Origin: a virus
Length of the DNA stretch: 64,000 bases
IMG/VR virus record: IMGVR_UViG_3300032116_000082
Coordinates: 1-64,000 of that record
Reading direction: 5' to 3' (one strand)
The translations under genes and the position numbers were made by a program. This document shows, one piece after another, positions 1 through 64,000 of the stretch (position 1 is the first letter of the stretch; each line of letters begins with the position of its first letter). The notes beneath the pieces are model-generated. The model did no database searches, had not been told where the DNA came from, and saw nothing but the letters and a program-made list of their open reading frames with translations.

Positions 1-47
1 CCCACGGTGCCTACCCTGTCCCGACCAGAACCACTTCCCGCTACCGT

Positions 48-560
48 ATGACGCCGACTAAGGATATCACAGAAGCTCGTCGCCGATTGATCGCCGCAGG
101 TATTCGCACGCTGGGCTTCAATTTTGATGGTTGTGGTGACGATGGCTCTCTTCAGGAAATCTGCTTTCCAGAGAACCCGGCGCTTGCTCTTGCCAAGTGC
201 GAAGAGCCCAATGAGTTCACTCCTGCCTATAGCTTTAGCTTTAACGATAGTGAGCAGACCACCAAAGTTAAGGCGTTCAAGACCGAGCTTGAGTTGCTTG
301 TCGATGTGTCAGTACTGCAGGACCTGGCCTATGCGGCGTTAGTGTACTTTCCCGGTGATTGGGTGAATAACGATGGCGGCTACGGTGTCGTGGCACTGGA
401 TCTGTTGAGCGGGGAGTTCAAAATCGACGGCTACGAGCGATACACTGAAGTAAATGCGGTTGACGCAGGTGGCACAGTAACGCTTCCGCTGGATGTGTTG
501 GATACAACCTTCCCTCTCGATGTCACGACGGTTCTGCGTTCGACCTTGGGCATTACGTGA
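48..560 (+). CDS. Conserved phage hypothetical protein, DUF6878-like
   Basis: F-D-G-x-G-D-D-G near the N-terminus and W-x-N-N-D-G-G-Y-G near the C-terminus, recalled as DUF6878 motifs. Confidence 0.55.
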   Translation: MTPTKDITEARRRLIAAGIRTLGFNFDGCGDDGSLQEICFPENPALALAKCEEPNEFTPAYSFSFNDSEQTTKVKAFKTELELLVDVSVLQDLAYAALVYFPGDWVNNDGGYGVVALDLLSGEFKIDGYERYTEVNAVDAGGTVTLPLDVLDTTFPLDVTTVLRSTLGIT

Positions 561-895
561 GCTGGGACGCCCTGGCGACGACATTGTACGCGCTGCAGCG
601 CACGCAGACACGTATTCGGGTGGCGCTGCAGTACGGCACAACGCACGAAGGCTACGTCAGAAGGGTCGAGTATGATCGCGATCGTCCCGAGCTGCATCCG
701 TACATGTCACTGAATAGTGTGCTGTTTGGATCGTTTCCAGCGGCGGCGTTTCGAGACATCGTGTCGATCGTCAGTGTCTCCGTACCAAACGACATTCTTA
801 ATCCGTCAAAAGGCATGACCACAGAGCAGGTCTATTATGAAGCACCGCAAGACATGCCATCCATTATTCGTGCCGTGTTAACTACACCGAGGTAG
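557..895 (+). CDS. Hypothetical protein
   Basis: GTGA overlap with the upstream gene; 112 aa in a tightly packed operon. Confidence 0.7.
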   Translation: MSWDALATTLYALQRTQTRIRVALQYGTTHEGYVRRVEYDRDRPELHPYMSLNSVLFGSFPAAAFRDIVSIVSVSVPNDILNPSKGMTTEQVYYEAPQDMPSIIRAVLTTPR

Positions 896-899
896 CGGG

Positions 900-1316
900 A
901 TGATGACCATGTTGCTGCTGGTCGTAATTGTGGTGTTGTCTCTCACCGCGTACATGCGGTGGCATCCGATCCGTGAAACGCCGCGATACAAGTTCAACTC
1001 GATCGTACCTCGGCTGCTTGATACCGGCGCGGTCACCATTCTCGGTTGGTGTTTTGTGCGTCGGCATATCATCACCGCTCACCACCGCGCGCACGAGGAG
1101 TACCACCACCAGTGCGCCTACTATCAAGGACGCTGGAAGCATTTAGGACGATACCTGTTGGACTTCTTTCGCGGTCTGCTGCGGTATCGCTTCCAAAAGG
1201 TTGAGGGCCCGACGCGTAGGTATTTGGCGGCCTACTGGCTGCACCCGGAAGAGGTTGCGGCACGAGCCGCTGCGGATGCCAACGCTCACCGGTACCAGGA
1301 CATCGGAATTCCTTGA
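900..1316 (+). CDS. Membrane-anchored zincin-like (HExxH) protein
   Basis: N-terminal hydrophobic helix, HEEYH motif, downstream HPEE candidate third ligand. Confidence 0.5.
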   Translation: MMTMLLLVVIVVLSLTAYMRWHPIRETPRYKFNSIVPRLLDTGAVTILGWCFVRRHIITAHHRAHEEYHHQCAYYQGRWKHLGRYLLDFFRGLLRYRFQKVEGPTRRYLAAYWLHPEEVAARAAADANAHRYQDIGIP

Positions 1317-1339
1317 CGACGAAATGGTTTGGCTCGCAT

Positions 1340-1348
1340 CGACCTATT
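1340..1348 (+). promoter_or_regulatory. CGACCTATT motif copy in the loop of a CGCAT/ATGCG hairpin
   Basis: Exact copy of the recurring intergenic motif, 39 nt upstream of the ATG at 1387. Confidence 0.55.
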
Positions 1349-1386
1349 CATATGCGCAGTGACAACCCTTCGCACCTGGAGCGAGT

Positions 1387-1536
1387 ATGTTTGGATTTGG
1401 TGTATTCCTGGCGTTCCTCGGGGTGATCTACGTGATTCGTGAGATCTTGTTGAGCGCGAACCACGCGCCGCCCTCCACCGGTGGAGGCGGCGGTGGTTCT
1501 GACTCGTCGCCCCCTGATCCACAGCACATGTCGTGA
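1387..1536 (+). CDS. Small membrane protein, 49 aa (below the ORF-track cutoff)
   Basis: MFGFGVFLAFLGVIYVIREILL...PQHMS*; GGAG upstream; fills the gap before a terminator. Confidence 0.65.
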   Translation: MFGFGVFLAFLGVIYVIREILLSANHAPPSTGGGGGGSDSSPPDPQHMS

Positions 1537-1548
1537 TGTAAGGATCAG

Positions 1549-1583
1549 AGCCCCTGCTTCAATACAGAGGCAGGGGCTTTCTT
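1549..1583 (+). terminator. Intrinsic terminator-like hairpin
   Basis: AGCCCCTGCTTC-aataca-GAGGCAGGGGCT followed by TTCTT. Confidence 0.7.
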
Positions 1584-1597
1584 CATCTTCCAGTCGT

Positions 1598-3517
1598 ATG
1601 AACTCGCAGATTCTTGAACCGTTGCCATTCGGCAAACACAAAGGACGGACGCTCAGTCAGTTGATGGCTGGTTCGGTGGGTGAACGGGGCTACGTCGAGT
1701 GGATGGCTCGGGAGTTCAGCAACGAGGTGTGGCGTCGGGCAGCAGAGGACGCCGTCGCCAATGCGGCGCAGGCGATCGTTCCGGAGCGGTTCCATTACAC
1801 CATCGGTGTGGTGACGGACACCCGTGCCAGTCTGGTGTGTGCGTACGACCAACGCATTGTCACGCTGCTCCGTGACCGGGTCGACGGTATCAACTGGAAC
1901 CGCAAGGAACAACGGTGGGAGTTTCCGACCGCGCAGCTCGCGGCAGTCAAAGCACTGCTGAGCAGCGTCGGCACGGTCGAGATGTCGGAGGCCGCCGAGC
2001 AAGCGATGACCTACCATATCGACCGACGCGCCCGACTGGACTCTATTCGGGTCACGCACGATACCGATATGGAGATTCCGACGGTGTTGCCGCTGTTTGG
2101 CTTTCAGCGCGTCGGCGTGGAGTTTGCCCTCGAAGCGGGTGGCCGAGCGCTGATCGCGGATGAGATGGGCCTCGGCAAGACGTCGCAGGCCATTGGAACG
2201 GCGCTCATGCTCCGTGCCAAGCACGGAGCCCGGCGAATCCTGACCGTATGCCCAGCCAGTCTCAAGATCAACTGGTACCGGGAGTGGATCCGATTCGGCG
2301 GATTGGAACCGACGATCTGGCATGGCCAGAAGCGTATTGGAGACCTGGAGGCAGATGTCCACATCATCAATTACGACATCTTCGCCAAGTTCAGGACAGA
2401 GCTCGAGCAGCTCAACTTCGATCTGATCCTAATCGATGAGGCGCACTATCTCAAAAACAAGGACGCCTTACGGAGTATCGCCGTCTTTGGTGGATACAAC
2501 AAACGGGAGCGAGTGCGGGTCAAGCCGTTCGCGACGCGATTTGCGGTACTGTTGACCGGCACGCCGGTGCTCAATCGACCGGGCGAACTGTTTCCGTTGC
2601 TGCATTACTTGGCGCCAGAGCGGTTCGCCGACTGGTTTACGTACGCCAATCGGTATGGCGCCTGGGCTCCGATGAACATGGAGGGGCGACCGTCCAAGCC
2701 CCAAAACCTGGACGAGCTCCACGAACGGACCAAGGACATCGTCATTCGGCGAAAAAAGGTCGACGTGCTGAAGGACCTGCCGCCCAAGCTGGTCAGTGAT
2801 GTGTTTGTCGAATTGTCCACCGAGCAGCGCAAGACGTACCGGAAGACGTTGATCACGGTGGCCGAGGAGTGGAAGGCCGCCGCCAAGGACAAGCAAAAGC
2901 CGACGCTCAACGAACTGCAGATTTTGACCACGTTCCTCAACGAAGTGAAGCTCGATAAAGTACGGGAGCTGGTCGGTGAGCTTCAAAACGAAGACGACGT
3001 ACGGTCGGTGCTCGTGTTTTGTACACGCCTCGGTCCGCTGAAGCAGTTGCGTGAGCAGTATAAGCAGCAGGCCATCTACATCGATGGCAGCATGACCCCA
3101 GAGCAGCGCCAGGCGGAAGTTGACCGCTTTCAGCGCGGTGACGCAACCATCGCCCTGCTCTCTTTGCGAGCAGCAGGCGTGGGTCTGACGCTGACCAAAG
3201 CCGACACCGTGATCTTCATTGACCAGGACTTTGTCCCGGCCAACCACCAGCAGGCGGAAGACCGCGCACACCGCATCGGACAAGTCAATCCGGTGCAGAT
3301 CTACTACCTGTTGGCTGAAGATACTATCGATGAAGACCTACGAGCCTTGCTTGCCGAGAAAGTCGCCATCACCAGCCAGATCGCGGACGGGGAGGTCCGC
3401 CAGCTCGAGCGCCAACGGTCGGTGTTTACGGATTTCGTGCGGCGACTCAAGGCGCGGTACAAGCAGTTCGCCTCTCTCGCCGATCCTGACGACGTCCAGT
3501 ACACGGAGGCTGCATGA
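1598..3517 (+). CDS. SNF2-family (SMARCAL1/HARP-like) helicase with an N-terminal PFGKHKG domain
   Basis: ADEMGLGKT, DEAH, LTGTP, AAGVGLTL, QAEDRAHRIGQ; start placed at ATG 1598, after the hairpin. Confidence 0.9.
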   Translation: MNSQILEPLPFGKHKGRTLSQLMAGSVGERGYVEWMAREFSNEVWRRAAEDAVANAAQAIVPERFHYTIGVVTDTRASLVCAYDQRIVTLLRDRVDGINWNRKEQRWEFPTAQLAAVKALLSSVGTVEMSEAAEQAMTYHIDRRARLDSIRVTHDTDMEIPTVLPLFGFQRVGVEFALEAGGRALIADEMGLGKTSQAIGTALMLRAKHGARRILTVCPASLKINWYREWIRFGGLEPTIWHGQKRIGDLEADVHIINYDIFAKFRTELEQLNFDLILIDEAHYLKNKDALRSIAVFGGYNKRERVRVKPFATRFAVLLTGTPVLNRPGELFPLLHYLAPERFADWFTYANRYGAWAPMNMEGRPSKPQNLDELHERTKDIVIRRKKVDVLKDLPPKLVSDVFVELSTEQRKTYRKTLITVAEEWKAAAKDKQKPTLNELQILTTFLNEVKLDKVRELVGELQNEDDVRSVLVFCTRLGPLKQLREQYKQQAIYIDGSMTPEQRQAEVDRFQRGDATIALLSLRAAGVGLTLTKADTVIFIDQDFVPANHQQAEDRAHRIGQVNPVQIYYLLAEDTIDEDLRALLAEKVAITSQIADGEVRQLERQRSVFTDFVRRLKARYKQFASLADPDDVQYTEAA

Positions 3518-4026
3518 AGGAATTTCTGGTGATTGCTGCGGTTGCCCTGACGACAACGTTCCTTCCGACGCAAGCGCGGACGGAGCCAATCGCCGAGTAT
3601 TTGATGCGACGCGGCGCCACGGAGCGGCGCGCGCACCAAGTCGCCAAACATATCCACGCCGAGGCCGCGCGGCATCGGATTGATCCCGCCCTGGTGGCGG
3701 CGATCGTCACCGTAGAAAACCCCCTGCTTCGACCCACGGCCCGTTCCCGCGCCGGAGCGCTGGGACTGATGCAGGTCATTCCAAAGTACACTAAGCCGTA
3801 TCAGCGGCGGTGTGGTCGTGCGCTGACAGACGATCGCACGAATCTGTGCATCGGGATCCAGATCTATCAGAAGAACCTGGAAGTCCGAAAGACCGTGGTC
3901 GGTGCCCTACTTGGCTACAACGGGTGCCGGTCACGCACGGCCAAATGTGGCCGATACGCCACGATTGTACTGCGCCACCGCGCAGCGGTGGCCCAACTCA
4001 TCACCGATACCGCAGGGACAGGATGA
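3514..4026 (+). CDS. Lytic transglycosylase (SLT domain) with signal peptide
   Basis: IDPALVAAIVTVEN (catalytic Glu), GALGLMQV, ALLGYNG; N-terminal signal sequence; four Cys. Confidence 0.85.
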   Translation: MKEFLVIAAVALTTTFLPTQARTEPIAEYLMRRGATERRAHQVAKHIHAEAARHRIDPALVAAIVTVENPLLRPTARSRAGALGLMQVIPKYTKPYQRRCGRALTDDRTNLCIGIQIYQKNLEVRKTVVGALLGYNGCRSRTAKCGRYATIVLRHRAAVAQLITDTAGTG

Positions 4027-4340
4027 CACCCGAACCCCTCACGTTTAGCAGCGTGCCCGAACGACCACAGCGCCTTCCAGCGCAGCTCGGGGACGAGCGC
4101 GATTACGGGTACGCGGTACAACTAGAATTCTTGTTATCGCTGGCGTCAGACGACCCAGCCGATCCGATGTTCGAGTCGGAGCAGATGCGGAAGAAAGCGC
4201 TGGCTGAGCATCTGATCTACTTCCTCGAATCGATAAGCCAAATCCAGTTGACCAGACCGCAGGTTACGGCGCTGGCCCGTGCCTTGGTGGATTGGGATAT
4301 GATGACGTTCTCCCTGGTGGAGGATGGTCGTCCGCTGTAA
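4023..4340 (+). CDS. Hypothetical protein
   Basis: ATGA overlap with the SLT stop; 105 aa. Confidence 0.7.
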   Translation: MTPEPLTFSSVPERPQRLPAQLGDERDYGYAVQLEFLLSLASDDPADPMFESEQMRKKALAEHLIYFLESISQIQLTRPQVTALARALVDWDMMTFSLVEDGRPL

Positions 4341-4346
4341 GCGATC

Positions 4347-4394
4347 GCCCTAGCGCGCACGGGACACGGGTGTCCGTGCGCGCTAGGGCTTCTC
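4347..4394 (+). terminator. Strong hairpin (16-bp stem), terminator or processing site
   Basis: GCCCTAGCGCGCACGG...CCGTGCGCGCTAGGGC followed by TTCTC. Confidence 0.65.
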
Positions 4395-4410
4395 ACTTCC
4401 TTATCTGACT

Positions 4411-4719
4411 ATGCCTGAGACGATTTCCCTCGAACCCAACTACAACGCGATTCACTCGCTGTTCCTCCGCGAGGCGGAGATGTCCGCGACCAAGCTGACA
4501 CGTGCGGCGCAGGCGACCGATCCGTATACCGCCTACAACACCATGCGGGTGATTCACAACGTGCTCATCTCCCTCAACCTAGCCGTCGGCTGTGCGACGA
4601 CGGTGGAGCAAATCGAAGCGATTCGGACCGCCATGGAGAAGATCACCAAGGCGACCAGCTTGGAACTGCAGCTGCGAGAGAAGCGGCTGCCTGATGGCGG
4701 GAACGACGATGATGAGTGA
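4411..4719 (+). CDS. Hypothetical protein
   Basis: 102-aa ORF in the packed operon. Confidence 0.7.
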   Translation: MPETISLEPNYNAIHSLFLREAEMSATKLTRAAQATDPYTAYNTMRVIHNVLISLNLAVGCATTVEQIEAIRTAMEKITKATSLELQLREKRLPDGGNDDDE

Positions 4720-4810
4720 GGACACGCCGTGGTGGAAGTGGCTGTTTGTGCTGGTGACCCTAATCGGCGCTATCACAGCCATCCTTCGACCTTTGTTCTT
4801 CCCCGGCTAA
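4712..4810 (+). CDS. Small membrane protein, 32 aa
   Basis: MSEDTPWWKWLFVLVTLIGAITAILRPLFFPG; TAATG coupling to the next gene. Confidence 0.6.
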   Translation: MSEDTPWWKWLFVLVTLIGAITAILRPLFFPG

Positions 4811-5217
4811 TGGAGCTTCTTGCCCTCCTGGTCGGCACGGCCGCCTCGATCGTGAGCATCGTGCAGGGTTGCACGGCATTGCGCGCCGACCAGAAACGTC
4901 AGCTTGTGCAGTTGTTCGAACAAATCAGCGACACCATCGAATCGGCCGCTGACACGCTGTCGAAGGGAGAGGTGCCGCATGGCAGCTGTGCGACGATGGG
5001 CGCGCTTGCCGGGGCGCTACCAGCAGTCCTTGCGGATCTGGTACCGCCGCACGAGGTGCAGCAGCATACGGAGATTCTGCTCCGTGCCCATGACCTAGAG
5101 CAGCTGGTCATCGTGACGCGGGACAACCCGCAGGCGGTCGTTCTGCTCCAGCAGGCGGCGGGGCACTTCCGTGCGGCGTCCACAATTGCGGGCCTAAAAC
5201 GGATATACACAGCATGA
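4810..5217 (+). CDS. Hypothetical protein with N-terminal hydrophobic helix
   Basis: TAATG overlap; MELLALLVGTAASIVSIV. Confidence 0.7.
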   Translation: MELLALLVGTAASIVSIVQGCTALRADQKRQLVQLFEQISDTIESAADTLSKGEVPHGSCATMGALAGALPAVLADLVPPHEVQQHTEILLRAHDLEQLVIVTRDNPQAVVLLQQAAGHFRAASTIAGLKRIYTA

Positions 5218-5438
5218 GCGTTCCAGCATCTATTCCTCGAAGTGGTGCAATCCTGACGGTCTGGACAGAGGCGGACGGCGCTTTTAACCGCGACTACTAC
5301 TTGGCTGATCGATACTACAATCTGAATGAGTTTGCCGAGGCATATGTCGCCGCTGAGAAACGGCTGCAGAAGCTGCAGACAGACAAGAGCGTGCTCATCG
5401 CGTCGATCGCGGTCGTGACTGATTCCACTGACTACTAA
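5214..5438 (+). CDS. Hypothetical protein
   Basis: ATGA overlap; 74 aa. Confidence 0.6.
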   Translation: MSVPASIPRSGAILTVWTEADGAFNRDYYLADRYYNLNEFAEAYVAAEKRLQKLQTDKSVLIASIAVVTDSTDY

Positions 5439-5445
5439 CCAACCA

Positions 5446-5751
5446 ATGCGCGTACAACACAAGAACTGCGGGTCCGCGGACATTCTTATCTGTACTCTCG
5501 TGCCGCGAATGATGGCCGTGGTGAGCTGGTATCTCAATCCGAACGGATCGGTCGAGCCAGACGAATACGGCCAAGATGACGCCATGTGGGACATGGAAAT
5601 AGCAGATCCCGACGGTGATTACTGGTGCAACCACTGCAATTCGCAATTCAACGCCGACCAACTGGAAATCATCCACGAGCCTGAGAAGCCTGACCCGACG
5701 TCGTGGGAGCAGCGCATCAAGCAGGCACTGATTAACGATATCAAACTATGA
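5446..5751 (+). CDS. Zinc-ribbon-like hypothetical protein
   Basis: HKNCG and CNHC motifs. Confidence 0.6.
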   Translation: MRVQHKNCGSADILICTLVPRMMAVVSWYLNPNGSVEPDEYGQDDAMWDMEIADPDGDYWCNHCNSQFNADQLEIIHEPEKPDPTSWEQRIKQALINDIKL

Positions 5752-6170
5752 AAGACAGAGAATACACGATCGCCATGCTGTCAGCGTCGCTCGCCAGTGA
5801 CATCACCGCAGACGAGCAGCAACGACGGAATGCGTTTCCCGGTCACTTCGAGGAGCATTACGGCTGGTTGGAGATGTTTTCGTCCTGCGTCTCCCTCGCG
5901 GAAGCCATGGTTGACGTGATTCTCGAGACACACGGAACCATGGACGCCTTCTGGGACGAGTGGAACAGTCCCGATGGTCGATACCGTCGCCCCGGCGTAT
6001 TCGAATATGATGCGGGGGCAATGCTGCTTGCCGAGGTCGCCAGGCAGGGCGGAGACGTCGTGCTGTTCAAAGATGTCGCGCGCAGCGCCCTTCGGCGGAT
6101 GCATGACGGGTATTCGCCCGTGGCCTCCGATTCCCTCAAATCACAGATCACTCACATCCTGACGGTATAA
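5748..6170 (+). CDS. Hypothetical protein
   Basis: ATGA overlap; 140 aa. Confidence 0.7.
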   Translation: MKDREYTIAMLSASLASDITADEQQRRNAFPGHFEEHYGWLEMFSSCVSLAEAMVDVILETHGTMDAFWDEWNSPDGRYRRPGVFEYDAGAMLLAEVARQGGDVVLFKDVARSALRRMHDGYSPVASDSLKSQITHILTV

Positions 6171-6174
6171 TCCG

Positions 6175-6696
6175 ATGAGTTTCGATACGAACAACGTGTC
6201 CGCCGCGGTGTCGGCGGTGCTGCTTGAGCCGAAGAACGACGGCGTGGCCAGCTTGGAGGCGCAGGCGGCAGAAATCAAGACGCTGACGACGCAGGTCGAG
6301 ACCCTGCGGCGCGAGGTCAATTATTACAAGGAGCAGGCCAGCACCGAGCGGTCCTGGCCCAAGCGGCTCCAGGCCGCGCTCAACAAGCTGTACGGGGACA
6401 TTCGCAACGAGTCCGCGCCAGACACCTTGGATCAGGACGCGGCCTGGGAGCGCATCGTCGAGCTGGTCACCGACGACATGGAGACCAACGAGGACTTGTG
6501 GTCACCAGAGCAGACGTTCTCTGTGACCGTTCGGATGAGTGTCAAGATCAAGGGCGATGTCACGGCAGTCAGCCGCGAGGCGGCTCAGAAGCAGCTTGAA
6601 GAATCGCTTGGGATTGATCTCGATATCTCCAGCTATTCTGGGATCGAAGACGCGGACATGTGGGACCTGGAAGTCGACTCGATCGAGGTTGACTGA
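6175..6696 (+). CDS. Hypothetical coiled-coil protein with acidic C-terminus
   Basis: 173 aa, heptad-like N-half; followed by a terminator. Confidence 0.7.
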   Translation: MSFDTNNVSAAVSAVLLEPKNDGVASLEAQAAEIKTLTTQVETLRREVNYYKEQASTERSWPKRLQAALNKLYGDIRNESAPDTLDQDAAWERIVELVTDDMETNEDLWSPEQTFSVTVRMSVKIKGDVTAVSREAAQKQLEESLGIDLDISSYSGIEDADMWDLEVDSIEVD

Positions 6697-6701
6697 CGGG
6701 T

Positions 6702-6745
6702 AGGAATTCCGCCGCATCACGGGGTGAGCGGCGGAATTCCTTTCT
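6702..6745 (+). terminator. Intrinsic terminator-like hairpin
   Basis: AGGAATTCCGCCGC...GCGGCGGAATTCCT followed by TTCT. Confidence 0.7.
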
Positions 6746-6765
6746 ACACTTTAGCTCCTACGGAC

Positions 6766-6972
6766 ATGCCTCAATACGCCATCGTCTGGCACACCGACCA
6801 CTACACCGACCCGAGCGTGTTTATTACGACGACCGATTCGGTAGCGAAGGCCGAGAAGAAGCTGAAGGCCAGTTATAAAAAGGAACTCGGTATTCGAGGA
6901 CGCGACGAGCTGTACATCGACGCGGTGATCGAAGGAAAGGAAATGGTGACCTGCTTCGCCAGCGGGGGATAA
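6766..6972 (+). CDS. Hypothetical protein
   Basis: ATG after the hairpin; 68 aa. Confidence 0.65.
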   Translation: MPQYAIVWHTDHYTDPSVFITTTDSVAKAEKKLKASYKKELGIRGRDELYIDAVIEGKEMVTCFASGG

Positions 6973-6973
6973 T

Positions 6974-7693
6974 ATGCTCGGTACACTGTATCCCAAGTCG
7001 GTTATCGTTGCACCCGAAAGCCCGCTCTCCAGCGGGCTTCGTGTTATCAAGGAGGCCAGCAGCAACAAGAAGCTCGGCAAGCTTGGCAAGCGGATCCAGA
7101 AGGGGCGCTTCAAGGACATGCCGATGTATGCGGTGACCTTGGAGGAGCGGGCGACCTGCTCCCCCACCTGCCCGAACCTGGACATCTGCTACGGCGACAA
7201 TATGCCGTTTGCCACCCGCCATACACCGGGTCCGGAGTTGGAGGATGCCCTGCGGGCCGATGTCCAGCACTTGTCTAAAAAACACCCGAAGGGCTTCGTG
7301 GTTCGGCTCCACGTCCTGGGTGATTTCTATTCCGTGGAATACGTCCAGTTCTGGTTCCGGCTGCTGTTGACGTACGAGCCGCTGCGACTGTTTGGCTACA
7401 CCCACTGGCAGTACGACCACCCGATCGGTAAGGCCGTGACCAAACTGGTCAAGCACTTTGGCGACCGCGTCGCGTTCCGACGCTCAGACAAGACCATCGC
7501 GGACGACCCGCTCCCGAGCGCCATGACGATCGGTCAGAACGAGCCGCCCGTCCCTGGCACGGTGATTTGCCCAGAGCAGACCGGTCGAACAGCGGCCTGT
7601 ACCACCTGCGGGTTGTGTTTGGATACGATGGTGTCCGTCAGCTTTATCGACCACTCCCGAAGGGGCTTGCGGACACTACCGTTAGCTGCCTAA
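6974..7693 (+). CDS. gp88-like (radical-SAM-related) Fe-S protein
   Basis: SNKKLGK, TCSPTCPNLDICYG, VRLHVLGDF, C-terminal CPEQ...CTTCGLC. Confidence 0.7.
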   Translation: MLGTLYPKSVIVAPESPLSSGLRVIKEASSNKKLGKLGKRIQKGRFKDMPMYAVTLEERATCSPTCPNLDICYGDNMPFATRHTPGPELEDALRADVQHLSKKHPKGFVVRLHVLGDFYSVEYVQFWFRLLLTYEPLRLFGYTHWQYDHPIGKAVTKLVKHFGDRVAFRRSDKTIADDPLPSAMTIGQNEPPVPGTVICPEQTGRTAACTTCGLCLDTMVSVSFIDHSRRGLRTLPLAA

Positions 7694-7724
7694 CTTTCAC
7701 CATCTGTCCATTTCACGGAGCTAT

Positions 7725-8105
7725 ATGCCCAAAGATCAGCCTGATCGTCGTCACATCCGTTTGGTTTCCAACGAAGAGCTCCGCGAGCTGATTCAGTCGC
7801 GAACGAGCAACGGGTTTGTCAACATGCTCCATCCCCTAGAGCTGGACATCCCGCGCGAGGTGTTGGACCAGTGGACCAGAACGTCGCTTCAGGCGCTACG
7901 GGATGAGTTGCCACGCGCTGCGGACTCCGCCCGTGCGGAGATCGAGCGCGGCATTCAGCAGCGCGTGGACTTCCTGGCGTGGCTGCAAACCCAGGAGCAG
8001 GACCAGGTGTTCATGGCAATCTACCCGGCCGACCTGGACGGGCTGGACGACCTGGACGACCTGGACGAAGTCATCGAGAATCTACCACCCGATCTGCCGT
8101 TCTAA
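7725..8105 (+). CDS. Hypothetical protein with acidic tail ending in DLPF
   Basis: GGAG SD; C-terminus DLDGLDDLDDLDEVIENLPPDLPF. Confidence 0.7.
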   Translation: MPKDQPDRRHIRLVSNEELRELIQSRTSNGFVNMLHPLELDIPREVLDQWTRTSLQALRDELPRAADSARAEIERGIQQRVDFLAWLQTQEQDQVFMAIYPADLDGLDDLDDLDEVIENLPPDLPF

Positions 8106-8121
8106 ACCGCCGGAGACAGCG

Positions 8122-9093
8122 ATGGTGTGCCAAGAGGCACTTTCTGCCTGGGAGCGGCTGCTCCTGGAGCGTGGGAGCACCAGTACTCGCACGCGGGAGA
8201 ACTATCGTCAGCAACTTAAACGGATCAGCACCCAGGTCGACCTCACGGCCCCACCAGAACAGGTCGCTCACGCCCTGCACACCTATCGTCAGCAGCTGCA
8301 GCAGCGATTTGAGTCTGGCAAGATCAGCCGGAGCTACATTCGCCTCCAAGTGGCGGCCTTGCGGTCCTTCTATGGCACCTTGGTCTCCGCCAAGCTCTAC
8401 CCGTCCGATCCGACGACCGGGCTTCGCTCGATCGCAAGTGACGAAGGGGCGCCGCGGAACCTGGCGTCCCAAGATGTGGATCGTCTGTTTGCCGCCTTGG
8501 ACATCACGGCACCGAACGGGCTGCGGGACCTGTGCATGGTGTGGCTCTACTACCATTCCCTGCGCAACAGCGAGGTTGCCAATCTCAGCACTGACGAGGT
8601 GACCTATTCAGCACGGGAAGAGGCGGTCGTGCTGACCTTTAAGGCCAAAGGTGGCAAGGTCCGCACGGTCGTGCTGGTCCCGGAGGCAGGACGCCTGCTG
8701 GCGCAGCACCTGTTACAGCAGTACGCCCCGGCCGACTGGTCGTACGCCGACCCGGATCAGCTGTTTCCGTCGTTCGATTTGCTGCTGAGTCGCGTGCTCA
8801 AGGGCAAGGTGTTGCCCGTGTTTCTTCACAACGGTCGGCAGATGACCCGACGCGTGTCGAACCAGCTGTTTGCCAAGTATCGGGAGAAGGCCGGACTTGG
8901 TCATGTGGTGCCGCACATGCTGCGACATACCTGCGCGACGAACCTGCTCAACGCCGACGTCGACCTGCGCACCGTGCAAGAGATCTTGGGTCACGCCTCT
9001 ATTCGGCAGACCGAGCGGTACACCGCGGTCTTGACGAGCCGCAAACAGCAAGCGATGAATCGACTCCCTCGTCCGGCGGTGGTTCATGGTTGA
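8122..9093 (+). CDS. XerC/D-like tyrosine recombinase
   Basis: Core-binding ALRSFY; catalytic R (LRNSE), K (AKGGK), HxxR (PHMLRH), H (LGHAS), Y (TERY); GGAG SD. Confidence 0.93.
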   Translation: MVCQEALSAWERLLLERGSTSTRTRENYRQQLKRISTQVDLTAPPEQVAHALHTYRQQLQQRFESGKISRSYIRLQVAALRSFYGTLVSAKLYPSDPTTGLRSIASDEGAPRNLASQDVDRLFAALDITAPNGLRDLCMVWLYYHSLRNSEVANLSTDEVTYSAREEAVVLTFKAKGGKVRTVVLVPEAGRLLAQHLLQQYAPADWSYADPDQLFPSFDLLLSRVLKGKVLPVFLHNGRQMTRRVSNQLFAKYREKAGLGHVVPHMLRHTCATNLLNADVDLRTVQEILGHASIRQTERYTAVLTSRKQQAMNRLPRPAVVHG

Positions 9094-10333
9094 TCCCGGT
9101 CTTATCGCCTTTGGCGGTCTGGTCATGTTTTGGGTGACCAGTCTGATGCGTCCGCATAGTCAACGCGGTCCGTGGCGGCAGAAGTTCTCGACGGAGAGTA
9201 CTGCCTACAACTACAGCTTACAGTTTCGTCCAGAGATGCGGCTGACGGCAGCGGCTATCGAGGAGCTGGCGGAGCTGGATCGCCAGGTCGAGGCGCTGCT
9301 CAACGCGCCCACGGCGCTGGCAACCGCCGAGGATATCGGCGTGGTGGCCTTCAAGCCGGACGAGCCGACGTCGTTGGCCGACTTCGACGGGCAGCGGCAT
9401 ATCGTGCGTCCGGTGCAGCTGGCCATACAGGCACTCGAGCCGTCAAAGCGGGTGCTCAACCACAAGCTGTTGACCGGGATGCCAGGTCTCGGCAAGACCC
9501 TGCTGGCCAAGGTCATCGCCAACGATCTGCGTGTGCGTTCAGAGTCCCTGGGCCTGTCTGCCTTGCCGTTCATCGAGACCTACGCGGCGAACCTGAACTC
9601 GATCGCCGCGCTCGATGAGCAGGCCAAGCGCCTGGTCGATCGGGGCGGGATTTGGTTCATTGACGAGATTCACGTCCTCAACAAGGAGCTCGCCACTAAG
9701 CTGTACCTGCTGATGGAAGACGGTCGCTATCCGTTCGACGGCAGTAGCACGCCGACCGAGATGCCGAACGTCATGATTATCGGTGCCACCACCGACTACG
9801 GCGCGCTGCACAGCGCCCTTAAGCGCCGCTTTGGCGAGCCGTTGATGGTGCGTGCCCTGACCCGCGACGAGCTGCGGGCCATGGCAGAAAAGCTCGGCCG
9901 AATCACGGCGGAAGCAACCGACTTTCTGGTCAGCCGGTGCTGGCAGTCTGGTGCGCCATTCGAGCTCAAGATCCTGTTCCGCGAATGTCGAATCTTTGCT
10001 ACGGCTCAAGGCAAGGACGAGATCACTCGCGAGGTGGTGCAGGACGTGTTCGACACGTACGAGATCGACCAACACGGGCTTCGCCCTGCGGACCGCGGCG
10101 TGATCGCGGCGCTCTTCCAGCGCCCGCGGTACCGTGGCAAGGACCAGGCGTTCTACTGCTACGGCGGCTCTGAGTCCGACGTGTGTGCCGTCGCCAAGCT
10201 GGACAAGGCCGAGTTTCAGGAAACCATTCGGCCCAAGCTGATGAGTCGCGGGTTTCTGGAGGTTCGATCCGGAGTCGGCTTGGCGCTAACGGACAAAGCG
10301 GTCAACGAATACGAGGCGCTCAAAGTATGCTGA
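9086..10333 (+). CDS. ruvB: RuvB-like AAA+ ATPase with predicted N-terminal membrane anchor
   Basis: GMPGLGKT, FIDEIH, LYLLMED, IGATT, LKRRFG, IDQHGL, C-terminal winged-helix-like IRPKLMSRGFL; hydrophobic residues 5-21. Confidence 0.85.
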   Translation: MVDPGLIAFGGLVMFWVTSLMRPHSQRGPWRQKFSTESTAYNYSLQFRPEMRLTAAAIEELAELDRQVEALLNAPTALATAEDIGVVAFKPDEPTSLADFDGQRHIVRPVQLAIQALEPSKRVLNHKLLTGMPGLGKTLLAKVIANDLRVRSESLGLSALPFIETYAANLNSIAALDEQAKRLVDRGGIWFIDEIHVLNKELATKLYLLMEDGRYPFDGSSTPTEMPNVMIIGATTDYGALHSALKRRFGEPLMVRALTRDELRAMAEKLGRITAEATDFLVSRCWQSGAPFELKILFRECRIFATAQGKDEITREVVQDVFDTYEIDQHGLRPADRGVIAALFQRPRYRGKDQAFYCYGGSESDVCAVAKLDKAEFQETIRPKLMSRGFLEVRSGVGLALTDKAVNEYEALKVC

Positions 10334-11169
10334 TGGTGGCGTACCGCGCGGAGGCACGGGTGATCGCAAACCTGCAAAAGGCCATTGTGGCGACGGAGGC
10401 GACACACGAAGTGGCGGTATTGCTGCGTCAACCGCGGGACCTGCTCGGCCTCCGTCACGATGCCGAGCTGGCCACCGTGGTCGTCCTTGATCTCCGTACG
10501 CTCGACATCCATACCGCGGTCACGGTATCAACGGACACGCTCCATACCAATGCGTTCGCCAAAGTCGTTGTCGTTGCGGCGTTGCAGCCTAAGCTGCAGG
10601 AGCAGTGCCGCCTGTACGAACTAGGCCGGGCCGGAGTCGCCTCGTTGCCGTCTCCGGACCAGGCCGAGCAGGCGTGGTGGTGGACGCAGTTCATTGAAAG
10701 TCACATCACGTTTGATATCGTGGCCGCGGCTCACCAAGACTTGGCTGCTCTGATGCCGTCTGGTGAGCGTGGCGAATTCCTGCTGCGTGTCGCCCAGCTG
10801 GCTCACCTGCCTAGTATAAAGAGCCTCTCCGACCGTCTCTACCCTGGAGACAGTTACAGCATGTCGTACAAACGACGCCGGTTGTGGGAGGAGTGCCGCC
10901 GGTTGCACTTGGGCACCCCGGAAGCAGTGCTGGCCGCAACCCGCCTGATGTTGATCAAGTTCATTCTGGATGCGGATCAGTGGACGCTCAACCGGGTGGC
11001 TCGGTACTTTGGTGTCGATACGTCCCGGAATTTCAACCGTAGCTGCAAGACGAGGTATAGTCTGTCGGTCAAAGACATTCGACGAATGCCTCGAGACTCC
11101 ATAGTTGCCAAGGCCACGGAGATGTTCGTGTCGAACGCTCCATGGTCGGTCCTGCTGCAAGAACCATAG
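10327..11169 (+). CDS. AraC-type HTH regulator with degenerate receiver-like N-domain
   Basis: C-terminal TPEAVLAATRL...WTLNRVARYFGVDTSRNFNRSCKTRYSLS; VVVLDL in the N-domain; ATGCTGA overlap with ruvB-like gene. Confidence 0.7.
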   Translation: MLMVAYRAEARVIANLQKAIVATEATHEVAVLLRQPRDLLGLRHDAELATVVVLDLRTLDIHTAVTVSTDTLHTNAFAKVVVVAALQPKLQEQCRLYELGRAGVASLPSPDQAEQAWWWTQFIESHITFDIVAAAHQDLAALMPSGERGEFLLRVAQLAHLPSIKSLSDRLYPGDSYSMSYKRRRLWEECRRLHLGTPEAVLAATRLMLIKFILDADQWTLNRVARYFGVDTSRNFNRSCKTRYSLSVKDIRRMPRDSIVAKATEMFVSNAPWSVLLQEP

Positions 11170-11197
11170 GCGCCGTCGAAAGACGGCGCTTTCGTTT
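11170..11197 (+). terminator. Intrinsic terminator (GAAA tetraloop)
   Basis: GCGCCGTC-GAAA-GACGGCGC-TTTCGTTT directly after the stop. Confidence 0.85.
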
Positions 11198-11330
11198 ATG
11201 GGGATTCCGTGCCCCTTGTTTTGCGCGGCGGGAGCCGGGAGTGTGAGGCTAAAGAAAACCCACCAAAACGGCAGATTAAGACACCATAACGTAAGGATGC
11301 GGCCGATAGTGTTTCGTTAGGAAACGGGTC

Positions 11331-11346
11331 AGTGATTCGTATCACA
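11331..11346. promoter_or_regulatory. CRP/FNR-family-like operator
   Basis: AGTGA-ttcgta-TCACA, 9/10 match to TGTGA-N6-TCACA, in a large (~270 nt) intergenic gap. Confidence 0.4.
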
Positions 11347-11390
11347 AAGCTGTCCTTCCAGGTAACGAACTCGGCCTTTTACAGTACCGA

Positions 11391-11441
11391 CCTCAGCTGG
11401 ATCTTATGCGCAACCACAAACTGCTGAGGGGTTGCGCATGA
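11391..11441 (+). promoter_or_regulatory. Structured leader occluding SD and AUG of the sigma-like gene
   Basis: 11404-15 pairs with 11430-41 (12 bp, includes AUG); 11391-97 pairs with 11423-29 (7 bp, includes GAGG). Confidence 0.55.
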
Positions 11442-12172
11442 ACGGTACAGAACAGTCGCTAGCGGATAGGTGCCGGTCTGTAGGTGAAGTGGTTTGTCAC
11501 CTGGGCGGCTTCGTACGCCGCCAGCTCAACAAGAAGCTCGAAGAGCCGATCTCAGATACCGATTGGCAACAGCATGGTCGAGTCGCGGTCTTCTTGGCCT
11601 TTCTGAACCTAGACGGCAATCCGGATCGACCAGACGGATTCGATTGGTATGCCAAGTCCTTCGTGGCCAAGGCCCTTTCCATTCTGCAGCAAATCACCAT
11701 TGGCAGCGAAAGCGACGTCTACGATCGAATCGTTCGGTGTCGCCAACGGCGATCGGCCAGGAACGTAGATGAGCTGCGCTGGGATTGTTGGGCCTCCGCC
11801 TCGCTCGATGACATTGCGGGCCATCGCGCGGTTGAGGATTTCAGTCTTGACCTAATGGCCCCTACATCGTTGGAGCAGATGTATGAGTTTGAACGGGCGG
11901 CGGCACGTCCGCAGGTCGATGACGCACTGGTCCAGGAGCTCACAAAGAACCTCAAGCCGCAAGAGGCGGTGTGGTTGATCCGTCGCTATCGCGACGGCGT
12001 GCCGACGGCGATTCTGGCGGAAGAACTCTGCCGCAAGAACGTCAAGTATCAGACACCGGATGGACAGGTCCGCGCTATCCGGTGCATTGATGTCGCGGTT
12101 CATCGTGCGCGAGCCAAGGCGCGCAAGTTTCTCAACAGCCGTTGGCAACAGTTGGCCGCAGAAGTGTCGTGA
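11438..12172 (+). CDS. Sigma-70-like (ECF/group 3-4 size) phage sigma factor
   Basis: Region-4-like LKPQEAVWLIRRYRDGVPTAILAEEL...VAVHRARAKARKFL; region-2-like GRVAVFLAFLNLD...FDWYAKSFV; ASLDD linker. Confidence 0.65.
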   Translation: MNGTEQSLADRCRSVGEVVCHLGGFVRRQLNKKLEEPISDTDWQQHGRVAVFLAFLNLDGNPDRPDGFDWYAKSFVAKALSILQQITIGSESDVYDRIVRCRQRRSARNVDELRWDCWASASLDDIAGHRAVEDFSLDLMAPTSLEQMYEFERAAARPQVDDALVQELTKNLKPQEAVWLIRRYRDGVPTAILAEELCRKNVKYQTPDGQVRAIRCIDVAVHRARAKARKFLNSRWQQLAAEVS

Positions 12173-12390
12173 ATATCCAGTTGAGACTCAAGGCACTTGC
12201 CTCAGCCCCCATGCCAAACCTCGTAGAAGTTGTAGAACTCGATCCGGCGTACAAATTCAGCCCCCTGGTAGATATCATCGACGCGGCGATTGCCAAACGG
12301 CGGTTACTCAAACTTCGCACTCTTGAGGGCGACGCCCTCGTCATTCGTACGGACGTCCTTCATAGCCTCGCCATCCGAGAAACCCACTAA
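12169..12390 (+). CDS. Hypothetical protein
   Basis: GTGA and TAATG overlaps at both ends. Confidence 0.6.
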   Translation: MNIQLRLKALASAPMPNLVEVVELDPAYKFSPLVDIIDAAIAKRRLLKLRTLEGDALVIRTDVLHSLAIRETH

Positions 12391-13391
12391 TGCCCATCAT
12401 CGGTTACGTATGCCCACCTGGCGGAGAAGCCCCTGGTCGGCAGAACCACGTCGAGTATTGCCTGAAGGACTGTCAACAGCAGTGTGTGACCCCGCCGCTT
12501 CTTGCGGCCATGTGGAAGGCAGACACCGGCAACTATCACCAAGGCGACTACATTTCCGCGTCCATGCTGGCCGGGTCGGGCTGCGGTCGCCAGGTGATGT
12601 TGGAGCGGTATCAGGACTTCTACGACCTGCCGACCAAGCGGTATTGGCCGTTCCGCGGTACGCACGCCCACGCGATTATCGAAGGCGCGGGGGATATCAT
12701 TGCCAAGTATGGATGGCTGCAGGAAATCCGTATGGCGACGAAGCTCGAGTACGAGCTCCCGCAGCCGGTCTTCGATGAGCACGGGAACTGGACGGGCGAC
12801 TACGATTCGTCCAAAAACCTGGAAATCGTCGTGCGTGGGACCACCGATGCGTACAATCCGTACTCGCGGACCTTGACGGACATGAAGAGCATGGCCGACA
12901 AGAAGGTCGAGATGATGATCAAGGGGTCAACGCCGGGGACGTACTCAAAGCATTTGCAGGATTCGTGGGTCGCCCAGCTGAACATCTACCGCTACTTGAT
13001 CTCGAAGACGGAGATTCCGGATTGGGTTCACACCGCCTTCAAGGAGCATGGGCTTCCGAAGCTCAAGGGAAAGCTGTTCCCTGCCCCGACTAAGCTCTTT
13101 ATCCAGGGCATCGCCATGATGAGCCATCCGGTATCCGGCTCAAAGTTGGCACACAAGGAACGCGGCAAGGTCACGCTGTACGACATCGACCACGTGCCGG
13201 TGTGGTCGATCGAAGAAACCGAAGACTTTATTCGTCCGCGTGCCCTGGAGTGGTATCGGGCGCTCAACCTCAAGATCACCCCGCCGGTTGTGTCGAAAGA
13301 CAAAGAATGGCTGTGTCGGAATTGTGCCTTCCACGAAAAGGTGTGTTTTCCGGCACAAGAACGCGACTCGCAGGAGCAGTCGAGTGACTGA
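12390..13391 (+). CDS. Cas4/AddB-like PD-(D/E)XK nuclease with Fe-S cysteines
   Basis: CGRQ, GTHAHA, GTTD, DMK, QLNIY, C-terminal CRNCAFHEKVC. Confidence 0.8.
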   Translation: MPIIGYVCPPGGEAPGRQNHVEYCLKDCQQQCVTPPLLAAMWKADTGNYHQGDYISASMLAGSGCGRQVMLERYQDFYDLPTKRYWPFRGTHAHAIIEGAGDIIAKYGWLQEIRMATKLEYELPQPVFDEHGNWTGDYDSSKNLEIVVRGTTDAYNPYSRTLTDMKSMADKKVEMMIKGSTPGTYSKHLQDSWVAQLNIYRYLISKTEIPDWVHTAFKEHGLPKLKGKLFPAPTKLFIQGIAMMSHPVSGSKLAHKERGKVTLYDIDHVPVWSIEETEDFIRPRALEWYRALNLKITPPVVSKDKEWLCRNCAFHEKVCFPAQERDSQEQSSD

Positions 13392-13668
13392 GTCCTTGCT
13401 GCCAGAAAACCTGCCGTGGTATGGGTACTGCCCAGTGCAGATTGAAGGAGAAATAGACGGTTACCACTATTACTTTCGTGCCCGTGGAACGCGGTGGACG
13501 TTTCAGATCGCAGACGTCCCTCACAAAGACCCCATCGACGCCCCAAACTTCATGGAAGGACGCATCGATGCGGAGTTTGCGGCCGGGTGGATGCCCCATC
13601 CGCTCGCTAGAGCGCTTGTCGACTGGGCCCTTGCCGTCTATCAAGCGGAACGTAGTCGCTCCCAGTAA
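13384..13668 (+). CDS. Conserved phage hypothetical protein
   Basis: CPVQIEGEIDGYHYYFRARG; overlaps the upstream stop. Confidence 0.65.
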   Translation: MTESLLPENLPWYGYCPVQIEGEIDGYHYYFRARGTRWTFQIADVPHKDPIDAPNFMEGRIDAEFAAGWMPHPLARALVDWALAVYQAERSRSQ

Positions 13669-13728
13669 GAATTCCCCTGGGTCAGTCAACCAGTACGCAG
13701 CACTTCTTATCATCTCAACGAGGAACGC

Positions 13729-14253
13729 ATGGCCAAGTCACTCCGCTTCAAAGTCCACAACTGTAAGGCAGTCTCGCGCAACTCCCTGATGGTGTTTGAT
13801 CTCGCGGTTGGGTACGAGGAGAACGGGCAGTTCATTGGCGTCATGGATGTCCGTGGCTGCTGGCTCAAGCAGAAGAGCGACGGCTCGGGAAACTACGTGT
13901 CGTTCCCGTCGAAGCTGCGGGTTACTAAGGAAGGCGAGGCGGCAGTCGATGACAACGGCTACAAGATCTACGACAACATCGTCGACATGTATCTCGAGAA
14001 GGGCGCCAATCCGGAGAAGCCGGACACGCGGGCGCCGACGCAGGCGGCGTGGGGGTTTCGGAAGTGGCTGATTCAGGAGGCCACCACGGCATATCAGCAG
14101 CTCTCTTCGTCTGAGAGCGGTCGCGGCGCGGCCAAGCCTGCGTCAGCGCCCAGCCGAGCGGCGGCTAAGCCTGCGCCGAAGCCTGCGGCGGCACCGACTG
14201 CGGTGGCGGACGATTACGCGGATGACGACGACGATTCGGCGTTCCCGTTCTAA
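13729..14253 (+). CDS. SpoVG-like single-stranded DNA-binding protein
   Basis: VRGCWLKQKSDGSGNYVSFPSK resembles SpoVG; Ala/Pro linker; acidic tail DDDDDSAFPF; GAGGA SD. Confidence 0.7.
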   Translation: MAKSLRFKVHNCKAVSRNSLMVFDLAVGYEENGQFIGVMDVRGCWLKQKSDGSGNYVSFPSKLRVTKEGEAAVDDNGYKIYDNIVDMYLEKGANPEKPDTRAPTQAAWGFRKWLIQEATTAYQQLSSSESGRGAAKPASAPSRAAAKPAPKPAAAPTAVADDYADDDDDSAFPF

Positions 14254-14256
14254 TCG

Positions 14257-14604
14257 GTGTCTGCGCCGCCAGAACTGAGCTATGCCGCAGTAGCGGCAAC
14301 CCTTGAATTGTCACGTCTGCGCAGCCTCATGATGGTCGGGGCTGCGCTCGTGACCAAGTTTCCCGCGGAAGAAGATTGGTGGGCGCTCGTGGCCGACCCT
14401 GACTATGTGGAATCGTTGAACGCGTTGGCGGAAGTCATTAATGACATTCGTCATGATGCCAAGATCAACGAGGCACTAGATCCTGAGGCCGTCGCTAGTG
14501 CCGCCGACAATCATCACGGACGCGCGGTCGAAGCGGTTCAGGTAGTCGCAGAACGTCTTGAAGTGCCCCCAGAGGACCTGCTCAACGTGCTGATTACTGG
14601 TTGA
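14257..14604 (+). CDS. Hypothetical protein
   Basis: 115-aa ORF directly after the SSB. Confidence 0.65.
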   Translation: MSAPPELSYAAVAATLELSRLRSLMMVGAALVTKFPAEEDWWALVADPDYVESLNALAEVINDIRHDAKINEALDPEAVASAADNHHGRAVEAVQVVAERLEVPPEDLLNVLITG

Positions 14605-14641
14605 GCCAGTCGTACAACCCACCCCCAATCCGCAAACCAGG

Positions 14642-14670
14642 CCCGTTGGCGACCTACTTGTCCCAACGGG
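14642..14670 (+). promoter_or_regulatory. Hairpin with CGACCTACT motif variant, overlapping the nrdJ SD
   Basis: CCCGTTGG-c-GAC-ctactt-GTC-CCAACGGG; the 3' arm includes the GGG of GGGAGG. Confidence 0.5.
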
Positions 14671-14679
14671 AGGATATTC

Positions 14680-16653
14680 ATGAAGAATAAGGAAGTCGTG
14701 TTTACGCTAAACGACGCGTTTGTCGCGTCCTACGGTGAAAAGACCCCGCCATTTGGCTTTAACGGCCTTGGTGAACTGGTGTATCTGCGCACCTACAGCC
14801 GGATCAAGGAGGACGGCACCCAGGAGCAGTGGCACGAGACCGTTCGTCGGGTGGTTGAAGGTTGCTATACCATGCAGAAACGATGGATTACAGACCACAA
14901 CCTGGGCTGGTCCGACCGCAAGGCGCAGCGGAGCGCCCAGGAGATGTACGACCGGATCTGGAACATGAAGTTCCTGCCGCCGGGTCGTGGGCTGTGGGCC
15001 ATGGGGTCGTCCCTGACGATGGAAAAGGACCTCTATGCCGCCCTCAACAACTGCGCCTTCGTTAGCACCGAAAACCTGGAAAAGGACCTGTCAGAGCCGT
15101 TCACGTTCCTGATGGATGCCTCCATGCTCGGCATCGGCGTGGGCTTTGACACCAAGGGTGCGGGCAAGCTGACGATCACGGCCCCGCAAGCTGACGAGAA
15201 GACCATGGTGATCCCGGATACCCGCGAGGGTTGGGTGGATTCCATCAAGCTCCTCCTGGAATCCTACTTCCTGCCGGACTCGGCGACCGTGGTGTTCGAC
15301 TACAGCCAGATCCGCCCAGCTGGGCAGCCGATCAAGGGCTTTGGTGGCGTCTCGTCTGGTCCGGACCCGCTCGAGCAGCTGCACAAGGATATCCGTGCAG
15401 TGCTCGATCAAAGCGCGGGGAAGCCGATCTCGGTGACCAACATCGTCGACATCATGAACCTGATCGGCAAGTGCGTCGTGGCCGGGAATGTTCGTCGCAC
15501 CGCAGAGATCGCCTTCGGCGCACCCGATAGTCAGGAGTTCCTGGACCTCAAGAACTACGAGGTCAATCCGCATCGGGCCTCGTACGGGTGGACCAGCAAC
15601 AACTCGATCTATGCTGAGATCGGCATGGACTACACGGAAGCGGCCAAGCGTATCAAGTACAACGGAGAGCCGGGATTTGCCTGGCTGTCGAACATGCGGG
15701 AGTACAGTCGCATGGATGAGCTGCCTGATAACAAGGACTATCGGGTGGCCGGTGCCAACCCGTGCGTGGAGCAGTCCCTGGAGTCGTACGAGCTGTGCTG
15801 CCTAGTCGAGACGTTCCCGGCCAACCACGAAACCCTCGAAGACTACGGGCGTACGCTGAAGTTCGCCTACCTGTATGCCAAGACGGTCACGCTGGGCAAG
15901 ACGCCGTGGGCCAAGACCAATCGCGTGCTGCTTCGGAACCGGCGCATTGGGCTGTCGCAGTCGGGCATTCAGCAGGCGATCGCCAAGCTCGGCATCCAGC
16001 ACTACCGCGTGTGGTGCGACATGGGCTACGAAACGGTGCGCTACTACGACGACGTCTACTCGGAGTGGCTAGCTATCCCGAAGTCGGTCAAGACCACGTC
16101 CGTCAAGCCGTCCGGATCAGTATCGTTGCTCGCCGGAGCCACACCAGGAATGCACTGGCCGGAATCTAAGACGTATATCCGTCGGATGCGCCTGAGCAAG
16201 TACTCGGATCTGATCGCTCCGCTCCAGGCGGCAGGCTATAAGCTCGAGCCTGCGGTTGGTAGTGAAGATTCGACGATGGTCGTCGAGATCCCGGTCAAGA
16301 TTGAGGAGGATATTCGTACGGCGGCTGAGGTCTCGATGTGGGAACAGCTGGCGATGGCGGCGTTCCTGCAGCGGTATTGGAGCGACAACCAGGTGTCGGC
16401 GACGATCACGTTCAATCCGGAAACGGAAGGTGATCAGATCGCCAATGCGCTGAACTACTATCAGTACCAGCTCAAAGGCATCAGCTTCCTGCCGCGCGTC
16501 GACTATGGGGCGTATCCACAGATGCCGTACGAAGCCATCGATGAGGCGACGTACCAAGCACGCAAGGCCGAGCTCAAGCCGCTGCACTTTGGTGCTACGC
16601 ACGAGGCGGCCGAACAGGAGAAATTCTGTAGTAACGACAGCTGTACCATCTGA
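14680..16653 (+). CDS. nrdJ: Class II (adenosylcobalamin) monomeric ribonucleoside-triphosphate reductase
   Basis: YLRTYSR, PPGRGLW, LNNCAF, GNVRRTAEI, NPCVEQSLESYELCCL, VKPSGSVS, C-terminal FCSNDSC. Confidence 0.95.
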   Translation: MKNKEVVFTLNDAFVASYGEKTPPFGFNGLGELVYLRTYSRIKEDGTQEQWHETVRRVVEGCYTMQKRWITDHNLGWSDRKAQRSAQEMYDRIWNMKFLPPGRGLWAMGSSLTMEKDLYAALNNCAFVSTENLEKDLSEPFTFLMDASMLGIGVGFDTKGAGKLTITAPQADEKTMVIPDTREGWVDSIKLLLESYFLPDSATVVFDYSQIRPAGQPIKGFGGVSSGPDPLEQLHKDIRAVLDQSAGKPISVTNIVDIMNLIGKCVVAGNVRRTAEIAFGAPDSQEFLDLKNYEVNPHRASYGWTSNNSIYAEIGMDYTEAAKRIKYNGEPGFAWLSNMREYSRMDELPDNKDYRVAGANPCVEQSLESYELCCLVETFPANHETLEDYGRTLKFAYLYAKTVTLGKTPWAKTNRVLLRNRRIGLSQSGIQQAIAKLGIQHYRVWCDMGYETVRYYDDVYSEWLAIPKSVKTTSVKPSGSVSLLAGATPGMHWPESKTYIRRMRLSKYSDLIAPLQAAGYKLEPAVGSEDSTMVVEIPVKIEEDIRTAAEVSMWEQLAMAAFLQRYWSDNQVSATITFNPETEGDQIANALNYYQYQLKGISFLPRVDYGAYPQMPYEAIDEATYQARKAELKPLHFGATHEAAEQEKFCSNDSCTI

Positions 16654-16671
16654 CCAAGGGCAAGGACGGCT

Positions 16672-16977
16672 ATGAACGACAGCGGACATATCTGCTGCTG
16701 GCATATCGACAGCGGGGTGGCATACACCTTCTCCTACCCGCCGCAGTACAAGGAGGTATGTTGTCATTGCGGAAATACTCGGAGGCATCAGCCGCCTAAG
16801 CCGCAGCCTCCGCCTGGACACGGACCGCATCACCCATCCACTCGGCAATGGCCGTCCACGTACGCGACCTGGAACACGACGTCTACTCACACGTACGGCG
16901 GGTACGAGGTTGGTTCCGGAGGATCGATTTGCTCGTGTGGCGACCCTGACTGCAACGCGGCCGGGGACAAGAAGTAG
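16672..16977 (+). CDS. Cys-rich hypothetical protein
   Basis: ICCWH, VCCHCG, CSCGDPDC; AAGGA SD. Confidence 0.6.
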   Translation: MNDSGHICCWHIDSGVAYTFSYPPQYKEVCCHCGNTRRHQPPKPQPPPGHGPHHPSTRQWPSTYATWNTTSTHTYGGYEVGSGGSICSCGDPDCNAAGDKK

Positions 16978-16995
16978 GACACCGCAGATGTAAGA

Positions 16996-17039
16996 AGCAC
17001 GGCCTCTCGGTCAACTCTCCGAGAGGCCGTGTTGTTTTT
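16996..17039 (+). terminator. Intrinsic terminator
   Basis: AGCACGGCCTCTCGG...CCGAGAGGCCGTGTT followed by GTTTTT. Confidence 0.8.
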
Positions 17040-17053
17040 ACCAGTGGCGTGTC

Positions 17054-17371
17054 ATGCGTAAACAAACCCCCAAGCTTCAACTTTACTACTTCCAAGACGG
17101 CGAGCCGACGTTCCACACCAAGGAGCAGCAGGTCGTGGACCAGGTGGCTGTGGCGAAGGCGGTGGAGTGTCAGTGGTTCAATGCGAGGAGCGTAGAGGCT
17201 GGTCCGCTCCTGCTCCGCTTCAATGTGACAGACCTGCCCTGCCTGGTCCTGGTTCGGAACGAGCCGGGTCGTCGGACCTTTGCGGTCCAGCGGACAGAAA
17301 TCGTCACGGGGACAGACCTGAAGAACCTTACCAAGCTCACCAAAATCGTGGAGAAACTGCGACAATGCTGA
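17054..17371 (+). CDS. Thioredoxin-fold-like protein lacking CxxC
   Basis: LYYF strand and RFNVTDLPCLVLVRN resembling the thioredoxin cis-Pro region. Confidence 0.45.
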   Translation: MRKQTPKLQLYYFQDGEPTFHTKEQQVVDQVAVAKAVECQWFNARSVEAGPLLLRFNVTDLPCLVLVRNEPGRRTFAVQRTEIVTGTDLKNLTKLTKIVEKLRQC

Positions 17372-18168
17372 CGACGCGGGAGGAGGTCGAACGGGTCGGA
17401 AAACTGGGCGTCGAGGTCAAACCTCATGCGAAGGGCTACGCGTGCCGAATGCTCAATCGGTATTGGGTCATCGCCGATACCGAGGACCACGGCTTTACGC
17501 CCCACGCGAAACAGGACGGGTTCTGGGAAGCCTGGATCACGGCCTGGATGGCCCGCGAGCTCTCTTCCGATCACATCTTCGTCGATGTCGGGGCCAACGT
17601 GGGGTATTACGCCCTCTTTGCAGCCTCTCTGGGCTGCCGCACCGTCGCCTATGAGCCGCAGCACACCTTGGCAGAGCGCGTAGCGGCAGCGGCAGACATG
17701 AACGGCTGGCAGCAACACCTCAGCGTGGTCAACGCGGCGATCGGCGACAAGCCGGGACGCATGAAGCTCAATATTCCGCGCCATCATGGCATGAACGCGT
17801 CGATTACGCACTGGGGATACACGCCCAGCGGCGAGTACACCAGCTACGAGGTGGATGTGCTGCCACTCGACACCCTGCGCCAGTGGATGCCCAACCGCCC
17901 CATGTTGATCAAGATCGACGCCGAGGGCGCGGAGCCGCTGGTCTGGGCAGGCATGCAGGAGCTGCTGGAACGGGAAGGTAAGACCACGGTGTTAATGGAG
18001 TATCGGTGGGATCGGTACCCAGACCCGATGTTATTCGCTTCGCAGTTATTTGATCAGTTCTTGGTGTCGCACGTCGATTATGACGCCCGTGAGGTCCCGC
18101 TAGCTGGTCCGTTCGCGCTGTCATCTCGAGAGCATGAAGACTGGATGCTTGTCCTGAGGAAACCATGA
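17365..18168 (+). CDS. FkbM-family SAM methyltransferase
   Basis: FVDVGANVGYY, AYEP, LIKIDAEGAE. Confidence 0.88.
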   Translation: MLTTREEVERVGKLGVEVKPHAKGYACRMLNRYWVIADTEDHGFTPHAKQDGFWEAWITAWMARELSSDHIFVDVGANVGYYALFAASLGCRTVAYEPQHTLAERVAAAADMNGWQQHLSVVNAAIGDKPGRMKLNIPRHHGMNASITHWGYTPSGEYTSYEVDVLPLDTLRQWMPNRPMLIKIDAEGAEPLVWAGMQELLEREGKTTVLMEYRWDRYPDPMLFASQLFDQFLVSHVDYDAREVPLAGPFALSSREHEDWMLVLRKP

Positions 18169-18419
18169 GTCCACGCAAAAAGAAAACGGATGCACCGGTA
18201 GATGAGCTGAAGATCGATTTCACGGGGCGCATGGTCATCGTGCTTGAGCTCGAGGACTACGGTCCAATGGAAATTGGTATAGACGACAAGGACGCCGTAC
18301 TCGCTGTGGTGCGCGCGCTCATCGATCGCACGGATAGCACGATGACCGTGAATTCGTACTCGGCGTCGCGCGCGCGAACGCTCCGTCGTCTGCTGGAGCC
18401 GCTGGAGCCTACGGCATGA
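18165..18419 (+). CDS. Hypothetical protein
   Basis: ATGA overlap; GAGGA SD. Confidence 0.65.
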   Translation: MSPRKKKTDAPVDELKIDFTGRMVIVLELEDYGPMEIGIDDKDAVLAVVRALIDRTDSTMTVNSYSASRARTLRRLLEPLEPTA

Positions 18420-18709
18420 GCGGGAAGGGCGACACCCCCAGGCCGTACTCCGTCTCCCAAGGCCAGTACAGCAGTAATTGGGCGCGCACCTTTGGAGGGC
18501 GTGGCAAGATCTACGCAACCTGCGGTCACGAGTTGGTGTGTTTGCCGACCGAAGATGAGATCACCGTCATGGCCACGTACGACCGCCAGGGAAACCGAGC
18601 ACTCGCCTACCCGACACTCTGCTTGTCCTGCTATGAGGAGGCGAAGGCGGAGAACCTAATTCTGACGACTCCGGCAGAGCAGGAAGCCTGGCTCAACGGG
18701 CTCGGCTGA
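18416..18709 (+). CDS. Hypothetical protein with GKGxxPRP...NWxxxF peptide and Zn-finger
   Basis: MSGKGDTPRPYSV...NWARTFG, CGH...CLSC. Confidence 0.65.
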   Translation: MSGKGDTPRPYSVSQGQYSSNWARTFGGRGKIYATCGHELVCLPTEDEITVMATYDRQGNRALAYPTLCLSCYEEAKAENLILTTPAEQEAWLNGLG

Positions 18710-18711
18710 CC

Positions 18712-18801
18712 ATGAAAGACGATACGCCGAGCGTCGTGTTTTCCTGGATTGTGTTGGTGGTGGCCTTGGTCCTGGCGCTTTGGTTTGGCGGCTGCTTGTA
18801 G
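18712..18801 (+). CDS. Small membrane protein, 29 aa
   Basis: MKDDTPSVVFSWIVLVVALVLALWFGGCL*; last gene of the + arm. Confidence 0.5.
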   Translation: MKDDTPSVVFSWIVLVVALVLALWFGGCL

Positions 18802-18821
18802 TTAGTAGGCTATTCGGTTAT

Positions 18822-18916
18822 CGTGTCCGAAAAATGTAGCAATTTTCGGACACGCAGTTGTTCTGTTTTTCTTGTTCAAGAAATATCAAAAGCCAGGAAA
18901 ATCTTCCTGGCTTTTG
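18822..18916. terminator. Twin hairpins at the convergence of early and late arms (bidirectional termination)
   Basis: CGTGTCCGAAAA/TTTTCGGACACG (18822-54) and CAAAAGCCAGGAA/TTCCTGGCTTTTG (18887-916); AT-rich. Confidence 0.8.
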
Positions 18917-18938
18917 CTTAGTACGCGTGCGAAGGGTA

Positions 18939-19484
18939 CTATCCCGTCGTCAGCAGCGTATGAACCGCGGCACGAAGGCTTTCCAGGGATGCACCCTTGA
19001 GGCCACCAATATCGACCTTGCGACCACGAGGCCAGGCTTCGGCGGCATGATCAGTGATATGCCGTTCGACGTCTGTCCACTTATGGTTCCGCATGTACGC
19101 CACCAACACGCGCACCGCGGCAGCGAACTGGACCTCGGTGATGGCACTACCGTATGTGGCGGCAAAGGCTACGCCGTAAAAAGCAGAATTGGCGTCCTTA
19201 TATGGCAACACTCCACTACTCGGCCGACAATTTCCGGCGTGCCAGGCTCGCGCTGTGTCCGGGGCGATATCGACCACGGTGCCGTCGTCGAGAATTAGTT
19301 TGTTGTAAGAAGCCTTGCAGGCGGGACTACGGAGGAGGAATTCCACTGCGCCAGCGTCTGACGCGCTTGCGTCATAATGCATCATGATTCCCTTACGCGA
19401 CTCATAGGGCTTGTTGTTCCAATTGCCCTTCGCTCGTCGCGTGGTGGTATCAATCTTCCGCTTGGTGGTTTTGGCGACAGGCAT
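18939..19484 (-). CDS. Endolysin, N-acetylmuramoyl-L-alanine amidase (Amidase_2)
   Basis: IMMHY, ASYN, AWHAG, ITDH, RKVD. Confidence 0.88.
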   Translation of the reverse strand: MPVAKTTKRKIDTTTRRAKGNWNNKPYESRKGIMMHYDASASDAGAVEFLLRSPACKASYNKLILDDGTVVDIAPDTARAWHAGNCRPSSGVLPYKDANSAFYGVAFAATYGSAITEVQFAAAVRVLVAYMRNHKWTDVERHITDHAAEAWPRGRKVDIGGLKGASLESLRAAVHTLLTTG

Positions 19485-19486
19485 TC

Positions 19487-19786
19487 TTAGCGCCTCCGCA
19501 TGTCGCCGCGCTCATCGTCCTCCCACAGATTGTCGTAGCGTTTCTTCGCGGCTTCCGCTGCGGCGCTAGCGACACGACCAACTTGTGGGGCGAGGTACTG
19601 CGCGATACGAGGCCCAGCCGCCCAGGACAGCAGACCAATCATGACCGATGCGGCCAGGGGCCAAAACGCTTCGGCCGGACCATGCCACGCCGCCCAGACA
19701 ATGATGACCGTCCAAACAGCGAAGAAGATACGAGCGGCGGAGATGTTGCCTTTCTCGTCGGAGAACACCTGTCGGAAACCGTTCAT
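19487..19786 (-). CDS. Putative holin (2 TM)
   Basis: SDEKGNISAARI, two hydrophobic helices, charged C-tail; next to the endolysin; GAGGA SD. Confidence 0.65.
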   Translation of the reverse strand: MNGFRQVFSDEKGNISAARIFFAVWTVIIVWAAWHGPAEAFWPLAASVMIGLLSWAAGPRIAQYLAPQVGRVASAAAEAAKKRYDNLWEDDERGDMRRR

Positions 19787-20028
19787 CAAAAAGTCCTCTT
19801 GATTAGCTCGACGACCAAGCCGTACACGATGGCCATGCCGAGGTAAAGGAGTAGCAGCTTGCTCAGCGCTGCTGTGCATTGCGACCCGAAGCAATACCAC
19901 CCACCCTTCGGATCGGCATGTAAGTGTTTGCCACACGCACTACACACGATGTGTCCGCTTGCATCGACCGTGGGGCAGTGTTGTTCGAGGACAGCACAAA
20001 AGACTCGACGACAGAATCGCATGGTCAC
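19786..20028 (-). CDS. Small Cys-rich protein with C-terminal TM
   Basis: Several Cys including CSAC; hydrophobic C-terminus; ATGA overlaps at both ends. Confidence 0.55.
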   Translation of the reverse strand: MTMRFCRRVFCAVLEQHCPTVDASGHIVCSACGKHLHADPKGGWYCFGSQCTAALSKLLLLYLGMAIVYGLVVELIKRTF

Positions 20029-20516
20029 ACTCCTGTGCTACCGAAACCTCCAACGCGGTCTGAGACCTTCGTCACAGACCCTTCTCTCCAGTCCAAAACC
20101 TGTACCGTGCCGAGGACCAGTTGCGCGATGCGCTCGCCATGCTTCACCGAGACCATGTCCGTGCTGGTATTCTGCAGGATGACCATCCACTCGTCGGGGT
20201 AGTCGGAGTCGATGGTCCCCGGCGCGTTCAGCACGATGAGGCCCTTCTTCAGGGCGAGACCGGAGCGACTCCGGACCTGCATCTCGTATCCCCGCGGCAG
20301 GCGGGCCTTGAAGCCCAGCGGAATGGCCGCGCGCCATCCTTGCCAGAGCATGATCTCCGGACCGGTCTGCGTGATCGTGTTATGACCGCTTACGTACACG
20401 TTCACTGACCGCTGGTCCAGGTTGGCGACGGCATCAAGACCCGCGGCTTCCGCGGTGCTCGGCTGTGGCGGAATGACGCCAGGATAGAGTGGCTCGAAAT
20501 TGATCCACGGGGTCAT
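20025..20516 (-). CDS. dut: dUTPase
   Basis: AAGLD, RSRSGLA, GTIDSDY, RIAQLV, RVGGFGSTG. Confidence 0.95.
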   Translation of the reverse strand: MTPWINFEPLYPGVIPPQPSTAEAAGLDAVANLDQRSVNVYVSGHNTITQTGPEIMLWQGWRAAIPLGFKARLPRGYEMQVRSRSGLALKKGLIVLNAPGTIDSDYPDEWMVILQNTSTDMVSVKHGERIAQLVLGTVQVLDWREGSVTKVSDRVGGFGSTGV

Positions 20517-20791
20517 TTGCGCTGCTCCTGCTTAATGAACGAGATCTCGATCTGGTTCAGTAGCAGCACAAAGCCCAAGGCTGCCCAGGAATCAATTCGA
20601 GTGTCTGTCCAGGGAGCTAGGAGCCAATTGACCGCGAACATCGTAATCAGAGACCGGAAGGCGACGGACAGTATCGCCACCAATCCCATGAGCACGGCGT
20701 CCGAAGAAATGGAGATCCATCGACGTTTATTTTGAGGGCGCAGCATCAAGCCTCCAGACCATGGGTTCAAGAGTGTTGACGCTGCACCCAA
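20513..20791 (-). CDS. Membrane protein
   Basis: 2-3 hydrophobic segments; start uncertain. Confidence 0.6.
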   Translation of the reverse strand: MGAASTLLNPWSGGLMLRPQNKRRWISISSDAVLMGLVAILSVAFRSLITMFAVNWLLAPWTDTRIDSWAALGFVLLLNQIEISFIKQEQRK

Positions 20792-20796
20792 GATCC

Positions 20797-21492
20797 TTAC
20801 CTGCTGACCTGCGCCGTCATAATAGCCCCGGCCGCGAGGCCCATGAGGAGCGAAGTCCGACGGGACGGGGCGGGGATGAAGCCGAGGATTTTGACCGGCG
20901 GGGGCGGGCCGGGCATACCCTTGATCACCGCGACAAGGCTGTCCTTGGCGTCCTTGTATCCGAGAATCGTCAGCTTCTGCTCTCCAATCGTCGTGTCCTG
21001 CTTGGCAATGATCACTCGCTGGACTCGGATGGTCGTATCTTGCCGGAGAATGACCACGCGCTGCTCGGGGATAATCCGGTACGCCATTAAGACCGAGTCT
21101 GACATGGTGTGAAACAGGCTGTCCACACGGTTCCGGAGGCTGTCCGTCAGGTCATACCGGGGCAGTCGGCCCTTTAGGATCACCACGTCCTTCTCGAGCT
21201 TGTCGATGCGCGCCTGCCGGGTGGCGGCTACGAGCTCCACGCTGTCGGCAAACGCGCTCGCCCGCGCCGCCTGGGCCCGCCACTGCGTCTCTCGCTCCTC
21301 GTAGGGAGTCGTCACGTTCCGAATGACCTGCTGAAGCAGCATCACCGCAAAGGTGAACGTGAGCAGCGAAATGAGGGCAAAAACGATCCATTTTTGCATT
21401 CTTCCCAGCCACTGCGAGGCTACAAAAACATTACGGCGAACCAATCGGTTCGCCTTGTCATTCCATTCATTCCATTTGATCTGCATACCCAC
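20797..21492 (-). CDS. Membrane-anchored coiled-coil protein, spanin-like
   Basis: N-terminal TM, long heptad region (QDTTI repeats), PGPPPP hinge, hydrophobic C-terminus; in the lysis cassette. Confidence 0.5.
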   Translation of the reverse strand: MGMQIKWNEWNDKANRLVRRNVFVASQWLGRMQKWIVFALISLLTFTFAVMLLQQVIRNVTTPYEERETQWRAQAARASAFADSVELVAATRQARIDKLEKDVVILKGRLPRYDLTDSLRNRVDSLFHTMSDSVLMAYRIIPEQRVVILRQDTTIRVQRVIIAKQDTTIGEQKLTILGYKDAKDSLVAVIKGMPGPPPPVKILGFIPAPSRRTSLLMGLAAGAIMTAQVSR

Positions 21493-21498
21493 CCCGTT

Positions 21499-21744
21499 TC
21501 AGTAGAACCCGATCGGAGGCTTGCCCACCTTGGGCTTCTTGGGAAGCACGCCCACGACCACGTCTTTGTGGATGACCACGGCGTCGGTGACCTTCCAGTA
21601 GGGGCTGGCCCGACGCCAGAACCGCCAGCGGAGCGAATCGTGATAGGCTTCGAGGTCGGCGTACTCTTCACTCAGATTGCGTTCTTCCTCGATATCCACC
21701 CGAACCGGTTCCTGATTGGCGATGCGGATTTCCCAAAGCGCCAT
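21499..21744 (-). CDS. Hypothetical protein
   Basis: GGAG SD; 81 aa. Confidence 0.65.
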   Translation of the reverse strand: MALWEIRIANQEPVRVDIEEERNLSEEYADLEAYHDSLRWRFWRRASPYWKVTDAVVIHKDVVVGVLPKKPKVGKPPIGFY

Positions 21745-21759
21745 ATCAGTGCGCTCCGG

Positions 21760-22044
21760 TTAGTGATTGCCTTCCAGCTTCCCTTCGATCCTTGAGACCC
21801 GTTCCCGGACGTCGGCCAGGGTGTTGTGGATCTCCCGAAGACCATCTCGCAGAAGCTCGATTTCCGCCTCATTCCGCTCACTGGCCTTCTTGAACATGCC
21901 CCAGGTCACAAACGCTGCAGCCATCATTCCGGAGATCGTGAGCATGGCACTGACTGGTAGCGGTACCGACACCGCCTGCGTCTGGGTATAGATGTTGGCA
22001 CCCGCCACCGTTGCGGTCAGCGCAATAATCGAATGATCGGTCAT
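21760..22044 (-). CDS. TM plus coiled-coil protein (XhlA/holin-like)
   Basis: Hydrophobic N-half, then ...VRERVSRIEGKLE; GGAG SD. Confidence 0.6.
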   Translation of the reverse strand: MTDHSIIALTATVAGANIYTQTQAVSVPLPVSAMLTISGMMAAAFVTWGMFKKASERNEAEIELLRDGLREIHNTLADVRERVSRIEGKLEGNH

Positions 22045-22098
22045 CCGGGTCTCCGGCAAAAAGATTGTCGTGGACCCCCAGGTGGAGGCGATTCTCAC

Positions 22099-22107
22099 AA
22101 TAGGTCG
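22099..22107 (-). promoter_or_regulatory. CGACCTATT motif copy heading the lysis cassette
   Basis: In the loop of an AGGTGATTC/GAATCGCCT stem, just downstream of a terminator. Confidence 0.6.
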
Positions 22108-22128
22108 GCGGAATCACCTTGAAATAGC

Positions 22129-22157
22129 AAAAGCCGCCCCTGTGACGGGACGGCTTT
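22129..22157 (-). terminator. Intrinsic terminator
   Basis: - strand AAAGCCGTCCC...GGGGCGGCTTTT. Confidence 0.75.
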
Positions 22158-22181
22158 ACGCCTAGAGCTACTGGTCGCGGG

Positions 22182-22427
22182 TTACGCTTCGGCCGGAGCC
22201 TGGTCCGCAACCACTTCCTCCGGAGAACGGCAGACCAGCTCGCCGGTTTCTCCGTCGAGGTCGGCGATCCAGTTCTCCGGGACACCATGCGCATCAAAAA
22301 TGAGCTGAACAACCCGCTGGGCGTCCTGCTCCGCCTTCTGGATAAGCGCCCGAGCCTGCGCGAGCGTCCCCTGGGTTTCCGCCAGCTGCTTCAGCTGCAC
22401 ATCCGTGAGCTTCTTACGTTCGGCCAT
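22182..22427 (-). CDS. Small coiled-coil protein
   Basis: AAGGAG SD before MAERKK; 81 aa. Confidence 0.7.
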   Translation of the reverse strand: MAERKKLTDVQLKQLAETQGTLAQARALIQKAEQDAQRVVQLIFDAHGVPENWIADLDGETGELVCRSPEEVVADQAPAEA

Positions 22428-22429
22428 AC

Positions 22430-22603
22430 TTACTGCTCCTTCGATCGAGGTTGTTGTCGTAGATGTCCCGCGAGCTCTATCAGCTTGGTGCCTAACGCTG
22501 CCCAATCCGTGTCCGGTGGGAGACTATCGGCATCGCAGAAGGCCATCTCCTGCAATACCCGACCGGCTTCTTGGATGGCGTCGACGCAGCGTTTACAGGG
22601 CAT
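22430..22603 (-). CDS. Small hypothetical protein, 57 aa (below the ORF-track cutoff)
   Basis: MPCKRCVDAIQEAGRV...SKEQ*; fills the gap, stop 2 nt before the next ATG. Confidence 0.45.
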   Translation of the reverse strand: MPCKRCVDAIQEAGRVLQEMAFCDADSLPPDTDWAALGTKLIELAGHLRQQPRSKEQ

Positions 22604-22658
22604 AATTGAGCTTTAGGTGGGACATTCATATTGATTCGCCATCCACGTTTCTTACAGC

Positions 22659-23564
22659 CTACTGGGCCTGGCGCGGATCCTGGTATTGGACCGTGATGGG
22701 ACCCTGCAGCATGTTCATCGCCTCAGTTTTGAGCTTGTAGAACAGGTACAGCCGGGCGGTCTCGCCAGGACCGGTTCCGTTCGGGTACGTCGGATACGGT
22801 CCAGCAGGATACGGGTCACCGACGTTGTAGGTGCCGTAGGGGTAGATCAATGGCGTATTCCCGACCGGGTCGACCCCGGTGCTCCCGCTCAGGTTCGCGT
22901 ACCAGTAATAATCAAAATCGTCAACGGACAGTCCGCGGTTGGCGACTCGGATACGTATATCCGTAATCGCGTGTAGCATGGCGTTGAACTGGGCCATGTC
23001 CGGATCATACAGCAGGTCCACATAGTAATTGTTCGCCCCGCCGTCCCCATTCGTCTGAACGGGTTGCGTGCTGAATCGCGTGCCTTGCACGGTAATGCCG
23101 GTGGGAGGATTTGGAACGGCGGGTGTTTGCAGCCCCTCCCAGGCGATCGCGTTGGTGGCCTGCGTCGTGGCATTAGACACCAGGGCTCCGCGCACTCTAA
23201 GTCCGAGCCGGATTGTCGCGCCGTTGCTGGTGTTGGTGATCTCCTCTAGTGCAATTGAGGTGATGCCTGGATTTCCGTTGACCGGGAACATACTGATCCC
23301 CCAGGCCGCGGCGTCCGTGCGCTGAATGGCACCCGCGTTACCGCCCCGTGCAAAGCTGGCCGTGATGTAGATCAGCGAGTTGTCCGGCAACGTGGCGCCG
23401 GGGACTTCGATTGGGTCGGGCGGTTTCTCGGTGAACGTCCATCCGGTGACCAAGTAGTCCGTCATCTTGATCCCCTGCACCGCCTGCGTCACGTTGGTCT
23501 TGAACGACTGGCCGTCGATGCCGGAGGTCCCAGACGCCCGAATGAGCTCTCGTAGGTTTTTCAT
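22659..23564 (-). CDS. Putative tail/virion protein
   Basis: Beta-rich Gly/Thr/Asn composition; end of the tail gene block. Confidence 0.65.
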   Translation of the reverse strand: MKNLRELIRASGTSGIDGQSFKTNVTQAVQGIKMTDYLVTGWTFTEKPPDPIEVPGATLPDNSLIYITASFARGGNAGAIQRTDAAAWGISMFPVNGNPGITSIALEEITNTSNGATIRLGLRVRGALVSNATTQATNAIAWEGLQTPAVPNPPTGITVQGTRFSTQPVQTNGDGGANNYYVDLLYDPDMAQFNAMLHAITDIRIRVANRGLSVDDFDYYWYANLSGSTGVDPVGNTPLIYPYGTYNVGDPYPAGPYPTYPNGTGPGETARLYLFYKLKTEAMNMLQGPITVQYQDPRQAQ

Positions 23565-23566
23565 CG

Positions 23567-24385
23567 TTACGCCGCGTTGGGGAGGTTATACACAGTCGTG
23601 GCAAACGCCGACGAGGAGTAGTTTCCGTCAATCCACATCTGCACTTCCACCTCGACCGTGACGGTGTTGCCAGTGTAGTAGTCCACGATGTCGTAGCCAC
23701 CTGTGGACGCGAGACTCAGGTAGACCGTGGTCGCCGTTTGCCCAGGCGGCGCAACATGCGTAGACCAACCAGAGGGGTTGTAGTCGAACCGGTAGTTAAT
23801 GACGTACGTGGCACCGGCGGGGGCATTCGATGGGAACCAATAGATATACAGGATGTCGTCTTGGTAGCTGTTGACGGTCATGTACACCGTACCAATCGAC
23901 GGTGCAGACCTGGTTACGGTAATGGCATTGGAGCCAGTCAACGAGCTGTAAACGACACCGTTAAACAACCGCACATTAGCGTACAGTGTCTTCGACTCTC
24001 CGGCGTTCAAGGAAATGGTCCGTTCATGGAACTTGGAACCATCCGTGATCGCGTAATTCGGCCCATCTTGCGATCCGTTGGCGATCCATCGGACTTCCGC
24101 CTGCTGGTTGAGATCGTAGGACTGCACCTGCCAATCCACCCGCAGGTCCACTGGGCTCGTGCTGACCGTCACGTTCGACGCGCTCGAACCTTCGACGAGC
24201 ATCTGCACGTTGAACGGTGGCGACGGCGGACGCAGGTACATACGCCTCCACACCCCACTGGATTTGGTATACACCGCATCTGCACGGCGCCATACACCGC
24301 CGCTCTTGGCCCAGATAGAGTTCGTGGTGCCCGTGCTTTCGCTGATCTGTTTCCACCCAGTACTTGTCTTTACACGAAACGCCAT
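23567..24385 (-). CDS. Tail-fibre-associated protein with Ig/Fn3-like domains
   Basis: Three KxxGxW(K/R) repeats at the N-terminus; follows the fibre gene. Confidence 0.65.
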   Translation of the reverse strand: MAFRVKTSTGWKQISESTGTTNSIWAKSGGVWRRADAVYTKSSGVWRRMYLRPPSPPFNVQMLVEGSSASNVTVSTSPVDLRVDWQVQSYDLNQQAEVRWIANGSQDGPNYAITDGSKFHERTISLNAGESKTLYANVRLFNGVVYSSLTGSNAITVTRSAPSIGTVYMTVNSYQDDILYIYWFPSNAPAGATYVINYRFDYNPSGWSTHVAPPGQTATTVYLSLASTGGYDIVDYYTGNTVTVEVEVQMWIDGNYSSSAFATTVYNLPNAA

Positions 24386-24394
24386 AAATCACCC

Positions 24395-27300
24395 TTACGG
24401 AGTGTAGACAACCCAGATCGCTCCTTCCTCGGATGCTTCCGTGGTCGGTGCGTACGTCGCGACTCGTGTTCCAGCGAGCTTGTAATTCGTGTCGTAGGCG
24501 GTCTTGTTGGTCAACGTCTGCGATCCGGTCGTCGTGACGACCGTATTGTCGATGGCAACAGACACAGCCGTGCTTCCGTTGTAGCCGCTTCCACCCGTGA
24601 TCGACAGGCCGGTTCCAGCAGACAAGGTAGCGAGCGACACATTGAGCGTCTTGGCGGCACCGCCGTTGTATGTCCCGCCACCAGTGAACGATAGGCCCGT
24701 TCCGGCAGACAACGCATTGGCTACTTGTGAGGCGGTACCGGCGGTTGTAGCGCTGCCAGCGGTTGAAGCGCTGCCAGCACTTCCAGCGGATGTCGCGTAG
24801 CTGACGTTTTGACTTGCGATATTGCTGGACGTGATGACATTAACCAACTGGAGTTGCTGATTACTCATCTGCAAATTATCACCAAGCGTAATCGCGCCGG
24901 TTCTGCTACCAAAGGAAGTGACACCTCCTGTTGCGGTCGAGCTGATGGTAAACGTACCGGCCACATTGCTGAATGAGATGCCACTTCCGGCCGCGAGGGT
25001 GACGAGGCTATAGGCGGTCCCTGTGCCCAAGAGGATCTGGTTCGACGCGGGGGCTGACGTGAGGCCGGTACCGCCAGATCCAACGGCGAGGGTGCCGCTC
25101 AGGGTGAGTGTCCCGGTCGACGTGATGGGCGAGCCGGTAAAGGAAAGCCCCGTCGTACCGCCAGAGGCTCCAACAGACGTGACTCCGGTCGCCGGAGCCG
25201 CGGCGTTCACCCAATTCGTGCCGTTGAACTGCAGGATCTGTCCGTTGCTGGGCGACGACAACGATACCCCGCCGATCTGACTCAGACTATAGTCGCCACT
25301 CGTTGCCGACACAGCACCGGTCCGCCCAAAGACCGAGGTGACGGCATGAGACACGGTCACCGTGACACTTCCAGCGCCGGTCGTTTGGGCGGACACCGCA
25401 TTACCTGCAAAGTTGATCGTGCTCGCGGCACTCGTGATCTGGGTCCCCTCGTCGGAGACGGCGACCGAGCTACCGGACGTTGCCGCCGCGTTGGTCCACA
25501 CCCCATTGACACGCTTCAACACTTGCCCGTCGCTGGCACTGCTAATGACCACGTCCTCGAGTCCGTCGAGATACAGACCAGAAATGCCGCTCCCGGTCCC
25601 GCCCGTCAGGACAAAGTCTTGGGCGTAGATAATTCCACCAGCGGTAATGCTGCCCTTGACGAACATGTTGTTGCCGCTCGCGGTGTCCGCATAGGTATCA
25701 GACACCACAATGGCACCGACCTTAACCCCCAGGGCGGCATTTCCGGAGGTCAGGAATTGGGCGAACGTTCCGGCGGCATTGGCGATGTAGTCGCCGCCAC
25801 TGAACTTGAACGACGTGGCCGTGACTGCCCCGTTGACGCTCAGCGCACCACTGAGTGACCCGCCAGTGAGCGGCAGGTAATTGTTCAGCGATCCGGTTGA
25901 GGCTTTACCATCCAGAGCGGTCTGCAACCCAGTAATATCGCCGATCGCGTGCGTATGACTCGACGCTGCCTTACCGTCGAGTGCCCCCTGCAAGCCAGTG
26001 ATATCGCCAATCGCGTGCGTGTGACTCGAGGCTGCTTTACCATTCAGCGCAGCCTGCAACCCGCTAATATCACCGATCGCGTGCGTATGACTCGAGGCCG
26101 CCTTACCGTCGAGTGCCCCCTGTAAACCAGTAATATCGCCGATCGCGTGCGCGTGGCTCGGCATGTCGCCGGAGCTTAGAGCCGTGTTGACCCAGTTTGT
26201 CCCATTATGTCGCAGGAACTGTCCACTGCTGGGCGTGGTGAGCGCCACACCGCCCAGTTGACTAAGGCTGTAATCGCCACTCTGTGCCGTGATCGCGCCT
26301 GTCCGCCCAAAGACAGACGACACATTCCCGGTAACCGAGACCGTAACGCCACCATTGGCACTGGTCTGGGCCGATACTCCGCTTCCGGCGAACGTTAGCG
26401 ACGCCGCCGCCGCCGCGACTTGGGTCGTCTCGTCAAAAATGCTAATCGTGCCGCTCCCGGAGGAAGCTGCCGCGTTGACCCAGACACCGCCTACTCGCTT
26501 AAGGACTTGTCCTTCCTGGGCTCCGGTGATGACGACGTCTTCGAGGGCGTCCAGGCCCAAGCCGGAAATACCGCCGCCGGTTCCTCCAGTGAGCACGAAA
26601 TCTTGCGCATATACGATTCCGCTGACCGACACATCATTCGGGAACGAGTAGCTGCCCGTCCCCGTCGTCGCATCGCGCGCCGGAACAGACACCGTATTCG
26701 TGACCGTCTGGCCGTCTTTGACACACTTGAACGTGACGTTCTTCGGGTTCCCGTACGGTGCGTTCCGGAAGACGTCGAGAGTGAACGGGCTGGTAGTGAT
26801 CGCGGAGGAGTCCGTTCCGCCGTCCGTGGCGTGTGTCAGTGTCCCATCAAAGGTGGCAACCAGCGTATACTTGTCGGTATAGATGGTTTCTTTGACCGCC
26901 AAAGAAGGACCAAAGCTGGTCTTTTCCTTGGGCTGTACGTCGATGGAATCGATGTCCTGAATTCGCCCGGCGGCTGTCGCCGTGAAAACGACACGACCCG
27001 GACCCGAGCCGAAGTCCGGACGGTTGATCGTATATTCCCTGAAGCTGTTGGCCGTCTCTGGTGTCGTGAACTCGCCGATGCCGGTCGTCACGCTTTGCGG
27101 CGTCGCTGGCGTTAACGTTCCCACACCAAACTTGGCGGCGGTAATCGTCGCAGCCAGATTGGAGTACGGATCGTTAACCGCGACAATTACCTTGATGTAA
27201 TCGGCGTGGGTTTCCGTCTGTCGAATGCGAGCATTCAGGTATACGGTGTCGCGCCCAACGGCCGGAATCGTGGTAAAGTCGTCGTCCGACTGTCCGCCGA

Positions 27301-30121
27301 CGAGGGTCGCACGGAACTGCGCCGTGCCGTCTGCCCCACCAACAGGACCGCGCTGGAAGACCCATTCCTGCGGGGAGTTGACTTCGGTGAGAGCCGTCGG
27401 GCCAGAGACCAAGGTGGCCGTGCCCGTCAGAGCGACCAGCTGGACCTTGCCCGTACCGGGCAACACGCTGTCGGCGTAGACCCGAACCCTGACCTGGTCC
27501 GCCGCAGGCGGGGCTAGCGTCTCGATACGGCACTTGTTGTAGACCACGCCGCCGCGAACGAACTGCGTCCGAAATATCGGAGACGCGGTACCGGCACCGG
27601 CGGCTTGTGGGTAAGTGATCACCGCCACGTGGACGGTTTCTCCAGTGGCGTACGCGGTAGGCGATGTGACGGTGAGAGAATTGCCCGTCTGAATTGCGGC
27701 GGCTTCAACCACCGCCTGTGCCGGTGCCGTCGTTCCAATGGCGTAGCGGAACGATCCCGTACCGGCAGGAGCGTTAATGGAGAACACCAGGTTACCCGCG
27801 ACATTGAACGACCCGGTCACCGAGACCATCGACGCCGTTGCCGTCGGGACATCTACAGAGTCGGTGTCGTTGACTCGGTTGCCTTCCAGTGCCGAGACGG
27901 TAAACACGACACGCCCAGGGGGCGAGCCTGCCGCCGGACGGGTAATCTCGTAGTCGATAAAGGTGGCCTTGCCATTCGTCACCGTCTCTTCAACTTCGAC
28001 GGCCGGTGTGACCGTACCTCCACTCACCGGAGTAACCAGGGGGACCTGGTCCGCCTGATAGGTAATACGAACGGAATCGTCGCCCTGCGGATAGGGATCG
28101 GCGACCGCGACGCGCACCGTGATCTTACTGTCAGTAGACGAGATAACGCGCGCACGACTGGTCAGATAGACTGTGTCGCGACCCTGTTCCGGAATCGTCA
28201 GATAGTCGTCGTCGTTTTCGGCGCCAGTCACAACCGCCCGAAATTGCACCTGCCCACCACCACCAAATGCCGCGCCTCGATTGAATATCCATTCAGTCCC
28301 TGATGGGCTAGGAACATTCAGATTCGGACCGGAGAATTTGACGGCACTGCCCGTGCTGCCGACATAGACCACTTGCGCCCCAGGCAGCAAGCTCTCCGCG
28401 TAGGCTTTGACCTTGATCTGCGTCTTGGTGGCATCCGTAATCTCAATGCGACACCGATTATACACGATGGCACCACGAACAAACTGATACGTAAAGGCTG
28501 GTGATTTCTTGCCCGTCCCGTCGAGTCCGCTGTAGGTTACCACGGACACATACACGACCTGCTGAGGCGTGTAGGGGCCGGGGAGGACCACCAGATACTT
28601 GTCGGTGTTCTGGAGATTGGCTCCAGTCGCAGCATCGACCTGGGCAAACGTGGGCTGCGAGGTCGTGCTGACCAAGTACTTGAGGGACTTGACGCCTGCG
28701 CTCGCCACGATCGACAGATACAGCTGACCAGCGGTGTCGAAATCGGCGGTGACCGCCGCCATGTCCGGGTATTTCTCCGGAATGTCTACCGCATCGGAAT
28801 CTTGGGTCCTATTGGGAGCGGTCGCCGTAAACGTGATCCGGCCGGTACCATCCCCCGTCGCCGGACGCGCAATTACATAATCCACATACGAGCCCCCGGC
28901 TTCTGGAACCGTCAGTTGCGTTGCGGGGGTGACGGTTCCGGCAGCAGATGGGGTGTGGGCGACTTGATCGAATCGCTCAATTTCTGGGACGTTGACCGCG
29001 GAATACGAGAACGTCACCGTTGGCGTACCTTCGGCGTACGGATCGGCCGCCGCATACCGAACCGTCACGGTGGACGCATTCGAGGCGATAATCCGCGCCC
29101 GACTGGAAAGGGCCACCGTGTCTCGCCCCTTCTCCGGGATGACGGCAATGTCGTCGTCCGATTCAGACTCCGGGATCGTTGCACGGAATCGCACCTGCCC
29201 AATGCCGCCAAAAGCGGCACCGCGGTTGAACACCCACTTGGTGCCGGACGGTGAGGCCGTTCCGATAGCCGGGCCCGTCTTCTTGGTCGTGTTGCCCAAG
29301 ATTTCGACCAGCTCGACCGTTCCAGTCCCAGGACCAAGTGCTTGGACCTCGAGTTCGACCTCGTCCGCATTGGGCGGTTCCGTCATCTTGATCAGGCACT
29401 GCGCATACGTCAGGGCACCGCGACGGAACTGGTAGCGGAACGGACCCGTTTGGATCCCGTTCCCATTCGGCTCGGTATAGGCCAGGGCCGTAACAAAGAC
29501 CGTTGCGTTTGGCGCATACGGCCCGTCCAGGACCACGGTATTGCCGCTCTCACTGATGTTGGTCGCGGCGGTTGTAACGGTCTCCAGAAGCGTTGGCTGA
29601 GATGACGAGGAGTGCTTGTATCGAAAGGACTGCGTCTCAGCATCCCCCGTAAACGTCAAATACAGCTTGCCGTCGGTCCCGAACGATCCGGTCACTGCCA
29701 GGAAGTCCGCCGTGCTCAGCAGGGTGAGCTGACCCGCAGCGTTCGTGGTAATGCTGGTGCCGTCGACCTTGGCCTTCAGCTGCCCACTGGTCTGATTGAT
29801 CTCCAGCCCAGCGCCCGTATTGACCTCGAGGAAGTACTCGTGATCTCGCGCTGCGTTAGTATCCTGAACGAACGTCAGGCCTTGCGGTATTCCCCCGATT
29901 TCCTTGAGCTTGATGCTGAGCGCCGACGTCTCCGCAAACTCATCCTCGAGGAGCGTGTTGATGATCGTGAGCCCCTTGTAAATACGCGGTTCGATCCGCA
30001 AGTGGGGCAGCCCATCGTCCAGCTCGTCCAACCGAATGCCAGAGATGATGAATGTGCCGCCAGTCGTTTGACGGGATCGGGCGGTCCCTGTGTAGTAGTC
30101 GTTGAGTTGGAGTCTAATCAT
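24395..30121 (-). CDS. Giant modular tail fibre protein (1908 aa)
   Basis: Three ~312-aa repeats, duplicated ~145-aa module, four SHxHAIGDIxGLQxALxGKA repeats, VTSVFGRTGAV motifs. Confidence 0.85.
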   Translation of the reverse strand: MIRLQLNDYYTGTARSRQTTGGTFIISGIRLDELDDGLPHLRIEPRIYKGLTIINTLLEDEFAETSALSIKLKEIGGIPQGLTFVQDTNAARDHEYFLEVNTGAGLEINQTSGQLKAKVDGTSITTNAAGQLTLLSTADFLAVTGSFGTDGKLYLTFTGDAETQSFRYKHSSSSQPTLLETVTTAATNISESGNTVVLDGPYAPNATVFVTALAYTEPNGNGIQTGPFRYQFRRGALTYAQCLIKMTEPPNADEVELEVQALGPGTGTVELVEILGNTTKKTGPAIGTASPSGTKWVFNRGAAFGGIGQVRFRATIPESESDDDIAVIPEKGRDTVALSSRARIIASNASTVTVRYAAADPYAEGTPTVTFSYSAVNVPEIERFDQVAHTPSAAGTVTPATQLTVPEAGGSYVDYVIARPATGDGTGRITFTATAPNRTQDSDAVDIPEKYPDMAAVTADFDTAGQLYLSIVASAGVKSLKYLVSTTSQPTFAQVDAATGANLQNTDKYLVVLPGPYTPQQVVYVSVVTYSGLDGTGKKSPAFTYQFVRGAIVYNRCRIEITDATKTQIKVKAYAESLLPGAQVVYVGSTGSAVKFSGPNLNVPSPSGTEWIFNRGAAFGGGGQVQFRAVVTGAENDDDYLTIPEQGRDTVYLTSRARVISSTDSKITVRVAVADPYPQGDDSVRITYQADQVPLVTPVSGGTVTPAVEVEETVTNGKATFIDYEITRPAAGSPPGRVVFTVSALEGNRVNDTDSVDVPTATASMVSVTGSFNVAGNLVFSINAPAGTGSFRYAIGTTAPAQAVVEAAAIQTGNSLTVTSPTAYATGETVHVAVITYPQAAGAGTASPIFRTQFVRGGVVYNKCRIETLAPPAADQVRVRVYADSVLPGTGKVQLVALTGTATLVSGPTALTEVNSPQEWVFQRGPVGGADGTAQFRATLVGGQSDDDFTTIPAVGRDTVYLNARIRQTETHADYIKVIVAVNDPYSNLAATITAAKFGVGTLTPATPQSVTTGIGEFTTPETANSFREYTINRPDFGSGPGRVVFTATAAGRIQDIDSIDVQPKEKTSFGPSLAVKETIYTDKYTLVATFDGTLTHATDGGTDSSAITTSPFTLDVFRNAPYGNPKNVTFKCVKDGQTVTNTVSVPARDATTGTGSYSFPNDVSVSGIVYAQDFVLTGGTGGGISGLGLDALEDVVITGAQEGQVLKRVGGVWVNAAASSGSGTISIFDETTQVAAAAASLTFAGSGVSAQTSANGGVTVSVTGNVSSVFGRTGAITAQSGDYSLSQLGGVALTTPSSGQFLRHNGTNWVNTALSSGDMPSHAHAIGDITGLQGALDGKAASSHTHAIGDISGLQAALNGKAASSHTHAIGDITGLQGALDGKAASSHTHAIGDITGLQTALDGKASTGSLNNYLPLTGGSLSGALSVNGAVTATSFKFSGGDYIANAAGTFAQFLTSGNAALGVKVGAIVVSDTYADTASGNNMFVKGSITAGGIIYAQDFVLTGGTGSGISGLYLDGLEDVVISSASDGQVLKRVNGVWTNAAATSGSSVAVSDEGTQITSAASTINFAGNAVSAQTTGAGSVTVTVSHAVTSVFGRTGAVSATSGDYSLSQIGGVSLSSPSNGQILQFNGTNWVNAAAPATGVTSVGASGGTTGLSFTGSPITSTGTLTLSGTLAVGSGGTGLTSAPASNQILLGTGTAYSLVTLAAGSGISFSNVAGTFTISSTATGGVTSFGSRTGAITLGDNLQMSNQQLQLVNVITSSNIASQNVSYATSAGSAGSASTAGSATTAGTASQVANALSAGTGLSFTGGGTYNGGAAKTLNVSLATLSAGTGLSITGGSGYNGSTAVSVAIDNTVVTTTGSQTLTNKTAYDTNYKLAGTRVATYAPTTEASEEGAIWVVYTP
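25896..26158 (-). repeat. Four coding 66-bp tandem repeats (phage tail HxH repeat)
   Basis: SHxHAIGDIxGLQxALxGKAAS x4, mostly synonymous variation. Confidence 0.9.
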
Positions 30122-30127
30122 GCGACA

Positions 30128-33100
30128 CTATTCCTCGTTGTAGAAATCGCACGTCAAGATGCGCGTAGCGATTCGATCACAGGTGACCGACTGCAGAATT
30201 GCACCGGTGGCCTTGGCGACCACGTCCACTTTATACGTGAAGTACTTGATCCCGCCGCCGCGATTGCGGTAATAGCACTTGTATTGATCTTCGAACGTCA
30301 ACGGTACGCCCGCAGGTGCGGGAGGCATCACGGCAATGAGGTACCAGTTGACCGGGTCCTGCTCTCGGCTGATCGAGATGTTGATATCATGCAGCGCGGC
30401 CGAGGCATTCGTGGTGACGGTAATATCGTTCGAGAAGGGAATACCGCACGCGACCCGAGTGGTTGTCGGATCACTCGTGTTGGAAACACACGTCCCCTCC
30501 GCACCCGCCGAAGCGGTGGCCGTGAGGGTAATGTCGTCATCGCCGCCGTCGTCTTTCGTATCCTCAACATAGGCCGTGATCCGCACGGTTTCCGTCTTGC
30601 TCTGGTAGGTGACGGCGTATTCGTACACGAGGGGCTTGCCTGAGGCTTTGAATTTCCGCCCGGTATTATGCGAATACGTTCCAGCGCCATCAATGGCTTG
30701 CCCCTGATCGGCCTGTACGCCGTGATTGGTGGTCAGGGACGTCGTTTTCGGCGGTGTCAGACTTTGTTCGGTAACCGTGATACTCACCGAACCCGGCGCG
30801 TTTGGCGTGTGCTTCCACGACACCAAAATGATACCACTGTCAATTTGCGGGGTCGCTGTCACCTCGCGAATCGCGTGAACTGTGGGGTTGTCTTCACCGA
30901 TCAGGAATGGCGGCGCCTTGGTGACCGTACCCTCGCTGTTGAGCGAATTCACCGGCACAGCGACGGCGTACCACGTCCCCTCCCCCGCATTGATACTGAA
31001 GGTGGGTTGATTGATGCTGCCAGAGTACCGAATGTATTGCTCGTCGATGTCCGACGGCTCCAGCTGCTCAAGAGTTGGATCTTTGTTCACCGTATTCTTG
31101 ATCGGCCAGCCGGTCTTCTTCACGTAGCAGCGCCACGTTTTGGCATCATCGTCAAATCCGTTAGCGGTATATCGCAACTGGGTCGTTTCCGACTCGTACG
31201 ACGGCTGCAGCGACTTGAGTGAGGCGGTGGAGTCCGGATCGACCTGCATGACTCGAACGTTTTCTGGCGTACACCCGGTCTTGGTGGCATAGAACGCCAT
31301 GTAAAACGTCTTGTTCTCCCCGGTGAAGGTCTCTTCTCCAGCCGTCGGGGCAAAGCCGTTCAGACCCTGTGGGGTGTCCGCGCTGCTCAGGCGCTGGAAC
31401 ATCACCGCGCCGTCGAGAATGCGGTATTCGTGTGTTCCCTGGTGCGTGGTAGGTAACGGATCACCGCCCAGCAGAAGCGTGCTGGCGGAACTGCCGACAA
31501 TCGTGCGAATCAGCGGCTTCTCATTTTCAGGGGCAATCCACGCGTAGTAGTAGTTCAGATCGCCGGTCGTCCATTGGCCGACTCCGGCAGTAACCGACCA
31601 GGTGCGCCCCGCATCACTCACCGCATTCGCGGAGACGACCCCTGTCGAGGTTGTCGCTGGTTGGAGGGTCGTGCCGAGATTTTGCGGAGCCGGAGCCGGT
31701 GCCATGGCAAATCGCGCGGTCACGGTGTCCGGCACGCGGTTGCCGTCGGTATCCTTGGTGTCAAACGTGACGAACGATCTCGGCGTACGAACCAGGTCAC
31801 GATTGACTGGCTCGCCAAACGGCGCTCCCGCAATGCCAATGACGATGCTGCCGCTTCGGTTCTGCGCCGCCAACCCACCACCGGGATCGTCAACGGTGAC
31901 CGTCGTCGGATTGGTCACTGTCTTGACGCGGTAGCGCGTATTCAGTTCTGGAAGCGTTGACCCGAGCACGTCAAACCACTGACCAACCACCAGCCCATGC
32001 GGCTCCGTGGTGACAAAGGTCGTGATGTCATTACTGCGGGCACTGGTGGCCAGCGGGACTAGGCTGTAGTCGAAGCTTCCGCACGGGAGCAAAATCAGCC
32101 GCTTGGAGGCCCCCAGGGGTAGGTCAACCACACCACGAATGACCTTGTTGCGGCGAAGATCGACATGGAATGGCGAGTCTTTCGACGGCTCCTGAGGACC
32201 AGCCGGGTCCACATGCCACTGCACGCCGAAGGTATCGTCGTCACCAACGGCAATGAATGACGCCGTGTTATTGTTGTTGTCGAGGAAGGTCTCGAGTGAC
32301 GAAATCTCTGGCGTGGTATCCAAGTCCACCACGAAGCTGAGCACATCGGACTCCCGCCCAATCGCATCAACCGCCCATACCCGAATCCATGTATCGTCTT
32401 CGGTACGGTTGAGCGCGACGAACCGGGATCGCGCGCGGGCGACCCCCTCACGATCGCCTGGCAGCAGATTAGGCCCGGTGTTCGCGTAGGAGAACGTACT
32501 GGCCGTCACCGCGGTTACTTCAAACGTCCCATTCAGCGAAGCCGTCGTAGCACCGGCGACCTCGACCAACTGCTCGACAACAAAGCCGTGCGGCGTCTCC
32601 GTCGTCACCGTGGTCACATTGTTGGTCCGAACAAAATCGGTGATCACCACACCGACGCGGTCGTCGACCAAGACCTCGTTTTCCGCCGTGATCTCGTACG
32701 GAAAATACGGTTCATACTGCTGCGGGACGGGAAACAAGACCGTCGGGGTCTCGTCGCCCTTCCGCTGATAGTGAATCTCTACGCCCTCGAACCTGGCCTG
32801 GGGCGGAGTCTTCGGACTGTTGGCATTGTAGGCGTAAAGCTCGACCAGGGCGTACACCTTCGGATCGCTGTAATCCTCAGGAGCTTCGACGAAGAATGCT
32901 TGTTCCGTCTTCGTAAGCTGGCGAAACGCGACAATAGGTCCACCCGTGAACTGGTCGTCCGCGGGGGTATACGTCCAGACCGCCGCGTCGTCAAAACTCT
33001 GTTGGTTTCGGGACCGGTCAAACGTGGCGAAGTAGTACAGTCCGTAATTCTCGCCGAAGAATTGCAGCTCGTCCTGGCGATTGGGCAGTCCGAAGTCGCT

Positions 33101-34696
33101 CTTGACCTCGGTATCCTTGTAGATATACATGCCCACTTCAATATTATCACCGAGGGCATCCGCAATTGCTGCGATAATGTCATCTGGAAGGTCTTCTGCA
33201 ATCGTGACGCTGTTCGTTGTGTTCTCTGCGATCGTAAAGGTGTAGGTCGGAAAGTTCTCCAGCGTTAGCTGCAGTTGGAATCCTTCCAACGTACTGTCTT
33301 CATCGTCTGGAAATTCGTTCAGGACCGCGGTAAGCGTACGTTTGTTGGAGCCGACGGACGCTAGTTCGTAGGGGACATCAATGAATACTTCTTCTTCGGG
33401 CGGCGCCTCTGGATCGAGCACCGAGTTCATGACTTGCTGGCGGTAGTAGACGTTCACCCCCGCATAGTCGAGGTCAGTCGGTGTGTCGAACTTGACGGTC
33501 ACCAGTCGATTGGTCACCGTGGGGTAGTCTTCCAGGATGGTGATAGGACCGGGCGCGAAAATGTCTCCCGCCACGATGTACTGCACCTGACTGGTCGGGC
33601 TGAGAACGGTTTCGTCTACGAGCCCGACCGCCCGCAGCACATACTCATACCCATGATCCCGGTTGACCGCAGAATCGACATACTCGACCACCGAGGCATT
33701 GACGACGCGACTAACGCGCGCGATTTCATTGAAGCTACCGACAGACAGGAACTGACCGACGACGTTCGGCAAGGTCTCCAGGTCAATGGCGAGCCGACAA
33801 GCGAGTGTCGTTTGATACGCCGATTCGTCAACTGTCGTCGTCGTTTCGTCATCCTCAGTGATCTGCGTAACCGTGACGCTTGTGACCACACCGAGCGTCT
33901 GACCGTTGGCAATCAGGAACGCGCCGACCTCCAGCTTCGGTCCTTGATCGCCGCCCATGGTGACGGTAAACGTGCTGTCCGGACCGAGGGGCGACATTGT
34001 AGTAACAAGACCATCGCCGACTTTGGTCAGGTCCGCCAGCAAGATAGGCTCGCGACGGTAGACCCGGTAACTGCCGACTTCCGGATCGGAATGCCACCGA
34101 AGCGTATTGCGGGCCGTACCGGCGCCCTCGTCGAGGTAGCCGGTCTGGATGGACACCCACTGAGGAGCACGTGGGATTTCCGTCTCGCCGACGAGTCGCA
34201 CCTTGGTCGGGACCGCCACCGTGATCGTCGGAGCCACGGCCTGGACATACAGCGTGTGACGCCCCGCACTAATATTCAGTGGGACTGCGACCGACCCACT
34301 CACCGTACGGATGAGCGTCCCATCGACATAGATCGCCGCCGTGGCGCCGGTGCCTGGGATCGTGATATCCAGATTGAATGACAGGCTCCGCTCAGCCTCT
34401 ACCACGGTTCGAAGCATCAGGACCGTGTTTGGTCGAGTCGTTACCGTAATCCGACCTTCGATCGCCGTTTCCAACGACAGCGTCGACGTTTGCTCAGCAA
34501 AGGCGTCGAAGTAGTCCGTGAGCGGGAGGACCTGCGACCCGTTAATCCGGAGTGCTAGCCAGGTCTGGGAGACAACCTCAGAAATATCTGCGAGGTCAAC
34601 CCGCACGGCGCCATGGATATTGCCAACGGTCTGTCCGATCGTGACCGTATCCTGGCGAATCAGTTTGCGGAAGGACTCTAAAAGAGACAAACCCAT
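30128..34696 (-). CDS. Large tail protein with Fn3-like domains (1522 aa)
   Basis: LRW...SYRVYR, YVDSAV...YEYVLRAV, DYAGVNVYY; two R(T/S)N...T..PHG..V repeats. Confidence 0.75.
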   Translation of the reverse strand: MGLSLLESFRKLIRQDTVTIGQTVGNIHGAVRVDLADISEVVSQTWLALRINGSQVLPLTDYFDAFAEQTSTLSLETAIEGRITVTTRPNTVLMLRTVVEAERSLSFNLDITIPGTGATAAIYVDGTLIRTVSGSVAVPLNISAGRHTLYVQAVAPTITVAVPTKVRLVGETEIPRAPQWVSIQTGYLDEGAGTARNTLRWHSDPEVGSYRVYRREPILLADLTKVGDGLVTTMSPLGPDSTFTVTMGGDQGPKLEVGAFLIANGQTLGVVTSVTVTQITEDDETTTTVDESAYQTTLACRLAIDLETLPNVVGQFLSVGSFNEIARVSRVVNASVVEYVDSAVNRDHGYEYVLRAVGLVDETVLSPTSQVQYIVAGDIFAPGPITILEDYPTVTNRLVTVKFDTPTDLDYAGVNVYYRQQVMNSVLDPEAPPEEEVFIDVPYELASVGSNKRTLTAVLNEFPDDEDSTLEGFQLQLTLENFPTYTFTIAENTTNSVTIAEDLPDDIIAAIADALGDNIEVGMYIYKDTEVKSDFGLPNRQDELQFFGENYGLYYFATFDRSRNQQSFDDAAVWTYTPADDQFTGGPIVAFRQLTKTEQAFFVEAPEDYSDPKVYALVELYAYNANSPKTPPQARFEGVEIHYQRKGDETPTVLFPVPQQYEPYFPYEITAENEVLVDDRVGVVITDFVRTNNVTTVTTETPHGFVVEQLVEVAGATTASLNGTFEVTAVTASTFSYANTGPNLLPGDREGVARARSRFVALNRTEDDTWIRVWAVDAIGRESDVLSFVVDLDTTPEISSLETFLDNNNNTASFIAVGDDDTFGVQWHVDPAGPQEPSKDSPFHVDLRRNKVIRGVVDLPLGASKRLILLPCGSFDYSLVPLATSARSNDITTFVTTEPHGLVVGQWFDVLGSTLPELNTRYRVKTVTNPTTVTVDDPGGGLAAQNRSGSIVIGIAGAPFGEPVNRDLVRTPRSFVTFDTKDTDGNRVPDTVTARFAMAPAPAPQNLGTTLQPATTSTGVVSANAVSDAGRTWSVTAGVGQWTTGDLNYYYAWIAPENEKPLIRTIVGSSASTLLLGGDPLPTTHQGTHEYRILDGAVMFQRLSSADTPQGLNGFAPTAGEETFTGENKTFYMAFYATKTGCTPENVRVMQVDPDSTASLKSLQPSYESETTQLRYTANGFDDDAKTWRCYVKKTGWPIKNTVNKDPTLEQLEPSDIDEQYIRYSGSINQPTFSINAGEGTWYAVAVPVNSLNSEGTVTKAPPFLIGEDNPTVHAIREVTATPQIDSGIILVSWKHTPNAPGSVSITVTEQSLTPPKTTSLTTNHGVQADQGQAIDGAGTYSHNTGRKFKASGKPLVYEYAVTYQSKTETVRITAYVEDTKDDGGDDDITLTATASAGAEGTCVSNTSDPTTTRVACGIPFSNDITVTTNASAALHDINISISREQDPVNWYLIAVMPPAPAGVPLTFEDQYKCYYRNRGGGIKYFTYKVDVVAKATGAILQSVTCDRIATRILTCDFYNEE

Positions 34697-34698
34697 CG

Positions 34699-37600
34699 TC
34701 AGCTCCCTCGCCGCTCAGGCAGCAACACCAGATGACACGTCAACTCCGTAGTTTGTGGAAGGACGGGACCAACCCCCACGGGCATGTGCCCAGTCGTGAA
34801 GGGCCCACCGACGTCCCACGAGATCCCCGAATAGTTTCCGTTCCGCAAAAACCCGCCGGTAATTTTCGGCGTGCTGACATTGAGGTCGTCATCCTTCCAA
34901 CCCGTCCACGCGCCGTAGTCGTAATACAGGTTATTCGAAAAGCCAATGAAGCGGTGTCTCCACCACATCACCCCGTCCAGGCGCTCTTTGCCAAACCGAT
35001 TCGTCGGGAACATGGAGCCCGATTCCCACACGTACTCACTGCGGAACGACGTCCGGAACCAGTCGATACCGGCGCCGGTTGGCGGAGACGTTGTGGTCGA
35101 CGGACCCGTACGATCCACCAGCACCTGAAACAGCGGATAGCTCGAGACATTCAGCGTTTGGCTGACCTGAATGCCCTTATAGCGATGGGGATTCACGTAA
35201 TACGGTGACCCTGCCGCGACCTTGGTCGGCGCCGCCGCCGGGTACGGACCACGACTGTAGATGCCCCGCAGATCTTCCCAATGCACCGTCTCGTCCTGCC
35301 GGACGTAGTTGATGGCATTGGTCGGAACGCCGTCCTTGAACATGCCTTTAGTTACATCGACACGAAATCCAGGGTTGAACTTCAGCGCGGTGCCGGATCC
35401 CGTCATATCAACCGTCGGACTCGACCACGTCTGCGCCGCCCCGGCGTCAGACGTCTTGCGCTCGATAGTGTTATCCGATCCGAAGGCACGGACCTTTACC
35501 TTGGTCTCCGAGCCGCCGATGGTCCAGTACATGTTGATACCGCGAAGATCGGCCTCCTCGCCGTTATTCGTGAAGCTGGCGAACGTCGACTGCGCAAACG
35601 GCGGAGCGGGCGGCGAGACCATTGGGGGCAGTAAGAAATATGGATGCAGATCCCGTGTGATGGACGGAATCCACAACGGACTGCTTTCCCACTCCCACGT
35701 TCCTACGTCCATGCCGCCAGACGCGTTCGCGCCCAGAAACGAACTCGACACGGCGCCTGCGACGGAACCAAGCTGACGCATAACATTCGACGCGCTGTAC
35801 TCGAGCGGCAGGCGGTATCCGTCAACGGATGCCGCCGCGTGATTGGCCGAGTAGGTGTCCTGTGGGAACGTGCCGAAGGCGGACCACGAGACTGGCGTAG
35901 TGCCCACGTTTGTCGCCGACACGTCATGCTGATACCAGAACGACTGCAGTAGCTTGGCAAACAGCGTATTGGCCGAATAACCGAACGCTGTGAGCTGGTT
36001 TGCCTTCCAGTCGGCCTCCTCGGTCCACTGACGGCAAACGACCGTGCGGCGCTGCTCGTACATCGGATCGGTCGGCCAGTTCAGCGCCTGGGTATTGGTG
36101 TAGATCTTAGACTTGTCAACGAAACTGCGATTAATCCCCCAGCTGGAGCGCCCCGAGCGATCGGTGACGTACGCCGACAGGTAAAACAGGTAGGACATCA
36201 AGGCGAACTGCAGGCGGGAACGAGCGGTCGCGGTCGCGCGCGCGCCGTTCCACTGAGGCACTTCTTCCAGCTGCAGGTAGTCCCCGAACTCGATCGACTG
36301 TTCGTACCCGGAGATCAAGAAATCCTTCTTAAAATCCCGCGGATAGAACACCCATTCGGTGCTTGCGTCACCAGGATCCGTCGCGTCGTCCCAGCGGAAC
36401 GTCGAGGCTTTCCGGTAGCCGGAATCCGTATACTGCTTGGTGTGCTCGTCATTGGTCAGGCGACGGCTATACACCGCTCGATCTTCCACCGTCGTCCCTG
36501 GAAACTCCTTGCCCGCATACACCACCACCTGATCCCCGATAATAGCCCGAAGATGGACCTCTCTCGTGAGTTTGACGGAGATCTGGGAATCCTTACCTGC
36601 CCACAGAACACCTGGGCGCGGTGCCACTTTGAACCGAATACGGATCGGCTTGTCGTTGTTAATGTACGCCGTCAACGAGGACGGCTGGCTGGTAGGCGGT
36701 AGCGCGCCCCACGAGGCTCCGATCTTGTCTTCGACTTTCAGCTCGAGCTTCGTGGGTTCTGGTAAATGCGTCAAAATCGCAACGTTGACGTCGTCGTCCT
36801 TACTGCTCAGTTCCCTTTCGGCAGGCGTCGTCGTCTCGGCTTCAATGTGGACATACCAACGGGCGTACGTTCCGTGGCCAATAATCGGGACACCGTCCAC
36901 ATTTCGCGCCAACCAGATGTACGCCAACGGACCGAGGTCGCCGCCGCCAACTTCTTGGTTCCAGACATAGAACCCCCGCCCAACGCGCGGCTTCTGATCG
37001 TCCTCGAACGTACCCTCAACCAACTCGGAATACAGCTCGGACTGGACCGCATTCCACAGGCCCAGCTGGTCCACGCCGTCCCAGGTGAACACCTTGTCGG
37101 CCATCACGGGCAGGTATTCCCAATGCTGCTCCGGCTGATTCGCGTCCGAGGCCGGGTTGGTTAGCCAGCCCACGACCGTGTGATCCTCCCAGTTCCGGAT
37201 CGATACCCGATACATCCCCTCCGCTAGGACGGAGAATCGGATATTGACCAGGTTGCCGAGCTCGCTCGTATACGGGTCATAGAACGGGCTCTTGGAAACA
37301 CCACCAGCAATCCCATTCGGGTCGCCGCCTCCAACAGGGAACAAGGACCGATACCGCACATCAAAGGTCAACACTTCGTCGGTCGATACGCCGGTTGTGG
37401 TCCCTTGAGCCCACGGGAGGGAGACGCCAACACTGGTGTAGTTCAGCCCATAAAACTCGTGGTACGGGTTATTCGAAAGCCACCCGGTGTTCATGCGGTC
37501 CGTACCCACCCGGTACGACAAGAAGATCTTGCCTTCCGTGGCCAAAGCCGCACCGCCAGTCAAGGCTTTCTGACCGCGGAACAGCGAAATGACCCCGTCG

Positions 37601-40600
37601 GTCTCTTCGTAGTAGAAATAGTCCGACCGATCAACGGATCCAGCCGCCACGGTCGAGTCCAACGCGACCTTGGTCGCGGCAGCGTCGGAATACAACTTGA
37701 CCCGCACCCCCTGCATCGTCCATTCGGGCGGGATACCAAACGTCTTGATCAGCTGGAGCGGCTGCCACCGACCACTAATGGGTATCTCCAGGATCTTTGG
37801 CACTTCCACCGCGGTGCGACCCCCAGCGACAAAATTGCCCTTGATCTGGAAGGTCCCTGGGACTGGAGGCCAGGGCGCATTGCCCGGCATACTGAGCGTC
37901 GTCCCGCCGAATGACAGACCATTATACGCCACCGTATTGCCGATCACCTGCTTGACCAGACTCGGCGAGGGATTGCTGTACGAATGTCCACTGAGTGACA
38001 CATAATCCACCGTCAGTCCCGTGACCGGCTTGTTGTCGAATTTCGACAGGTCAATGTCCGTTCGGGGCTGGTACGCAGGATAGTCAGGCCACGGCTCCGT
38101 CTCGATCGTGGTCTGGAACTTATTGAGGTCAATCCGGTGCTGGATCTTGCGCACGTACTGCGTCGTGTCCGGCGTGACGGTGTTGAACTTGCTCTCCTCC
38201 ACCGCGACCGGATCGGTGATCTCGAGCATGGGGAGCAGCGTGTGCGTTACCGTGGTGCCCACGCGCGGAACGGATTGCCGGTAAATGAAGACCTGAGCCA
38301 AGTACTTAGCTAACCCATCGTCGGCGATCGCTTCGTCGTAGATGACCGACTGCTTCAGGTACCCGACATAGTTGGTGGCGGTACGGTCCGTAATCGAGCC
38401 CAGGTCGATCGCGTTCTGGACGACGAATTCCTGCTCGGTCGGCGCCTGGGCTTCTGCGAACTTGTCGCTGTCCGTTACCGCGGCCTTCCGACGACCCACG
38501 ATGGTCACCTTATTTCGGACGGCATCCTGCTGAGTCTTGGTCTGTACCGTCAGCGCGGCGTCCAGCGTAGACAGGGCGGGCAGCTTCGGATTGTCTGGAT
38601 CCTGCGCATAGGCCAGGATGCAATCCACATACGCCGGTGTCGTTCCGGCGACGGGCTGGAGCGTCACTATCAGCTGTAGATAATCGCCGGTATACGCCGT
38701 ATACACGGTACTATTACCGCCTGGAGCCGTCACAGCCGAGTCGAAGAACAGTTCCGGCTCTCCGACCGTAGCGGCAACATGCACTTGCTCTTGGGTTTCC
38801 TGGTATCCTTCCGACACCGTGACGATACGAGGCTCCCCGAGCTCAGTAATACGTCTCTGGTTGCTCTGCGTAGTCAGGTACGACACGTCCGAGGGTGTGA
38901 CGGTGACAATCCAGTCGCGAATACCACTTGCCCGCGGAAACGAAATATCTACCCGCGAAGCATACACAGTCACTTCGAACGTCGGCGTAGCGCCAGAGGC
39001 GGCCGACATGTACGTCGCACCGTACGCTGCCGGGTTAATGACCTCGGTCGCGGTGCCCGTCTTCACATCATCGGTGGTGATATCGTGAACATACGACGGG
39101 GAATTGGCGGGAAATAGCACCGCCGCGCCGGTGACATCAAACCGGCAAATGTACCCCACGCGATCAGTCAACTCACGAGCGCGGGCCCAGAGGTCTTTGG
39201 TGGGTTCAACCTTAAAGACGTAATCGTCGTCGTACGGGCGCGTTTCCGTAAAGGACAACCCAACATTGCCGTAGTGAACCGCCCGCGGAAGCCGAAGGGG
39301 CTCGCCAGATAGGGTGTCCGCGCGGAATCGCTTCAACAGAGCACCATTGATCTCAACGTCCCTACCGTTCCCGTTATCCTGCACGGCCTGGAACAGGCGA
39401 CGAAAACAGATTGGGTCGATACCGGCCCGAATCCCCAGTTCTTCAACGGCCCATGCGAGCGGCCAGTTGTCGAACGCGGGGACATTGTAGACCGGCTGCT
39501 TCCGATCAACCGGCAACACATCGGCATAGTCAAGCACCTGGAAACCACGGGCCATGTAACTAATACGATCCGGTGCCTGCTCGTACTGCTCGACCATGCG
39601 ACCTTCAAAGCTCACGCAGGTAATCTGCAACCGCCCGGTAGAGCCACTACCAAAATCGTCTACCTGCCCCGTAAAGATCGGCATCCAGGACGGAGTCTCC
39701 GCCCGCTTGGCGACTTCAATTTGAATCAGTCGCTTCCGCTTGAGCGTGTGCAGCAGATCCCCGGCATCATAGACCCGGAGGGATCCCGGATCGGTCTCCG
39801 GATCTGGCTGATAAAACACCCAGCCACTCCCATCGTTGATCGCCGGATTGACCAGCGGGACCTCGATGTCGGCGCGGATAGCACTGCCCTGTTCGTGGTT
39901 GACATTCACCGACAGGATATACGGCAGCTCCACCGCCTGAACGTCCGCATGAGAGAACAGGCTCGCTGCGAGGAGTGGCGCGGCTTGCGCTGCCGCCTTG
40001 GCGATCGGTCCTCTGCTATTGGCATCGGTGGGCCGTGCCGTCGGAATCGCCCGAATGACCAGCCCGCCCCACGAGTCGGTCTTGTCCTGCACGTAGTACA
40101 CATGCAGGGTCGAGGTGGAAGAGAAGGTGTGCGTCGACGAATACCGGAAGCCGTTTTCCAGAAAATCGCTCTCCGAGACATCTCCCTTGAACAGCGTCGT
40201 CCTCGTCGCACCTTCGACCACATCAATCCGCACCCATCCGGATCCTGCCACGGCAAACGTGAAGACGTCGTCATCCGCCAGCCACTGCCGACGAGACCGT
40301 GCAACGAGTGCTCCCTGAAAGCAGAGCGCCACTCGTCCAGTATACGCCCCGCCCCACCAGTTCGGAGTGCCGCTCCCCCAATAGGACTGCACCAGAGGCC
40401 ACCGGCCATCTGCCACGGCAGCGGATGCGAACGATCCATTGGTGAAAGCGGATTCCGGACTGGAACCAGACGCCACCGCCTTGAGCGCCGTGGCGTACTG
40501 GCTCCAGTTGACCGATTCCGCCAACGGCTGAAACACCCGAAGCTTCAACCCCTCGGACGCCTCGTCATTTTCAAGCGTCGTATACGGAGTATCCCAACTG

Positions 40601-40665
40601 CGAACCCGGAACTGCCATTCCTGGTCCGCAGAGAAGAACGCTGAGGTGGTAGGCGTCGGCCGCAT
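34699..40665 (-). CDS. Giant tail tip/hub protein (1988 aa)
   Basis: Second gene after the TMP; hub-like IFTGQVD, VRNKVTIVG, LPMLEITDPV; PA14-like and FlgD-Ig-like segments. Confidence 0.75.
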   Translation of the reverse strand: MRPTPTTSAFFSADQEWQFRVRSWDTPYTTLENDEASEGLKLRVFQPLAESVNWSQYATALKAVASGSSPESAFTNGSFASAAVADGRWPLVQSYWGSGTPNWWGGAYTGRVALCFQGALVARSRRQWLADDDVFTFAVAGSGWVRIDVVEGATRTTLFKGDVSESDFLENGFRYSSTHTFSSTSTLHVYYVQDKTDSWGGLVIRAIPTARPTDANSRGPIAKAAAQAAPLLAASLFSHADVQAVELPYILSVNVNHEQGSAIRADIEVPLVNPAINDGSGWVFYQPDPETDPGSLRVYDAGDLLHTLKRKRLIQIEVAKRAETPSWMPIFTGQVDDFGSGSTGRLQITCVSFEGRMVEQYEQAPDRISYMARGFQVLDYADVLPVDRKQPVYNVPAFDNWPLAWAVEELGIRAGIDPICFRRLFQAVQDNGNGRDVEINGALLKRFRADTLSGEPLRLPRAVHYGNVGLSFTETRPYDDDYVFKVEPTKDLWARARELTDRVGYICRFDVTGAAVLFPANSPSYVHDITTDDVKTGTATEVINPAAYGATYMSAASGATPTFEVTVYASRVDISFPRASGIRDWIVTVTPSDVSYLTTQSNQRRITELGEPRIVTVSEGYQETQEQVHVAATVGEPELFFDSAVTAPGGNSTVYTAYTGDYLQLIVTLQPVAGTTPAYVDCILAYAQDPDNPKLPALSTLDAALTVQTKTQQDAVRNKVTIVGRRKAAVTDSDKFAEAQAPTEQEFVVQNAIDLGSITDRTATNYVGYLKQSVIYDEAIADDGLAKYLAQVFIYRQSVPRVGTTVTHTLLPMLEITDPVAVEESKFNTVTPDTTQYVRKIQHRIDLNKFQTTIETEPWPDYPAYQPRTDIDLSKFDNKPVTGLTVDYVSLSGHSYSNPSPSLVKQVIGNTVAYNGLSFGGTTLSMPGNAPWPPVPGTFQIKGNFVAGGRTAVEVPKILEIPISGRWQPLQLIKTFGIPPEWTMQGVRVKLYSDAAATKVALDSTVAAGSVDRSDYFYYEETDGVISLFRGQKALTGGAALATEGKIFLSYRVGTDRMNTGWLSNNPYHEFYGLNYTSVGVSLPWAQGTTTGVSTDEVLTFDVRYRSLFPVGGGDPNGIAGGVSKSPFYDPYTSELGNLVNIRFSVLAEGMYRVSIRNWEDHTVVGWLTNPASDANQPEQHWEYLPVMADKVFTWDGVDQLGLWNAVQSELYSELVEGTFEDDQKPRVGRGFYVWNQEVGGGDLGPLAYIWLARNVDGVPIIGHGTYARWYVHIEAETTTPAERELSSKDDDVNVAILTHLPEPTKLELKVEDKIGASWGALPPTSQPSSLTAYINNDKPIRIRFKVAPRPGVLWAGKDSQISVKLTREVHLRAIIGDQVVVYAGKEFPGTTVEDRAVYSRRLTNDEHTKQYTDSGYRKASTFRWDDATDPGDASTEWVFYPRDFKKDFLISGYEQSIEFGDYLQLEEVPQWNGARATATARSRLQFALMSYLFYLSAYVTDRSGRSSWGINRSFVDKSKIYTNTQALNWPTDPMYEQRRTVVCRQWTEEADWKANQLTAFGYSANTLFAKLLQSFWYQHDVSATNVGTTPVSWSAFGTFPQDTYSANHAAASVDGYRLPLEYSASNVMRQLGSVAGAVSSSFLGANASGGMDVGTWEWESSPLWIPSITRDLHPYFLLPPMVSPPAPPFAQSTFASFTNNGEEADLRGINMYWTIGGSETKVKVRAFGSDNTIERKTSDAGAAQTWSSPTVDMTGSGTALKFNPGFRVDVTKGMFKDGVPTNAINYVRQDETVHWEDLRGIYSRGPYPAAAPTKVAAGSPYYVNPHRYKGIQVSQTLNVSSYPLFQVLVDRTGPSTTTSPPTGAGIDWFRTSFRSEYVWESGSMFPTNRFGKERLDGVMWWRHRFIGFSNNLYYDYGAWTGWKDDDLNVSTPKITGGFLRNGNYSGISWDVGGPFTTGHMPVGVGPVLPQTTELTCHLVLLPERRGS

Positions 40666-41372
40666 TAGTAGGGGATCTCCTCGTCGATCACAAACGTGAA
40701 CTTGGTATTGCTATACCGGACGGATCCACCATCCCCGCGCAATTCGCGCGTGGTATCCAACACGCGTGCCTTCCACCAGGCGGGTTCCGACCATGACAGC
40801 AGGATCGTGCCGGTCCCGAGCGGGCCGCTGAGGGGATTCTCGAGCGTAAGGCTGGTGCTGGTGGCCCCAATTACCGAGCGTCGCTCAAAGGGGTAAACCG
40901 TGCTTCCAGGAAGCACATCGATGACCGCATTCTTGAGCAGGGACGGACCGACGTTTGCAGGGAGCGACACAGACAATGTGGTAGTGCTCGTCGCCGACGC
41001 CGTGAGCTGCACCTGGCGATTCAGGTTCAGCAATCCGGTGACCCCGTCATAGACATAGATTTGCGGAGGAAGACCACGCGCCATGCGCGTGCGGGCCGTG
41101 AGCTGTTGAAGCCACTTGTAAGTGCGCTCGTAGGTCACCACCTCCGGCCCAGCATTGGACCAGATCCAGCTGCGGCGTCGTGGGTCGCGGTTAGTAACCT
41201 GAGTAATCACACGCCCATCGGCGGTCTCAATCACTTCGCCGAGCTCGGCGTTCGGGTACTCCACCCGCGTCGGTCCGGGAAGGAGCGGAACGTCCTGATT
41301 CAGCTTCGCCCCAGCAAGGTCGGCCATCGCGATGCGGAACCCAACCAGTTTGGTCGTCGTCGTAACGGGCAT
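40665..41372 (-). CDS. Putative distal tail protein
   Basis: Directly after the TMP; GGGGA SD before MPVTT; TAATG coupling to the hub gene. Confidence 0.6.
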   Translation of the reverse strand: MPVTTTTKLVGFRIAMADLAGAKLNQDVPLLPGPTRVEYPNAELGEVIETADGRVITQVTNRDPRRRSWIWSNAGPEVVTYERTYKWLQQLTARTRMARGLPPQIYVYDGVTGLLNLNRQVQLTASATSTTTLSVSLPANVGPSLLKNAVIDVLPGSTVYPFERRSVIGATSTSLTLENPLSGPLGTGTILLSWSEPAWWKARVLDTTRELRGDGGSVRYSNTKFTFVIDEEIPY

Positions 41373-41390
41373 TGCTTCCCCCATAAACAC

Positions 41391-41432
41391 AAAAAGGCGC
41401 ACCGTACCTGAATGGGCACGGGACGCCGTTTT
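41391..41432 (-). terminator. Terminator-like hairpin
   Basis: - strand GGCG-tc-CCGTGCC-cattca-GGTACGG-tg-CGCC-TTTTT. Confidence 0.55.
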
Positions 41433-41457
41433 GCACTCCGAAACTCCCCAAACGACA

Positions 41458-41492
41458 CTCCCCGTGACTCTAATAAGTCGAGTCACGGGGAG
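41458..41492 (-). promoter_or_regulatory. Perfect 13-bp inverted repeat with CGACTTATT at the apex
   Basis: CTCCCCGTGACTC-gacttatta-GAGTCACGGGGAG. Confidence 0.65.
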
Positions 41493-41503
41493 CTGAGCGT
41501 AGG

Positions 41504-44500
41504 TTAGCGTCGGATATCGAAGGCGCTGCCTGCTCCTCGTAGTTCGTTCCGGATCGCGTCAGCCACTAGGGCCGCTACCTTCTGCTCATCCTGACCAGGA
41601 GCCGCATTGACCGTGATATTCATGGACACATTTCCGCCGCTGCTCGAGCTGTTCGCACCAAACGGACGGAACGTCGGCACCACAAAGCCCGTCGGGACAT
41701 TCATGAACCGGCTATCGAGCTGCAGCATCCGCGTCTGATTCTCAACCGCTTGAATCTGCTGTCGCGTATTGCGTTCGATGAGTTCCAGCGCGGTGATCTG
41801 CTTTTCGCCGTCCTCCACATTCTTCTTGAGCAGGCCACCAACCAGACCACCAAGCACACCACCAATAGCACCACCCACCGGGCCGAGCGGTGTCATCGTC
41901 CCAATCATGGCCCCTATCGAGGCCCCTTCCTGGGCGAAGTTGGCGTCCTTATACGGGGAGTTGTTGTTGCCGATCTGCCCACCGGCCAGGGAGCCCGCCA
42001 GCACCAAGGCCGCTTCCCCAGCGGACTTCCAGGAACCCCCGCGAGAACTGGTACTGATCGACGAATTGCCACCGCGCGTCCCCTGGGCATCCATGGTGCT
42101 CGTGCCCAGTGTGACGCCGACGCGATCAACCGGCGTCCCGCCGGACAGCAACGCCCCACCAGCGGCTGCCGCCGCTCCAGCTGCCGCTGCGGCCGTACCC
42201 TCGGCACCAGCCCCTGCAACTCCCCCGCCCACCGGACTGATGTTCGTGGCGCTCAGCGCCCCTTGCAGGGCGTTTCGTAGTTCGATCGAGGCATCACGCA
42301 CGCCGTTCCGGAATCCTGCCTCGATGTGGGTTTCCGTCGTCAACGCCCCGTTATTGAAGCCGTCACGGAGCACCGAACCAAGTACACCCGTTTCACTGAA
42401 CGCCCGACGCATAAAGACATCGACCAAACGAGCCTGTGCCGCCTGGCCCATGGCCTCGAACATCTGGTTGCGCCCTTCCACATTGAAATTCCGATACGAC
42501 ATCAACACATTGCGCATCGGATTGGTCATGTCCTGGACCAACTGCATCGCCTCGTCCTGGCGACGACGCGTCAACTGACCATCCAGCGTGGCGACCGTAT
42601 TATACTGGGCGGCCATGCGTTCCCGATCGGCCGTTGACTGCGTGTTGGCAAAATCCCGCCGAGCCTTCGCGAGCGCCTGGTCCTTCGGCGTGCCGTCAGG
42701 CATCAGGTTGGCCTCGGCGAGCGCGGCATCGCGTGCAATCGTCGCCTGGGCGATCTGATTATTATAGGCCAGCTGGGCGAGTGCCTGCTGGGAATTCAAC
42801 GTGACCATCGGATTCCGCGGATCGAGCTGCTGCAAGGCAAAATCCCCCTGCAACAGCGCCTGCTCTAGCGTGAACCGCCCCTGGGCATTCGCTCGAGCAT
42901 TGTCCGCCTGTACCTGAATCTCGTTACGCTTCCTTTCGCGCTCGACTTCGGCGAGAATCATGTCGTCAAGGACCTTGCGCGCCTTCTCCCGGCGCTCGGC
43001 CAGCGTGCCCTCGAGTTTGGCAAGTGCGTTCAGCTGTTCTTTGGTCTTTACATCGCCAAAGGCACCCAAGGCATCCAGAACGTTTTGCAGCTCCTTCGCG
43101 GCGACCTGCAGTTCCTCCGGACTATCCGACCGCAGCCCGAACGAAATGACGTCGGTCAGCCCCTTCTGCGTCGCCGCCACATACTGCTGCCGCATCGCAT
43201 TGAGCTTTTCGATGTCCCGCTTCCGTCCACCGCTCAGCGCAGCGATCACCGCGGGATCATTGGCGATGCCTGCCCCAAGTGCGCCGCTTCGGACACCGCC
43301 TTCTTCAACTTGAATCTGGCGCAGGACCTCAGCATCTGCACCAACTGCCGTGCCACCCGACAACACGCTCGCTGCCAGCTTCGCACGATCCGTCAGCAGG
43401 CGAATCGGCACCTGATCCATTCCAATCAACATCTGCCGAGCCGCCTGCGCCCGAGCACCGACCGAGTCAAACCCCGTACCGTATTGCGCCGACAGCCGCT
43501 CTTCCGTACCGATCTCCGCCATACGCGACGCAAACTGCATGATCGGCTCGAACATCCGATCCCGGATACTGAAGTCGAGCGCTTTAGAGGTAACCGCTGC
43601 CGCCTGAGACGTACGCGTCAAGCTGTCGTTCAGCTTGAGTAGACGGTCCTTGTACTCCTTCATCCCCGCCGTTTGGATATTGATGGCCTCGGCGGTCTTC
43701 ATGAGTTCCGCGCGAGCCAAATCTACCGCTTGCTGGAAGGCCTCGACAAAGGCACCACCAGGCGTTGCGGCCTCACCCACCGTCCCCAGTCCGCGCTGAA
43801 TGGCCTTGATCCGCTGATCGCCGTCGTTGCCAACGGCTTTGTTGATCACACCGATAAGGTCCGCGGCCAGCTGCCGCTGATTGCCCAGACGATAGTACGC
43901 TCCGGACAATTCACCCTGTTGCTGCATATTCAGGTTACCGGCCTGTGCAGCTGACTGAATAACGGCCTGCGGAGTAATGGTCTGATTTGACTGACGGAGC
44001 CGCTCTTCAGCCGCCTTGAGCTGAGACCGCTGGTTGGCATTTACGAGCAACTGTGTACGAGCGTACTCATCCAGCTGCTGCAGCTCCTGACCAAACGTGA
44101 GCCTCCCAGCCATGTCGGCAAACGTACCACGCGTCCCTGGGGCTCGTAGATTGTTGGCAAACATGAACTGCTGCCCAGCGTAGCTATACTGCTCAAAGAA
44201 GTCATTAAAGGAAAACCGATTGGTCACCTTCACCCGTCGGCCGGAGCCGGGCATACCATTGTAATCAACCAGCATCTCCTGTTCAGACGAGTTCTTCAGC
44301 GTCTTCATCAAATCACCGAAGGACTTGTCCACCTCGGAGAACAAATCAGCAAGGTCCTTGCGAAGACCAGACGTCATGGTATCTGGTACCGCGAGGCCGT
44401 ACGTTGCCGTTGAGCGGACCAGCGCCAGCGCCTCCGCCGCAAGCGCAGCCGGATCGCCGATGTTAGCAAATCCAGGTAGCGCCGCGCTCAGGTTCTTGAC

Positions 44501-47500
44501 AAGCTCCTCGAGCGTCCGATCATACTGCTGATTTTGCGGCAGCTTCCCTCGGTCAACCTGATCCTGGACCTGACCCGCCGCCGAAAGGAACGCCGTGCGG
44601 ACCTGGCTGGACAGTTCGTTCGTGTCCATCCCGTACTGGGTTGCCCGCCGGGAATATTCCTGGAAGAAGTCAGATTCGCGGAAGGTCTGCAGGTCGAATT
44701 CATCCGGCGTACGGACATCAAACTGATCTTGACGATTCTGGAACCACTTCAAGATCCCCACAATCACCGCGACTCCCGCAGCGATAGCGGCGATCGGCGC
44801 AGCATACCCAGCAACGCCCGCAGCGAGACCAGCGCCTCGGACCGCCGCACCACTCAGGAAACCACCGCCAGCACCAGACGCAAATTGCATCAGCCGCGGG
44901 GCCAGCGCGGATCCAATTCGCGCAACCGCGAAGCTGGCACCAGCCGCCGTCAACATTCCGGCAGGACTCGATAGGCCCTCACCAGCAGCAGCGCCCGCAC
45001 GCAGTCCGGTCTTGAGCAGGCTGGCCACACCGGTGTCGTTGAACAACGTCGAGGCAAGCTTCGTGAGGGACGTATTGAACTGCGCCAGTGAGGCGGATAC
45101 GGTATCCATGCGCAGCTTGACACGCTCTTGCGTGTCCCCGTAAGCCAGGGCGCTCTCGTTTGCGACCTTGAGGACCTTCGTGTTGTAGTCGTCGAGCAAT
45201 GCCGCCGCCACGTTCGACTGACGGGCACCCGCGAACGTCGTCAGCAGCTGCTGTGCCTTGACCGTATCGCCGCTAGCCTTGAGCTCCTGATACCGGTTAG
45301 CAATATCTCCAAGAATGTCCTGCAACGGACGCAGCTCGTTCGGGTTATCCCCCGCCAGGTTAATCTTAAACTGCTCCTGCAGCGCCTTGGCGACCTCAGG
45401 AGCACCGAGACGAGAGATGATGAACCGCAGGGACGTGGCCGCCTGCTCGCCAGTGACACGCGTCCGTTCAATGATCGCCGTGGACGCACCGATAACCAAG
45501 TCGAGGGCGTCGACTGCGCCCAGGGCCTGTGGCTGCAGCTGTTGCGCGAGCGAGCCCGCCCGCTGGATTGCGTTGGAGAGGTCCTGCGCACTGACCGCGT
45601 ACTGCGACTCAATTCGGGAAATACGATCCAGAATATCAAACGCGGTGACCTGCCGGTCCGTAATGTTCTGGACCGCGATGAGCATTTCGGTTGCCTGCTG
45701 CGCATCAAGCCCGGCGCCAATCTGGGCGGCCAGCGAGGCCCGCGTCAGGCTGATCGTTTCATTGGGGTCCGCACCCGTCTGCGCAAACAGCTTGGCGGAG
45801 CGCATCGATTCCTGGACGGACACCCCGTATTCCGTAGCGGCGCTGAAAACGCCCGAACCGATCGCGGCAGCCTGACCGCCCGATCGGGTACTCAGCACAC
45901 CTTGAATGTTCTTCAAGTCCGTTTCAAACTGCACCGCGGCAGCCGATGCCTGACGAATCTCGTTCGCGATCGTGTACAGTATTCCACCCGCCGTCATATA
46001 AGCGGCGAGGTTCTTGAACTTATTGACCACGCGGTCCATCATCGATCCGCCAGCTTCCGCGTGATCAATGGACGCCTGCGTCACCTTCAGCAGGGCGTTG
46101 TACAGCTTGCCCAACTCGCCGTTGAGCTGCCCGTACTTTGCCTTGAGCTTGTCGACGGAGCGCTCGGCCTGTGGAACGTTCAGGTCGTCATACCGCTTCC
46201 CAATGAACTCCTGCAATCCGGCACGAGACTGCTCCAAGCTCTTGCGACGCGCCTGAATCCGTGGATCATCGCCTGTTAACAGGGCTGATTCGGCATCAAT
46301 CGTTCGAAGCTTCTTCTCTGCATCCAAGATGGACCGATACTGATCACCGAACGCGTTACGCGTACGCGCGGCATCGATGACAGCCGTCGCGGCGGCAGAC
46401 ACCTCATTGTTCCGTCCGGAGAAGAACCGAGGATCGGAAGAACTCATCGCGCGGGCGTTCATCGCAAACGTCTGCATCAGTGCATCCATCTGCGCACTGT
46501 TCTGGGCAATCTGGCGCGAGGTGGTGCGCGTGGACATCTGCGCACCCACCTGGGCATCGAACGTGGCCAGAAGGTCCTGCGCACGCATCTGGGAATTGCC
46601 GATCTGATTCCGCCCACGCAGGATGAGCTCCCGCAGGACCGCCGGATCCGTCCCAAGGACAGGAGCGGTTCCAGACAATGCCGGGCTGCCGGTCAGTGTC
46701 GGCATCGTGTCGTCATACCGGACACCACGACCGCCGCCGTATGCCTGGCGATTGATCAGCCGGTCCAGCTCGCCCTTGGTCTTGATCTCCTCACGGGACA
46801 GCCGATCGGCGTTCTTATCTGCCAACGACGCCCCAGCCAGCCCACGCGTCGTCGCCAACGCATTGACCTTCTCCAAGGCTGCCGCATACGGCTTAAGAAC
46901 TTCCGCCAGACGCTGGAACTCCTTAATGACCGGGTCAAACTGTACGGTCGCCAGCTCCGACATCGTCTTGTTAATGCGGGCCAGAGCGCCTTCGACCCCG
47001 TTCATAGCGTCCAGGAATTGCTTGGCGGCGGTCGTCTCGGCGGACATGGTCTGGCCGAGTTCGTTGACACCTTGCAGCGGATTGTCGAGCAAACGCGAAC
47101 GGACACCGCCCTTCCGGACATAGGCCCGCTCCTTGGGATCCAGGAGCGCCCCGTCCATGATGTCGCCACCAACGGCCATCGGCGACGTGCGATAGTAGTA
47201 GCGCCCGCCGAACTCCAGCTCACGCTGCCATTCAAGCATCTGTTCGCGCCGATAATCCGTGAAGTTCTTGGGATCTTCACGTGCCATGGTCTCATATCGC
47301 CGGAACATCTTCTCGGCAAAGGCCCGGCGCTGCTCCGTCTGTGGAGCAAACTCACCACCACGACTAATGAACCCACGAAGCCACCGCTCACGAACCTCGC
47401 GATCCGGCACGTCGCGGTAACCGTCCATGAACGGCGCGGTATCAATGTCCAGGTTGGGATTGAAGGTCGGCAGCGGAAACGTCCCGCGCGGACGCGTCAG

Positions 47501-49483
47501 CTCAAACGCAGTTTTTGCGTCGTTGAACTGTCGCTGAAAGCGCCGTACGCCTCCAAGCGCACCCATCGCCTGGCGAGAATCCCGCGGAATGTTCCCGGCA
47601 ATAACGGAGAGCAGGTTATTGCCCGTGATTTCGTCCGCCAGCTCCTTCGGGATAGCAGAGATCTGCCCAGAGCCCATCTTCTTGAGGGCCGCGGCATACT
47701 TGTTGAGCGTGTCGCGAACGTACTGTGCCAACGTGCGCGGCAGCAGCAGGGCTTCCTGCGTCAGATTGGGGTTCTCTGACGACAGGCTCTTCACGCGCTC
47801 CTGCGAGAAGTTGAGTTCTGCCAACTGGCGATTGATCTGCGTTTCCCGATCCCGCACCTGCTGTTGCGACAGATTCGGGTTGTTGATCGTGCGCTCGCGA
47901 TCCATTTCGAGCTTCGCCCGCAACTGCGTGGCCGCCTGCATGACCCAGTTATTCGTATTGCGGAACGTCAGCTGGCCACGCTCGAGCTCCGCCTGTTCCA
48001 GCTTCTTCTGGTTTTCCCACGCCTGATTTTGGATCTCCTGGCGCTTGGTCGGGTCCGTCTCACTACGAAGGCTCTTGCCGTAAATGGCCCGCTGCTGCCG
48101 CAGCTGATCGATCTGCTCGTCAAGCGCCTTGCCCTGCGGACTAAAGGCGACACGTGCAGACATCCGCTCAAACACTTGCGGAATGGCCATGACGCCAGCA
48201 TCCGCCGCCCGCTGGAACATGCTGCCTTCACGCGTACTCAGCCCAGAGAGGAACTGGGCTGCCCGCCGCTGGGCGAGGGCCTCGTGGCTCTGCGGCGCCT
48301 GCTCAAACACCGCCTCCGCCTGGGCCCGCTGACGCGAGCTCATGAAGTTCGGACCCCCTGCTGGACTCGTACGGAGCATCTCCGCATCCATCTGCTGGAT
48401 GTGCTGCTCCATAACCATGGCTTCACCGCGCAGGTCGTCGAGCTTCTTGCGACGCTCCGCGATCGCCTGAACCAGCCCCTCCTGGCCTCGGAACTGCTGT
48501 CCAGCTTTTGCCTTCGCCTCCAGGTTGGCTAGCTTCGTCTCATACGTGCGAAGCTGATCCTCCGCCGTCCGCATATCGGCGCGTACTCGGTCCAAGCTCT
48601 CCGTCTGAGACTGGCGCGAACGGCGCAGCTGCTCAGGGTCAGTGCCGTACGCGGTCTTACGAAACACATCGGCACCCCACTTCGCCTCACCGGGAGACAC
48701 TTCGCCATAGTACTGCTGACCGCCGCCGCCCATCGCGAGACCATTGCGGACCGCTTCGGAAATAGCCGTGGCCATTCCTGCCGTCGCGTCGGCGATACCT
48801 GAACGCAGTGCGTCGGCAAGCCGTGCGGCACCGGTTTCGAACGCCTTGTTGATGACGGAGGCGTCGATGGCCAGGCCGGGCGTGCGGCCGGACGCCGTAG
48901 TTTCCCGGACGACCTGCGACTGCTCGACCAGGCGCCGACGACGGTCCGCCAACCGCTGACGAAGGTCACCCTTCGTCAGGTCAAACGGATCGTCCCCTTC
49001 GAACCCGCTGCCTAGGGCCGACCGCAACGCGCGAACGTGCTTGTCCGTGATGACCTTGGCACCCTTATCCAACTCATCAAGCAGCTTATTGACCGTATCG
49101 ATGTTGCGAATCTGCCGGTCGAATCGGGTAGGCACCGGACGGCTGCCGCCACCGCCCATGCCGGAGACCATCTGCGCCAGCTTACTGATCGACTGCTCGA
49201 GCGCCGTGGTGTCGACCTGCACGCTTCCGCCACCACCGCCCCCGCCACCGTCGCCGCCAACTGCATAATTGACACGCCCGCCCCCGCGGGAGAAGCCCTT
49301 GCTGACCGCCTGGCCAATCTCCTTGGACAGGCTCTCGAGGGACGTGGCGTTGACGCGCACGTCAAACTCTGCGCCTTTTCCAGACAGCTGCTGGATGGCA
49401 ACAATGGTATCGTGCAGCTTCTGGAGCTCACCGAGCTTGTCCAGCTGCACAGAAATGAGATAATTCAACCCACTTGTTGCCAT
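41504..49483 (-). CDS. Tape measure protein (2659 aa)
   Basis: TP901-type core (FETDLKNIQGV...AVSAQDLSNAIQRAGS...GEQAATSLRFIISRL), glycine-zipper TM region, NITVNA C-terminus. Confidence 0.9.
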   Translation of the reverse strand: MATSGLNYLISVQLDKLGELQKLHDTIVAIQQLSGKGAEFDVRVNATSLESLSKEIGQAVSKGFSRGGGRVNYAVGGDGGGGGGGGSVQVDTTALEQSISKLAQMVSGMGGGGSRPVPTRFDRQIRNIDTVNKLLDELDKGAKVITDKHVRALRSALGSGFEGDDPFDLTKGDLRQRLADRRRRLVEQSQVVRETTASGRTPGLAIDASVINKAFETGAARLADALRSGIADATAGMATAISEAVRNGLAMGGGGQQYYGEVSPGEAKWGADVFRKTAYGTDPEQLRRSRQSQTESLDRVRADMRTAEDQLRTYETKLANLEAKAKAGQQFRGQEGLVQAIAERRKKLDDLRGEAMVMEQHIQQMDAEMLRTSPAGGPNFMSSRQRAQAEAVFEQAPQSHEALAQRRAAQFLSGLSTREGSMFQRAADAGVMAIPQVFERMSARVAFSPQGKALDEQIDQLRQQRAIYGKSLRSETDPTKRQEIQNQAWENQKKLEQAELERGQLTFRNTNNWVMQAATQLRAKLEMDRERTINNPNLSQQQVRDRETQINRQLAELNFSQERVKSLSSENPNLTQEALLLPRTLAQYVRDTLNKYAAALKKMGSGQISAIPKELADEITGNNLLSVIAGNIPRDSRQAMGALGGVRRFQRQFNDAKTAFELTRPRGTFPLPTFNPNLDIDTAPFMDGYRDVPDREVRERWLRGFISRGGEFAPQTEQRRAFAEKMFRRYETMAREDPKNFTDYRREQMLEWQRELEFGGRYYYRTSPMAVGGDIMDGALLDPKERAYVRKGGVRSRLLDNPLQGVNELGQTMSAETTAAKQFLDAMNGVEGALARINKTMSELATVQFDPVIKEFQRLAEVLKPYAAALEKVNALATTRGLAGASLADKNADRLSREEIKTKGELDRLINRQAYGGGRGVRYDDTMPTLTGSPALSGTAPVLGTDPAVLRELILRGRNQIGNSQMRAQDLLATFDAQVGAQMSTRTTSRQIAQNSAQMDALMQTFAMNARAMSSSDPRFFSGRNNEVSAAATAVIDAARTRNAFGDQYRSILDAEKKLRTIDAESALLTGDDPRIQARRKSLEQSRAGLQEFIGKRYDDLNVPQAERSVDKLKAKYGQLNGELGKLYNALLKVTQASIDHAEAGGSMMDRVVNKFKNLAAYMTAGGILYTIANEIRQASAAAVQFETDLKNIQGVLSTRSGGQAAAIGSGVFSAATEYGVSVQESMRSAKLFAQTGADPNETISLTRASLAAQIGAGLDAQQATEMLIAVQNITDRQVTAFDILDRISRIESQYAVSAQDLSNAIQRAGSLAQQLQPQALGAVDALDLVIGASTAIIERTRVTGEQAATSLRFIISRLGAPEVAKALQEQFKINLAGDNPNELRPLQDILGDIANRYQELKASGDTVKAQQLLTTFAGARQSNVAAALLDDYNTKVLKVANESALAYGDTQERVKLRMDTVSASLAQFNTSLTKLASTLFNDTGVASLLKTGLRAGAAAGEGLSSPAGMLTAAGASFAVARIGSALAPRLMQFASGAGGGFLSGAAVRGAGLAAGVAGYAAPIAAIAAGVAVIVGILKWFQNRQDQFDVRTPDEFDLQTFRESDFFQEYSRRATQYGMDTNELSSQVRTAFLSAAGQVQDQVDRGKLPQNQQYDRTLEELVKNLSAALPGFANIGDPAALAAEALALVRSTATYGLAVPDTMTSGLRKDLADLFSEVDKSFGDLMKTLKNSSEQEMLVDYNGMPGSGRRVKVTNRFSFNDFFEQYSYAGQQFMFANNLRAPGTRGTFADMAGRLTFGQELQQLDEYARTQLLVNANQRSQLKAAEERLRQSNQTITPQAVIQSAAQAGNLNMQQQGELSGAYYRLGNQRQLAADLIGVINKAVGNDGDQRIKAIQRGLGTVGEAATPGGAFVEAFQQAVDLARAELMKTAEAINIQTAGMKEYKDRLLKLNDSLTRTSQAAAVTSKALDFSIRDRMFEPIMQFASRMAEIGTEERLSAQYGTGFDSVGARAQAARQMLIGMDQVPIRLLTDRAKLAASVLSGGTAVGADAEVLRQIQVEEGGVRSGALGAGIANDPAVIAALSGGRKRDIEKLNAMRQQYVAATQKGLTDVISFGLRSDSPEELQVAAKELQNVLDALGAFGDVKTKEQLNALAKLEGTLAERREKARKVLDDMILAEVERERKRNEIQVQADNARANAQGRFTLEQALLQGDFALQQLDPRNPMVTLNSQQALAQLAYNNQIAQATIARDAALAEANLMPDGTPKDQALAKARRDFANTQSTADRERMAAQYNTVATLDGQLTRRRQDEAMQLVQDMTNPMRNVLMSYRNFNVEGRNQMFEAMGQAAQARLVDVFMRRAFSETGVLGSVLRDGFNNGALTTETHIEAGFRNGVRDASIELRNALQGALSATNISPVGGGVAGAGAEGTAAAAAGAAAAAGGALLSGGTPVDRVGVTLGTSTMDAQGTRGGNSSISTSSRGGSWKSAGEAALVLAGSLAGGQIGNNNSPYKDANFAQEGASIGAMIGTMTPLGPVGGAIGGVLGGLVGGLLKKNVEDGEKQITALELIERNTRQQIQAVENQTRMLQLDSRFMNVPTGFVVPTFRPFGANSSSSGGNVSMNITVNAAPGQDEQKVAALVADAIRNELRGAGSAFDIRR

Positions 49484-49497
49484 GACGATATCCTCGG

Positions 49498-50613
49498 CTA
49501 CCGAACGGTCAGCAAATCATCCAGCGCTTTCGTCAACTCCCGGTCCAAATCCAACAGGTCTTCCGCATGAAACTGCCCGTTGTTATTGAACAAGAAGTTC
49601 ATCGGTTGCGTACCACGTAACAGCAGTCCGACATTCTCATTGTTACGAGGCCCATAGTGCCAGGTGGGTTCCTTGTTTGCACCAGGATTTCCCGCCGTTT
49701 TCCGCCGCGCACCCGTGCCAAATTCCAAGTGCCGCCAAAAGCTTTTATAACGGGAACTAGTCGGCATACCCGTCAACATATAAGTCGCAGATGGAGTCGT
49801 CAGATCATCGACGACATTCATGGGGCCAAGGCCCACTCCCGCCAGGTTTCCGACTCTCCAATCCTGCACAAAATTGGCGTCGGTGATAATGCTCAGAAGC
49901 GCGATCATCTGACGGCGAAACACATTACCGGTCTTGAGGCTGAACGTATGCGATCGATACGTCTTCCCCTCAGGGCTCTTCTTGAGCTGCTTTATCATGC
50001 GCTCGTTGAGCTTCGTCAGCCGATCCCGAAGCTCCGCCGCACGATCCAAATCACCAGACACCTGTGCGTCGTTTAGACGATCCATGGTGCGGGCAATGGT
50101 GCCTTGTAACCCCACATCCTCCATACGCTTCTTGATCTGCTGGCTTGCAGGGCGCTCGACCCCCTGTTCTTTCAGCACCTGCATCTCGAGCGCCTTAGTC
50201 ATATTCGCCAAATACCGCGCACGAACATTCTTTGCCACCGAGCGAAGGACTGCGACTTTCAGAATCCGCCGCACCACCTCATCGCCCTTTAACAAGTGCT
50301 GAAGGCCAGCAGCCGCACCATCAAAACCGGACGACGAAAAGGAGAACCGCACCTTAATCGTGAAGGAACCTGGAGGACTGGCAACCCGGAACGGTGTCTT
50401 TTGAGTGGCCTGAACCGCGATCTGTTGCTGCCGCTGTTCCGACGCCTGCGCGCCGCGACGCTTGGAGCGCTCAACCCGCTGACGACGATACTCCTGATAC
50501 CACTGCTCACGGTTGTACTGCGGGCGAGGAAACTCCGGCGGCATCGGCTGCGACCGGAGCATCCCCTTGTCCATATTCCACTCGTCTAAGTCATCCGGCG
50601 GTGCCATACTCAC
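49498..50613 (-). CDS. Putative tail-completion protein (HK97 gp10-like motif)
   Basis: WRHLEFGT...QPMNFL motif; lies between chaperone and TMP. Confidence 0.5.
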   Translation of the reverse strand: MSMAPPDDLDEWNMDKGMLRSQPMPPEFPRPQYNREQWYQEYRRQRVERSKRRGAQASEQRQQQIAVQATQKTPFRVASPPGSFTIKVRFSFSSSGFDGAAAGLQHLLKGDEVVRRILKVAVLRSVAKNVRARYLANMTKALEMQVLKEQGVERPASQQIKKRMEDVGLQGTIARTMDRLNDAQVSGDLDRAAELRDRLTKLNERMIKQLKKSPEGKTYRSHTFSLKTGNVFRRQMIALLSIITDANFVQDWRVGNLAGVGLGPMNVVDDLTTPSATYMLTGMPTSSRYKSFWRHLEFGTGARRKTAGNPGANKEPTWHYGPRNNENVGLLLRGTQPMNFLFNNNGQFHAEDLLDLDRELTKALDDLLTVR

Positions 50614-50954
50614 CCCTTAAACTCTGGGACCCCTGCGAAATCCGCTTGCACGTTCTTCTTACCGGACTTGATCGCCATTTCCCGCGTGTAGTTGGTGTAC
50701 CACCGGTCAAGCTCCTCGTCGTCCTCGATGATATGCTCGTCCGGTTTATCAGACGGCAGCATGTTGTTGAGGGAGTCGTAAAACCGGGCGTACCCCAGCA
50801 GGGTTAACTGACCATCGTCTATGTCGTAGCCAGAACCGAGGCCGAAGAGCCGGAGTCCGTCTCCGCCGCAGGACTTGAATCGAGCCTGGAAGTCGGCGGA
50901 GCGGGCGATTCGTCGGATGGCTCGGACTCCCCACTGGACGAAGTCGTCTCCCCC
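50610..50954 (-). CDS. Tail assembly chaperone -1 frameshift extension (gpGT-like)
   Basis: -1 frame open from ~50999 to TGA 50610 with no early start codon; encodes IRRIARS...LFG...FYDSL...IIEDDEELDRW; GTGA overlap with the next gene; slippery G-GGG-GAG at 50954-48. Confidence 0.75.
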   Translation of the reverse strand, partial: GGDDFVQWGVRAIRRIARSADFQARFKSCGGDGLRLFGLGSGYDIDDGQLTLLGYARFYDSLNNMLPSDKPDEHIIEDDEELDRWYTNYTREMAIKSGKKNVQADFAGVPEFKG

Positions 50955-51910
50955 ACGTCCGCCGCGAGAAAACCGAAGGTCTGGAGATACTCCCGCGCCT
51001 CATCAGGAATACCGTTCAGGAAGAAGTAGGCTTCCACCAGGAGCCACTGGATCACCGACTCAGGGAACTCCCAGAGATCCTCGAACGCAGGCGCCAGCAA
51101 GCCAACCGGCTTCCCGTTGGCGTCCACCACGTCCGTCGTGAAGTACAGGCGGGCCATCTCCTCGGCATTGTCGCGCCGCTGCTCGACCGAATCGGAGAAG
51201 ATCTTGGAATGCTTGAGCTGCAATTCGGCCAAGCGCAGGCGCTCCTTCTGGAGCTTGACATACCGCTGCAGGCGCTCCCGTAGATCGTCGATCGTGTTCA
51301 GGTAATCGATCGTCTCAAGATCCGGCACCGCATTGACGAGCTCCTGATAATCCAGATCGAGGCTGTACACTTCCCGACCCTGCTTCGACGCGTGCTTGGC
51401 GTCGTACTCTTCAGAACGGTCCTTCGACCATTCCAGCCAGCGATCAAAACGCTCAATGACCTCCGCGGCTTTGTCCGCGTCCGTAATGTGCGTACTGATT
51501 GACTCCCGATAGGCAGACGCCGCATCCAGCAGCTGGACGGTCCAGCTCGACTGATCAACCCCATTCACGAAAAGGGCGCCCATTTCCCGGCTGGTCGAGG
51601 CCTGGAGGTCGGTCATCTCCTTGTCCATGGCGGAAGACCATTCCCCACGTTCCTGGACAAGCTTCAGGATCTGCTCATGGCTCAGAATCTCAGAATCCTG
51701 GAGGTCCTTGTGATACTGCCGCTGAACCACCTGGGAGATCTTTCGACGCTTCGCAGGGTTCAAACGCGTAAAGCGGACCCGCGTGACCGCGACTCCGCAT
51801 TCCGATTCGAGCGTCTCCGCCAGGGCCTGCGGCATGTCCTTAATCCGGTAACCCCGCGCCAGCTCGTCTTCCAGCACTGTATCCAAACGCTTTTGCGTCT
51901 GCTGCTCCAT
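50819..51910 (-). CDS. Tail assembly chaperone (gpG-like)
   Basis: Follows the tail tube gene; helical and acidic; Ser/Pro-rich tail after the slippery site. Confidence 0.75.
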   Translation of the reverse strand: MEQQTQKRLDTVLEDELARGYRIKDMPQALAETLESECGVAVTRVRFTRLNPAKRRKISQVVQRQYHKDLQDSEILSHEQILKLVQERGEWSSAMDKEMTDLQASTSREMGALFVNGVDQSSWTVQLLDAASAYRESISTHITDADKAAEVIERFDRWLEWSKDRSEEYDAKHASKQGREVYSLDLDYQELVNAVPDLETIDYLNTIDDLRERLQRYVKLQKERLRLAELQLKHSKIFSDSVEQRRDNAEEMARLYFTTDVVDANGKPVGLLAPAFEDLWEFPESVIQWLLVEAYFFLNGIPDEAREYLQTFGFLAADVGETTSSSGESEPSDESPAPPTSRLDSSPAAETDSGSSASVLATT

Positions 51911-51968
51911 AAAGCCCCCGAATAGTCGGTTCGTGTACCCCGCGCCTCTACGTGCGCTATCCATCGAG

Positions 51969-51977
51969 AATAAGTCG
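51969..51977 (-). promoter_or_regulatory. CGACTTATT motif copy
   Basis: ~15 nt downstream of the tail-tube terminator, inside an AGAAT/ATTCT repeat; a second variant CGACTATT lies at 51921-28. Confidence 0.6.
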
Positions 51978-51991
51978 ATTCTTTGGCAACC

Positions 51992-52029
51992 AAAACGAAA
52001 CCGCCGCCCTCAGGGGGCGGCGGCTCGTT
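51992..52029 (-). terminator. Intrinsic terminator after the major tail gene
   Basis: - strand AACGAGCCGCCGCCC...GGGCGGCGGTTTCGTTTT. Confidence 0.85.
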
Positions 52030-52051
52030 CCGGCGGGTGTGGTGACAAAAC

Positions 52052-53362
52052 TTAGATATTGAATCCCTGGACTTGGAACTCAGAACCACGGAAGCTCCAG
52101 GTGATCTCGCCACGGCCGCCGACGTTAACGCGGCTGCCCATGGAATCCACGCGGAGGTCACCGAAGGTCACCGTCTGCACCTTGGTGCCCTGCTTGGTGA
52201 AGTAGTCGATGATGACCGCGAACTCCTTCTTCATGTTCTCCGGCGCGAAGTCGTACACGTTGTCGTACACGTTCGACCCGGTGAAGGACTTGGTCAGCAT
52301 CGCCTTCCAGTCCGCCCAGTCCGTCTCCATGACGGTGGCGTTCACGGACATGGTGAGCGGGTAGGTCGGGACGCGCTGATAGATCGTCGTGCCCTGGTCG
52401 TTGTAAGCCACCTGCCGCAGCGCCTCCATCCGGAGGTCGACCGAGTAGTCAAGCGACTGCACGCGCAGCCACTGCTCGGACGAAACCGGGGAAGCCTCAT
52501 TCACAGGCGCAATGTACACATTCGCCTGGTAGCCGCGGACACCGAACACTGCCGTAGCACCGCTGCCCACGGTGTCCGGGGTATGCACCGCACTCCACTG
52601 GTTGTCACCGGAGACCGGGGTCGTCTTGTAGAAGACCGCCGTCGCCACGACACCAGACGGCACCGTGTAGCCAGCCGACATGGTGATCGTGCCGCCCGAG
52701 AACGCCGCGTACACCGGGTTCGCCACCTCAGTGGTGTAGGGAATCCCGTCGATGGTTACATACGCCAGCGTCCAGCCCGTATTGTAGGCCGCCCCGTCAA
52801 TCAGAGTCAGCGTGCTCGAGCTGGCCTTGGTCGCCGGAACCGAGCGCACGACATGGTAGGGCGACGGGAACCCAACAACGAACTGACCGGCCCAATTGAC
52901 CGTGTCCATCGCCATGCCCGTCGTGTCCACCCGGCCCGTGAGCGTGGTCGGGTAGCAGCAGCCAAGGTACACCGAGCGGTTGAAGGTCTTCTGCTCGGTC
53001 TTCTCATGCAGCACCGCATCGAACTTCAGGGCGGCCAGGTCGTCCTGGTTGAACGTGTAGCCGTTCACGCCCGTGCCGGACGCAGTCGGGGCATACTCGA
53101 AGCCCTCGAAGGCCCCGGTGCCGCTGTTGTACTTCGCCTTCATGCGGGCGATCAGGCCCGCCAGGTTTCCAGACGAGGCAAGCTCGAACGACCCGGAGGT
53201 CTCGAGCTCCATCAGGGTGTCGAGACGGGTCGTGCGACCAAGCTCGAACACATCCTGGGCATTGAAGTTCGGCTGCCAGGAGAAGTTCTGGACGAGCCCC
53301 AGCGTGTTGAAATTGTTCAGGCGCAGCGCCTTGTCGGTCCCAAGGACTTGAGTAACTGCCAT
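52052..53362 (-). CDS. Major tail tube protein with two tube domains
   Basis: AGGAGG SD, strong GC3 bias, terminator after; internal duplication VQNFSW / VQSLDY. Confidence 0.8.
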   Translation of the reverse strand: MAVTQVLGTDKALRLNNFNTLGLVQNFSWQPNFNAQDVFELGRTTRLDTLMELETSGSFELASSGNLAGLIARMKAKYNSGTGAFEGFEYAPTASGTGVNGYTFNQDDLAALKFDAVLHEKTEQKTFNRSVYLGCCYPTTLTGRVDTTGMAMDTVNWAGQFVVGFPSPYHVVRSVPATKASSSTLTLIDGAAYNTGWTLAYVTIDGIPYTTEVANPVYAAFSGGTITMSAGYTVPSGVVATAVFYKTTPVSGDNQWSAVHTPDTVGSGATAVFGVRGYQANVYIAPVNEASPVSSEQWLRVQSLDYSVDLRMEALRQVAYNDQGTTIYQRVPTYPLTMSVNATVMETDWADWKAMLTKSFTGSNVYDNVYDFAPENMKKEFAVIIDYFTKQGTKVQTVTFGDLRVDSMGSRVNVGGRGEITWSFRGSEFQVQGFNI

Positions 53363-53417
53363 TGTGCTATCCTCCTGTGGTTGTCGATCGCGTCACGAGA
53401 CGGGCGATCACTCTGCC

Positions 53418-54050
53418 TTACGCCTCGTAACGGAGGCGCGCGTTCAACGTGAATTCAAAAGCTCTGCTTTCCGGCCCCAGCGGGTAAATCAAGGTGCCAA
53501 CTGATGTCCGCTGTAACTCCATCAATCCTACTGATGCCTTCGTACCGGCATCATGATCCGCCACCGTGAGAAACTGACTCTCGTCAAACGCCACGCGGAG
53601 CGCATCTACGAGGTACAGCTGTTCACCTTGGTCCCGCGCCAGGCCGTACATATCCAGAGACGCAAACCGCTCACGCTCCCTCGATCCGAGGCCCAACAGA
53701 CCGCCGTTCCCCTCATGCTGGACCTGCAAGACAATACTAGGCACCGGCATGTCCTCTGGGGAAAGGACAGCACCATCGCTAGTAGGTCGAGTGGGAAACT
53801 GCGGAAACGAAAAGTCATCGTTCCGTATCGTCAGGATCCCGCGACTATCGTTATACCGGGAAGCCACTGCCGAATCCGACAGAAGAATGGCCGCCTGATT
53901 CGCCTGGTATTGAGGATAGACCCCGTCCGGCGTCTGGAGGGCATCCAGGGTCGGCCAGTACAGCAAATAGTCGTGGCTCAACAGCGTACTCGCCAACACC
54001 TCGGCGACGCTGTTGGTCAGATTAGTCAGGCTGTACGCTGCGAGCGCCAT
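53418..54050 (-). CDS. Putative tail terminator/completion protein
   Basis: Position before the tube gene; PSIVL...LGLG...LDMYG pattern. Confidence 0.6.
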   Translation of the reverse strand: MALAAYSLTNLTNSVAEVLASTLLSHDYLLYWPTLDALQTPDGVYPQYQANQAAILLSDSAVASRYNDSRGILTIRNDDFSFPQFPTRPTSDGAVLSPEDMPVPSIVLQVQHEGNGGLLGLGSRERERFASLDMYGLARDQGEQLYLVDALRVAFDESQFLTVADHDAGTKASVGLMELQRTSVGTLIYPLGPESRAFEFTLNARLRYEA

Positions 54051-54240
54051 ACCGGATACACTCCTTCGCCAAGTTCCAAACCCGACGAATCACCTGGTTG
54101 CGAAGCTCATTGAACTGGACCGGGTGGGAGACCTCGGCAGGATCCAATGCGGCCAACTCTTCCATCGTGCCCATGAGCAGCTTGATCGTGGCGTTTACCT
54201 CCGCCTCGATCCGTTTCTGCTCTTCCGTACGTTCCATCAT
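54022..54240 (-). CDS. Small hypothetical protein
   Basis: TAATG coupling; 72 aa. Confidence 0.5.
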   Translation of the reverse strand: MMERTEEQKRIEAEVNATIKLLMGTMEELAALDPAEVSHPVQFNELRNQVIRRVWNLAKECIRYGARSVQPD

Positions 54241-54722
54241 TACGACTTCACCGCCCCAGCCAGCGCCACGTAATACGTCCCGGAATTGATCATGCTGGCG
54301 GCTGGCCGAACGACGCTCATGACCTTGAATCGGGTTCCTGCGATTTCGACGTAATCGCACCCGTCCAGGATCGTTCCACCCTCAGGCTTGTCCACGTCGG
54401 CCGAGATCACACGAGCGTATCCCTTCACATCCCGGTTCCACCCGCCGATCTCGGCCCCTGCCCTGGTACTTCGAAGGTCACTCAGCGCCGACGTCTCAAG
54501 GTACAAACACGGCACCTCGACATCCGGCAGAATGCGCTCCGGCTCTTCCTCCGGGACGGGCTGGGGATTCGGCTTTGCCAGCAGCGGAGCGACCGGGAGC
54601 GGAACCGGCGTCGTCCCACTCGGCTTGGTACGAGCCTTGGGAAATACGATCCGCATGGTATAGTCGCTCGCCCGAATACGAGCGATGACCCGCTCAGACA
54701 CCCGACGCGCGTTGACGGCCAT
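54240..54722 (-). CDS. Putative head-closure protein
   Basis: Neck position; DYVEIAGTRFKV beta motif. Confidence 0.6.
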   Translation of the reverse strand: MAVNARRVSERVIARIRASDYTMRIVFPKARTKPSGTTPVPLPVAPLLAKPNPQPVPEEEPERILPDVEVPCLYLETSALSDLRSTRAGAEIGGWNRDVKGYARVISADVDKPEGGTILDGCDYVEIAGTRFKVMSVVRPAASMINSGTYYVALAGAVKS

Positions 54723-55162
54723 TAGTGCTTCCTGGCGTTAGCCGTTGTCCGCTGATACGTCACCAGAAGCTGGTTGTAGTCCGATTTCAGCTCTTCCAGC
54801 ATGGCCTTGTAGGCCCGCTCGGCAGAGATCGAGGATTCCTCTTCCAGACCAGATCGCCAGCTGACGCCCAACTCACCCCGATCCACCCGCTCCCGATAGG
54901 TGGACGACAAGACTTCATGCGCCACCGCGTAGATCAGAATGACCATCTGCGAGTCGGAGGCGTTTTGAATTCCATAGGTGGAGATATCCTGTCGGTTCAG
55001 ACCGATCGCCACCGTGTCAAAGCCCTGGACCAGGCGGACTGCCAGCTCCACCCTGGCGTCTTCCGCCGATGAGAGGAGCTGGAGATCGGTCCGTCGCTGG
55101 GCAGCCGTGTCGACATCAGACAGCTTCCGGCGCAACATCTTCAACCACTGATCAGTCGTCAC
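54722..55162 (-). CDS. Putative head-tail adaptor
   Basis: LRRKLSD...TDLQL helical N-terminus; GGAGGGG SD. Confidence 0.6.
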   Translation of the reverse strand: MTTDQWLKMLRRKLSDVDTAAQRRTDLQLLSSAEDARVELAVRLVQGFDTVAIGLNRQDISTYGIQNASDSQMVILIYAVAHEVLSSTYRERVDRGELGVSWRSGLEEESSISAERAYKAMLEELKSDYNQLLVTYQRTTANARKH

Positions 55163-55178
55163 GGCCCCTCCGAGTTAC

Positions 55179-55913
55179 TTAGGCTCGCGCCAGCCGGTTG
55201 CTGGAGCCTGTTTCCAGATGTCGCACCTTGGCCACCGGATTCAGCTCATCGAGCCGCTCCTCGGCCAGCTCTTCCACCACCCGGAACAGCGCAGGGAGAT
55301 CCCGAATGGACTTCCGCGCCCGCTCCGGATCGTCCTGATACTTCGACTCCCCGATCCGGACAATTTCCTGGTCCACCGCGTAGAGCAACCGGCGCAGCGA
55401 CGGCTCAGACGTCATTCCGGCAATCGCGTCGCGCAGCTCGTCCTCTGTGCGATCCACGATCCACATCCGAGGATCCAGAATGACGTTCTTCTTGGCGTCC
55501 GGGTGCATATCGTCCGGACGATCTTCCGGGGCGGCATTTTCTGCCGGACCCAGAATCGAGTCGTCCCGGACGATCAGCCCACGGCCCACCTGGTTGCCCG
55601 TACGAATCTGCTGCCAAAACGCATAACTGATGACCGCACGAGTCCGCGGGTCCGCCACGCCAGGAACCTCAGGGTTGAGGTTGTACTCCACCACTTGTCC
55701 AGACGTCTTGTCGAGCATCCCAACGCTGTAATTCGAAACATTCCGGATTCCGACGACGAGCTGTCCGCCTGTGAAGAACTGCTTCTGATTCGCACCCAGC
55801 TGGGCCGCCATCTGGGCCTGCTGCTGGGACATGCGCTCGATCGTCTCAAGCGCCTTAGCGTACCGCTCCTCCAAATCCGCAATCCTGGTCTGCTCAGCCT
55901 TACGTGGGGGCAT
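55179..55913 (-). CDS. Hypothetical protein after the major capsid gene
   Basis: GGGAG SD; 244 aa. Confidence 0.75.
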   Translation of the reverse strand: MPPRKAEQTRIADLEERYAKALETIERMSQQQAQMAAQLGANQKQFFTGGQLVVGIRNVSNYSVGMLDKTSGQVVEYNLNPEVPGVADPRTRAVISYAFWQQIRTGNQVGRGLIVRDDSILGPAENAAPEDRPDDMHPDAKKNVILDPRMWIVDRTEDELRDAIAGMTSEPSLRRLLYAVDQEIVRIGESKYQDDPERARKSIRDLPALFRVVEELAEERLDELNPVAKVRHLETGSSNRLARA

Positions 55914-55924
55914 GTCGTTCTCCC

Positions 55925-56041
55925 GCGCCTAGAGGCGCTGTGGTAATTCCCAGGATCCAACCACAGATCCCGTCAATAAGTCGGTGTCAGCAGGCAAAAG
56001 CGGGAACGGCTAACACCGCTCCACACAAGGGGATTGACGGG
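55925..56041 (-). promoter_or_regulatory. Multi-stem structured leader containing CGACTTATT (55975-83)
   Basis: Stems 56033-41/55969-77, 56009-18/55982-91 (G-U), 55960-66/55938-44, 55933-38/55925-30. Confidence 0.5.
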
Positions 56042-56062
56042 CCTGATCACAACCTTACGCCA

Positions 56063-56100
56063 CAAACAACGAAGGGACCGGCGTTGGCCGGTCCCCCGTT
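56063..56100 (-). terminator. Intrinsic terminator after the major capsid gene
   Basis: - strand GGGACCGGC-caac-GCCGGTCCC-TTCGTTGTTT. Confidence 0.8.
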
Positions 56101-56118
56101 GCCTGCGGAGTGCCGCTA

Positions 56119-57084
56119 TCAGACCTCGATGATCCGATAGGCGTACGGGTTCCACACCAGGAGCCCCTCCTCCATCCGCATACCGGTCGTGAAGACGCCG
56201 ACCCGCGGGTCGGTCTCGGCATAGTTCAGGAAGGAGAGGTCGATCTCGGCGAGGACCGCGCCCTTCGCCCCGCCCGCGATATACACGCGGTCGTTGCGGA
56301 TGACATGGTTCCCGTGCTTCCGCGAGAACTTGTCGATGAGCGTCACGATCGGGCTGCCCTGGTAGACACCCGTCACGCCACGCACTTCGAACTCACGAAG
56401 CCCGTCCTGCGACCAGCCGTTGAAACCACGGATGGCCGGGTAGAGCGCCGTGTGACGGCCAAAGATGCTCGGCGCCTCGCCGTCATCCTTGAGACCATCG
56501 AGGGCCTTCTCGAGGTTCGTGTCGGTCAGCCCGCTGTAGCGGAGCGTGAAGCCGGACACGCCCGAGCGGTCGGCCGTCGCCGCGGGCACGCCCGCGTCGA
56601 TACCATCGAGCACGAACTGCACGCGATTGCGGTTGATGGACTCGGCGATGTTGTTCACCGCGTCCGAGGCGCTCATCGCGCCCGAGGCGATCTCCTCGAG
56701 CGGAATCTCCACGGCAATTTCCTTCGCCGTGGTGGTCATGCCCCACTCGACCTTGGTCAGGCGCTGCGACAGCGCCTTGGTGCCGTAGGCACGCTTGGTA
56801 ACCTTGAGGTCACCACGCATTTCCTGGAACAGGATCTGGTCGCCGAGGTTGTAGGTGCGGCGATCCACCATGAACGGGGTCGGGTCCGTGAGGGCCACGG
56901 TGTCCTCGACCAGCTGCACCACAAGCTGGGCGATCTCGATCTTGTTGGCCTCAAGCTCCTTGAGACCCTTCGGATCAATACGGCCCTTCTTGTCGTGTCC
57001 GACAGCGGCCTTGAAGATCCGATCCAGCTCAGTCTTGTGGTCCGCGATCTCAGCCGCGGTCCGATTAGCGGTCTTAAACTGCAT
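56119..57084 (-). CDS. Major capsid protein (HK97 fold, inferred)
   Basis: AAGGAGGA SD, very high GC3, ~321 aa, G-x-Y-x-G-x-P-I-V motif; position after protease and decoration genes. Confidence 0.85.
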   Translation of the reverse strand: MQFKTANRTAAEIADHKTELDRIFKAAVGHDKKGRIDPKGLKELEANKIEIAQLVVQLVEDTVALTDPTPFMVDRRTYNLGDQILFQEMRGDLKVTKRAYGTKALSQRLTKVEWGMTTTAKEIAVEIPLEEIASGAMSASDAVNNIAESINRNRVQFVLDGIDAGVPAATADRSGVSGFTLRYSGLTDTNLEKALDGLKDDGEAPSIFGRHTALYPAIRGFNGWSQDGLREFEVRGVTGVYQGSPIVTLIDKFSRKHGNHVIRNDRVYIAGGAKGAVLAEIDLSFLNYAETDPRVGVFTTGMRMEEGLLVWNPYAYRIIEV

Positions 57085-57121
57085 GATCAATCCTCCTTAT
57101 TCGGTGATCAGGTCCGATGAG

Positions 57122-57619
57122 TTAAACCAGCTCGATGCGGACCTTGCCGCCGAGCACGTCGAACACGCGCCCAACCACCGGAGAGGTGATCGCGCCAGAG
57201 ACGTTGGCCTTGCAAAACTTGCCGCCCTTGATCGCCAGCGCCTCGCCGACTACCGGAAGCGCGCCAGAAGCGGCCGGGTTCAGCGAAGTGTGAAGGAGGG
57301 ACGGGTCATACTCGATGATGGCGCCCTTCGCCACCTGGACAATCGCGTCGCCGCTCTTGATGGCAACCACGCGCGAACCCCACTCGGTCGGGACGCCGAA
57401 GAGGCTCTCCGAGACCTGGAGCTGGTCCACCGAGACCTTGGCGGCCACACCCCACTTGCCATCGACCAGCTCGGCCGAGTCAGAATCCCCGACCGTCAGG
57501 GCCTTACGCTCACCAGCGGCGTTCGCGCTGATCTTGATCACCGCGCCGAGGGCAATGTCCTCGCCCGCGACGGCGGTATGACGCGGCGCGTCATAGAAAT
57601 TTGCAATGTGCAGCTTCAT
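57122..57619 (-). CDS. Capsid decoration/cement protein
   Basis: AGGAGG SD; AGEDIALGAVI beta-tulip-like start; between scaffold and MCP. Confidence 0.65.
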   Translation of the reverse strand: MKLHIANFYDAPRHTAVAGEDIALGAVIKISANAAGERKALTVGDSDSAELVDGKWGVAAKVSVDQLQVSESLFGVPTEWGSRVVAIKSGDAIVQVAKGAIIEYDPSLLHTSLNPAASGALPVVGEALAIKGGKFCKANVSGAITSPVVGRVFDVLGGKVRIELV

Positions 57620-57653
57620 GTTTTCCTCCTACAAGGGTTGCCGCTATCGCGGG

Positions 57654-59411
57654 TTACTTGATGAGCGCGGAAACCTTCGCGCTCAGCTCCGTGACACTGC
57701 CCGCAGGCAGAGCGCCCTCTTCCTCAGAGAGCTTCAGGTAGCTGATCTTGGTATCAGCAAACCCAACAAACAGATCGCTCTTGAACTCCATCCAGCTCTC
57801 ATCCGAGGCCGTCGACCAGCGGGCCACGAAACGAGCCTGCTCCTCATCATTCCGCTTGGCAAACGCCGCGCGGTACGACTCGGGCAGCTCCGCGAAACGG
57901 GCAGACCAGCGCTGCTCGATCGCCAGCTTCTCCTGCTCGGCCGCGATCTGCGCCAGGGAGGCATTCGCCGTCTCCAGCTCAGTCACCATCGCCGCCATCT
58001 GCTCCGCCGCCGTCGCCAGTTCGGCCTGCAGGGCATCCCGCTTGAGCTCGGCCTCTTCGGCACGAGCGGTGAGAGCCGCAACCGAAGCGTCGAGCTCAGC
58101 CAGCTTCGCCTGATGCTCAACCTTCGCCTGGGCCGCGAGGTCCAGCTCCGTCTTCAGCACAGCGTTCGCCTCGAGAGCCGCTTCGAGCGCCGCCTGAGAC
58201 ATGTCGTTCTGATTCTCCATTGTCTCCTCCTCCGTGCGCGTCGCCCGACGGGCCCTCACGCGCTCCTTGGCTTCGTTTAACACTGACCGCATGTGGTCGA
58301 GGCCACGAGAGCCGACAGCCAGCCACTTCACCTGCGCTACCACCCCCGCCAACTGAAAATCCTCGTAGTGGCGGGCCACCCACGCCTCACGCAGGCGGAC
58401 TGCATACTCCTCAGTCGCAGTGGTCGTCTTGCCCCCACGGCGAGCCACCGGAGCTAACCGGCGGAACTGGTCGTTTCCGCGGATATTGCCGCCTCGACGC
58501 CAGATTTCCGGCCAGTTTTCCTTCAGGTCGGTCGCCTCATCCAACGGAAACAACTTCCACTGGCTATTTCTGAGGCTGACCGCCTTATCTTCACCGGGCG
58601 TTGGGAAATTCGTCTTGCCCTTCTTGGCGCCAGACAGCACCTCGGTAGCAGATGCCTGCTCCAGGTCGCTGTCAGACCACTGCTCTTCATCAAGGGAAGC
58701 CGCATCCCACTCCCACCATTCACGGGGCCGCTTCTGCTCGGGCATCTGATCCATGTTCTCGATCAGGCCCTTCGCGTCCGGATCACCAGGCGGAACGTTC
58801 AACGCTGACAGCGTAAAGAAGACCGGCTCAATCGCGATCTCGTACGCTCCGTTCTGATCCCGGCCCCGCTCAACGTTGGTCGGGATACAGGCCATCGAGA
58901 ACTCGATGTAGCCCTTCTCCCGCTGGATCCGAAGCATTTCCTCTGCGTACTCGGGAAACGCCCAGGCCCAGACCACCCCTTTTGCCTCGATACCAAGGGC
59001 GCCTCTGCCCTCATAGGCAGCGTCGTCCTGCTTGGCCTCGGCGGCGTACCACACCCCGATAGCCTTCGACACCCCGTCCTGCGGAACCACGGCACTGTGA
59101 TTCCAGTCCATCGGCAGGAAGTTCGGCGCTGCAAGCTTCTCTGCGGCGGGCGCCAAGTCTTCGACGCGGAATACGAGGTTGTTGTTGTTCTTGCCTTCGT
59201 GAACCATCCAAGCCGTCACTAGCAGCTTTGTTGGCTCACCGTCGGTGACCATCGGCATGAACATCGAGGTCTTCATCGCCTGCGCGACACGAGCCTCTTC
59301 GGTGTCCCCAGGAGTGAGCTCCTGCACCGTCGCCCGCGCCGTGATGAATCGGACCCGTTCGAGACCAGCCGACAGGCCGTTCGAACTTTCCTGTCGGTTG
59401 TTCTCGTCCAT
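57654..59411 (-). CDS. Prohead protease fused to an inserted domain and coiled-coil scaffold
   Basis: GKNNNNLVF, DWNHS (His), IGVW, FSMAC (Ser); C-terminal Ala/Glu coiled coil; GGAGGAGG SD before MDENN. Confidence 0.75.
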   Translation of the reverse strand: MDENNRQESSNGLSAGLERVRFITARATVQELTPGDTEEARVAQAMKTSMFMPMVTDGEPTKLLVTAWMVHEGKNNNNLVFRVEDLAPAAEKLAAPNFLPMDWNHSAVVPQDGVSKAIGVWYAAEAKQDDAAYEGRGALGIEAKGVVWAWAFPEYAEEMLRIQREKGYIEFSMACIPTNVERGRDQNGAYEIAIEPVFFTLSALNVPPGDPDAKGLIENMDQMPEQKRPREWWEWDAASLDEEQWSDSDLEQASATEVLSGAKKGKTNFPTPGEDKAVSLRNSQWKLFPLDEATDLKENWPEIWRRGGNIRGNDQFRRLAPVARRGGKTTTATEEYAVRLREAWVARHYEDFQLAGVVAQVKWLAVGSRGLDHMRSVLNEAKERVRARRATRTEEETMENQNDMSQAALEAALEANAVLKTELDLAAQAKVEHQAKLAELDASVAALTARAEEAELKRDALQAELATAAEQMAAMVTELETANASLAQIAAEQEKLAIEQRWSARFAELPESYRAAFAKRNDEEQARFVARWSTASDESWMEFKSDLFVGFADTKISYLKLSEEEGALPAGSVTELSAKVSALIK

Positions 59412-59451
59412 CCAGCCTCCTCCGCTGTCGCCGACCACAAAGGCCATCACG

Positions 59452-59460
59452 AATGAGTCG
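59452..59460 (-). promoter_or_regulatory. CGACTCATT motif variant heading the capsid operon
   Basis: Inside ATCACGA-ctcat-TCGTGAT; ~40 nt upstream of the protease ATG. Confidence 0.55.
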
Positions 59461-59517
59461 TGATCAGCGCCGCAAAAACGCAGAAGAAGGCCCGGTTACT
59501 CGTTCCACTGTCGCGGG

Positions 59518-60882
59518 TTACAAGAGCTCAGACTGAAATTCACCACGCCGCAGCTCGCGAATTTCGTTGAGTTGTAGCAGGGTAGGAGTCGATTGTGCTG
59601 CGGTAAGGGCGTAACGAATCCGTTCGGCAAACTGCTCACCGACCGCGGACCAGGAGGGTAATGCCTCTGCACGGTCTCGACATGCCGACCCGAGATATTC
59701 AGTGAGATACGGGTCGCTAGCCAACTCAATGAGGATGTCGGCGGTGGCATTCACGTCCACTATCGCGTGGGCTGTGTTGATGTATTTCGGCTCAAACCGG
59801 TAATCCATCACGGGCAACAACTGCGCAGCCCCGGCCCAAATCTCGCGCGTCGCCGACCAGTCAGGTACAAGCTGCGTGACCCCGCATAACGCGCCTTCAA
59901 CAGACGTAAGTCCCCACCCCTCACCACCGCCGGTGTTCAGCTGCACGTCCGCGGTGTTGTACAGCATCCGGAGCTGCTCATCGGTCAGCTCCGGGTACGT
60001 CCAGTGCGTACAAATCACCTTGTCCTGGACGCCGTACAGGCGAGCAAGCTGGGCGAGGTCCCATCCGTCCTTGTCATTACCACCCATGCAATGCAATACG
60101 AGCAGCGCATTCGGTCGAATCGCCGCGAGCTTGGCAAACGCCCGAATCGTGATGTCCTGGCGCTTACGGAACTGGTTCGTATTGACATTTAGGACGACAA
60201 AGGCATCCTGCGGGAAATTCCATACCGCCCGGCAGTCCGCCTTCGACATCGGATAGAACAGGGAGTGATCGATCCCATGCGGAACCGGCGCATACGCCTC
60301 AAGATTCTGCCGCTCAGCCAGCCGATCAACGCGCAGATGAAGCTCCATACCATCCTTGGGCAACGTCATCCATGCGGCACGTTCGCTGAGATTCACCCCG
60401 CGATTGGCATAGGAATCAAGGACCAGGTCCACCAGGTCCCGAGTGCCTATAGCCGTCTCTTTCGCACCAAATGTCGTATAGGGAACCGCGCTCGTCAGCG
60501 CCGCGGCACCCATGGCATAGCTCCATTTGATATTGGGCGTATCGACGGGATAATACCCAACGGTTGGGAATCCACGCGGCACGTAACCCAGGTAGTTGGT
60601 CTGATTCCACAGATCCTGGATCATCAGCACTACATCGGGCTTGTCCTGCTTGAGCCAGCTCGGGAGCTGCGTGACGGCAAGAGGATCCTGCGAGGTCTGC
60701 CGTGTGGGCTTCAGGTCGTACGGATATGGTTCGACACGGCTTTTTGATCCAAGTCCGTATCCAAGCCCCCGATGGATCACCTCAAAACTACCGGTGGACT
60801 GGAGATACGTCCCAATCCCACGAGCAACCCGCTCAAAACCAGTAGGCCACCCGCCATCAGCAACCATCAAAACACGAGTCAT
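59518..60882 (-). CDS. Glycosyltransferase, GT-B fold (GT4-like)
   Basis: PTGFERVA, PHGID, NTNQFRKR, LYNTADV...EGWGLTSVEG (Ex7E). Confidence 0.9.
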   Translation of the reverse strand: MTRVLMVADGGWPTGFERVARGIGTYLQSTGSFEVIHRGLGYGLGSKSRVEPYPYDLKPTRQTSQDPLAVTQLPSWLKQDKPDVVLMIQDLWNQTNYLGYVPRGFPTVGYYPVDTPNIKWSYAMGAAALTSAVPYTTFGAKETAIGTRDLVDLVLDSYANRGVNLSERAAWMTLPKDGMELHLRVDRLAERQNLEAYAPVPHGIDHSLFYPMSKADCRAVWNFPQDAFVVLNVNTNQFRKRQDITIRAFAKLAAIRPNALLVLHCMGGNDKDGWDLAQLARLYGVQDKVICTHWTYPELTDEQLRMLYNTADVQLNTGGGEGWGLTSVEGALCGVTQLVPDWSATREIWAGAAQLLPVMDYRFEPKYINTAHAIVDVNATADILIELASDPYLTEYLGSACRDRAEALPSWSAVGEQFAERIRYALTAAQSTPTLLQLNEIRELRRGEFQSELL

Positions 60883-61274
60883 TACCGTTCGACCATATAG
60901 GGGACTTCAACCAACGGCGGCAGCGGAACCCGATTGTATTCTGGGGTTATCCCTGTCCGCTCTAGATACGCGACCTCCACCTGCTCAATGGATCGCGCGC
61001 GACGAGGGCTCATATACGGCTGGAAACGTTTCATTAGCTGCATGGCGCGACGACCACGGAGCATTAGGCGATACGTCACGGCACTGTTTGGACGACTTTC
61101 CCGACGATCCCTACGTGAATAACTAAGCCCCAAGATGGCAGCAATACGAGCAATCACATGCTCGTCTTTCATCTCGACTTGAATCACCGGGGATCGCTGA
61201 CTGGCCAGGTATCCGAAATACGCTTCCCCCTCGAATACGCCGACCAGCCAGAAGAACGTGTGCGAATCGTCCAA
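60882..61274 (-). CDS. Free-standing single-motif LAGLIDADG protein
   Basis: WLVGVFEGEAYF, IQVEMKDEHVI, PYMSPRR; TTG start. Confidence 0.75.
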   Translation of the reverse strand: MDDSHTFFWLVGVFEGEAYFGYLASQRSPVIQVEMKDEHVIARIAAILGLSYSRRDRRESRPNSAVTYRLMLRGRRAMQLMKRFQPYMSPRRARSIEQVEVAYLERTGITPEYNRVPLPPLVEVPYMVER

Positions 61275-61322
61275 ACAGTGTACCGTGAAATGTTATATCT
61301 ATTGACCGGTTCGACGGTCTTC

Positions 61323-63032
61323 TTACGCCTCCGTCACAAGCGCATCCGGCGTACGACCTGCGCCAGGATCCTTCCCATCGCCCTGGCCTTGGACGCCGCC
61401 CGTGGCCTGTCCCTGAAGACCCTGCGGAGGTGCGAACGCCTGTTCCCATGTAGTCACATCGGGATTCAAGCCACGTTCCTGGCACTTGAGAAGGAACTCG
61501 GCATTCGGATCCCGACCCGACGCGGAAATCAGCGAGTGCAGCGAGACCGCCCCCGCCAGGTAATCCGCCCGATTCTGCGTCCGCGTTTCCTTGTAGTCGG
61601 CCATGAGGGAGGCGTCGAACTCCCAGATCAGGTCGACCCCGTCATAGCCATTTTCGATCGAAATGCGCTCGCCCAGCGTAGTCAGGACAGCCGCAAAGTT
61701 GTTGGCTAGTTCCTGCATCTGGGCCGCGGCACCGACCATCGAGGCCCAGCTAGCACCGGATCCGTTCCCAACATTCCCCATTAGCAGCGCATCCGGAAGG
61801 CCAAGCGCCATCTTGATCTTCTGATCCGCAATCTCGTACCGCTTATTGAGGTCGAGGACTGACTGGTTGCTGCCCACGTCCGTGACCTTGACATCGTCGC
61901 CCTGCCAGACAATGACCATGGAGGGGGAGATTTCCTCGAAGAAAGACTGCATGAGGGCTGCGCGGGCCGCTGCCACATCCGCCTTGGAATACGGAGACTT
62001 GGGATCTGCCGACCCAACCTGAACGATCGTCAGGCGGTTAATCACGTTTTCCATACTGACCAAGTCAATCGCGGTCAGTGCCCGGCTGAACCGAATACCC
62101 AGCTTGGCCGGTTCGATCATGGACTCACCCACCGGGTCCGTGGCAAACCCCCGGTGCTTGACATGAAGAAGTAGGGCCGGAGTTAGAAGTACCCGATTAT
62201 TCTTCTTCAGCTCTTCCTTGGTCTTGGTGTCCACCAGGCGCTTGACCACATCATTGATTTCCTTGGTCTTGCTGCCGTTGATAATCAGCTGCGCCAGCGT
62301 CGAATCCGGCTTCCAGTACCAGAGCTCTCCAAGTCCGGACAGCTCCGTCACTGGCTCCAGGTTCACCATGGAAATCGTCTGAATCGTCATCGGCAGGCTG
62401 ACGTTCCCCACGGTCGGTAGATTCACCTTCGTCCACTGCTGACGGGCGACCCAATCTCCTTCGACCAGCGCGTGCCGCACCCCGTTGTGGACAATCGACT
62501 TCATGCCGCGCTCGCTGGTAATCACACCACCCAGCGGCGAATTGTTCACATTGACGGTGAAATAGTCGAGGATCATCTGCAGGTCCTCGATCGCCTTCCG
62601 CGACTTGCCCCGACGCGCATGGCGAACCTTGTACCGTCCGCCGACGCCAATCAGAGCCGCCGTCTTATTGACGGCGTTATTGATGATGCCTTCATTCTTG
62701 TAGATCTCTCGGTACTGCTTGACCTTGGTCGTCAGATTCGTTGTTGGTTTACCGCCGAGATCCGCGAAATCCGCAATCGTGGTGATATAGTCCGACGTCT
62801 TGCCTGGATCTCGGCTCAGGGCCGCCAGAGCCATAATTTCATGGCGGCCATCCTCGAGCGTCCTGGTCTGGATTCGAAGCTCCTTGCTGCTATGCCGAGG
62901 GGCAAATCGACCCGTAGAAACAATTTCCTGCCGGAGCCTCTCGTGCTCATCCCCGGCAAACAGGTCCTCGAGCATCATCGTGCCGCCCAAGACCTGGGTC
63001 TGAATGCCGCCAATATCCGTAATGTCCGCCAT
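61323..63032 (-). CDS. Portal protein
   Basis: 569 aa between terminase and protease; YKNEGIINNAVN, LLHVKH, IKMALGLPDALLMG. Confidence 0.8.
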   Translation of the reverse strand: MADITDIGGIQTQVLGGTMMLEDLFAGDEHERLRQEIVSTGRFAPRHSSKELRIQTRTLEDGRHEIMALAALSRDPGKTSDYITTIADFADLGGKPTTNLTTKVKQYREIYKNEGIINNAVNKTAALIGVGGRYKVRHARRGKSRKAIEDLQMILDYFTVNVNNSPLGGVITSERGMKSIVHNGVRHALVEGDWVARQQWTKVNLPTVGNVSLPMTIQTISMVNLEPVTELSGLGELWYWKPDSTLAQLIINGSKTKEINDVVKRLVDTKTKEELKKNNRVLLTPALLLHVKHRGFATDPVGESMIEPAKLGIRFSRALTAIDLVSMENVINRLTIVQVGSADPKSPYSKADVAAARAALMQSFFEEISPSMVIVWQGDDVKVTDVGSNQSVLDLNKRYEIADQKIKMALGLPDALLMGNVGNGSGASWASMVGAAAQMQELANNFAAVLTTLGERISIENGYDGVDLIWEFDASLMADYKETRTQNRADYLAGAVSLHSLISASGRDPNAEFLLKCQERGLNPDVTTWEQAFAPPQGLQGQATGGVQGQGDGKDPGAGRTPDALVTEA

Positions 63033-63041
63033 AACAGGTCC

Positions 63042-63344
63042 TCAGAGTCCGAGCTTGAACGGGGTGTCTATGCTCGCCTTGCGAATCTGCGCGGCGGCTA
63101 CACGGGGACAATCGATACGACTGCAGACTGTGCCTTCCTCAACCTCCTGGTCACAGACGGCACACTTGTAGGTCTGTGCCGCGTGCGACAGCAGGCAGGG
63201 GTCCTTCTCACAAGGCGTAGTTGAACCGCAGGCACACACCGCGGCACTCGAGACGGCCTGGCACCCAGGCGTATCGCACTCGGCGGGCAACGTCTTGCCG
63301 CACACCTCGCACGTCTTAGAAAAGTCTGAACCGTGATCTTCCAT
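63042..63344 (-). CDS. Triple zinc-finger-like protein (12 Cys)
   Basis: Three 4-Cys units each ending C-x4-C; AGGAGGGG SD. Confidence 0.65.
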   Translation of the reverse strand: MEDHGSDFSKTCEVCGKTLPAECDTPGCQAVSSAAVCACGSTTPCEKDPCLLSHAAQTYKCAVCDQEVEEGTVCSRIDCPRVAAAQIRKASIDTPFKLGL

Positions 63345-64000
63345 GTCCCCCTCCTATGCGGGTAACCACCGCGCCCAGGGGCGGTGGCGTATCTTCGATC
63401 ATGCGCTGACGAATCACATGGGCGCGCAACTGCTTGGCGGCGTAAATGAACGCTGCCCACAAGTCCTTCTTGTTACCGGCCTGTTCCGTATCACCCTTCA
63501 TGAAGAACTGCCGAAAGTTCTTGGTAGGCTTCTGCTGGAGCGCCCGAAGCTGATGGGCCAGGATCTTTGCCCCGTTGTAGCCAATGTCAATCTTGACATC
63601 AAACGGTCGCTCGGATTCCGGAATATCCTTTGGTAGGTACAGCAGCTTCTGCGTCATCTGTCCGAGCGTAAACTCCACCAATCGGTCATTCAGCTGATCG
63701 GACGGGAAAATGGCGTCCAGCATGGGCAACGACCGCAGGTCCGAAGCAAACGCCTGGACGCGTTCGTCCGGATCAAGCGGATCGTAGATCCGGTACTCTT
63801 CCGGTCCGAGATCCTGCTTGTTGATATGTACAAGCTCATCTCGAACGCCCGAGCCACCACCGCGCATATCCAGGCCGACCGCCCGGCACAACTTCCACGT
63901 GTCCGTCTCGTGCGCATCATGGAAGTACACGAGGTTGTACCGATCCTTGAACTCCCGGATCTTGTTCGCAACGTCCGCGTGACTCGTCATCCGGTGCTGT
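63316..64000 (-). CDS. terL: Terminase large subunit, C-terminal nuclease part (truncated by the window edge)
   Basis: VGLDMRGGG and KKDLWAAFIYA RNase-H-like acidic motifs; upstream of the portal; frame open to the window end. Confidence 0.75.
   Translation of the reverse strand, partial: QHRMTSHADVANKIREFKDRYNLVYFHDAHETDTWKLCRAVGLDMRGGGSGVRDELVHINKQDLGPEEYRIYDPLDPDERVQAFASDLRSLPMLDAIFPSDQLNDRLVEFTLGQMTQKLLYLPKDIPESERPFDVKIDIGYNGAKILAHQLRALQQKPTKNFRQFFMKGDTEQAGNKKDLWAAFIYAAKQLRAHVIRQRMIEDTPPPLGAVVTRIGGGHGRSRFRLF

Follow-up and report, generated by a model that had tools for sequence, protein, structure and literature searches.

The nine-nucleotide sequence CGACYTATT recurs between the genes of an uncultured phage, in places at the apex of an inverted repeat, and raises the question of whether it is a promoter, and if so for which sigma factor, or an element that acts in RNA. 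The window analysed spans the initial 64 kb of a contig of 94 kb (G000), representing a genome of which ~58% is in hand and ~40% is missing. It was compared with two related contigs, G001 and G002 (capsid protein identity of 88% and 75%), and with a further relative, L026 (63% capsid identity). Relatives on longer contigs (107-174 kb) have capsid identities of 46-63%. The clade has ~60% GC, was sampled in environmental (partly soil) metagenomes and is without a cultured host. Megablast of 20 kb against GenBank phages gave zero matches, and a search of species genomes with the capsid profile found no prophage relative and hence no clue to the host. Scans of the window for Rfam families and tRNAs found none.

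A two-box element upstream of phage genes

Five exact copies of CGACYTATT lie in the window, as originally predicted, at 1340 (+), 22099 (−), 41472 (−), 51969 (−) and 55975 (−), and the contig beyond the window contains a sixth at 83441 (−). Dinucleotide shuffles gave a mean of 0.52 copies per window and 0 of 100 reached five, in agreement with an earlier estimate of under one chance copy; the reversed pattern (CGACYTATT backwards) had 0 copies. All six exact copies are intergenic and sense to the next gene, as had been claimed, with none antisense; they lie in gaps or no more than 14 nt from the start of an over-called ORF. The motif is concentrated sense-upstream of genes and depleted in coding and antisense DNA. 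The top enriched 7-mers of the sense-upstream set, which makes up 7.2% of both strands, were GACTTAT, CGACTTA and CGACCTA. In G001 there are seven exact copies, each on the strand of the genes; one lies deep within a gene, and five are orthologous to G000 copies. Both related contigs retain the motif at orthologous gaps despite diverging flanks. The sites of this type (class 2), together with a second, distinct promoter-like motif (class 1), are as follows.

1318..1348, +, class-2 site: box GACG at 1318-1321, an 18-nt spacer and CGACCTATT at 1340-1348, preceding a small ORF and an SNF2 helicase gene (1481-3517)
13665-13690, +, variant copy of the class-1 motif
14628..14670, +, class-2 site (RNR): box ATCCG from 14628 and variant CGACCTACT at 14650-14658, upstream of a class II ribonucleotide reductase (RNR; Pfam match) with its ATG at 14680
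22099..22157, −, class-2 site: terminator at 22157-22130, then CGACCTATT at 22107-22099
41372..41502, −, post-tape-measure region: box CTACG from 41502, motif at 41480-41472, ATG of the next gene at 41372
49779..49787, −, uncertain site: CGACTTATA inside a tail-chaperone-like ORF
51969..52026, −, class-2 site: terminator at 52026-51998, box TTCGTTTT at 51999-51992, CGACTTATT at 51977-51969
53781..53811, −, intragenic bipartite site: TTCG-N18-CGACCTACT within a 210-aa gene
55975..56005, −, class-2 site: TCCCG-N17-CGACTTATT, with an ortholog at G001 33195
56033..56058, −, class-1 motif: GTAAGG-N14-GTCAAT
59452..59482, −, class-2 site: TGCGTTTT-N14-CGACTCATT, 40 nt before the likely ATG of a 598-aa gene
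61301-61326, −, further copy of the class-1 motif

A CG 19-20 nt upstream of the motif, part of the original prediction, was not only recovered but strengthened: it is present at nine of ten G000 sites (p 3.2e-6), and an unbiased offset scan ranked CG at −20/−19 best among 672 offset/dinucleotide tests. It belongs to a second box, TKCG, which lies 17-18 nt upstream of the motif in 9/10 sites. The distance between box and motif is retained at orthologous sites across genomes, where the spacers diverge. Furthermore, the 3′ half of the motif is A/T-rich and a purine lies 4 nt past it in nine of the ten sites. Two boxes at a fixed spacing of 17-18 nt have the anatomy of a sigma70-family bipartite promoter.

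Other readings of the same bases were tried and rejected. Upstream T-runs as a variable −35 element fail because their spacing varies, the fixed feature being the CG 2-3 bases before them. A sigma70-type reading (TTCGTT / CTTATT) would need a spacer of 19 nt and leaves a −10 box that matches poorly, and sigma70-consensus promoter scans stayed at chance level. Resemblances to the MotA box, to boxA/nut and to T7-like promoters were set aside because the spacing and the position with respect to terminators did not fit and a polymerase was lacking. The sigma-28 (FliA) consensus is TAAA-N15-GCCGATAA; the likeness to it that had been proposed is not borne out, as no site in the alignment has GCCGATAA or an upstream TAAA box. 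A TTGACGA ‘motif’ in G001 proved to be a coding tandem repeat and not a promoter.

Three copies had been placed just downstream of intrinsic terminators, which is directly the case for two. At 22099 the terminator T-tail TGCTATTT (22129-22122) doubles as the upstream box, and TGCTATTT-N14-CGACTTATT is kept with a different spacer at the orthologous G001 66400. The 51969 site, with the likely ATG of a 381-aa gene ~58 nt downstream, has orthologs at G001 37369 (exact motif) and G002 69158 (CGACTTAAT), each after a terminator. The third, at 55975, has its terminator (56097-56072) ~90 nt upstream, with the class-1 motif at 56058-56033 standing in tandem between them; it lies 61 nt before the ATG of a 244-aa gene that follows the capsid gene.

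One-mismatch variants as a class show no enrichment (16 found against 15.4 expected). Two of the three variants put forward earlier are nevertheless upheld, by orthologous conservation rather than by counts, as they are kept as variants: CGACTCATT at G000 59452, at G001 29708 with the same spacing, and at L026 8046, where CGACTCACT has the same box; and CGACCTACT before the RNR gene in G000, G001 and G002. The third, the 8-mer CGACTATT at 51921, is unsupported and is missing from the orthologous places in the relatives. The intragenic site at 53781-53811 recurs at the same place in G001 (35384) and G002 (70950, CGACCTAAT); it may be an internal promoter or be conserved merely as coding sequence. 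The status of the 49779 site is uncertain because it has no upstream CG box; the orthologous position in G001 (39425) has the exact motif. The recurring CGACYTATT is a real regulatory motif and most likely a new sequence for a known type of phage gene switch.

Candidate sigma factors

The contig encodes the following candidates for a protein that reads the motif.

11432..12172, +, 245-aa ORF, the sigma factor of the original prediction (there as 11438-12172)
66463-66855, −, region-2 protein of a split sigma, 130 aa, in G000 outside the window
66958-67218, −, region-4 protein of the split sigma, 86 aa, in G000 outside the window

The 245-aa ORF gave no match against Pfam or PHROG even at E 10, and only one of the 41 members of its family matches Sigma70_r4_2. 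It adjoins viral Sigma70_r2/r4 clusters in the ESM Atlas (0.95-0.96), and its AF2 model (pLDDT 85) matches little else than sigma factors in Foldseek, at weak scores (E 0.1-1). Because of this placement and these matches it is probably a sigma factor, of a highly divergent, fast-evolving, two-domain kind. It is 45% identical to its G001 ortholog and 34% to that of G002, against 72-80% for neighbouring genes.

The region-2 protein matches Pfam Sigma70_r2 with 34.6 bits (cut-off 24), and its DNA-reading helix is invariant in 18 family members. Its profile also matches region 2 of FliA (E 0.007), which reflects general sigma-2 similarity. Foldseek matches for the AF2 model of the region-4 protein (pLDDT 94) are nearly all to region 4 of sigma factors. 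Conservation of the split sigma among the genomes with the motif is 66-76%, as compared with 34-45% for the 245-aa ORF. Furthermore, the region-2 gene carries a class-2 promoter-like site upstream in 4/4 genomes, in the form of CGACCTAGT, CGACCTAAT or CGACTTACT. We therefore favour the split sigma at 66.5-67.2 kb over the 245-aa ORF, or a host ECF sigma, as the reader of the motif, purely on relative conservation and operon logic. Hence, of the proposal that the motif marks promoters for the 11438-12172 protein, the promoter reading and the sigma-like nature of the ORF are retained, whereas its tie to the motif is putative.

Hairpins around the motif

Nearly all copies had been described as lying at the apex of an inverted repeat. 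This was too broad: the stems at the ten G000 sites measure 4, 4, 5, 5, 5, 7, 7, 8, 9 and 14 bp, where background stems average 4.7 bp, so that five are at background. Taken together the ten sites are nevertheless enriched (p 3.5e-4; the chance that a background stem reaches 8 bp or more is 0.044). The motif loops span 5-16 nt. A covariation check in the relatives, judged on three genomes, found only two hairpins conserved, namely those of the post-tape-measure (41472) and RNR (14650) sites. The stems at 22099 and 59452 are lost in G001; the former has 9 bp with one G-U around the motif in G000 only, and just 4 bp in its G001 ortholog.

The RNR hairpin has an 8-bp stem (arms 14642-14649 and 14663-14670) with CGACCTACT in the loop, and its 3′ arm continues into the Shine-Dalgarno (SD) sequence GGGAGG. 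G001 (79911, −) and G002 (31652, +) keep both the hairpin and its loop. The stem is CCCGTTGG/CCAACGGG in G000 and G001 and a wholly different GTGGTGGGG/TCCCACTAC, with two G-U pairs, in G002. The 3′ arm CCAACGGG meets the SD in G000 and G001, that of G002 does so partly, and none of the other nine sites has this arrangement. Built-in silencing of read-through transcripts, suggested earlier for the motif at large, is thus compatible with the RNR site alone, given its covarying stem and a 3′ arm that overlaps the SD, and is not general.

The post-tape-measure hairpin (41493-41457) has 13-14 bp with the motif in its loop and is followed by a second, terminator-like hairpin with a U-run (41427-41391). 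Both are conserved in G001 (47155) and in G002 (58137), the latter with variant CGACCTACT and one stem G-U.

The promoter reading, its alternatives and known switches

Promoter function, the identity of the sigma, the start point and translational gating are inferred. For promoter function speak the two-box spacing, which is kept, the strictly sense sites, which lie after terminators and before operons, the A/T-rich 3′ half of the motif and the purine that usually follows. It appears fairly probable that CGACYTATT acts as a −10-type element within a bipartite promoter read by a phage-encoded sigma, likeliest the split sigma. The consensus TKCG(yttt)-N17/18-CGACYTAYT would steer host core RNA polymerase with the phage sigma to late and some other operons. 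The region-4 protein would bind the upstream box and the region-2 protein would bind and melt CGACYTATT, with transcription starting a few nucleotides past the motif, where a purine is usual. As a class-2 site precedes the region-2 gene, the switch would feed back on itself. At the RNR gene, read-through transcripts would fold the hairpin and mask the SD; those that begin at the motif would be missing the 5′ arm and open to translation, the arrangement known from T4 genes e, soc, 49 and I-TevI.

Several observations count against this reading. At 41472 the terminator-like hairpin lies ~45-80 nt past the motif and before the next gene, an unexpected place if the site is a simple promoter. The SNF2 helicase and RNR genes, neither of them a classic late gene, also have class-2 sites in front of them. 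At two sites the upstream box shares bases with a terminator T-tail, and the second promoter-like class, GTAAGR-N14-GTCAAT, is a competitor for the same sigmas.

The same promoter could instead be read by the 245-aa protein or by a host ECF-type sigma, with the split sigma reading the other class. The 245-aa protein is sigma-like by language-model features and fold, and from its early/middle module could activate both the region-2 gene and the late genes; ECF sigmas typically use −10 boxes of the CGAC type. We nevertheless consider this assignment unlikely, given the low identity of the 245-aa protein between genomes with an unchanged motif, its lack of a Pfam sigma match with Sigma70_r4_2 found in a single family member and, for the host sigma, the outcome of the capsid-profile search. 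The conserved hairpins bring in a different kind of explanation, in which the motif acts in RNA as a loop-presented operator for a phage RNA-binding protein (a translational repressor, antiterminator or stabiliser). Two hairpins with the motif in the loop are kept in three genomes, with changed stems or G-U pairs that are sensible only in RNA; one abuts an SD and the other stands attenuator-like before a terminator. However, these are only two of ~10 sites, half of the sites have no stem above background, two stems are lost in G001, and the conserved box 17-18 nt upstream, outside the hairpins, would have no role. No candidate RNA-binding protein was identified and no Rfam match was found, and a T4-like promoter within a hairpin accounts for the hairpins too, so that an RNA operator seems quite improbable.

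N4-type promoters have a 5-7 bp stem and a 3-nt loop and are read in single-stranded DNA by a virion-packaged T7-like RNA polymerase. The suggestion that the motif forms such promoters draws on the copies in hairpin loops and on the giant ORFs of the phage, and it is not supported. The giant ORFs are the tape-measure protein, tail proteins and a fibre with an S74 chaperone domain, and no virion RNA polymerase was found; PF00940 was unmatched in G000 and G001, although controls were also unmatched and the genome is ~58% complete. Loops of 5-16 nt, stems at background in half of the sites and G-U pairs that would be G-T mismatches in DNA leave this reading with a very slight chance.

The proposed phage-sigma promoter resembles known phage switches. 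In phiEco32, gp36 reads the 9-bp tAATGTAtA and transcription starts 6-8 bp downstream, and in phage 7-11, gp47 reads the bipartite GTAAtg-N16-aCTA (PMC8948821); phage-sigma promoters have also been found upstream of the sigma gene itself (PMC4331800). As in these phages, a divergent sigma70-family protein is proposed to redirect the host core polymerase to a short, phage-specific intergenic consensus before late operons and the sigma gene. The consensus here is different (TKCG-N17/18-CGACYTATT), the clade is unrelated, uncultured and ~60% GC, and its two sigma systems, of which one is split, are known from sequence alone.

T4 late promoters lie in hairpins that occlude the ribosome binding site of genes e, soc, 49 and I-TevI (PMC3014915). 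The RNR site is proposed to share this design, a promoter within DNA that encodes an SD-covering hairpin, such that only promoter-proximal transcripts are translated. In T4 (TATAAATA; gp55 and gp33) the sigma function is also split over two small proteins. However, the late promoters of T4 lack a −35 box and depend on the sliding clamp, whereas the sites here keep a conserved upstream box, the second protein folds as a true region 4 and the SD-overlapping hairpin is found at one site only.

Split sigmas are represented by SPO1 gp33/34, T4 gp55/gp33, SigO-RsoA and Tn916 Sig7-8 (bioRxiv 10.64898/2026.10.01.756105; PMC7826278). As in SigO-RsoA of B. subtilis, Sig7-8 and gp33/gp34, regions 2 and 4 are separate here and are predicted to read the −10 and −35 boxes jointly; among these precedents a mobile element autoactivates via its own promoter, akin to the feedback predicted here. 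The phage genes differ from them in standing in the order region 4 then region 2, ~100 nt apart and apparently in different transcription units, and their target promoter is a predicted one. ECF (group 4) promoters are likewise bipartite, with a CG-containing −10 (CGAC here) and a spacing of ~16-18 nt. Their usual −35 is AAC-type, whereas the upstream box here is TKCG and the −10 extends into a 5-nt A/T-rich tail. Autoregulation is frequent among ECF sigmas (PMC7826278).

More tentatively, the clade may possibly run a two-tier cascade of its own sigmas, with an AND gate, positive feedback and hairpin gating. In such a cascade the fast-evolving full-length sigma (11432-12172) would read GTAAGR-N14-GTCAAT before replication genes and the region-4 gene, and the order-permuted split sigma would read TKCG-N17/18-CGACYTATT before late genes and its own region-2 gene. 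Such a scheme would amount to an AND gate with positive feedback, and the conserved hairpins would add T4-like translational gating at the RNR gene and, in the post-tape-measure region, an attenuated leader or a small RNA, which would span ~65-80 nt at 41465-41391.

For this uncultured phage clade the result is a transcription map open to testing, with two promoter classes and two sigma systems. The RNR site suggests independent evolution, far from T4, of the T4 device of hiding a late promoter in a hairpin that masks the ribosome binding site. Should the order-permuted split sigma read the motif, the phage would offer a clean AND gate of natural origin and a compact orthogonal sigma/promoter pair, testable on a heterologous core enzyme.

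A bipartite intergenic site in a phage genome

The window covers positions 1-64000 of G000, an IMG/VR virus record that is 94,271 bp long, classed as linear, about 58% complete by CheckV and 59.5% GC; scans of the window found neither tRNA genes nor Rfam families.

1-19 kb, plus strand: SNF2 helicase, SLT lysozyme, tyrosine recombinase, RuvB-like ATPase, class II ribonucleotide reductase (RNR), FkbM methyltransferase
Beyond 19 kb, minus strand, tail and fibre: 2659-aa tape-measure protein, giant tail proteins, 2929-aa fibre with S74 chaperone domain
Beyond 19 kb, minus strand, head and replication: capsid, portal, terminase, DNA polymerase A, AEP-DnaB primase-helicase
G000 72878-74911 (L041:8878-10911), minus strand: the primase-helicase, an AEP domain (matched by the Pfam TOTE-conflict-system AEP model) fused to a DnaB-like C-terminal domain

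The five exact CGACYTATT copies of the original prediction are all present and are the only ones in the window; shuffled sequences gave a mean of 0.52, in agreement with the earlier estimate of less than one chance copy, and none of 100 reached five. A sixth lies at 83441(-) of G000, beyond the window, and the reversed pattern had no match. All six are non-coding and sense to the next gene, as had been proposed for the copies in the window. When upstream DNA in sense orientation (7.2% of both strands) was screened de novo, GACTTAT, CGACTTA and CGACCTA were the top 7-mers. One-mismatch variants taken as a class showed no enrichment, hence individual variants need other support; among those proposed earlier, the ones at 59452 and 14650 are kept as variants at orthologous places.

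Public data hold 84 capsid-protein relatives, and three related contigs were compared.

G001: 84.5 kb, capsid identity 88%
G002: 93.5 kb, capsid identity 75%
L026: 21-kb piece of a contig, capsid identity 63%

In G001 the gene strand carries seven exact copies and the opposite strand none; five of the seven are in gaps orthologous to those of G000 copies, with surrounding DNA about 70-75% identical. The variant CGACTCATT precedes a 598-aa gene in G000 and G001 (CGACTCACT in L026), CGACCTACT precedes RNR in G000, G001 and G002, and a sigma region-2 gene is preceded by CGACCTAGT, CGACCTAAT or CGACTTACT in four genomes.

We scanned all upstream offsets and dinucleotides at ten G000 sites (672 tests). 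The best result was CG at -20/-19, found in 9/10 sites (p 3.2e-6), which bears out the predicted CG 19-20 nt upstream, and the box has the consensus TKCGyttt. Its distance to CGAC is constant at orthologous sites, even with an unrelated 14-nt spacer.

22099 and G001 66400: TGCTATTT, conserved box spacing
59452, G001 29708 and L026 8046: TGCGTTTT, conserved box spacing
Before RNR: ATyCGyAAA, conserved box spacing

Two short boxes separated by 17-18 nt of unconstrained sequence are a hallmark of sigma70-family promoters. The position 4 nt past the motif is a purine in nine of the ten sites, and two of the three copies said to follow intrinsic terminators lie directly after strong ones.

A full bipartite site, TTCG-N18-CGACCTACT, also occurs inside a 210-aa gene (53781-53811, minus strand), in a position shared by three genomes, and may be an internal promoter or kept through coding constraint. 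A GGGAACAC(T)-like word lies 25-45 nt upstream of the gene following the capsid gene (L022, L025, L027, L031 and window ~55930-55950, minus strand) and recurs in relatives as distant as 51% capsid identity. TTGACGA was rejected as an intergenic motif of G001, being mimicry by about 15 tandem coding repeats (10400-12700, L015; ~70-135 bp each, every one with TTGACGA), probably a repeat-domain fibre protein overlooked by crude ORF calling.

A second promoter-like bipartite motif, GTAAGR-N14-GTCAAT(T) (class 1), occurs twice in the window versus 0.04 expected.

56033-56058 and 61301-61326, minus strand: class-1 motif
13665-13690, plus strand: class-1 variant
G000 74942-74967, minus strand, beyond the window: class-1 motif

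It lies upstream of the primase-helicase/polymerase operon and in tandem with a CGACYTATT site following the capsid gene. G001 gaps contain ten; G002 retains GTAAGGT with a different downstream box, CGAAYR. A similar promoter, GTAAtg-N16-aCTA, has been mapped for gp47 of phage 7-11 (PMC8948821).

Hairpins around the motif

The best stems enclosing the ten G000 motifs measure 4, 4, 5, 5, 5, 7, 7, 8, 9 and 14 bp, against a mean of 4.7 at 5000 random places. The claim that nearly all copies sit at an inverted-repeat apex is thus overstated: the mean stem exceeds background (p 3.5e-4), but five of the ten sites do no better than random places. Conservation, with stem changes or G-U pairs, was seen for only two of the hairpins, one after the tape-measure gene and one before RNR.

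Post-tape-measure hairpin, minus strand: 13-14-bp stem, motif in the loop, kept in G001 and G002 (one G-U pair in G002)
41427-41391 (in the interval 41372-41471), minus strand: second hairpin with U-run, terminator-like, between the motif hairpin and the ATG at 41372, covarying in G001 and G002

The second hairpin may mark out either a short (~65-80 nt) RNA or an attenuated leader. The RNR hairpin has an 8-bp stem in G000 and G001, its 3' arm reaching into the Shine-Dalgarno sequence; in G002 the same loop sits on a 9-bp stem of unrelated sequence that includes two G-U pairs. Such pairs point to RNA, and DNA hairpin promoters like those of N4 appear highly improbable. A pure RNA operator would accommodate the two conserved stems, yet we consider it improbable given the fixed upstream box. 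At RNR, the putative -10 box lies in the loop and transcription would be expected to start within the 3' arm, hence the likeness to the T4 gene e, soc, 49 and I-TevI design (PMC3014915).

Candidate sigma factors

We regard the CGACYTATT sites as probably promoters for a phage sigma, whichever factor reads them. The 245-aa ORF (11432-12172, plus strand) named as that sigma has no Pfam or PHROG match; it adjoins viral ESM Atlas clusters with Sigma70_r2/r4 (scores 0.95-0.96), and its AF2 model (41 relatives, pLDDT 85) gives weak Foldseek matches almost exclusively to sigma factors, so the assignment is partly upheld. Its identity is 45% to G001 and 34% to G002 (neighbouring genes 72-89%, those directly flanking it 72-80%) and it is an unusually fast-evolving putative regulator. 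That this protein or a host ECF sigma reads the motif is, jointly, unlikely. A split sigma lies 2.5 kb past the window.

G000 66463-67218 (L021:1336-2091), minus strand: split sigma, region-4 ORF first, region-2 ORF second
66958-67218, minus strand: region-4 ORF, 86 aa, ~100 nt upstream of the region-2 ORF
66463-66855, minus strand: region-2 ORF, 130 aa, passing Pfam Sigma70_r2, with an acidic tail

The region-4 model (pLDDT 94) matches sigma region 4 in nearly all fold hits, and the region-2 ORF is one of about 50 related proteins that carry region 2 alone and whose recognition helix does not vary. The ~100-nt gap contains TTCG-N18-CGACCTAGT; the replication operon ends with the region-4 gene, and the region-2 gene is downstream of a promoter-like site of the CGACYTATT class (class 2). 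The arrangement is kept in G001, G002 and L026, and we favour the split sigma as the probable reader of the CGACYTATT promoter.

Systems of this kind are already known from phiEco32, 7-11, T4, SPO1 and Tn916 Sig7-8; what is new is the consensus, the phage clade and the candidate pairing with a permuted split sigma.

Follow-up and report, generated by a model that had tools for sequence, protein, structure and literature searches.

A divergent RuvB-family ATPase with a predicted membrane anchor in a four-gene operon of an uncultured phage

We identified a real, divergent RuvB-family ATPase encoded in a four-gene unit on the + strand (7725-11197) of the analysed stretch of phage DNA (the window, 64,000 nucleotides of a ~94 kb record that is about 58 % complete and is a fragment without defined ends). 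The clade to which this ATPase belongs keeps the catalytic core of RuvB, has gained a predicted membrane anchor and a remodelled RuvA-binding surface, and has lost both cis-arginines. We favour, with a probability of about one half, a reading in which a tethered RuvB-family motor works with a small acidic partner independently of RuvA, the neighbouring recombinase being an addition made in a sub-lineage. The unit would represent an early operon in the part of the genome devoted to DNA metabolism, the phage being large, long-tailed and uncultured and its host perhaps one of the Gemmatimonadota; the module also encodes a SNF2 helicase, a class II ribonucleotide reductase, a DNA polymerase of family A and a fusion of an AEP primase with a DnaB-type helicase. 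No tRNA genes were found in the window.

The initial annotation had placed the start of the recombinase at 7725, but 7725-8105 is a separate conserved gene that it missed (Table 1). The overlaps that it described between consecutive genes are indeed present, 8 nt between recombinase and ATPase (9086-9093) and 7 nt between ATPase and AraC-like gene (10327-10333), and its single terminator corresponds to one closing hairpin directly 3′ of the last stop codon, although the T tract of this hairpin is weak.

Table 1 Features of the four-gene unit and the RuvC-like resolvase of the same record
Feature	Position	Strand	Basis or remark
Small acidic protein, 126 aa	7725-8105	+	Candidate ATPase partner
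Xer/Cre-type simple tyrosine recombinase, 323 aa	8122-9093	+	PF00589; start from GGAG plus ATG
RuvB-family AAA+ ATPase, 415 aa	9086-10333	+	Profile and fold searches
Predicted transmembrane helix, residues 4-21	9095-9148	+	AF2 isolated helix, homologue hydropathy
Walker A GMPGLGKT (G131-T138)	9476-9499	+	G131, G134, G136, K137 invariant
Walker B FIDEIH (F191-H196)	9656-9673	+	F191, I192, D193, E194, H196 invariant
MED signature, shortened presensor-1 hairpin with GRYPF(D/E)G, sensor 1 (GATT)	9713-9793	+	Clade alignment
GAPF replacing sensor-2 motif GTPR	9950-9961	+	Alignment to canonical RuvB
280-aa protein, weak AraC-type HTH	10327-11169	+	HTH_18 below threshold
Terminator-like hairpin	11168-11191	+	10-bp stem, 7 G-C pairs, weak T tract
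RuvC-like resolvase	record 67218-67871	-	phrog_159, E 7.3e-16

RuvB is the textbook example of a soluble motor that depends on RuvA. Assignment of the ATPase to this family was obtained by both profile and fold searches: it matched RuvB_N with an E-value of 9.7e-23, a clade profile compared with solved structures gave 1.9e-36 for RuvB and 1.9e-16 for the next family, and the top Foldseek matches to about rank 40 were all RuvB, with ~330 aligned columns. The protein covers positions 21-323 of the 330 positions of the NCBIfam RuvB profile and lies below the RuvB equivalog cut-offs of TIGR00635 and NF000868 (120.3 bits vs 282 and 112.6 vs 299). Its architecture comprises the N-terminal anchor, a linker, the large ATPase domain, the lid and a winged-helix head; Pfam reports only AAA+ and RuvB_N families and no FtsK-HerA motor domain, and the fold is that of RuvB. 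Residues G131, G134, G136, K137, D193, E194, T235, T236, R247 and R248 are invariant in 28 clade sequences, as are G213, Y215, G233, T235 and T236 within the stretch from MED to sensor 1, and no variation was seen across the clade in Walker B, sensor 1, the arginine finger or the MED signature. Since Walker A and B, sensor 1 and the arginine finger are kept, the motor most likely assembles, like RuvB, into rings that are powered by ATP and encircle or act on double-stranded DNA.

An N-terminal extension of ~85 aa with a hydrophobic helix had been proposed for the ATPase and is borne out: in the AF2 model residues 4-21 form a helix that stands by itself, after which come a disordered stretch and a linker helix at residues 49-73. 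Hydropathy reached at least 1.6 near residue 3 in 52 of 71 clusters of ATPase homologues compared with 0 of 49 canonical RuvB, and the predicted anchor behind the earlier proposal of a membrane-anchored motor is thus conserved as a feature, although its sequence is not. Twelve of the 71 clusters have no hydrophobic N-terminal segment (best score ≤ 1.11), among them some fragments or late start calls and a few apparently truly soluble proteins such as P0018, and seven are borderline (1.23-1.56); the segment in the window is itself short and borderline, scoring 1.53 against the usual 1.6. Lysine and arginine average 0.04 on the N-terminal side of the helix, whereas the 15 aa that follow contain 3.3, and these basic residues point to an N-out topology in which the motor is cytoplasmic. 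The ATPase would in this way be tethered to the inner membrane, on its cytoplasmic side, by a single N-terminal helix and a ~60-aa linker. A limited literature search found no description of a membrane-anchored RuvB, and the motor variant seems to be undescribed.

In canonical RuvB the presensor-1 hairpin and the adjacent helix bind domain III of RuvA, and the roles of the cis-acting Arg21 and of the sensor-2 Arg218 have been described (PMC9477746). Judged from the alignment, this surface is remodelled in the ATPase. The hairpin carries a 6-aa deletion relative to canonical RuvB, such that the MED-to-IGATT segment (residues 213-231) has the 19 aa initially counted, against 25 aa in the aligned canonical RuvB, and the helix that precedes the hairpin is flanked by an insertion of 12 aa. 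The hairpin motif GRYPF(D/E)G is new relative to canonical RuvB, invariant in the clade and also kept in members lacking the recombinase. An invariant Glu93 occupies the position of Arg21 and Phe292 that of Arg218, where the clade has Phe, Trp or Tyr; the GAPF reported at sensor II does align with the canonical GTPR. With both surface elements for RuvA domain III remodelled and both cis-arginines replaced, the ATPase is probably RuvA-independent. Loss of the two arginines could entail weak or altered hydrolysis, and host RuvA could bind to the remodelled surface. The statement that the window holds neither ruvA nor ruvC extends for ruvA to the whole 94-kb record, in which neither RuvA_N nor TIGR00084 had a match, but at about 58 % completeness a ruvA may sit in the portion that the record lacks. 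A RuvC-like resolvase is encoded outside the window. Junctions would be cut by this resolvase of the phage itself.

The small acidic protein is the likeliest candidate for an adaptor of the motor. Its gene has a GGAG 5 nt upstream of the ATG and a GC3 of 0.76, and the AF2 model (pLDDT 87.7) shows a core of strand, two helices and strand, to which is added an acidic tail ending in DLPF that resembles the C-terminal tip of SSB. All but one of its 70 representative homologues measure 57-198 aa; tails are strongly acidic in most of them and a [LIVMF]PF terminus occurs in 15 (in two with one or two extra residues). The counterpart in the related IMG/VR phage L002/G001 is 45-47 % identical. A PDB fold search with the AF2 model gave no significant match, an ESM Atlas look-up was uninformative, and a weak match to DUF3323 (E 0.0098) was treated as noise. 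The possibility of an excisionase was set aside because on the Gemmatimonadota chromosome G055 the small protein accompanies the ATPase without any recombinase.

The genes of the unit differ in how widely they travel together. In L002/G001 the recombinase adjoins the ATPase with a stop/start overlap of 14 nt, and 16 clusters, all ≥ 65 % identical to the query, have both genes on one contig; by contrast 0 of 41 ATPase clusters below about 62 % identity share a contig with the recombinase clade, 19 of the 41 being on contigs > 10 kb. For most homologues a shared contig was read from identical longest-contig sizes across the protein searches, where a match in size means presence and the lack of one is weaker evidence of absence. 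At locus L108 (54 % identity) a small hydrophobic ORF lies directly upstream of the ATPase and no recombinase is found there, and G055 carries a two-gene cassette in which the gene of the small protein immediately precedes that of the ATPase; its surroundings, with nuclease, helicase, WYL and Macro-domain genes, resemble a defence island. Recombinase, HTH, nuclease and SSB-like queries had no match within 38 kb of the G055 cassette. The order small protein then ATPase is the same in the window and in L002, and the association is seen directly at three loci and through contig matches for four of 30 homologues looked up, including ATPases at 56 % and 54 % identity. The ATPase table contained no counterpart for several homologues of the small protein that lie on long contigs. 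The adjacency of xer and ruvB thus recurs in L002/G001, and in the 16 clusters the two genes share a contig; neither was seen for the 41 distant clusters, L108 or G055. These gene neighbourhoods suggest that coupling to the recombinase holds in one sub-lineage only and that the small acidic protein accompanies the ATPase more widely than the recombinase does.

The recombinase matched PF00589 with an E-value of 1.8e-31 and lacks an arm-binding domain. Its catalytic set is complete as first reported, with R148, K176, H265, R268, H291 and Y300 invariant in 23 orthologues. It aligns to positions 3-286 of the 295 of the XerC equivalog, but its score of 152 bits against a cut-off of 335 indicates that it is not an orthologue; against the XerD equivalog it scored 144 bits (cut-off 330). 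No convincing inverted repeat of the dif type (two ~11-bp arms, 6-8 bp spacer) was seen in 6900-11600, and comparison with L002 revealed no conserved non-coding block near the operon; such a site could be located elsewhere. A search of 401 Gemmatimonadota genomes, without a positive control and with the host assignment uncertain, did not detect the recombinase clade. The last gene had been called an AraC regulator, and the HTH_18 match is there but weak, at 21 bits against a cut-off of 33.6; it is sub-threshold in all five orthologues (best E 3.2e-5). The N-terminal half of this 280-aa protein appears receiver-like and the AraC-type HTH falls in its C-terminal part. It evolves fast (24-32 % identity in L002 and L096), gave no match in a PDB sequence search, and is absent at L105 and L108.

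None of 50,697 deposited phage genomes contains the ATPase clade, and blastn against GenBank phages gave no match. Clade-specific motif patterns recovered only two other IMG/VR records, and were real in 4 of 29 metagenome loci and 1 of 20 GTDB contigs. Loci from a search with the clade alignment were discarded because the search patterns were too generic and all were canonical RuvB. As the clade is missing from deposited phages and rare in IMG/VR, its annotation says just 'RuvB'.

We propose that the conserved core of the operon is the pair formed by the small acidic protein and the RuvB-family ATPase, and that the motor probably moves intermediates of phage recombination and replication, or holds them, at the membrane. 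In one sub-lineage the operon would have been joined by the AraC-like regulator and by the Xer-type recombinase, whose task would be site-specific recombination, either to resolve multimers or to integrate; the recombinase may benefit from the motor, but the motor family would not depend on the recombinase. A self-contained FtsK/Xer-like system had been suggested at the outset; the anchor feature, the RuvB identity and the juxtaposition of the genes agree with it, but the distant clusters, L108 and G055 indicate that the association is not obligatory. In its strict form, which we regard as unlikely, the membrane motor would load on phage DNA and activate or drive synapsis or resolution by the recombinase, thereby resolving multimers or integrating or segregating the phage genome. 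The overlap of recombinase stop and ATPase start here (8 nt) and in L002, the shared contigs, the simple Xer/Cre-type enzyme and an anchor-linker-motor layout that parallels FtsK would all be expected of such a machine, yet the recombinase clade was not found on the contigs of the 41 distant clusters, no dif-like site or conserved non-coding block is found near the genes, the motor is an AAA+ protein without FtsK-HerA fold or gamma-like domain, and the invariant hairpin motif persists where the recombinase is missing. Because the phage has a RuvC-like resolvase, general recombination provides an equally good context. A further version, an FtsK-like machine assembled from other parts, in which a tethered RuvB-derived ring is served by the small protein with its SSB-tip-like tail as loader or regulator in place of RuvA and is used by the recombinase to resolve or segregate genome multimers at the membrane, appears less likely still.

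With the anchor in this orientation, a putative pump for double-stranded DNA would sit on the inner side of the membrane, and the operon belongs to an early + strand block, 8-11 kb into the record, in which an SLT transglycosylase is also encoded. Together with the defence-island-like setting of the standalone G055 cassette, this is compatible with an ATPase acting on DNA that crosses the envelope, as a pump made early from the DNA that enters first and drawing in the rest of a large genome, or in exclusion of superinfecting DNA. We consider such a role doubtful, in that the record has no defined ends, PADLOC returned only P-loop-level IetA matches and nothing meaningful to known defence families, nothing links the ATPase to an entry channel, and its syntenic neighbours are genes of replication and recombination. 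A very unlikely alternative is that the protein serves as a tether at the membrane and not as a motor, in which case it would mainly bind ATP and DNA and anchor replicating phage DNA or the replisome; replacement of Arg21 and Arg218 and the succession of helix, linker helix and DNA-binding domains would suit this role, but invariant Walker B, sensor 1, arginine finger and MED signature argue for retained hydrolysis. Lastly, the borderline score of the segment in the window, homologues without the helix and in-frame ATGs at residues 14, 21 and 51 could mean that the start is mis-called or the helix serves oligomerisation, and that the ATPase is an ordinary soluble phage RuvB paralogue. This is highly improbable given a helix that recurs in most clusters despite its unconserved sequence and in no canonical RuvB, a charge pattern that fits a membrane anchor, a start region in which GC3 is highest in the ATPase frame and so marks the N-terminal part as coding, and an ATPase start that overlaps the upstream stop in two phages.

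If the favoured reading of a tethered, RuvA-independent motor is true, it would represent a novel mode of deployment for a branch-migration motor. The clade offers a testable case of RuvA-independent loading and bears on where in the cell large phages perform recombination-dependent replication.

Among known systems, FtsK/SpoIIIE with XerCD resembles the locus in layout only, with an anchor, a linker and a putative ring motor beside the gene of an Xer-type recombinase; here the motor is a RuvB-type AAA+ protein with one predicted membrane helix rather than four or more and no gamma domain, and its genetic linkage to the recombinase is limited to one sub-lineage. Like XerC, XerD and XerA the recombinase has core-binding and catalytic domains, the full catalytic set and a match to nearly the whole XerC profile, but it forms its own clade of 32 clusters, which were found in metagenomes only. 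E. coli SSB ends in the acidic tip DDDIPF, which the long acidic tail of the small protein, often finishing in (D)(L/I)PF, recalls, whereas its core is not an OB fold. Protein p16.7 of phi29, in which a membrane helix at the N-terminus is combined with a coiled coil and a DNA-binding domain, would be the parallel for an ATPase that tethers replicating DNA at the membrane. RuvC-like resolvases of phrog_159 are encoded once each in the window phage and in its relative G001, and here resolvase and RuvB-like ATPase occur in one genome about 57 kb apart. The closest likeness is to RuvB itself (1IN4, 1IXS, 7PBL, 8EFV), with which the ATPase shares the three-domain fold, ~30 % identity over residues 94-412, Walker A and B, sensor 1, the arginine finger and the MED signature; the predicted membrane helix at its N-terminus and the ~60-aa linker are additions.

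The operon at 7725-11197 encodes a small acidic protein, a tyrosine recombinase, a RuvB-type AAA+ ATPase and a helix-turn-helix (HTH) protein, and the identity and architecture of all four genes are established. The initial annotation described three genes in this interval and lacked the fourth, that of the small acidic protein. The 8-nt overlap of the recombinase and ATPase genes and the 7-nt overlap of the ATPase and HTH genes are borne out by the coordinates, and the terminator proposed after the last gene corresponds to a hairpin. GC3 is 0.72-0.79 across all four genes.

Features of the operon, its downstream neighbours and the remainder of the viral record. Positions are those of the window unless marked G000 (whole record). 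L002/G001, locus and genome of a related phage; L096, L105 and L108, other loci carrying the ATPase clade
Feature	Position	Strand	Remarks
Small acidic protein, 126 aa	7725-8105	+	GGAG Shine-Dalgarno upstream
Tyrosine recombinase, 323 aa	8122-9093	+	GGAG Shine-Dalgarno upstream
AAA+ ATPase, 415 aa	9086-10333	+	start within recombinase gene
HTH protein, 280 aa	10327-11169	+	start within ATPase gene
Hairpin, 10-bp stem	11168-11191		after stop of last operon gene
246-aa protein	11432-12172	+	34 % identical in L002 and L096
333-aa protein	12390-13391	+	62-75 % identical in L002, L096, L105, L108
174-aa protein	13729-14253	+	Ala/Pro-rich region, acidic tail ending DDDDSAFPF; 74 % identical in L002
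RuvC-like resolvase	G000 67218-67871 (= L136:3218-3871)	-	3.2 kb past window end; counterpart in G001
AEP primase (TOTE type, PF22548, 1.1e-33) fused to DnaB-like helicase C-terminal domain (1.2e-35)	G000 72878-74911	-	

Sequence and fold agree that the ATPase is of the RuvB type. RuvB_N was matched at 9.7e-23, a profile of 28 ATPase sequences retrieved solved RuvB at 1.9e-36 with the next family, VCP-like, at 1.9e-16, and a fold search with the AF2 model (pLDDT 88) returned only RuvB down to about rank 40, with ~330 columns aligned. Its score of 120 bits, below the cut-off of 282, excludes it as a RuvB orthologue, and it falls in a separate clade of ~70 clusters (P0001-P0071) recovered at E values of 1e-272 to 1e-40, canonical RuvB appearing from ~1e-21. 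Walker A, Walker B, sensor 1, a double arginine (247-248) and the MED signature are invariant within the clade. Compared with canonical RuvB the clade contains a 12-aa insertion ahead of Walker B, and its presensor-1 hairpin has lost 6 aa, which accounts for the 19 residues, rather than 25, from MED to IGATT that had been correctly counted at the outset. The shortened hairpin carries a new and nearly invariant GRYPF(D/E)G motif, GAPF stands in place of the canonical GTPR as originally read, and Glu93, invariant in the clade, occupies the position of canonical Arg21. RuvA domain III contacts a hydrophobic surface of RuvB formed by helix alpha3 and the presensor-1 hairpin; the two arginines of RuvB that act in cis are Arg21 and Arg218 (PMC9477746). 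Given these roles, the changes at the hairpin, GAPF and Glu93 affect the RuvA surface as well as the cis-sensing pair. The RuvA-binding surface is remodelled in the clade; the ATPase would form rings, translocate DNA and probably act independently of RuvA. Neither ruvA nor ruvC had been seen in the window: no ruvA was found in the 94,271-bp record (classed as linear and ~58 % complete, with the window as its first 64 kb), while a RuvC-like resolvase is encoded outside the window.

The proposal that the ATPase begins with a hydrophobic helix and basic residues within an N-terminal extension of ~85 aa agrees with the AF2 model and, across the clade, with hydropathy and charge. In that model an isolated helix at residues 4-21 is followed by a disordered stretch, then by a linker helix (49-73) and, from ~86, by the ATPase. 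Although N-terminal sequences across the clade are unrelated, the hydrophobic feature is conserved: 52 of 71 clusters contain a 19-aa window with a hydropathy of at least 1.6 starting near residue 3, and seven more are borderline, among them the window's own protein (1.53), compared with none of 49 canonical RuvB proteins. K/R counts rise from 0.04 ahead of the helix to 3.3 over the 15 aa that follow it, a pattern that would place the motor in the cytoplasm, and the protein would insert into the membrane. A start downstream of the helix is unlikely since GC3 of the extension is highest in the ATPase frame. One copy without the anchor (2073-3671 of L125, a 4809-bp Gemmatimonas MAG contig) directly follows an apparent IS21 IstB-like gene remnant on the opposite strand, and is therefore probably rearranged or truncated.

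The HTH gene is fast-evolving (24-57 % identity). Its proposed assignment as an AraC regulator is weak, HTH_18 being matched in all five orthologues but each time below threshold. The N-terminal half (10327-10650, + strand) displays a receiver-like pattern in MLMVAY, VVLDLR and VVVVAA, with no supporting family match. The 246-aa protein has no match in Pfam, PHROGs, NCBIfam or PADLOC and its gene is missing from L105 and L108. The 333-aa protein, with no family match in four libraries, looks by eye like a Cas4/RecB-type nuclease with PD-(D/E)xK, QxxxY and N- and C-terminal cysteine clusters; it is more conserved than the ATPase in L096 and L108 and about equally so in L002 and L105. DNA metabolism genes elsewhere in the record include a SNF2 helicase, a class II ribonucleotide reductase and a family A DNA polymerase, and an SLT transglycosylase is also encoded. 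Two large proteins of 636 and 532 aa (G000 76035-79556, - strand) match the ubiquitin-E1 FCCH domain (7.7e-9 and 7.1e-4), which is unexpected for a phage.

The ATPase clade was absent from 50,697 GenBank phage records and present in 2 of 401 sampled Gemmatimonadota genomes; within the order to which G055 belongs, it was in 1 of 401. This Gemmatimonadota chromosome (contig of 510,936 bp) encodes an anchored ATPase, 43 % identical, immediately preceded by a small-protein homologue of 67 aa that shares the QQR-x-(D/E)FLAWL and ALYP motifs; within 38 kb there was no match to the recombinase, HTH, 246-aa, nuclease-like, SSB-like or GP88-like queries. The flanking genes (L141/L142, G055:C6:262000-299999) include MerR-VWA, Macro, PUA-like, WYL-PD-(D/E)xK (980 aa) and UvrD-PD-(D/E)xK (1612 aa) genes, and the neighbourhood looks like a defence island. 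A small-protein profile retrieved 70 representatives, all except one of 57-198 aa. The AF2 model (pLDDT 87.7) consists of a strand, two helices, a strand and an acidic tail, with no PDB match in a fold search. The tails are mostly strongly acidic and 15 of the 70 end in [LIVMF]PF, two of them with one or two residues beyond, a pattern that resembles the SSB C-terminal tip. The tail of the 174-aa protein, which has no match in Pfam, PHROGs or NCBIfam, likewise resembles the SSB tip and is the second acidic PF-ending tail of the module.

The recombinase matches Phage_integrase (E 1.8e-31) and covers the XerC profile almost end to end, at 152 bits where the equivalog cut-off is 335. It begins directly at the core-binding domain and thus has no arm-binding domain. 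The catalytic set was indeed complete, with R148, K176, H265, R268, H291 and Y300 invariant in 23 orthologues. Its clade comprises 32 clusters, all metagenomic, with generic XerC/D next at E ~1e-21. The adjacency of xer and ruvB implied by the initial annotation recurs in a related phage, L002/G001, where the ATPase is 62-74 % identical and the order (GP88-like, small protein, recombinase, ATPase, HTH, 246-aa, nuclease-like, SSB-like) is that of the window. Judged from equal longest-contig sizes between protein searches, the recombinase clade shares a contig with the ATPase in 16 clusters, all 65-75 % identical to the query, but in none of 41 clusters below ~62 % identity, 19 of whose contigs exceed 10 kb. 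At L108 (P0028, ATPase 54 % identical) a small hydrophobic-peptide ORF (20-140, + strand) lies immediately upstream, ending exactly at the ATPase start in the place taken by the recombinase in the window; the nuclease-like gene directly follows the ATPase, the HTH and 246-aa genes being absent. Linkage to the recombinase is restricted to a sub-lineage. The small protein is linked to the ATPase more widely, 4 of 30 homologues looked up matching ATPase clusters by longest-contig size, including P0056 (56 %) and P0028. The operon products may be physical partners. The ATPase family as a whole is not organised around a membrane-bound RuvB motor acting with a Xer recombinase in the manner of FtsK/Xer, but for this sub-lineage the analogy with FtsK/Xer is a possible one.
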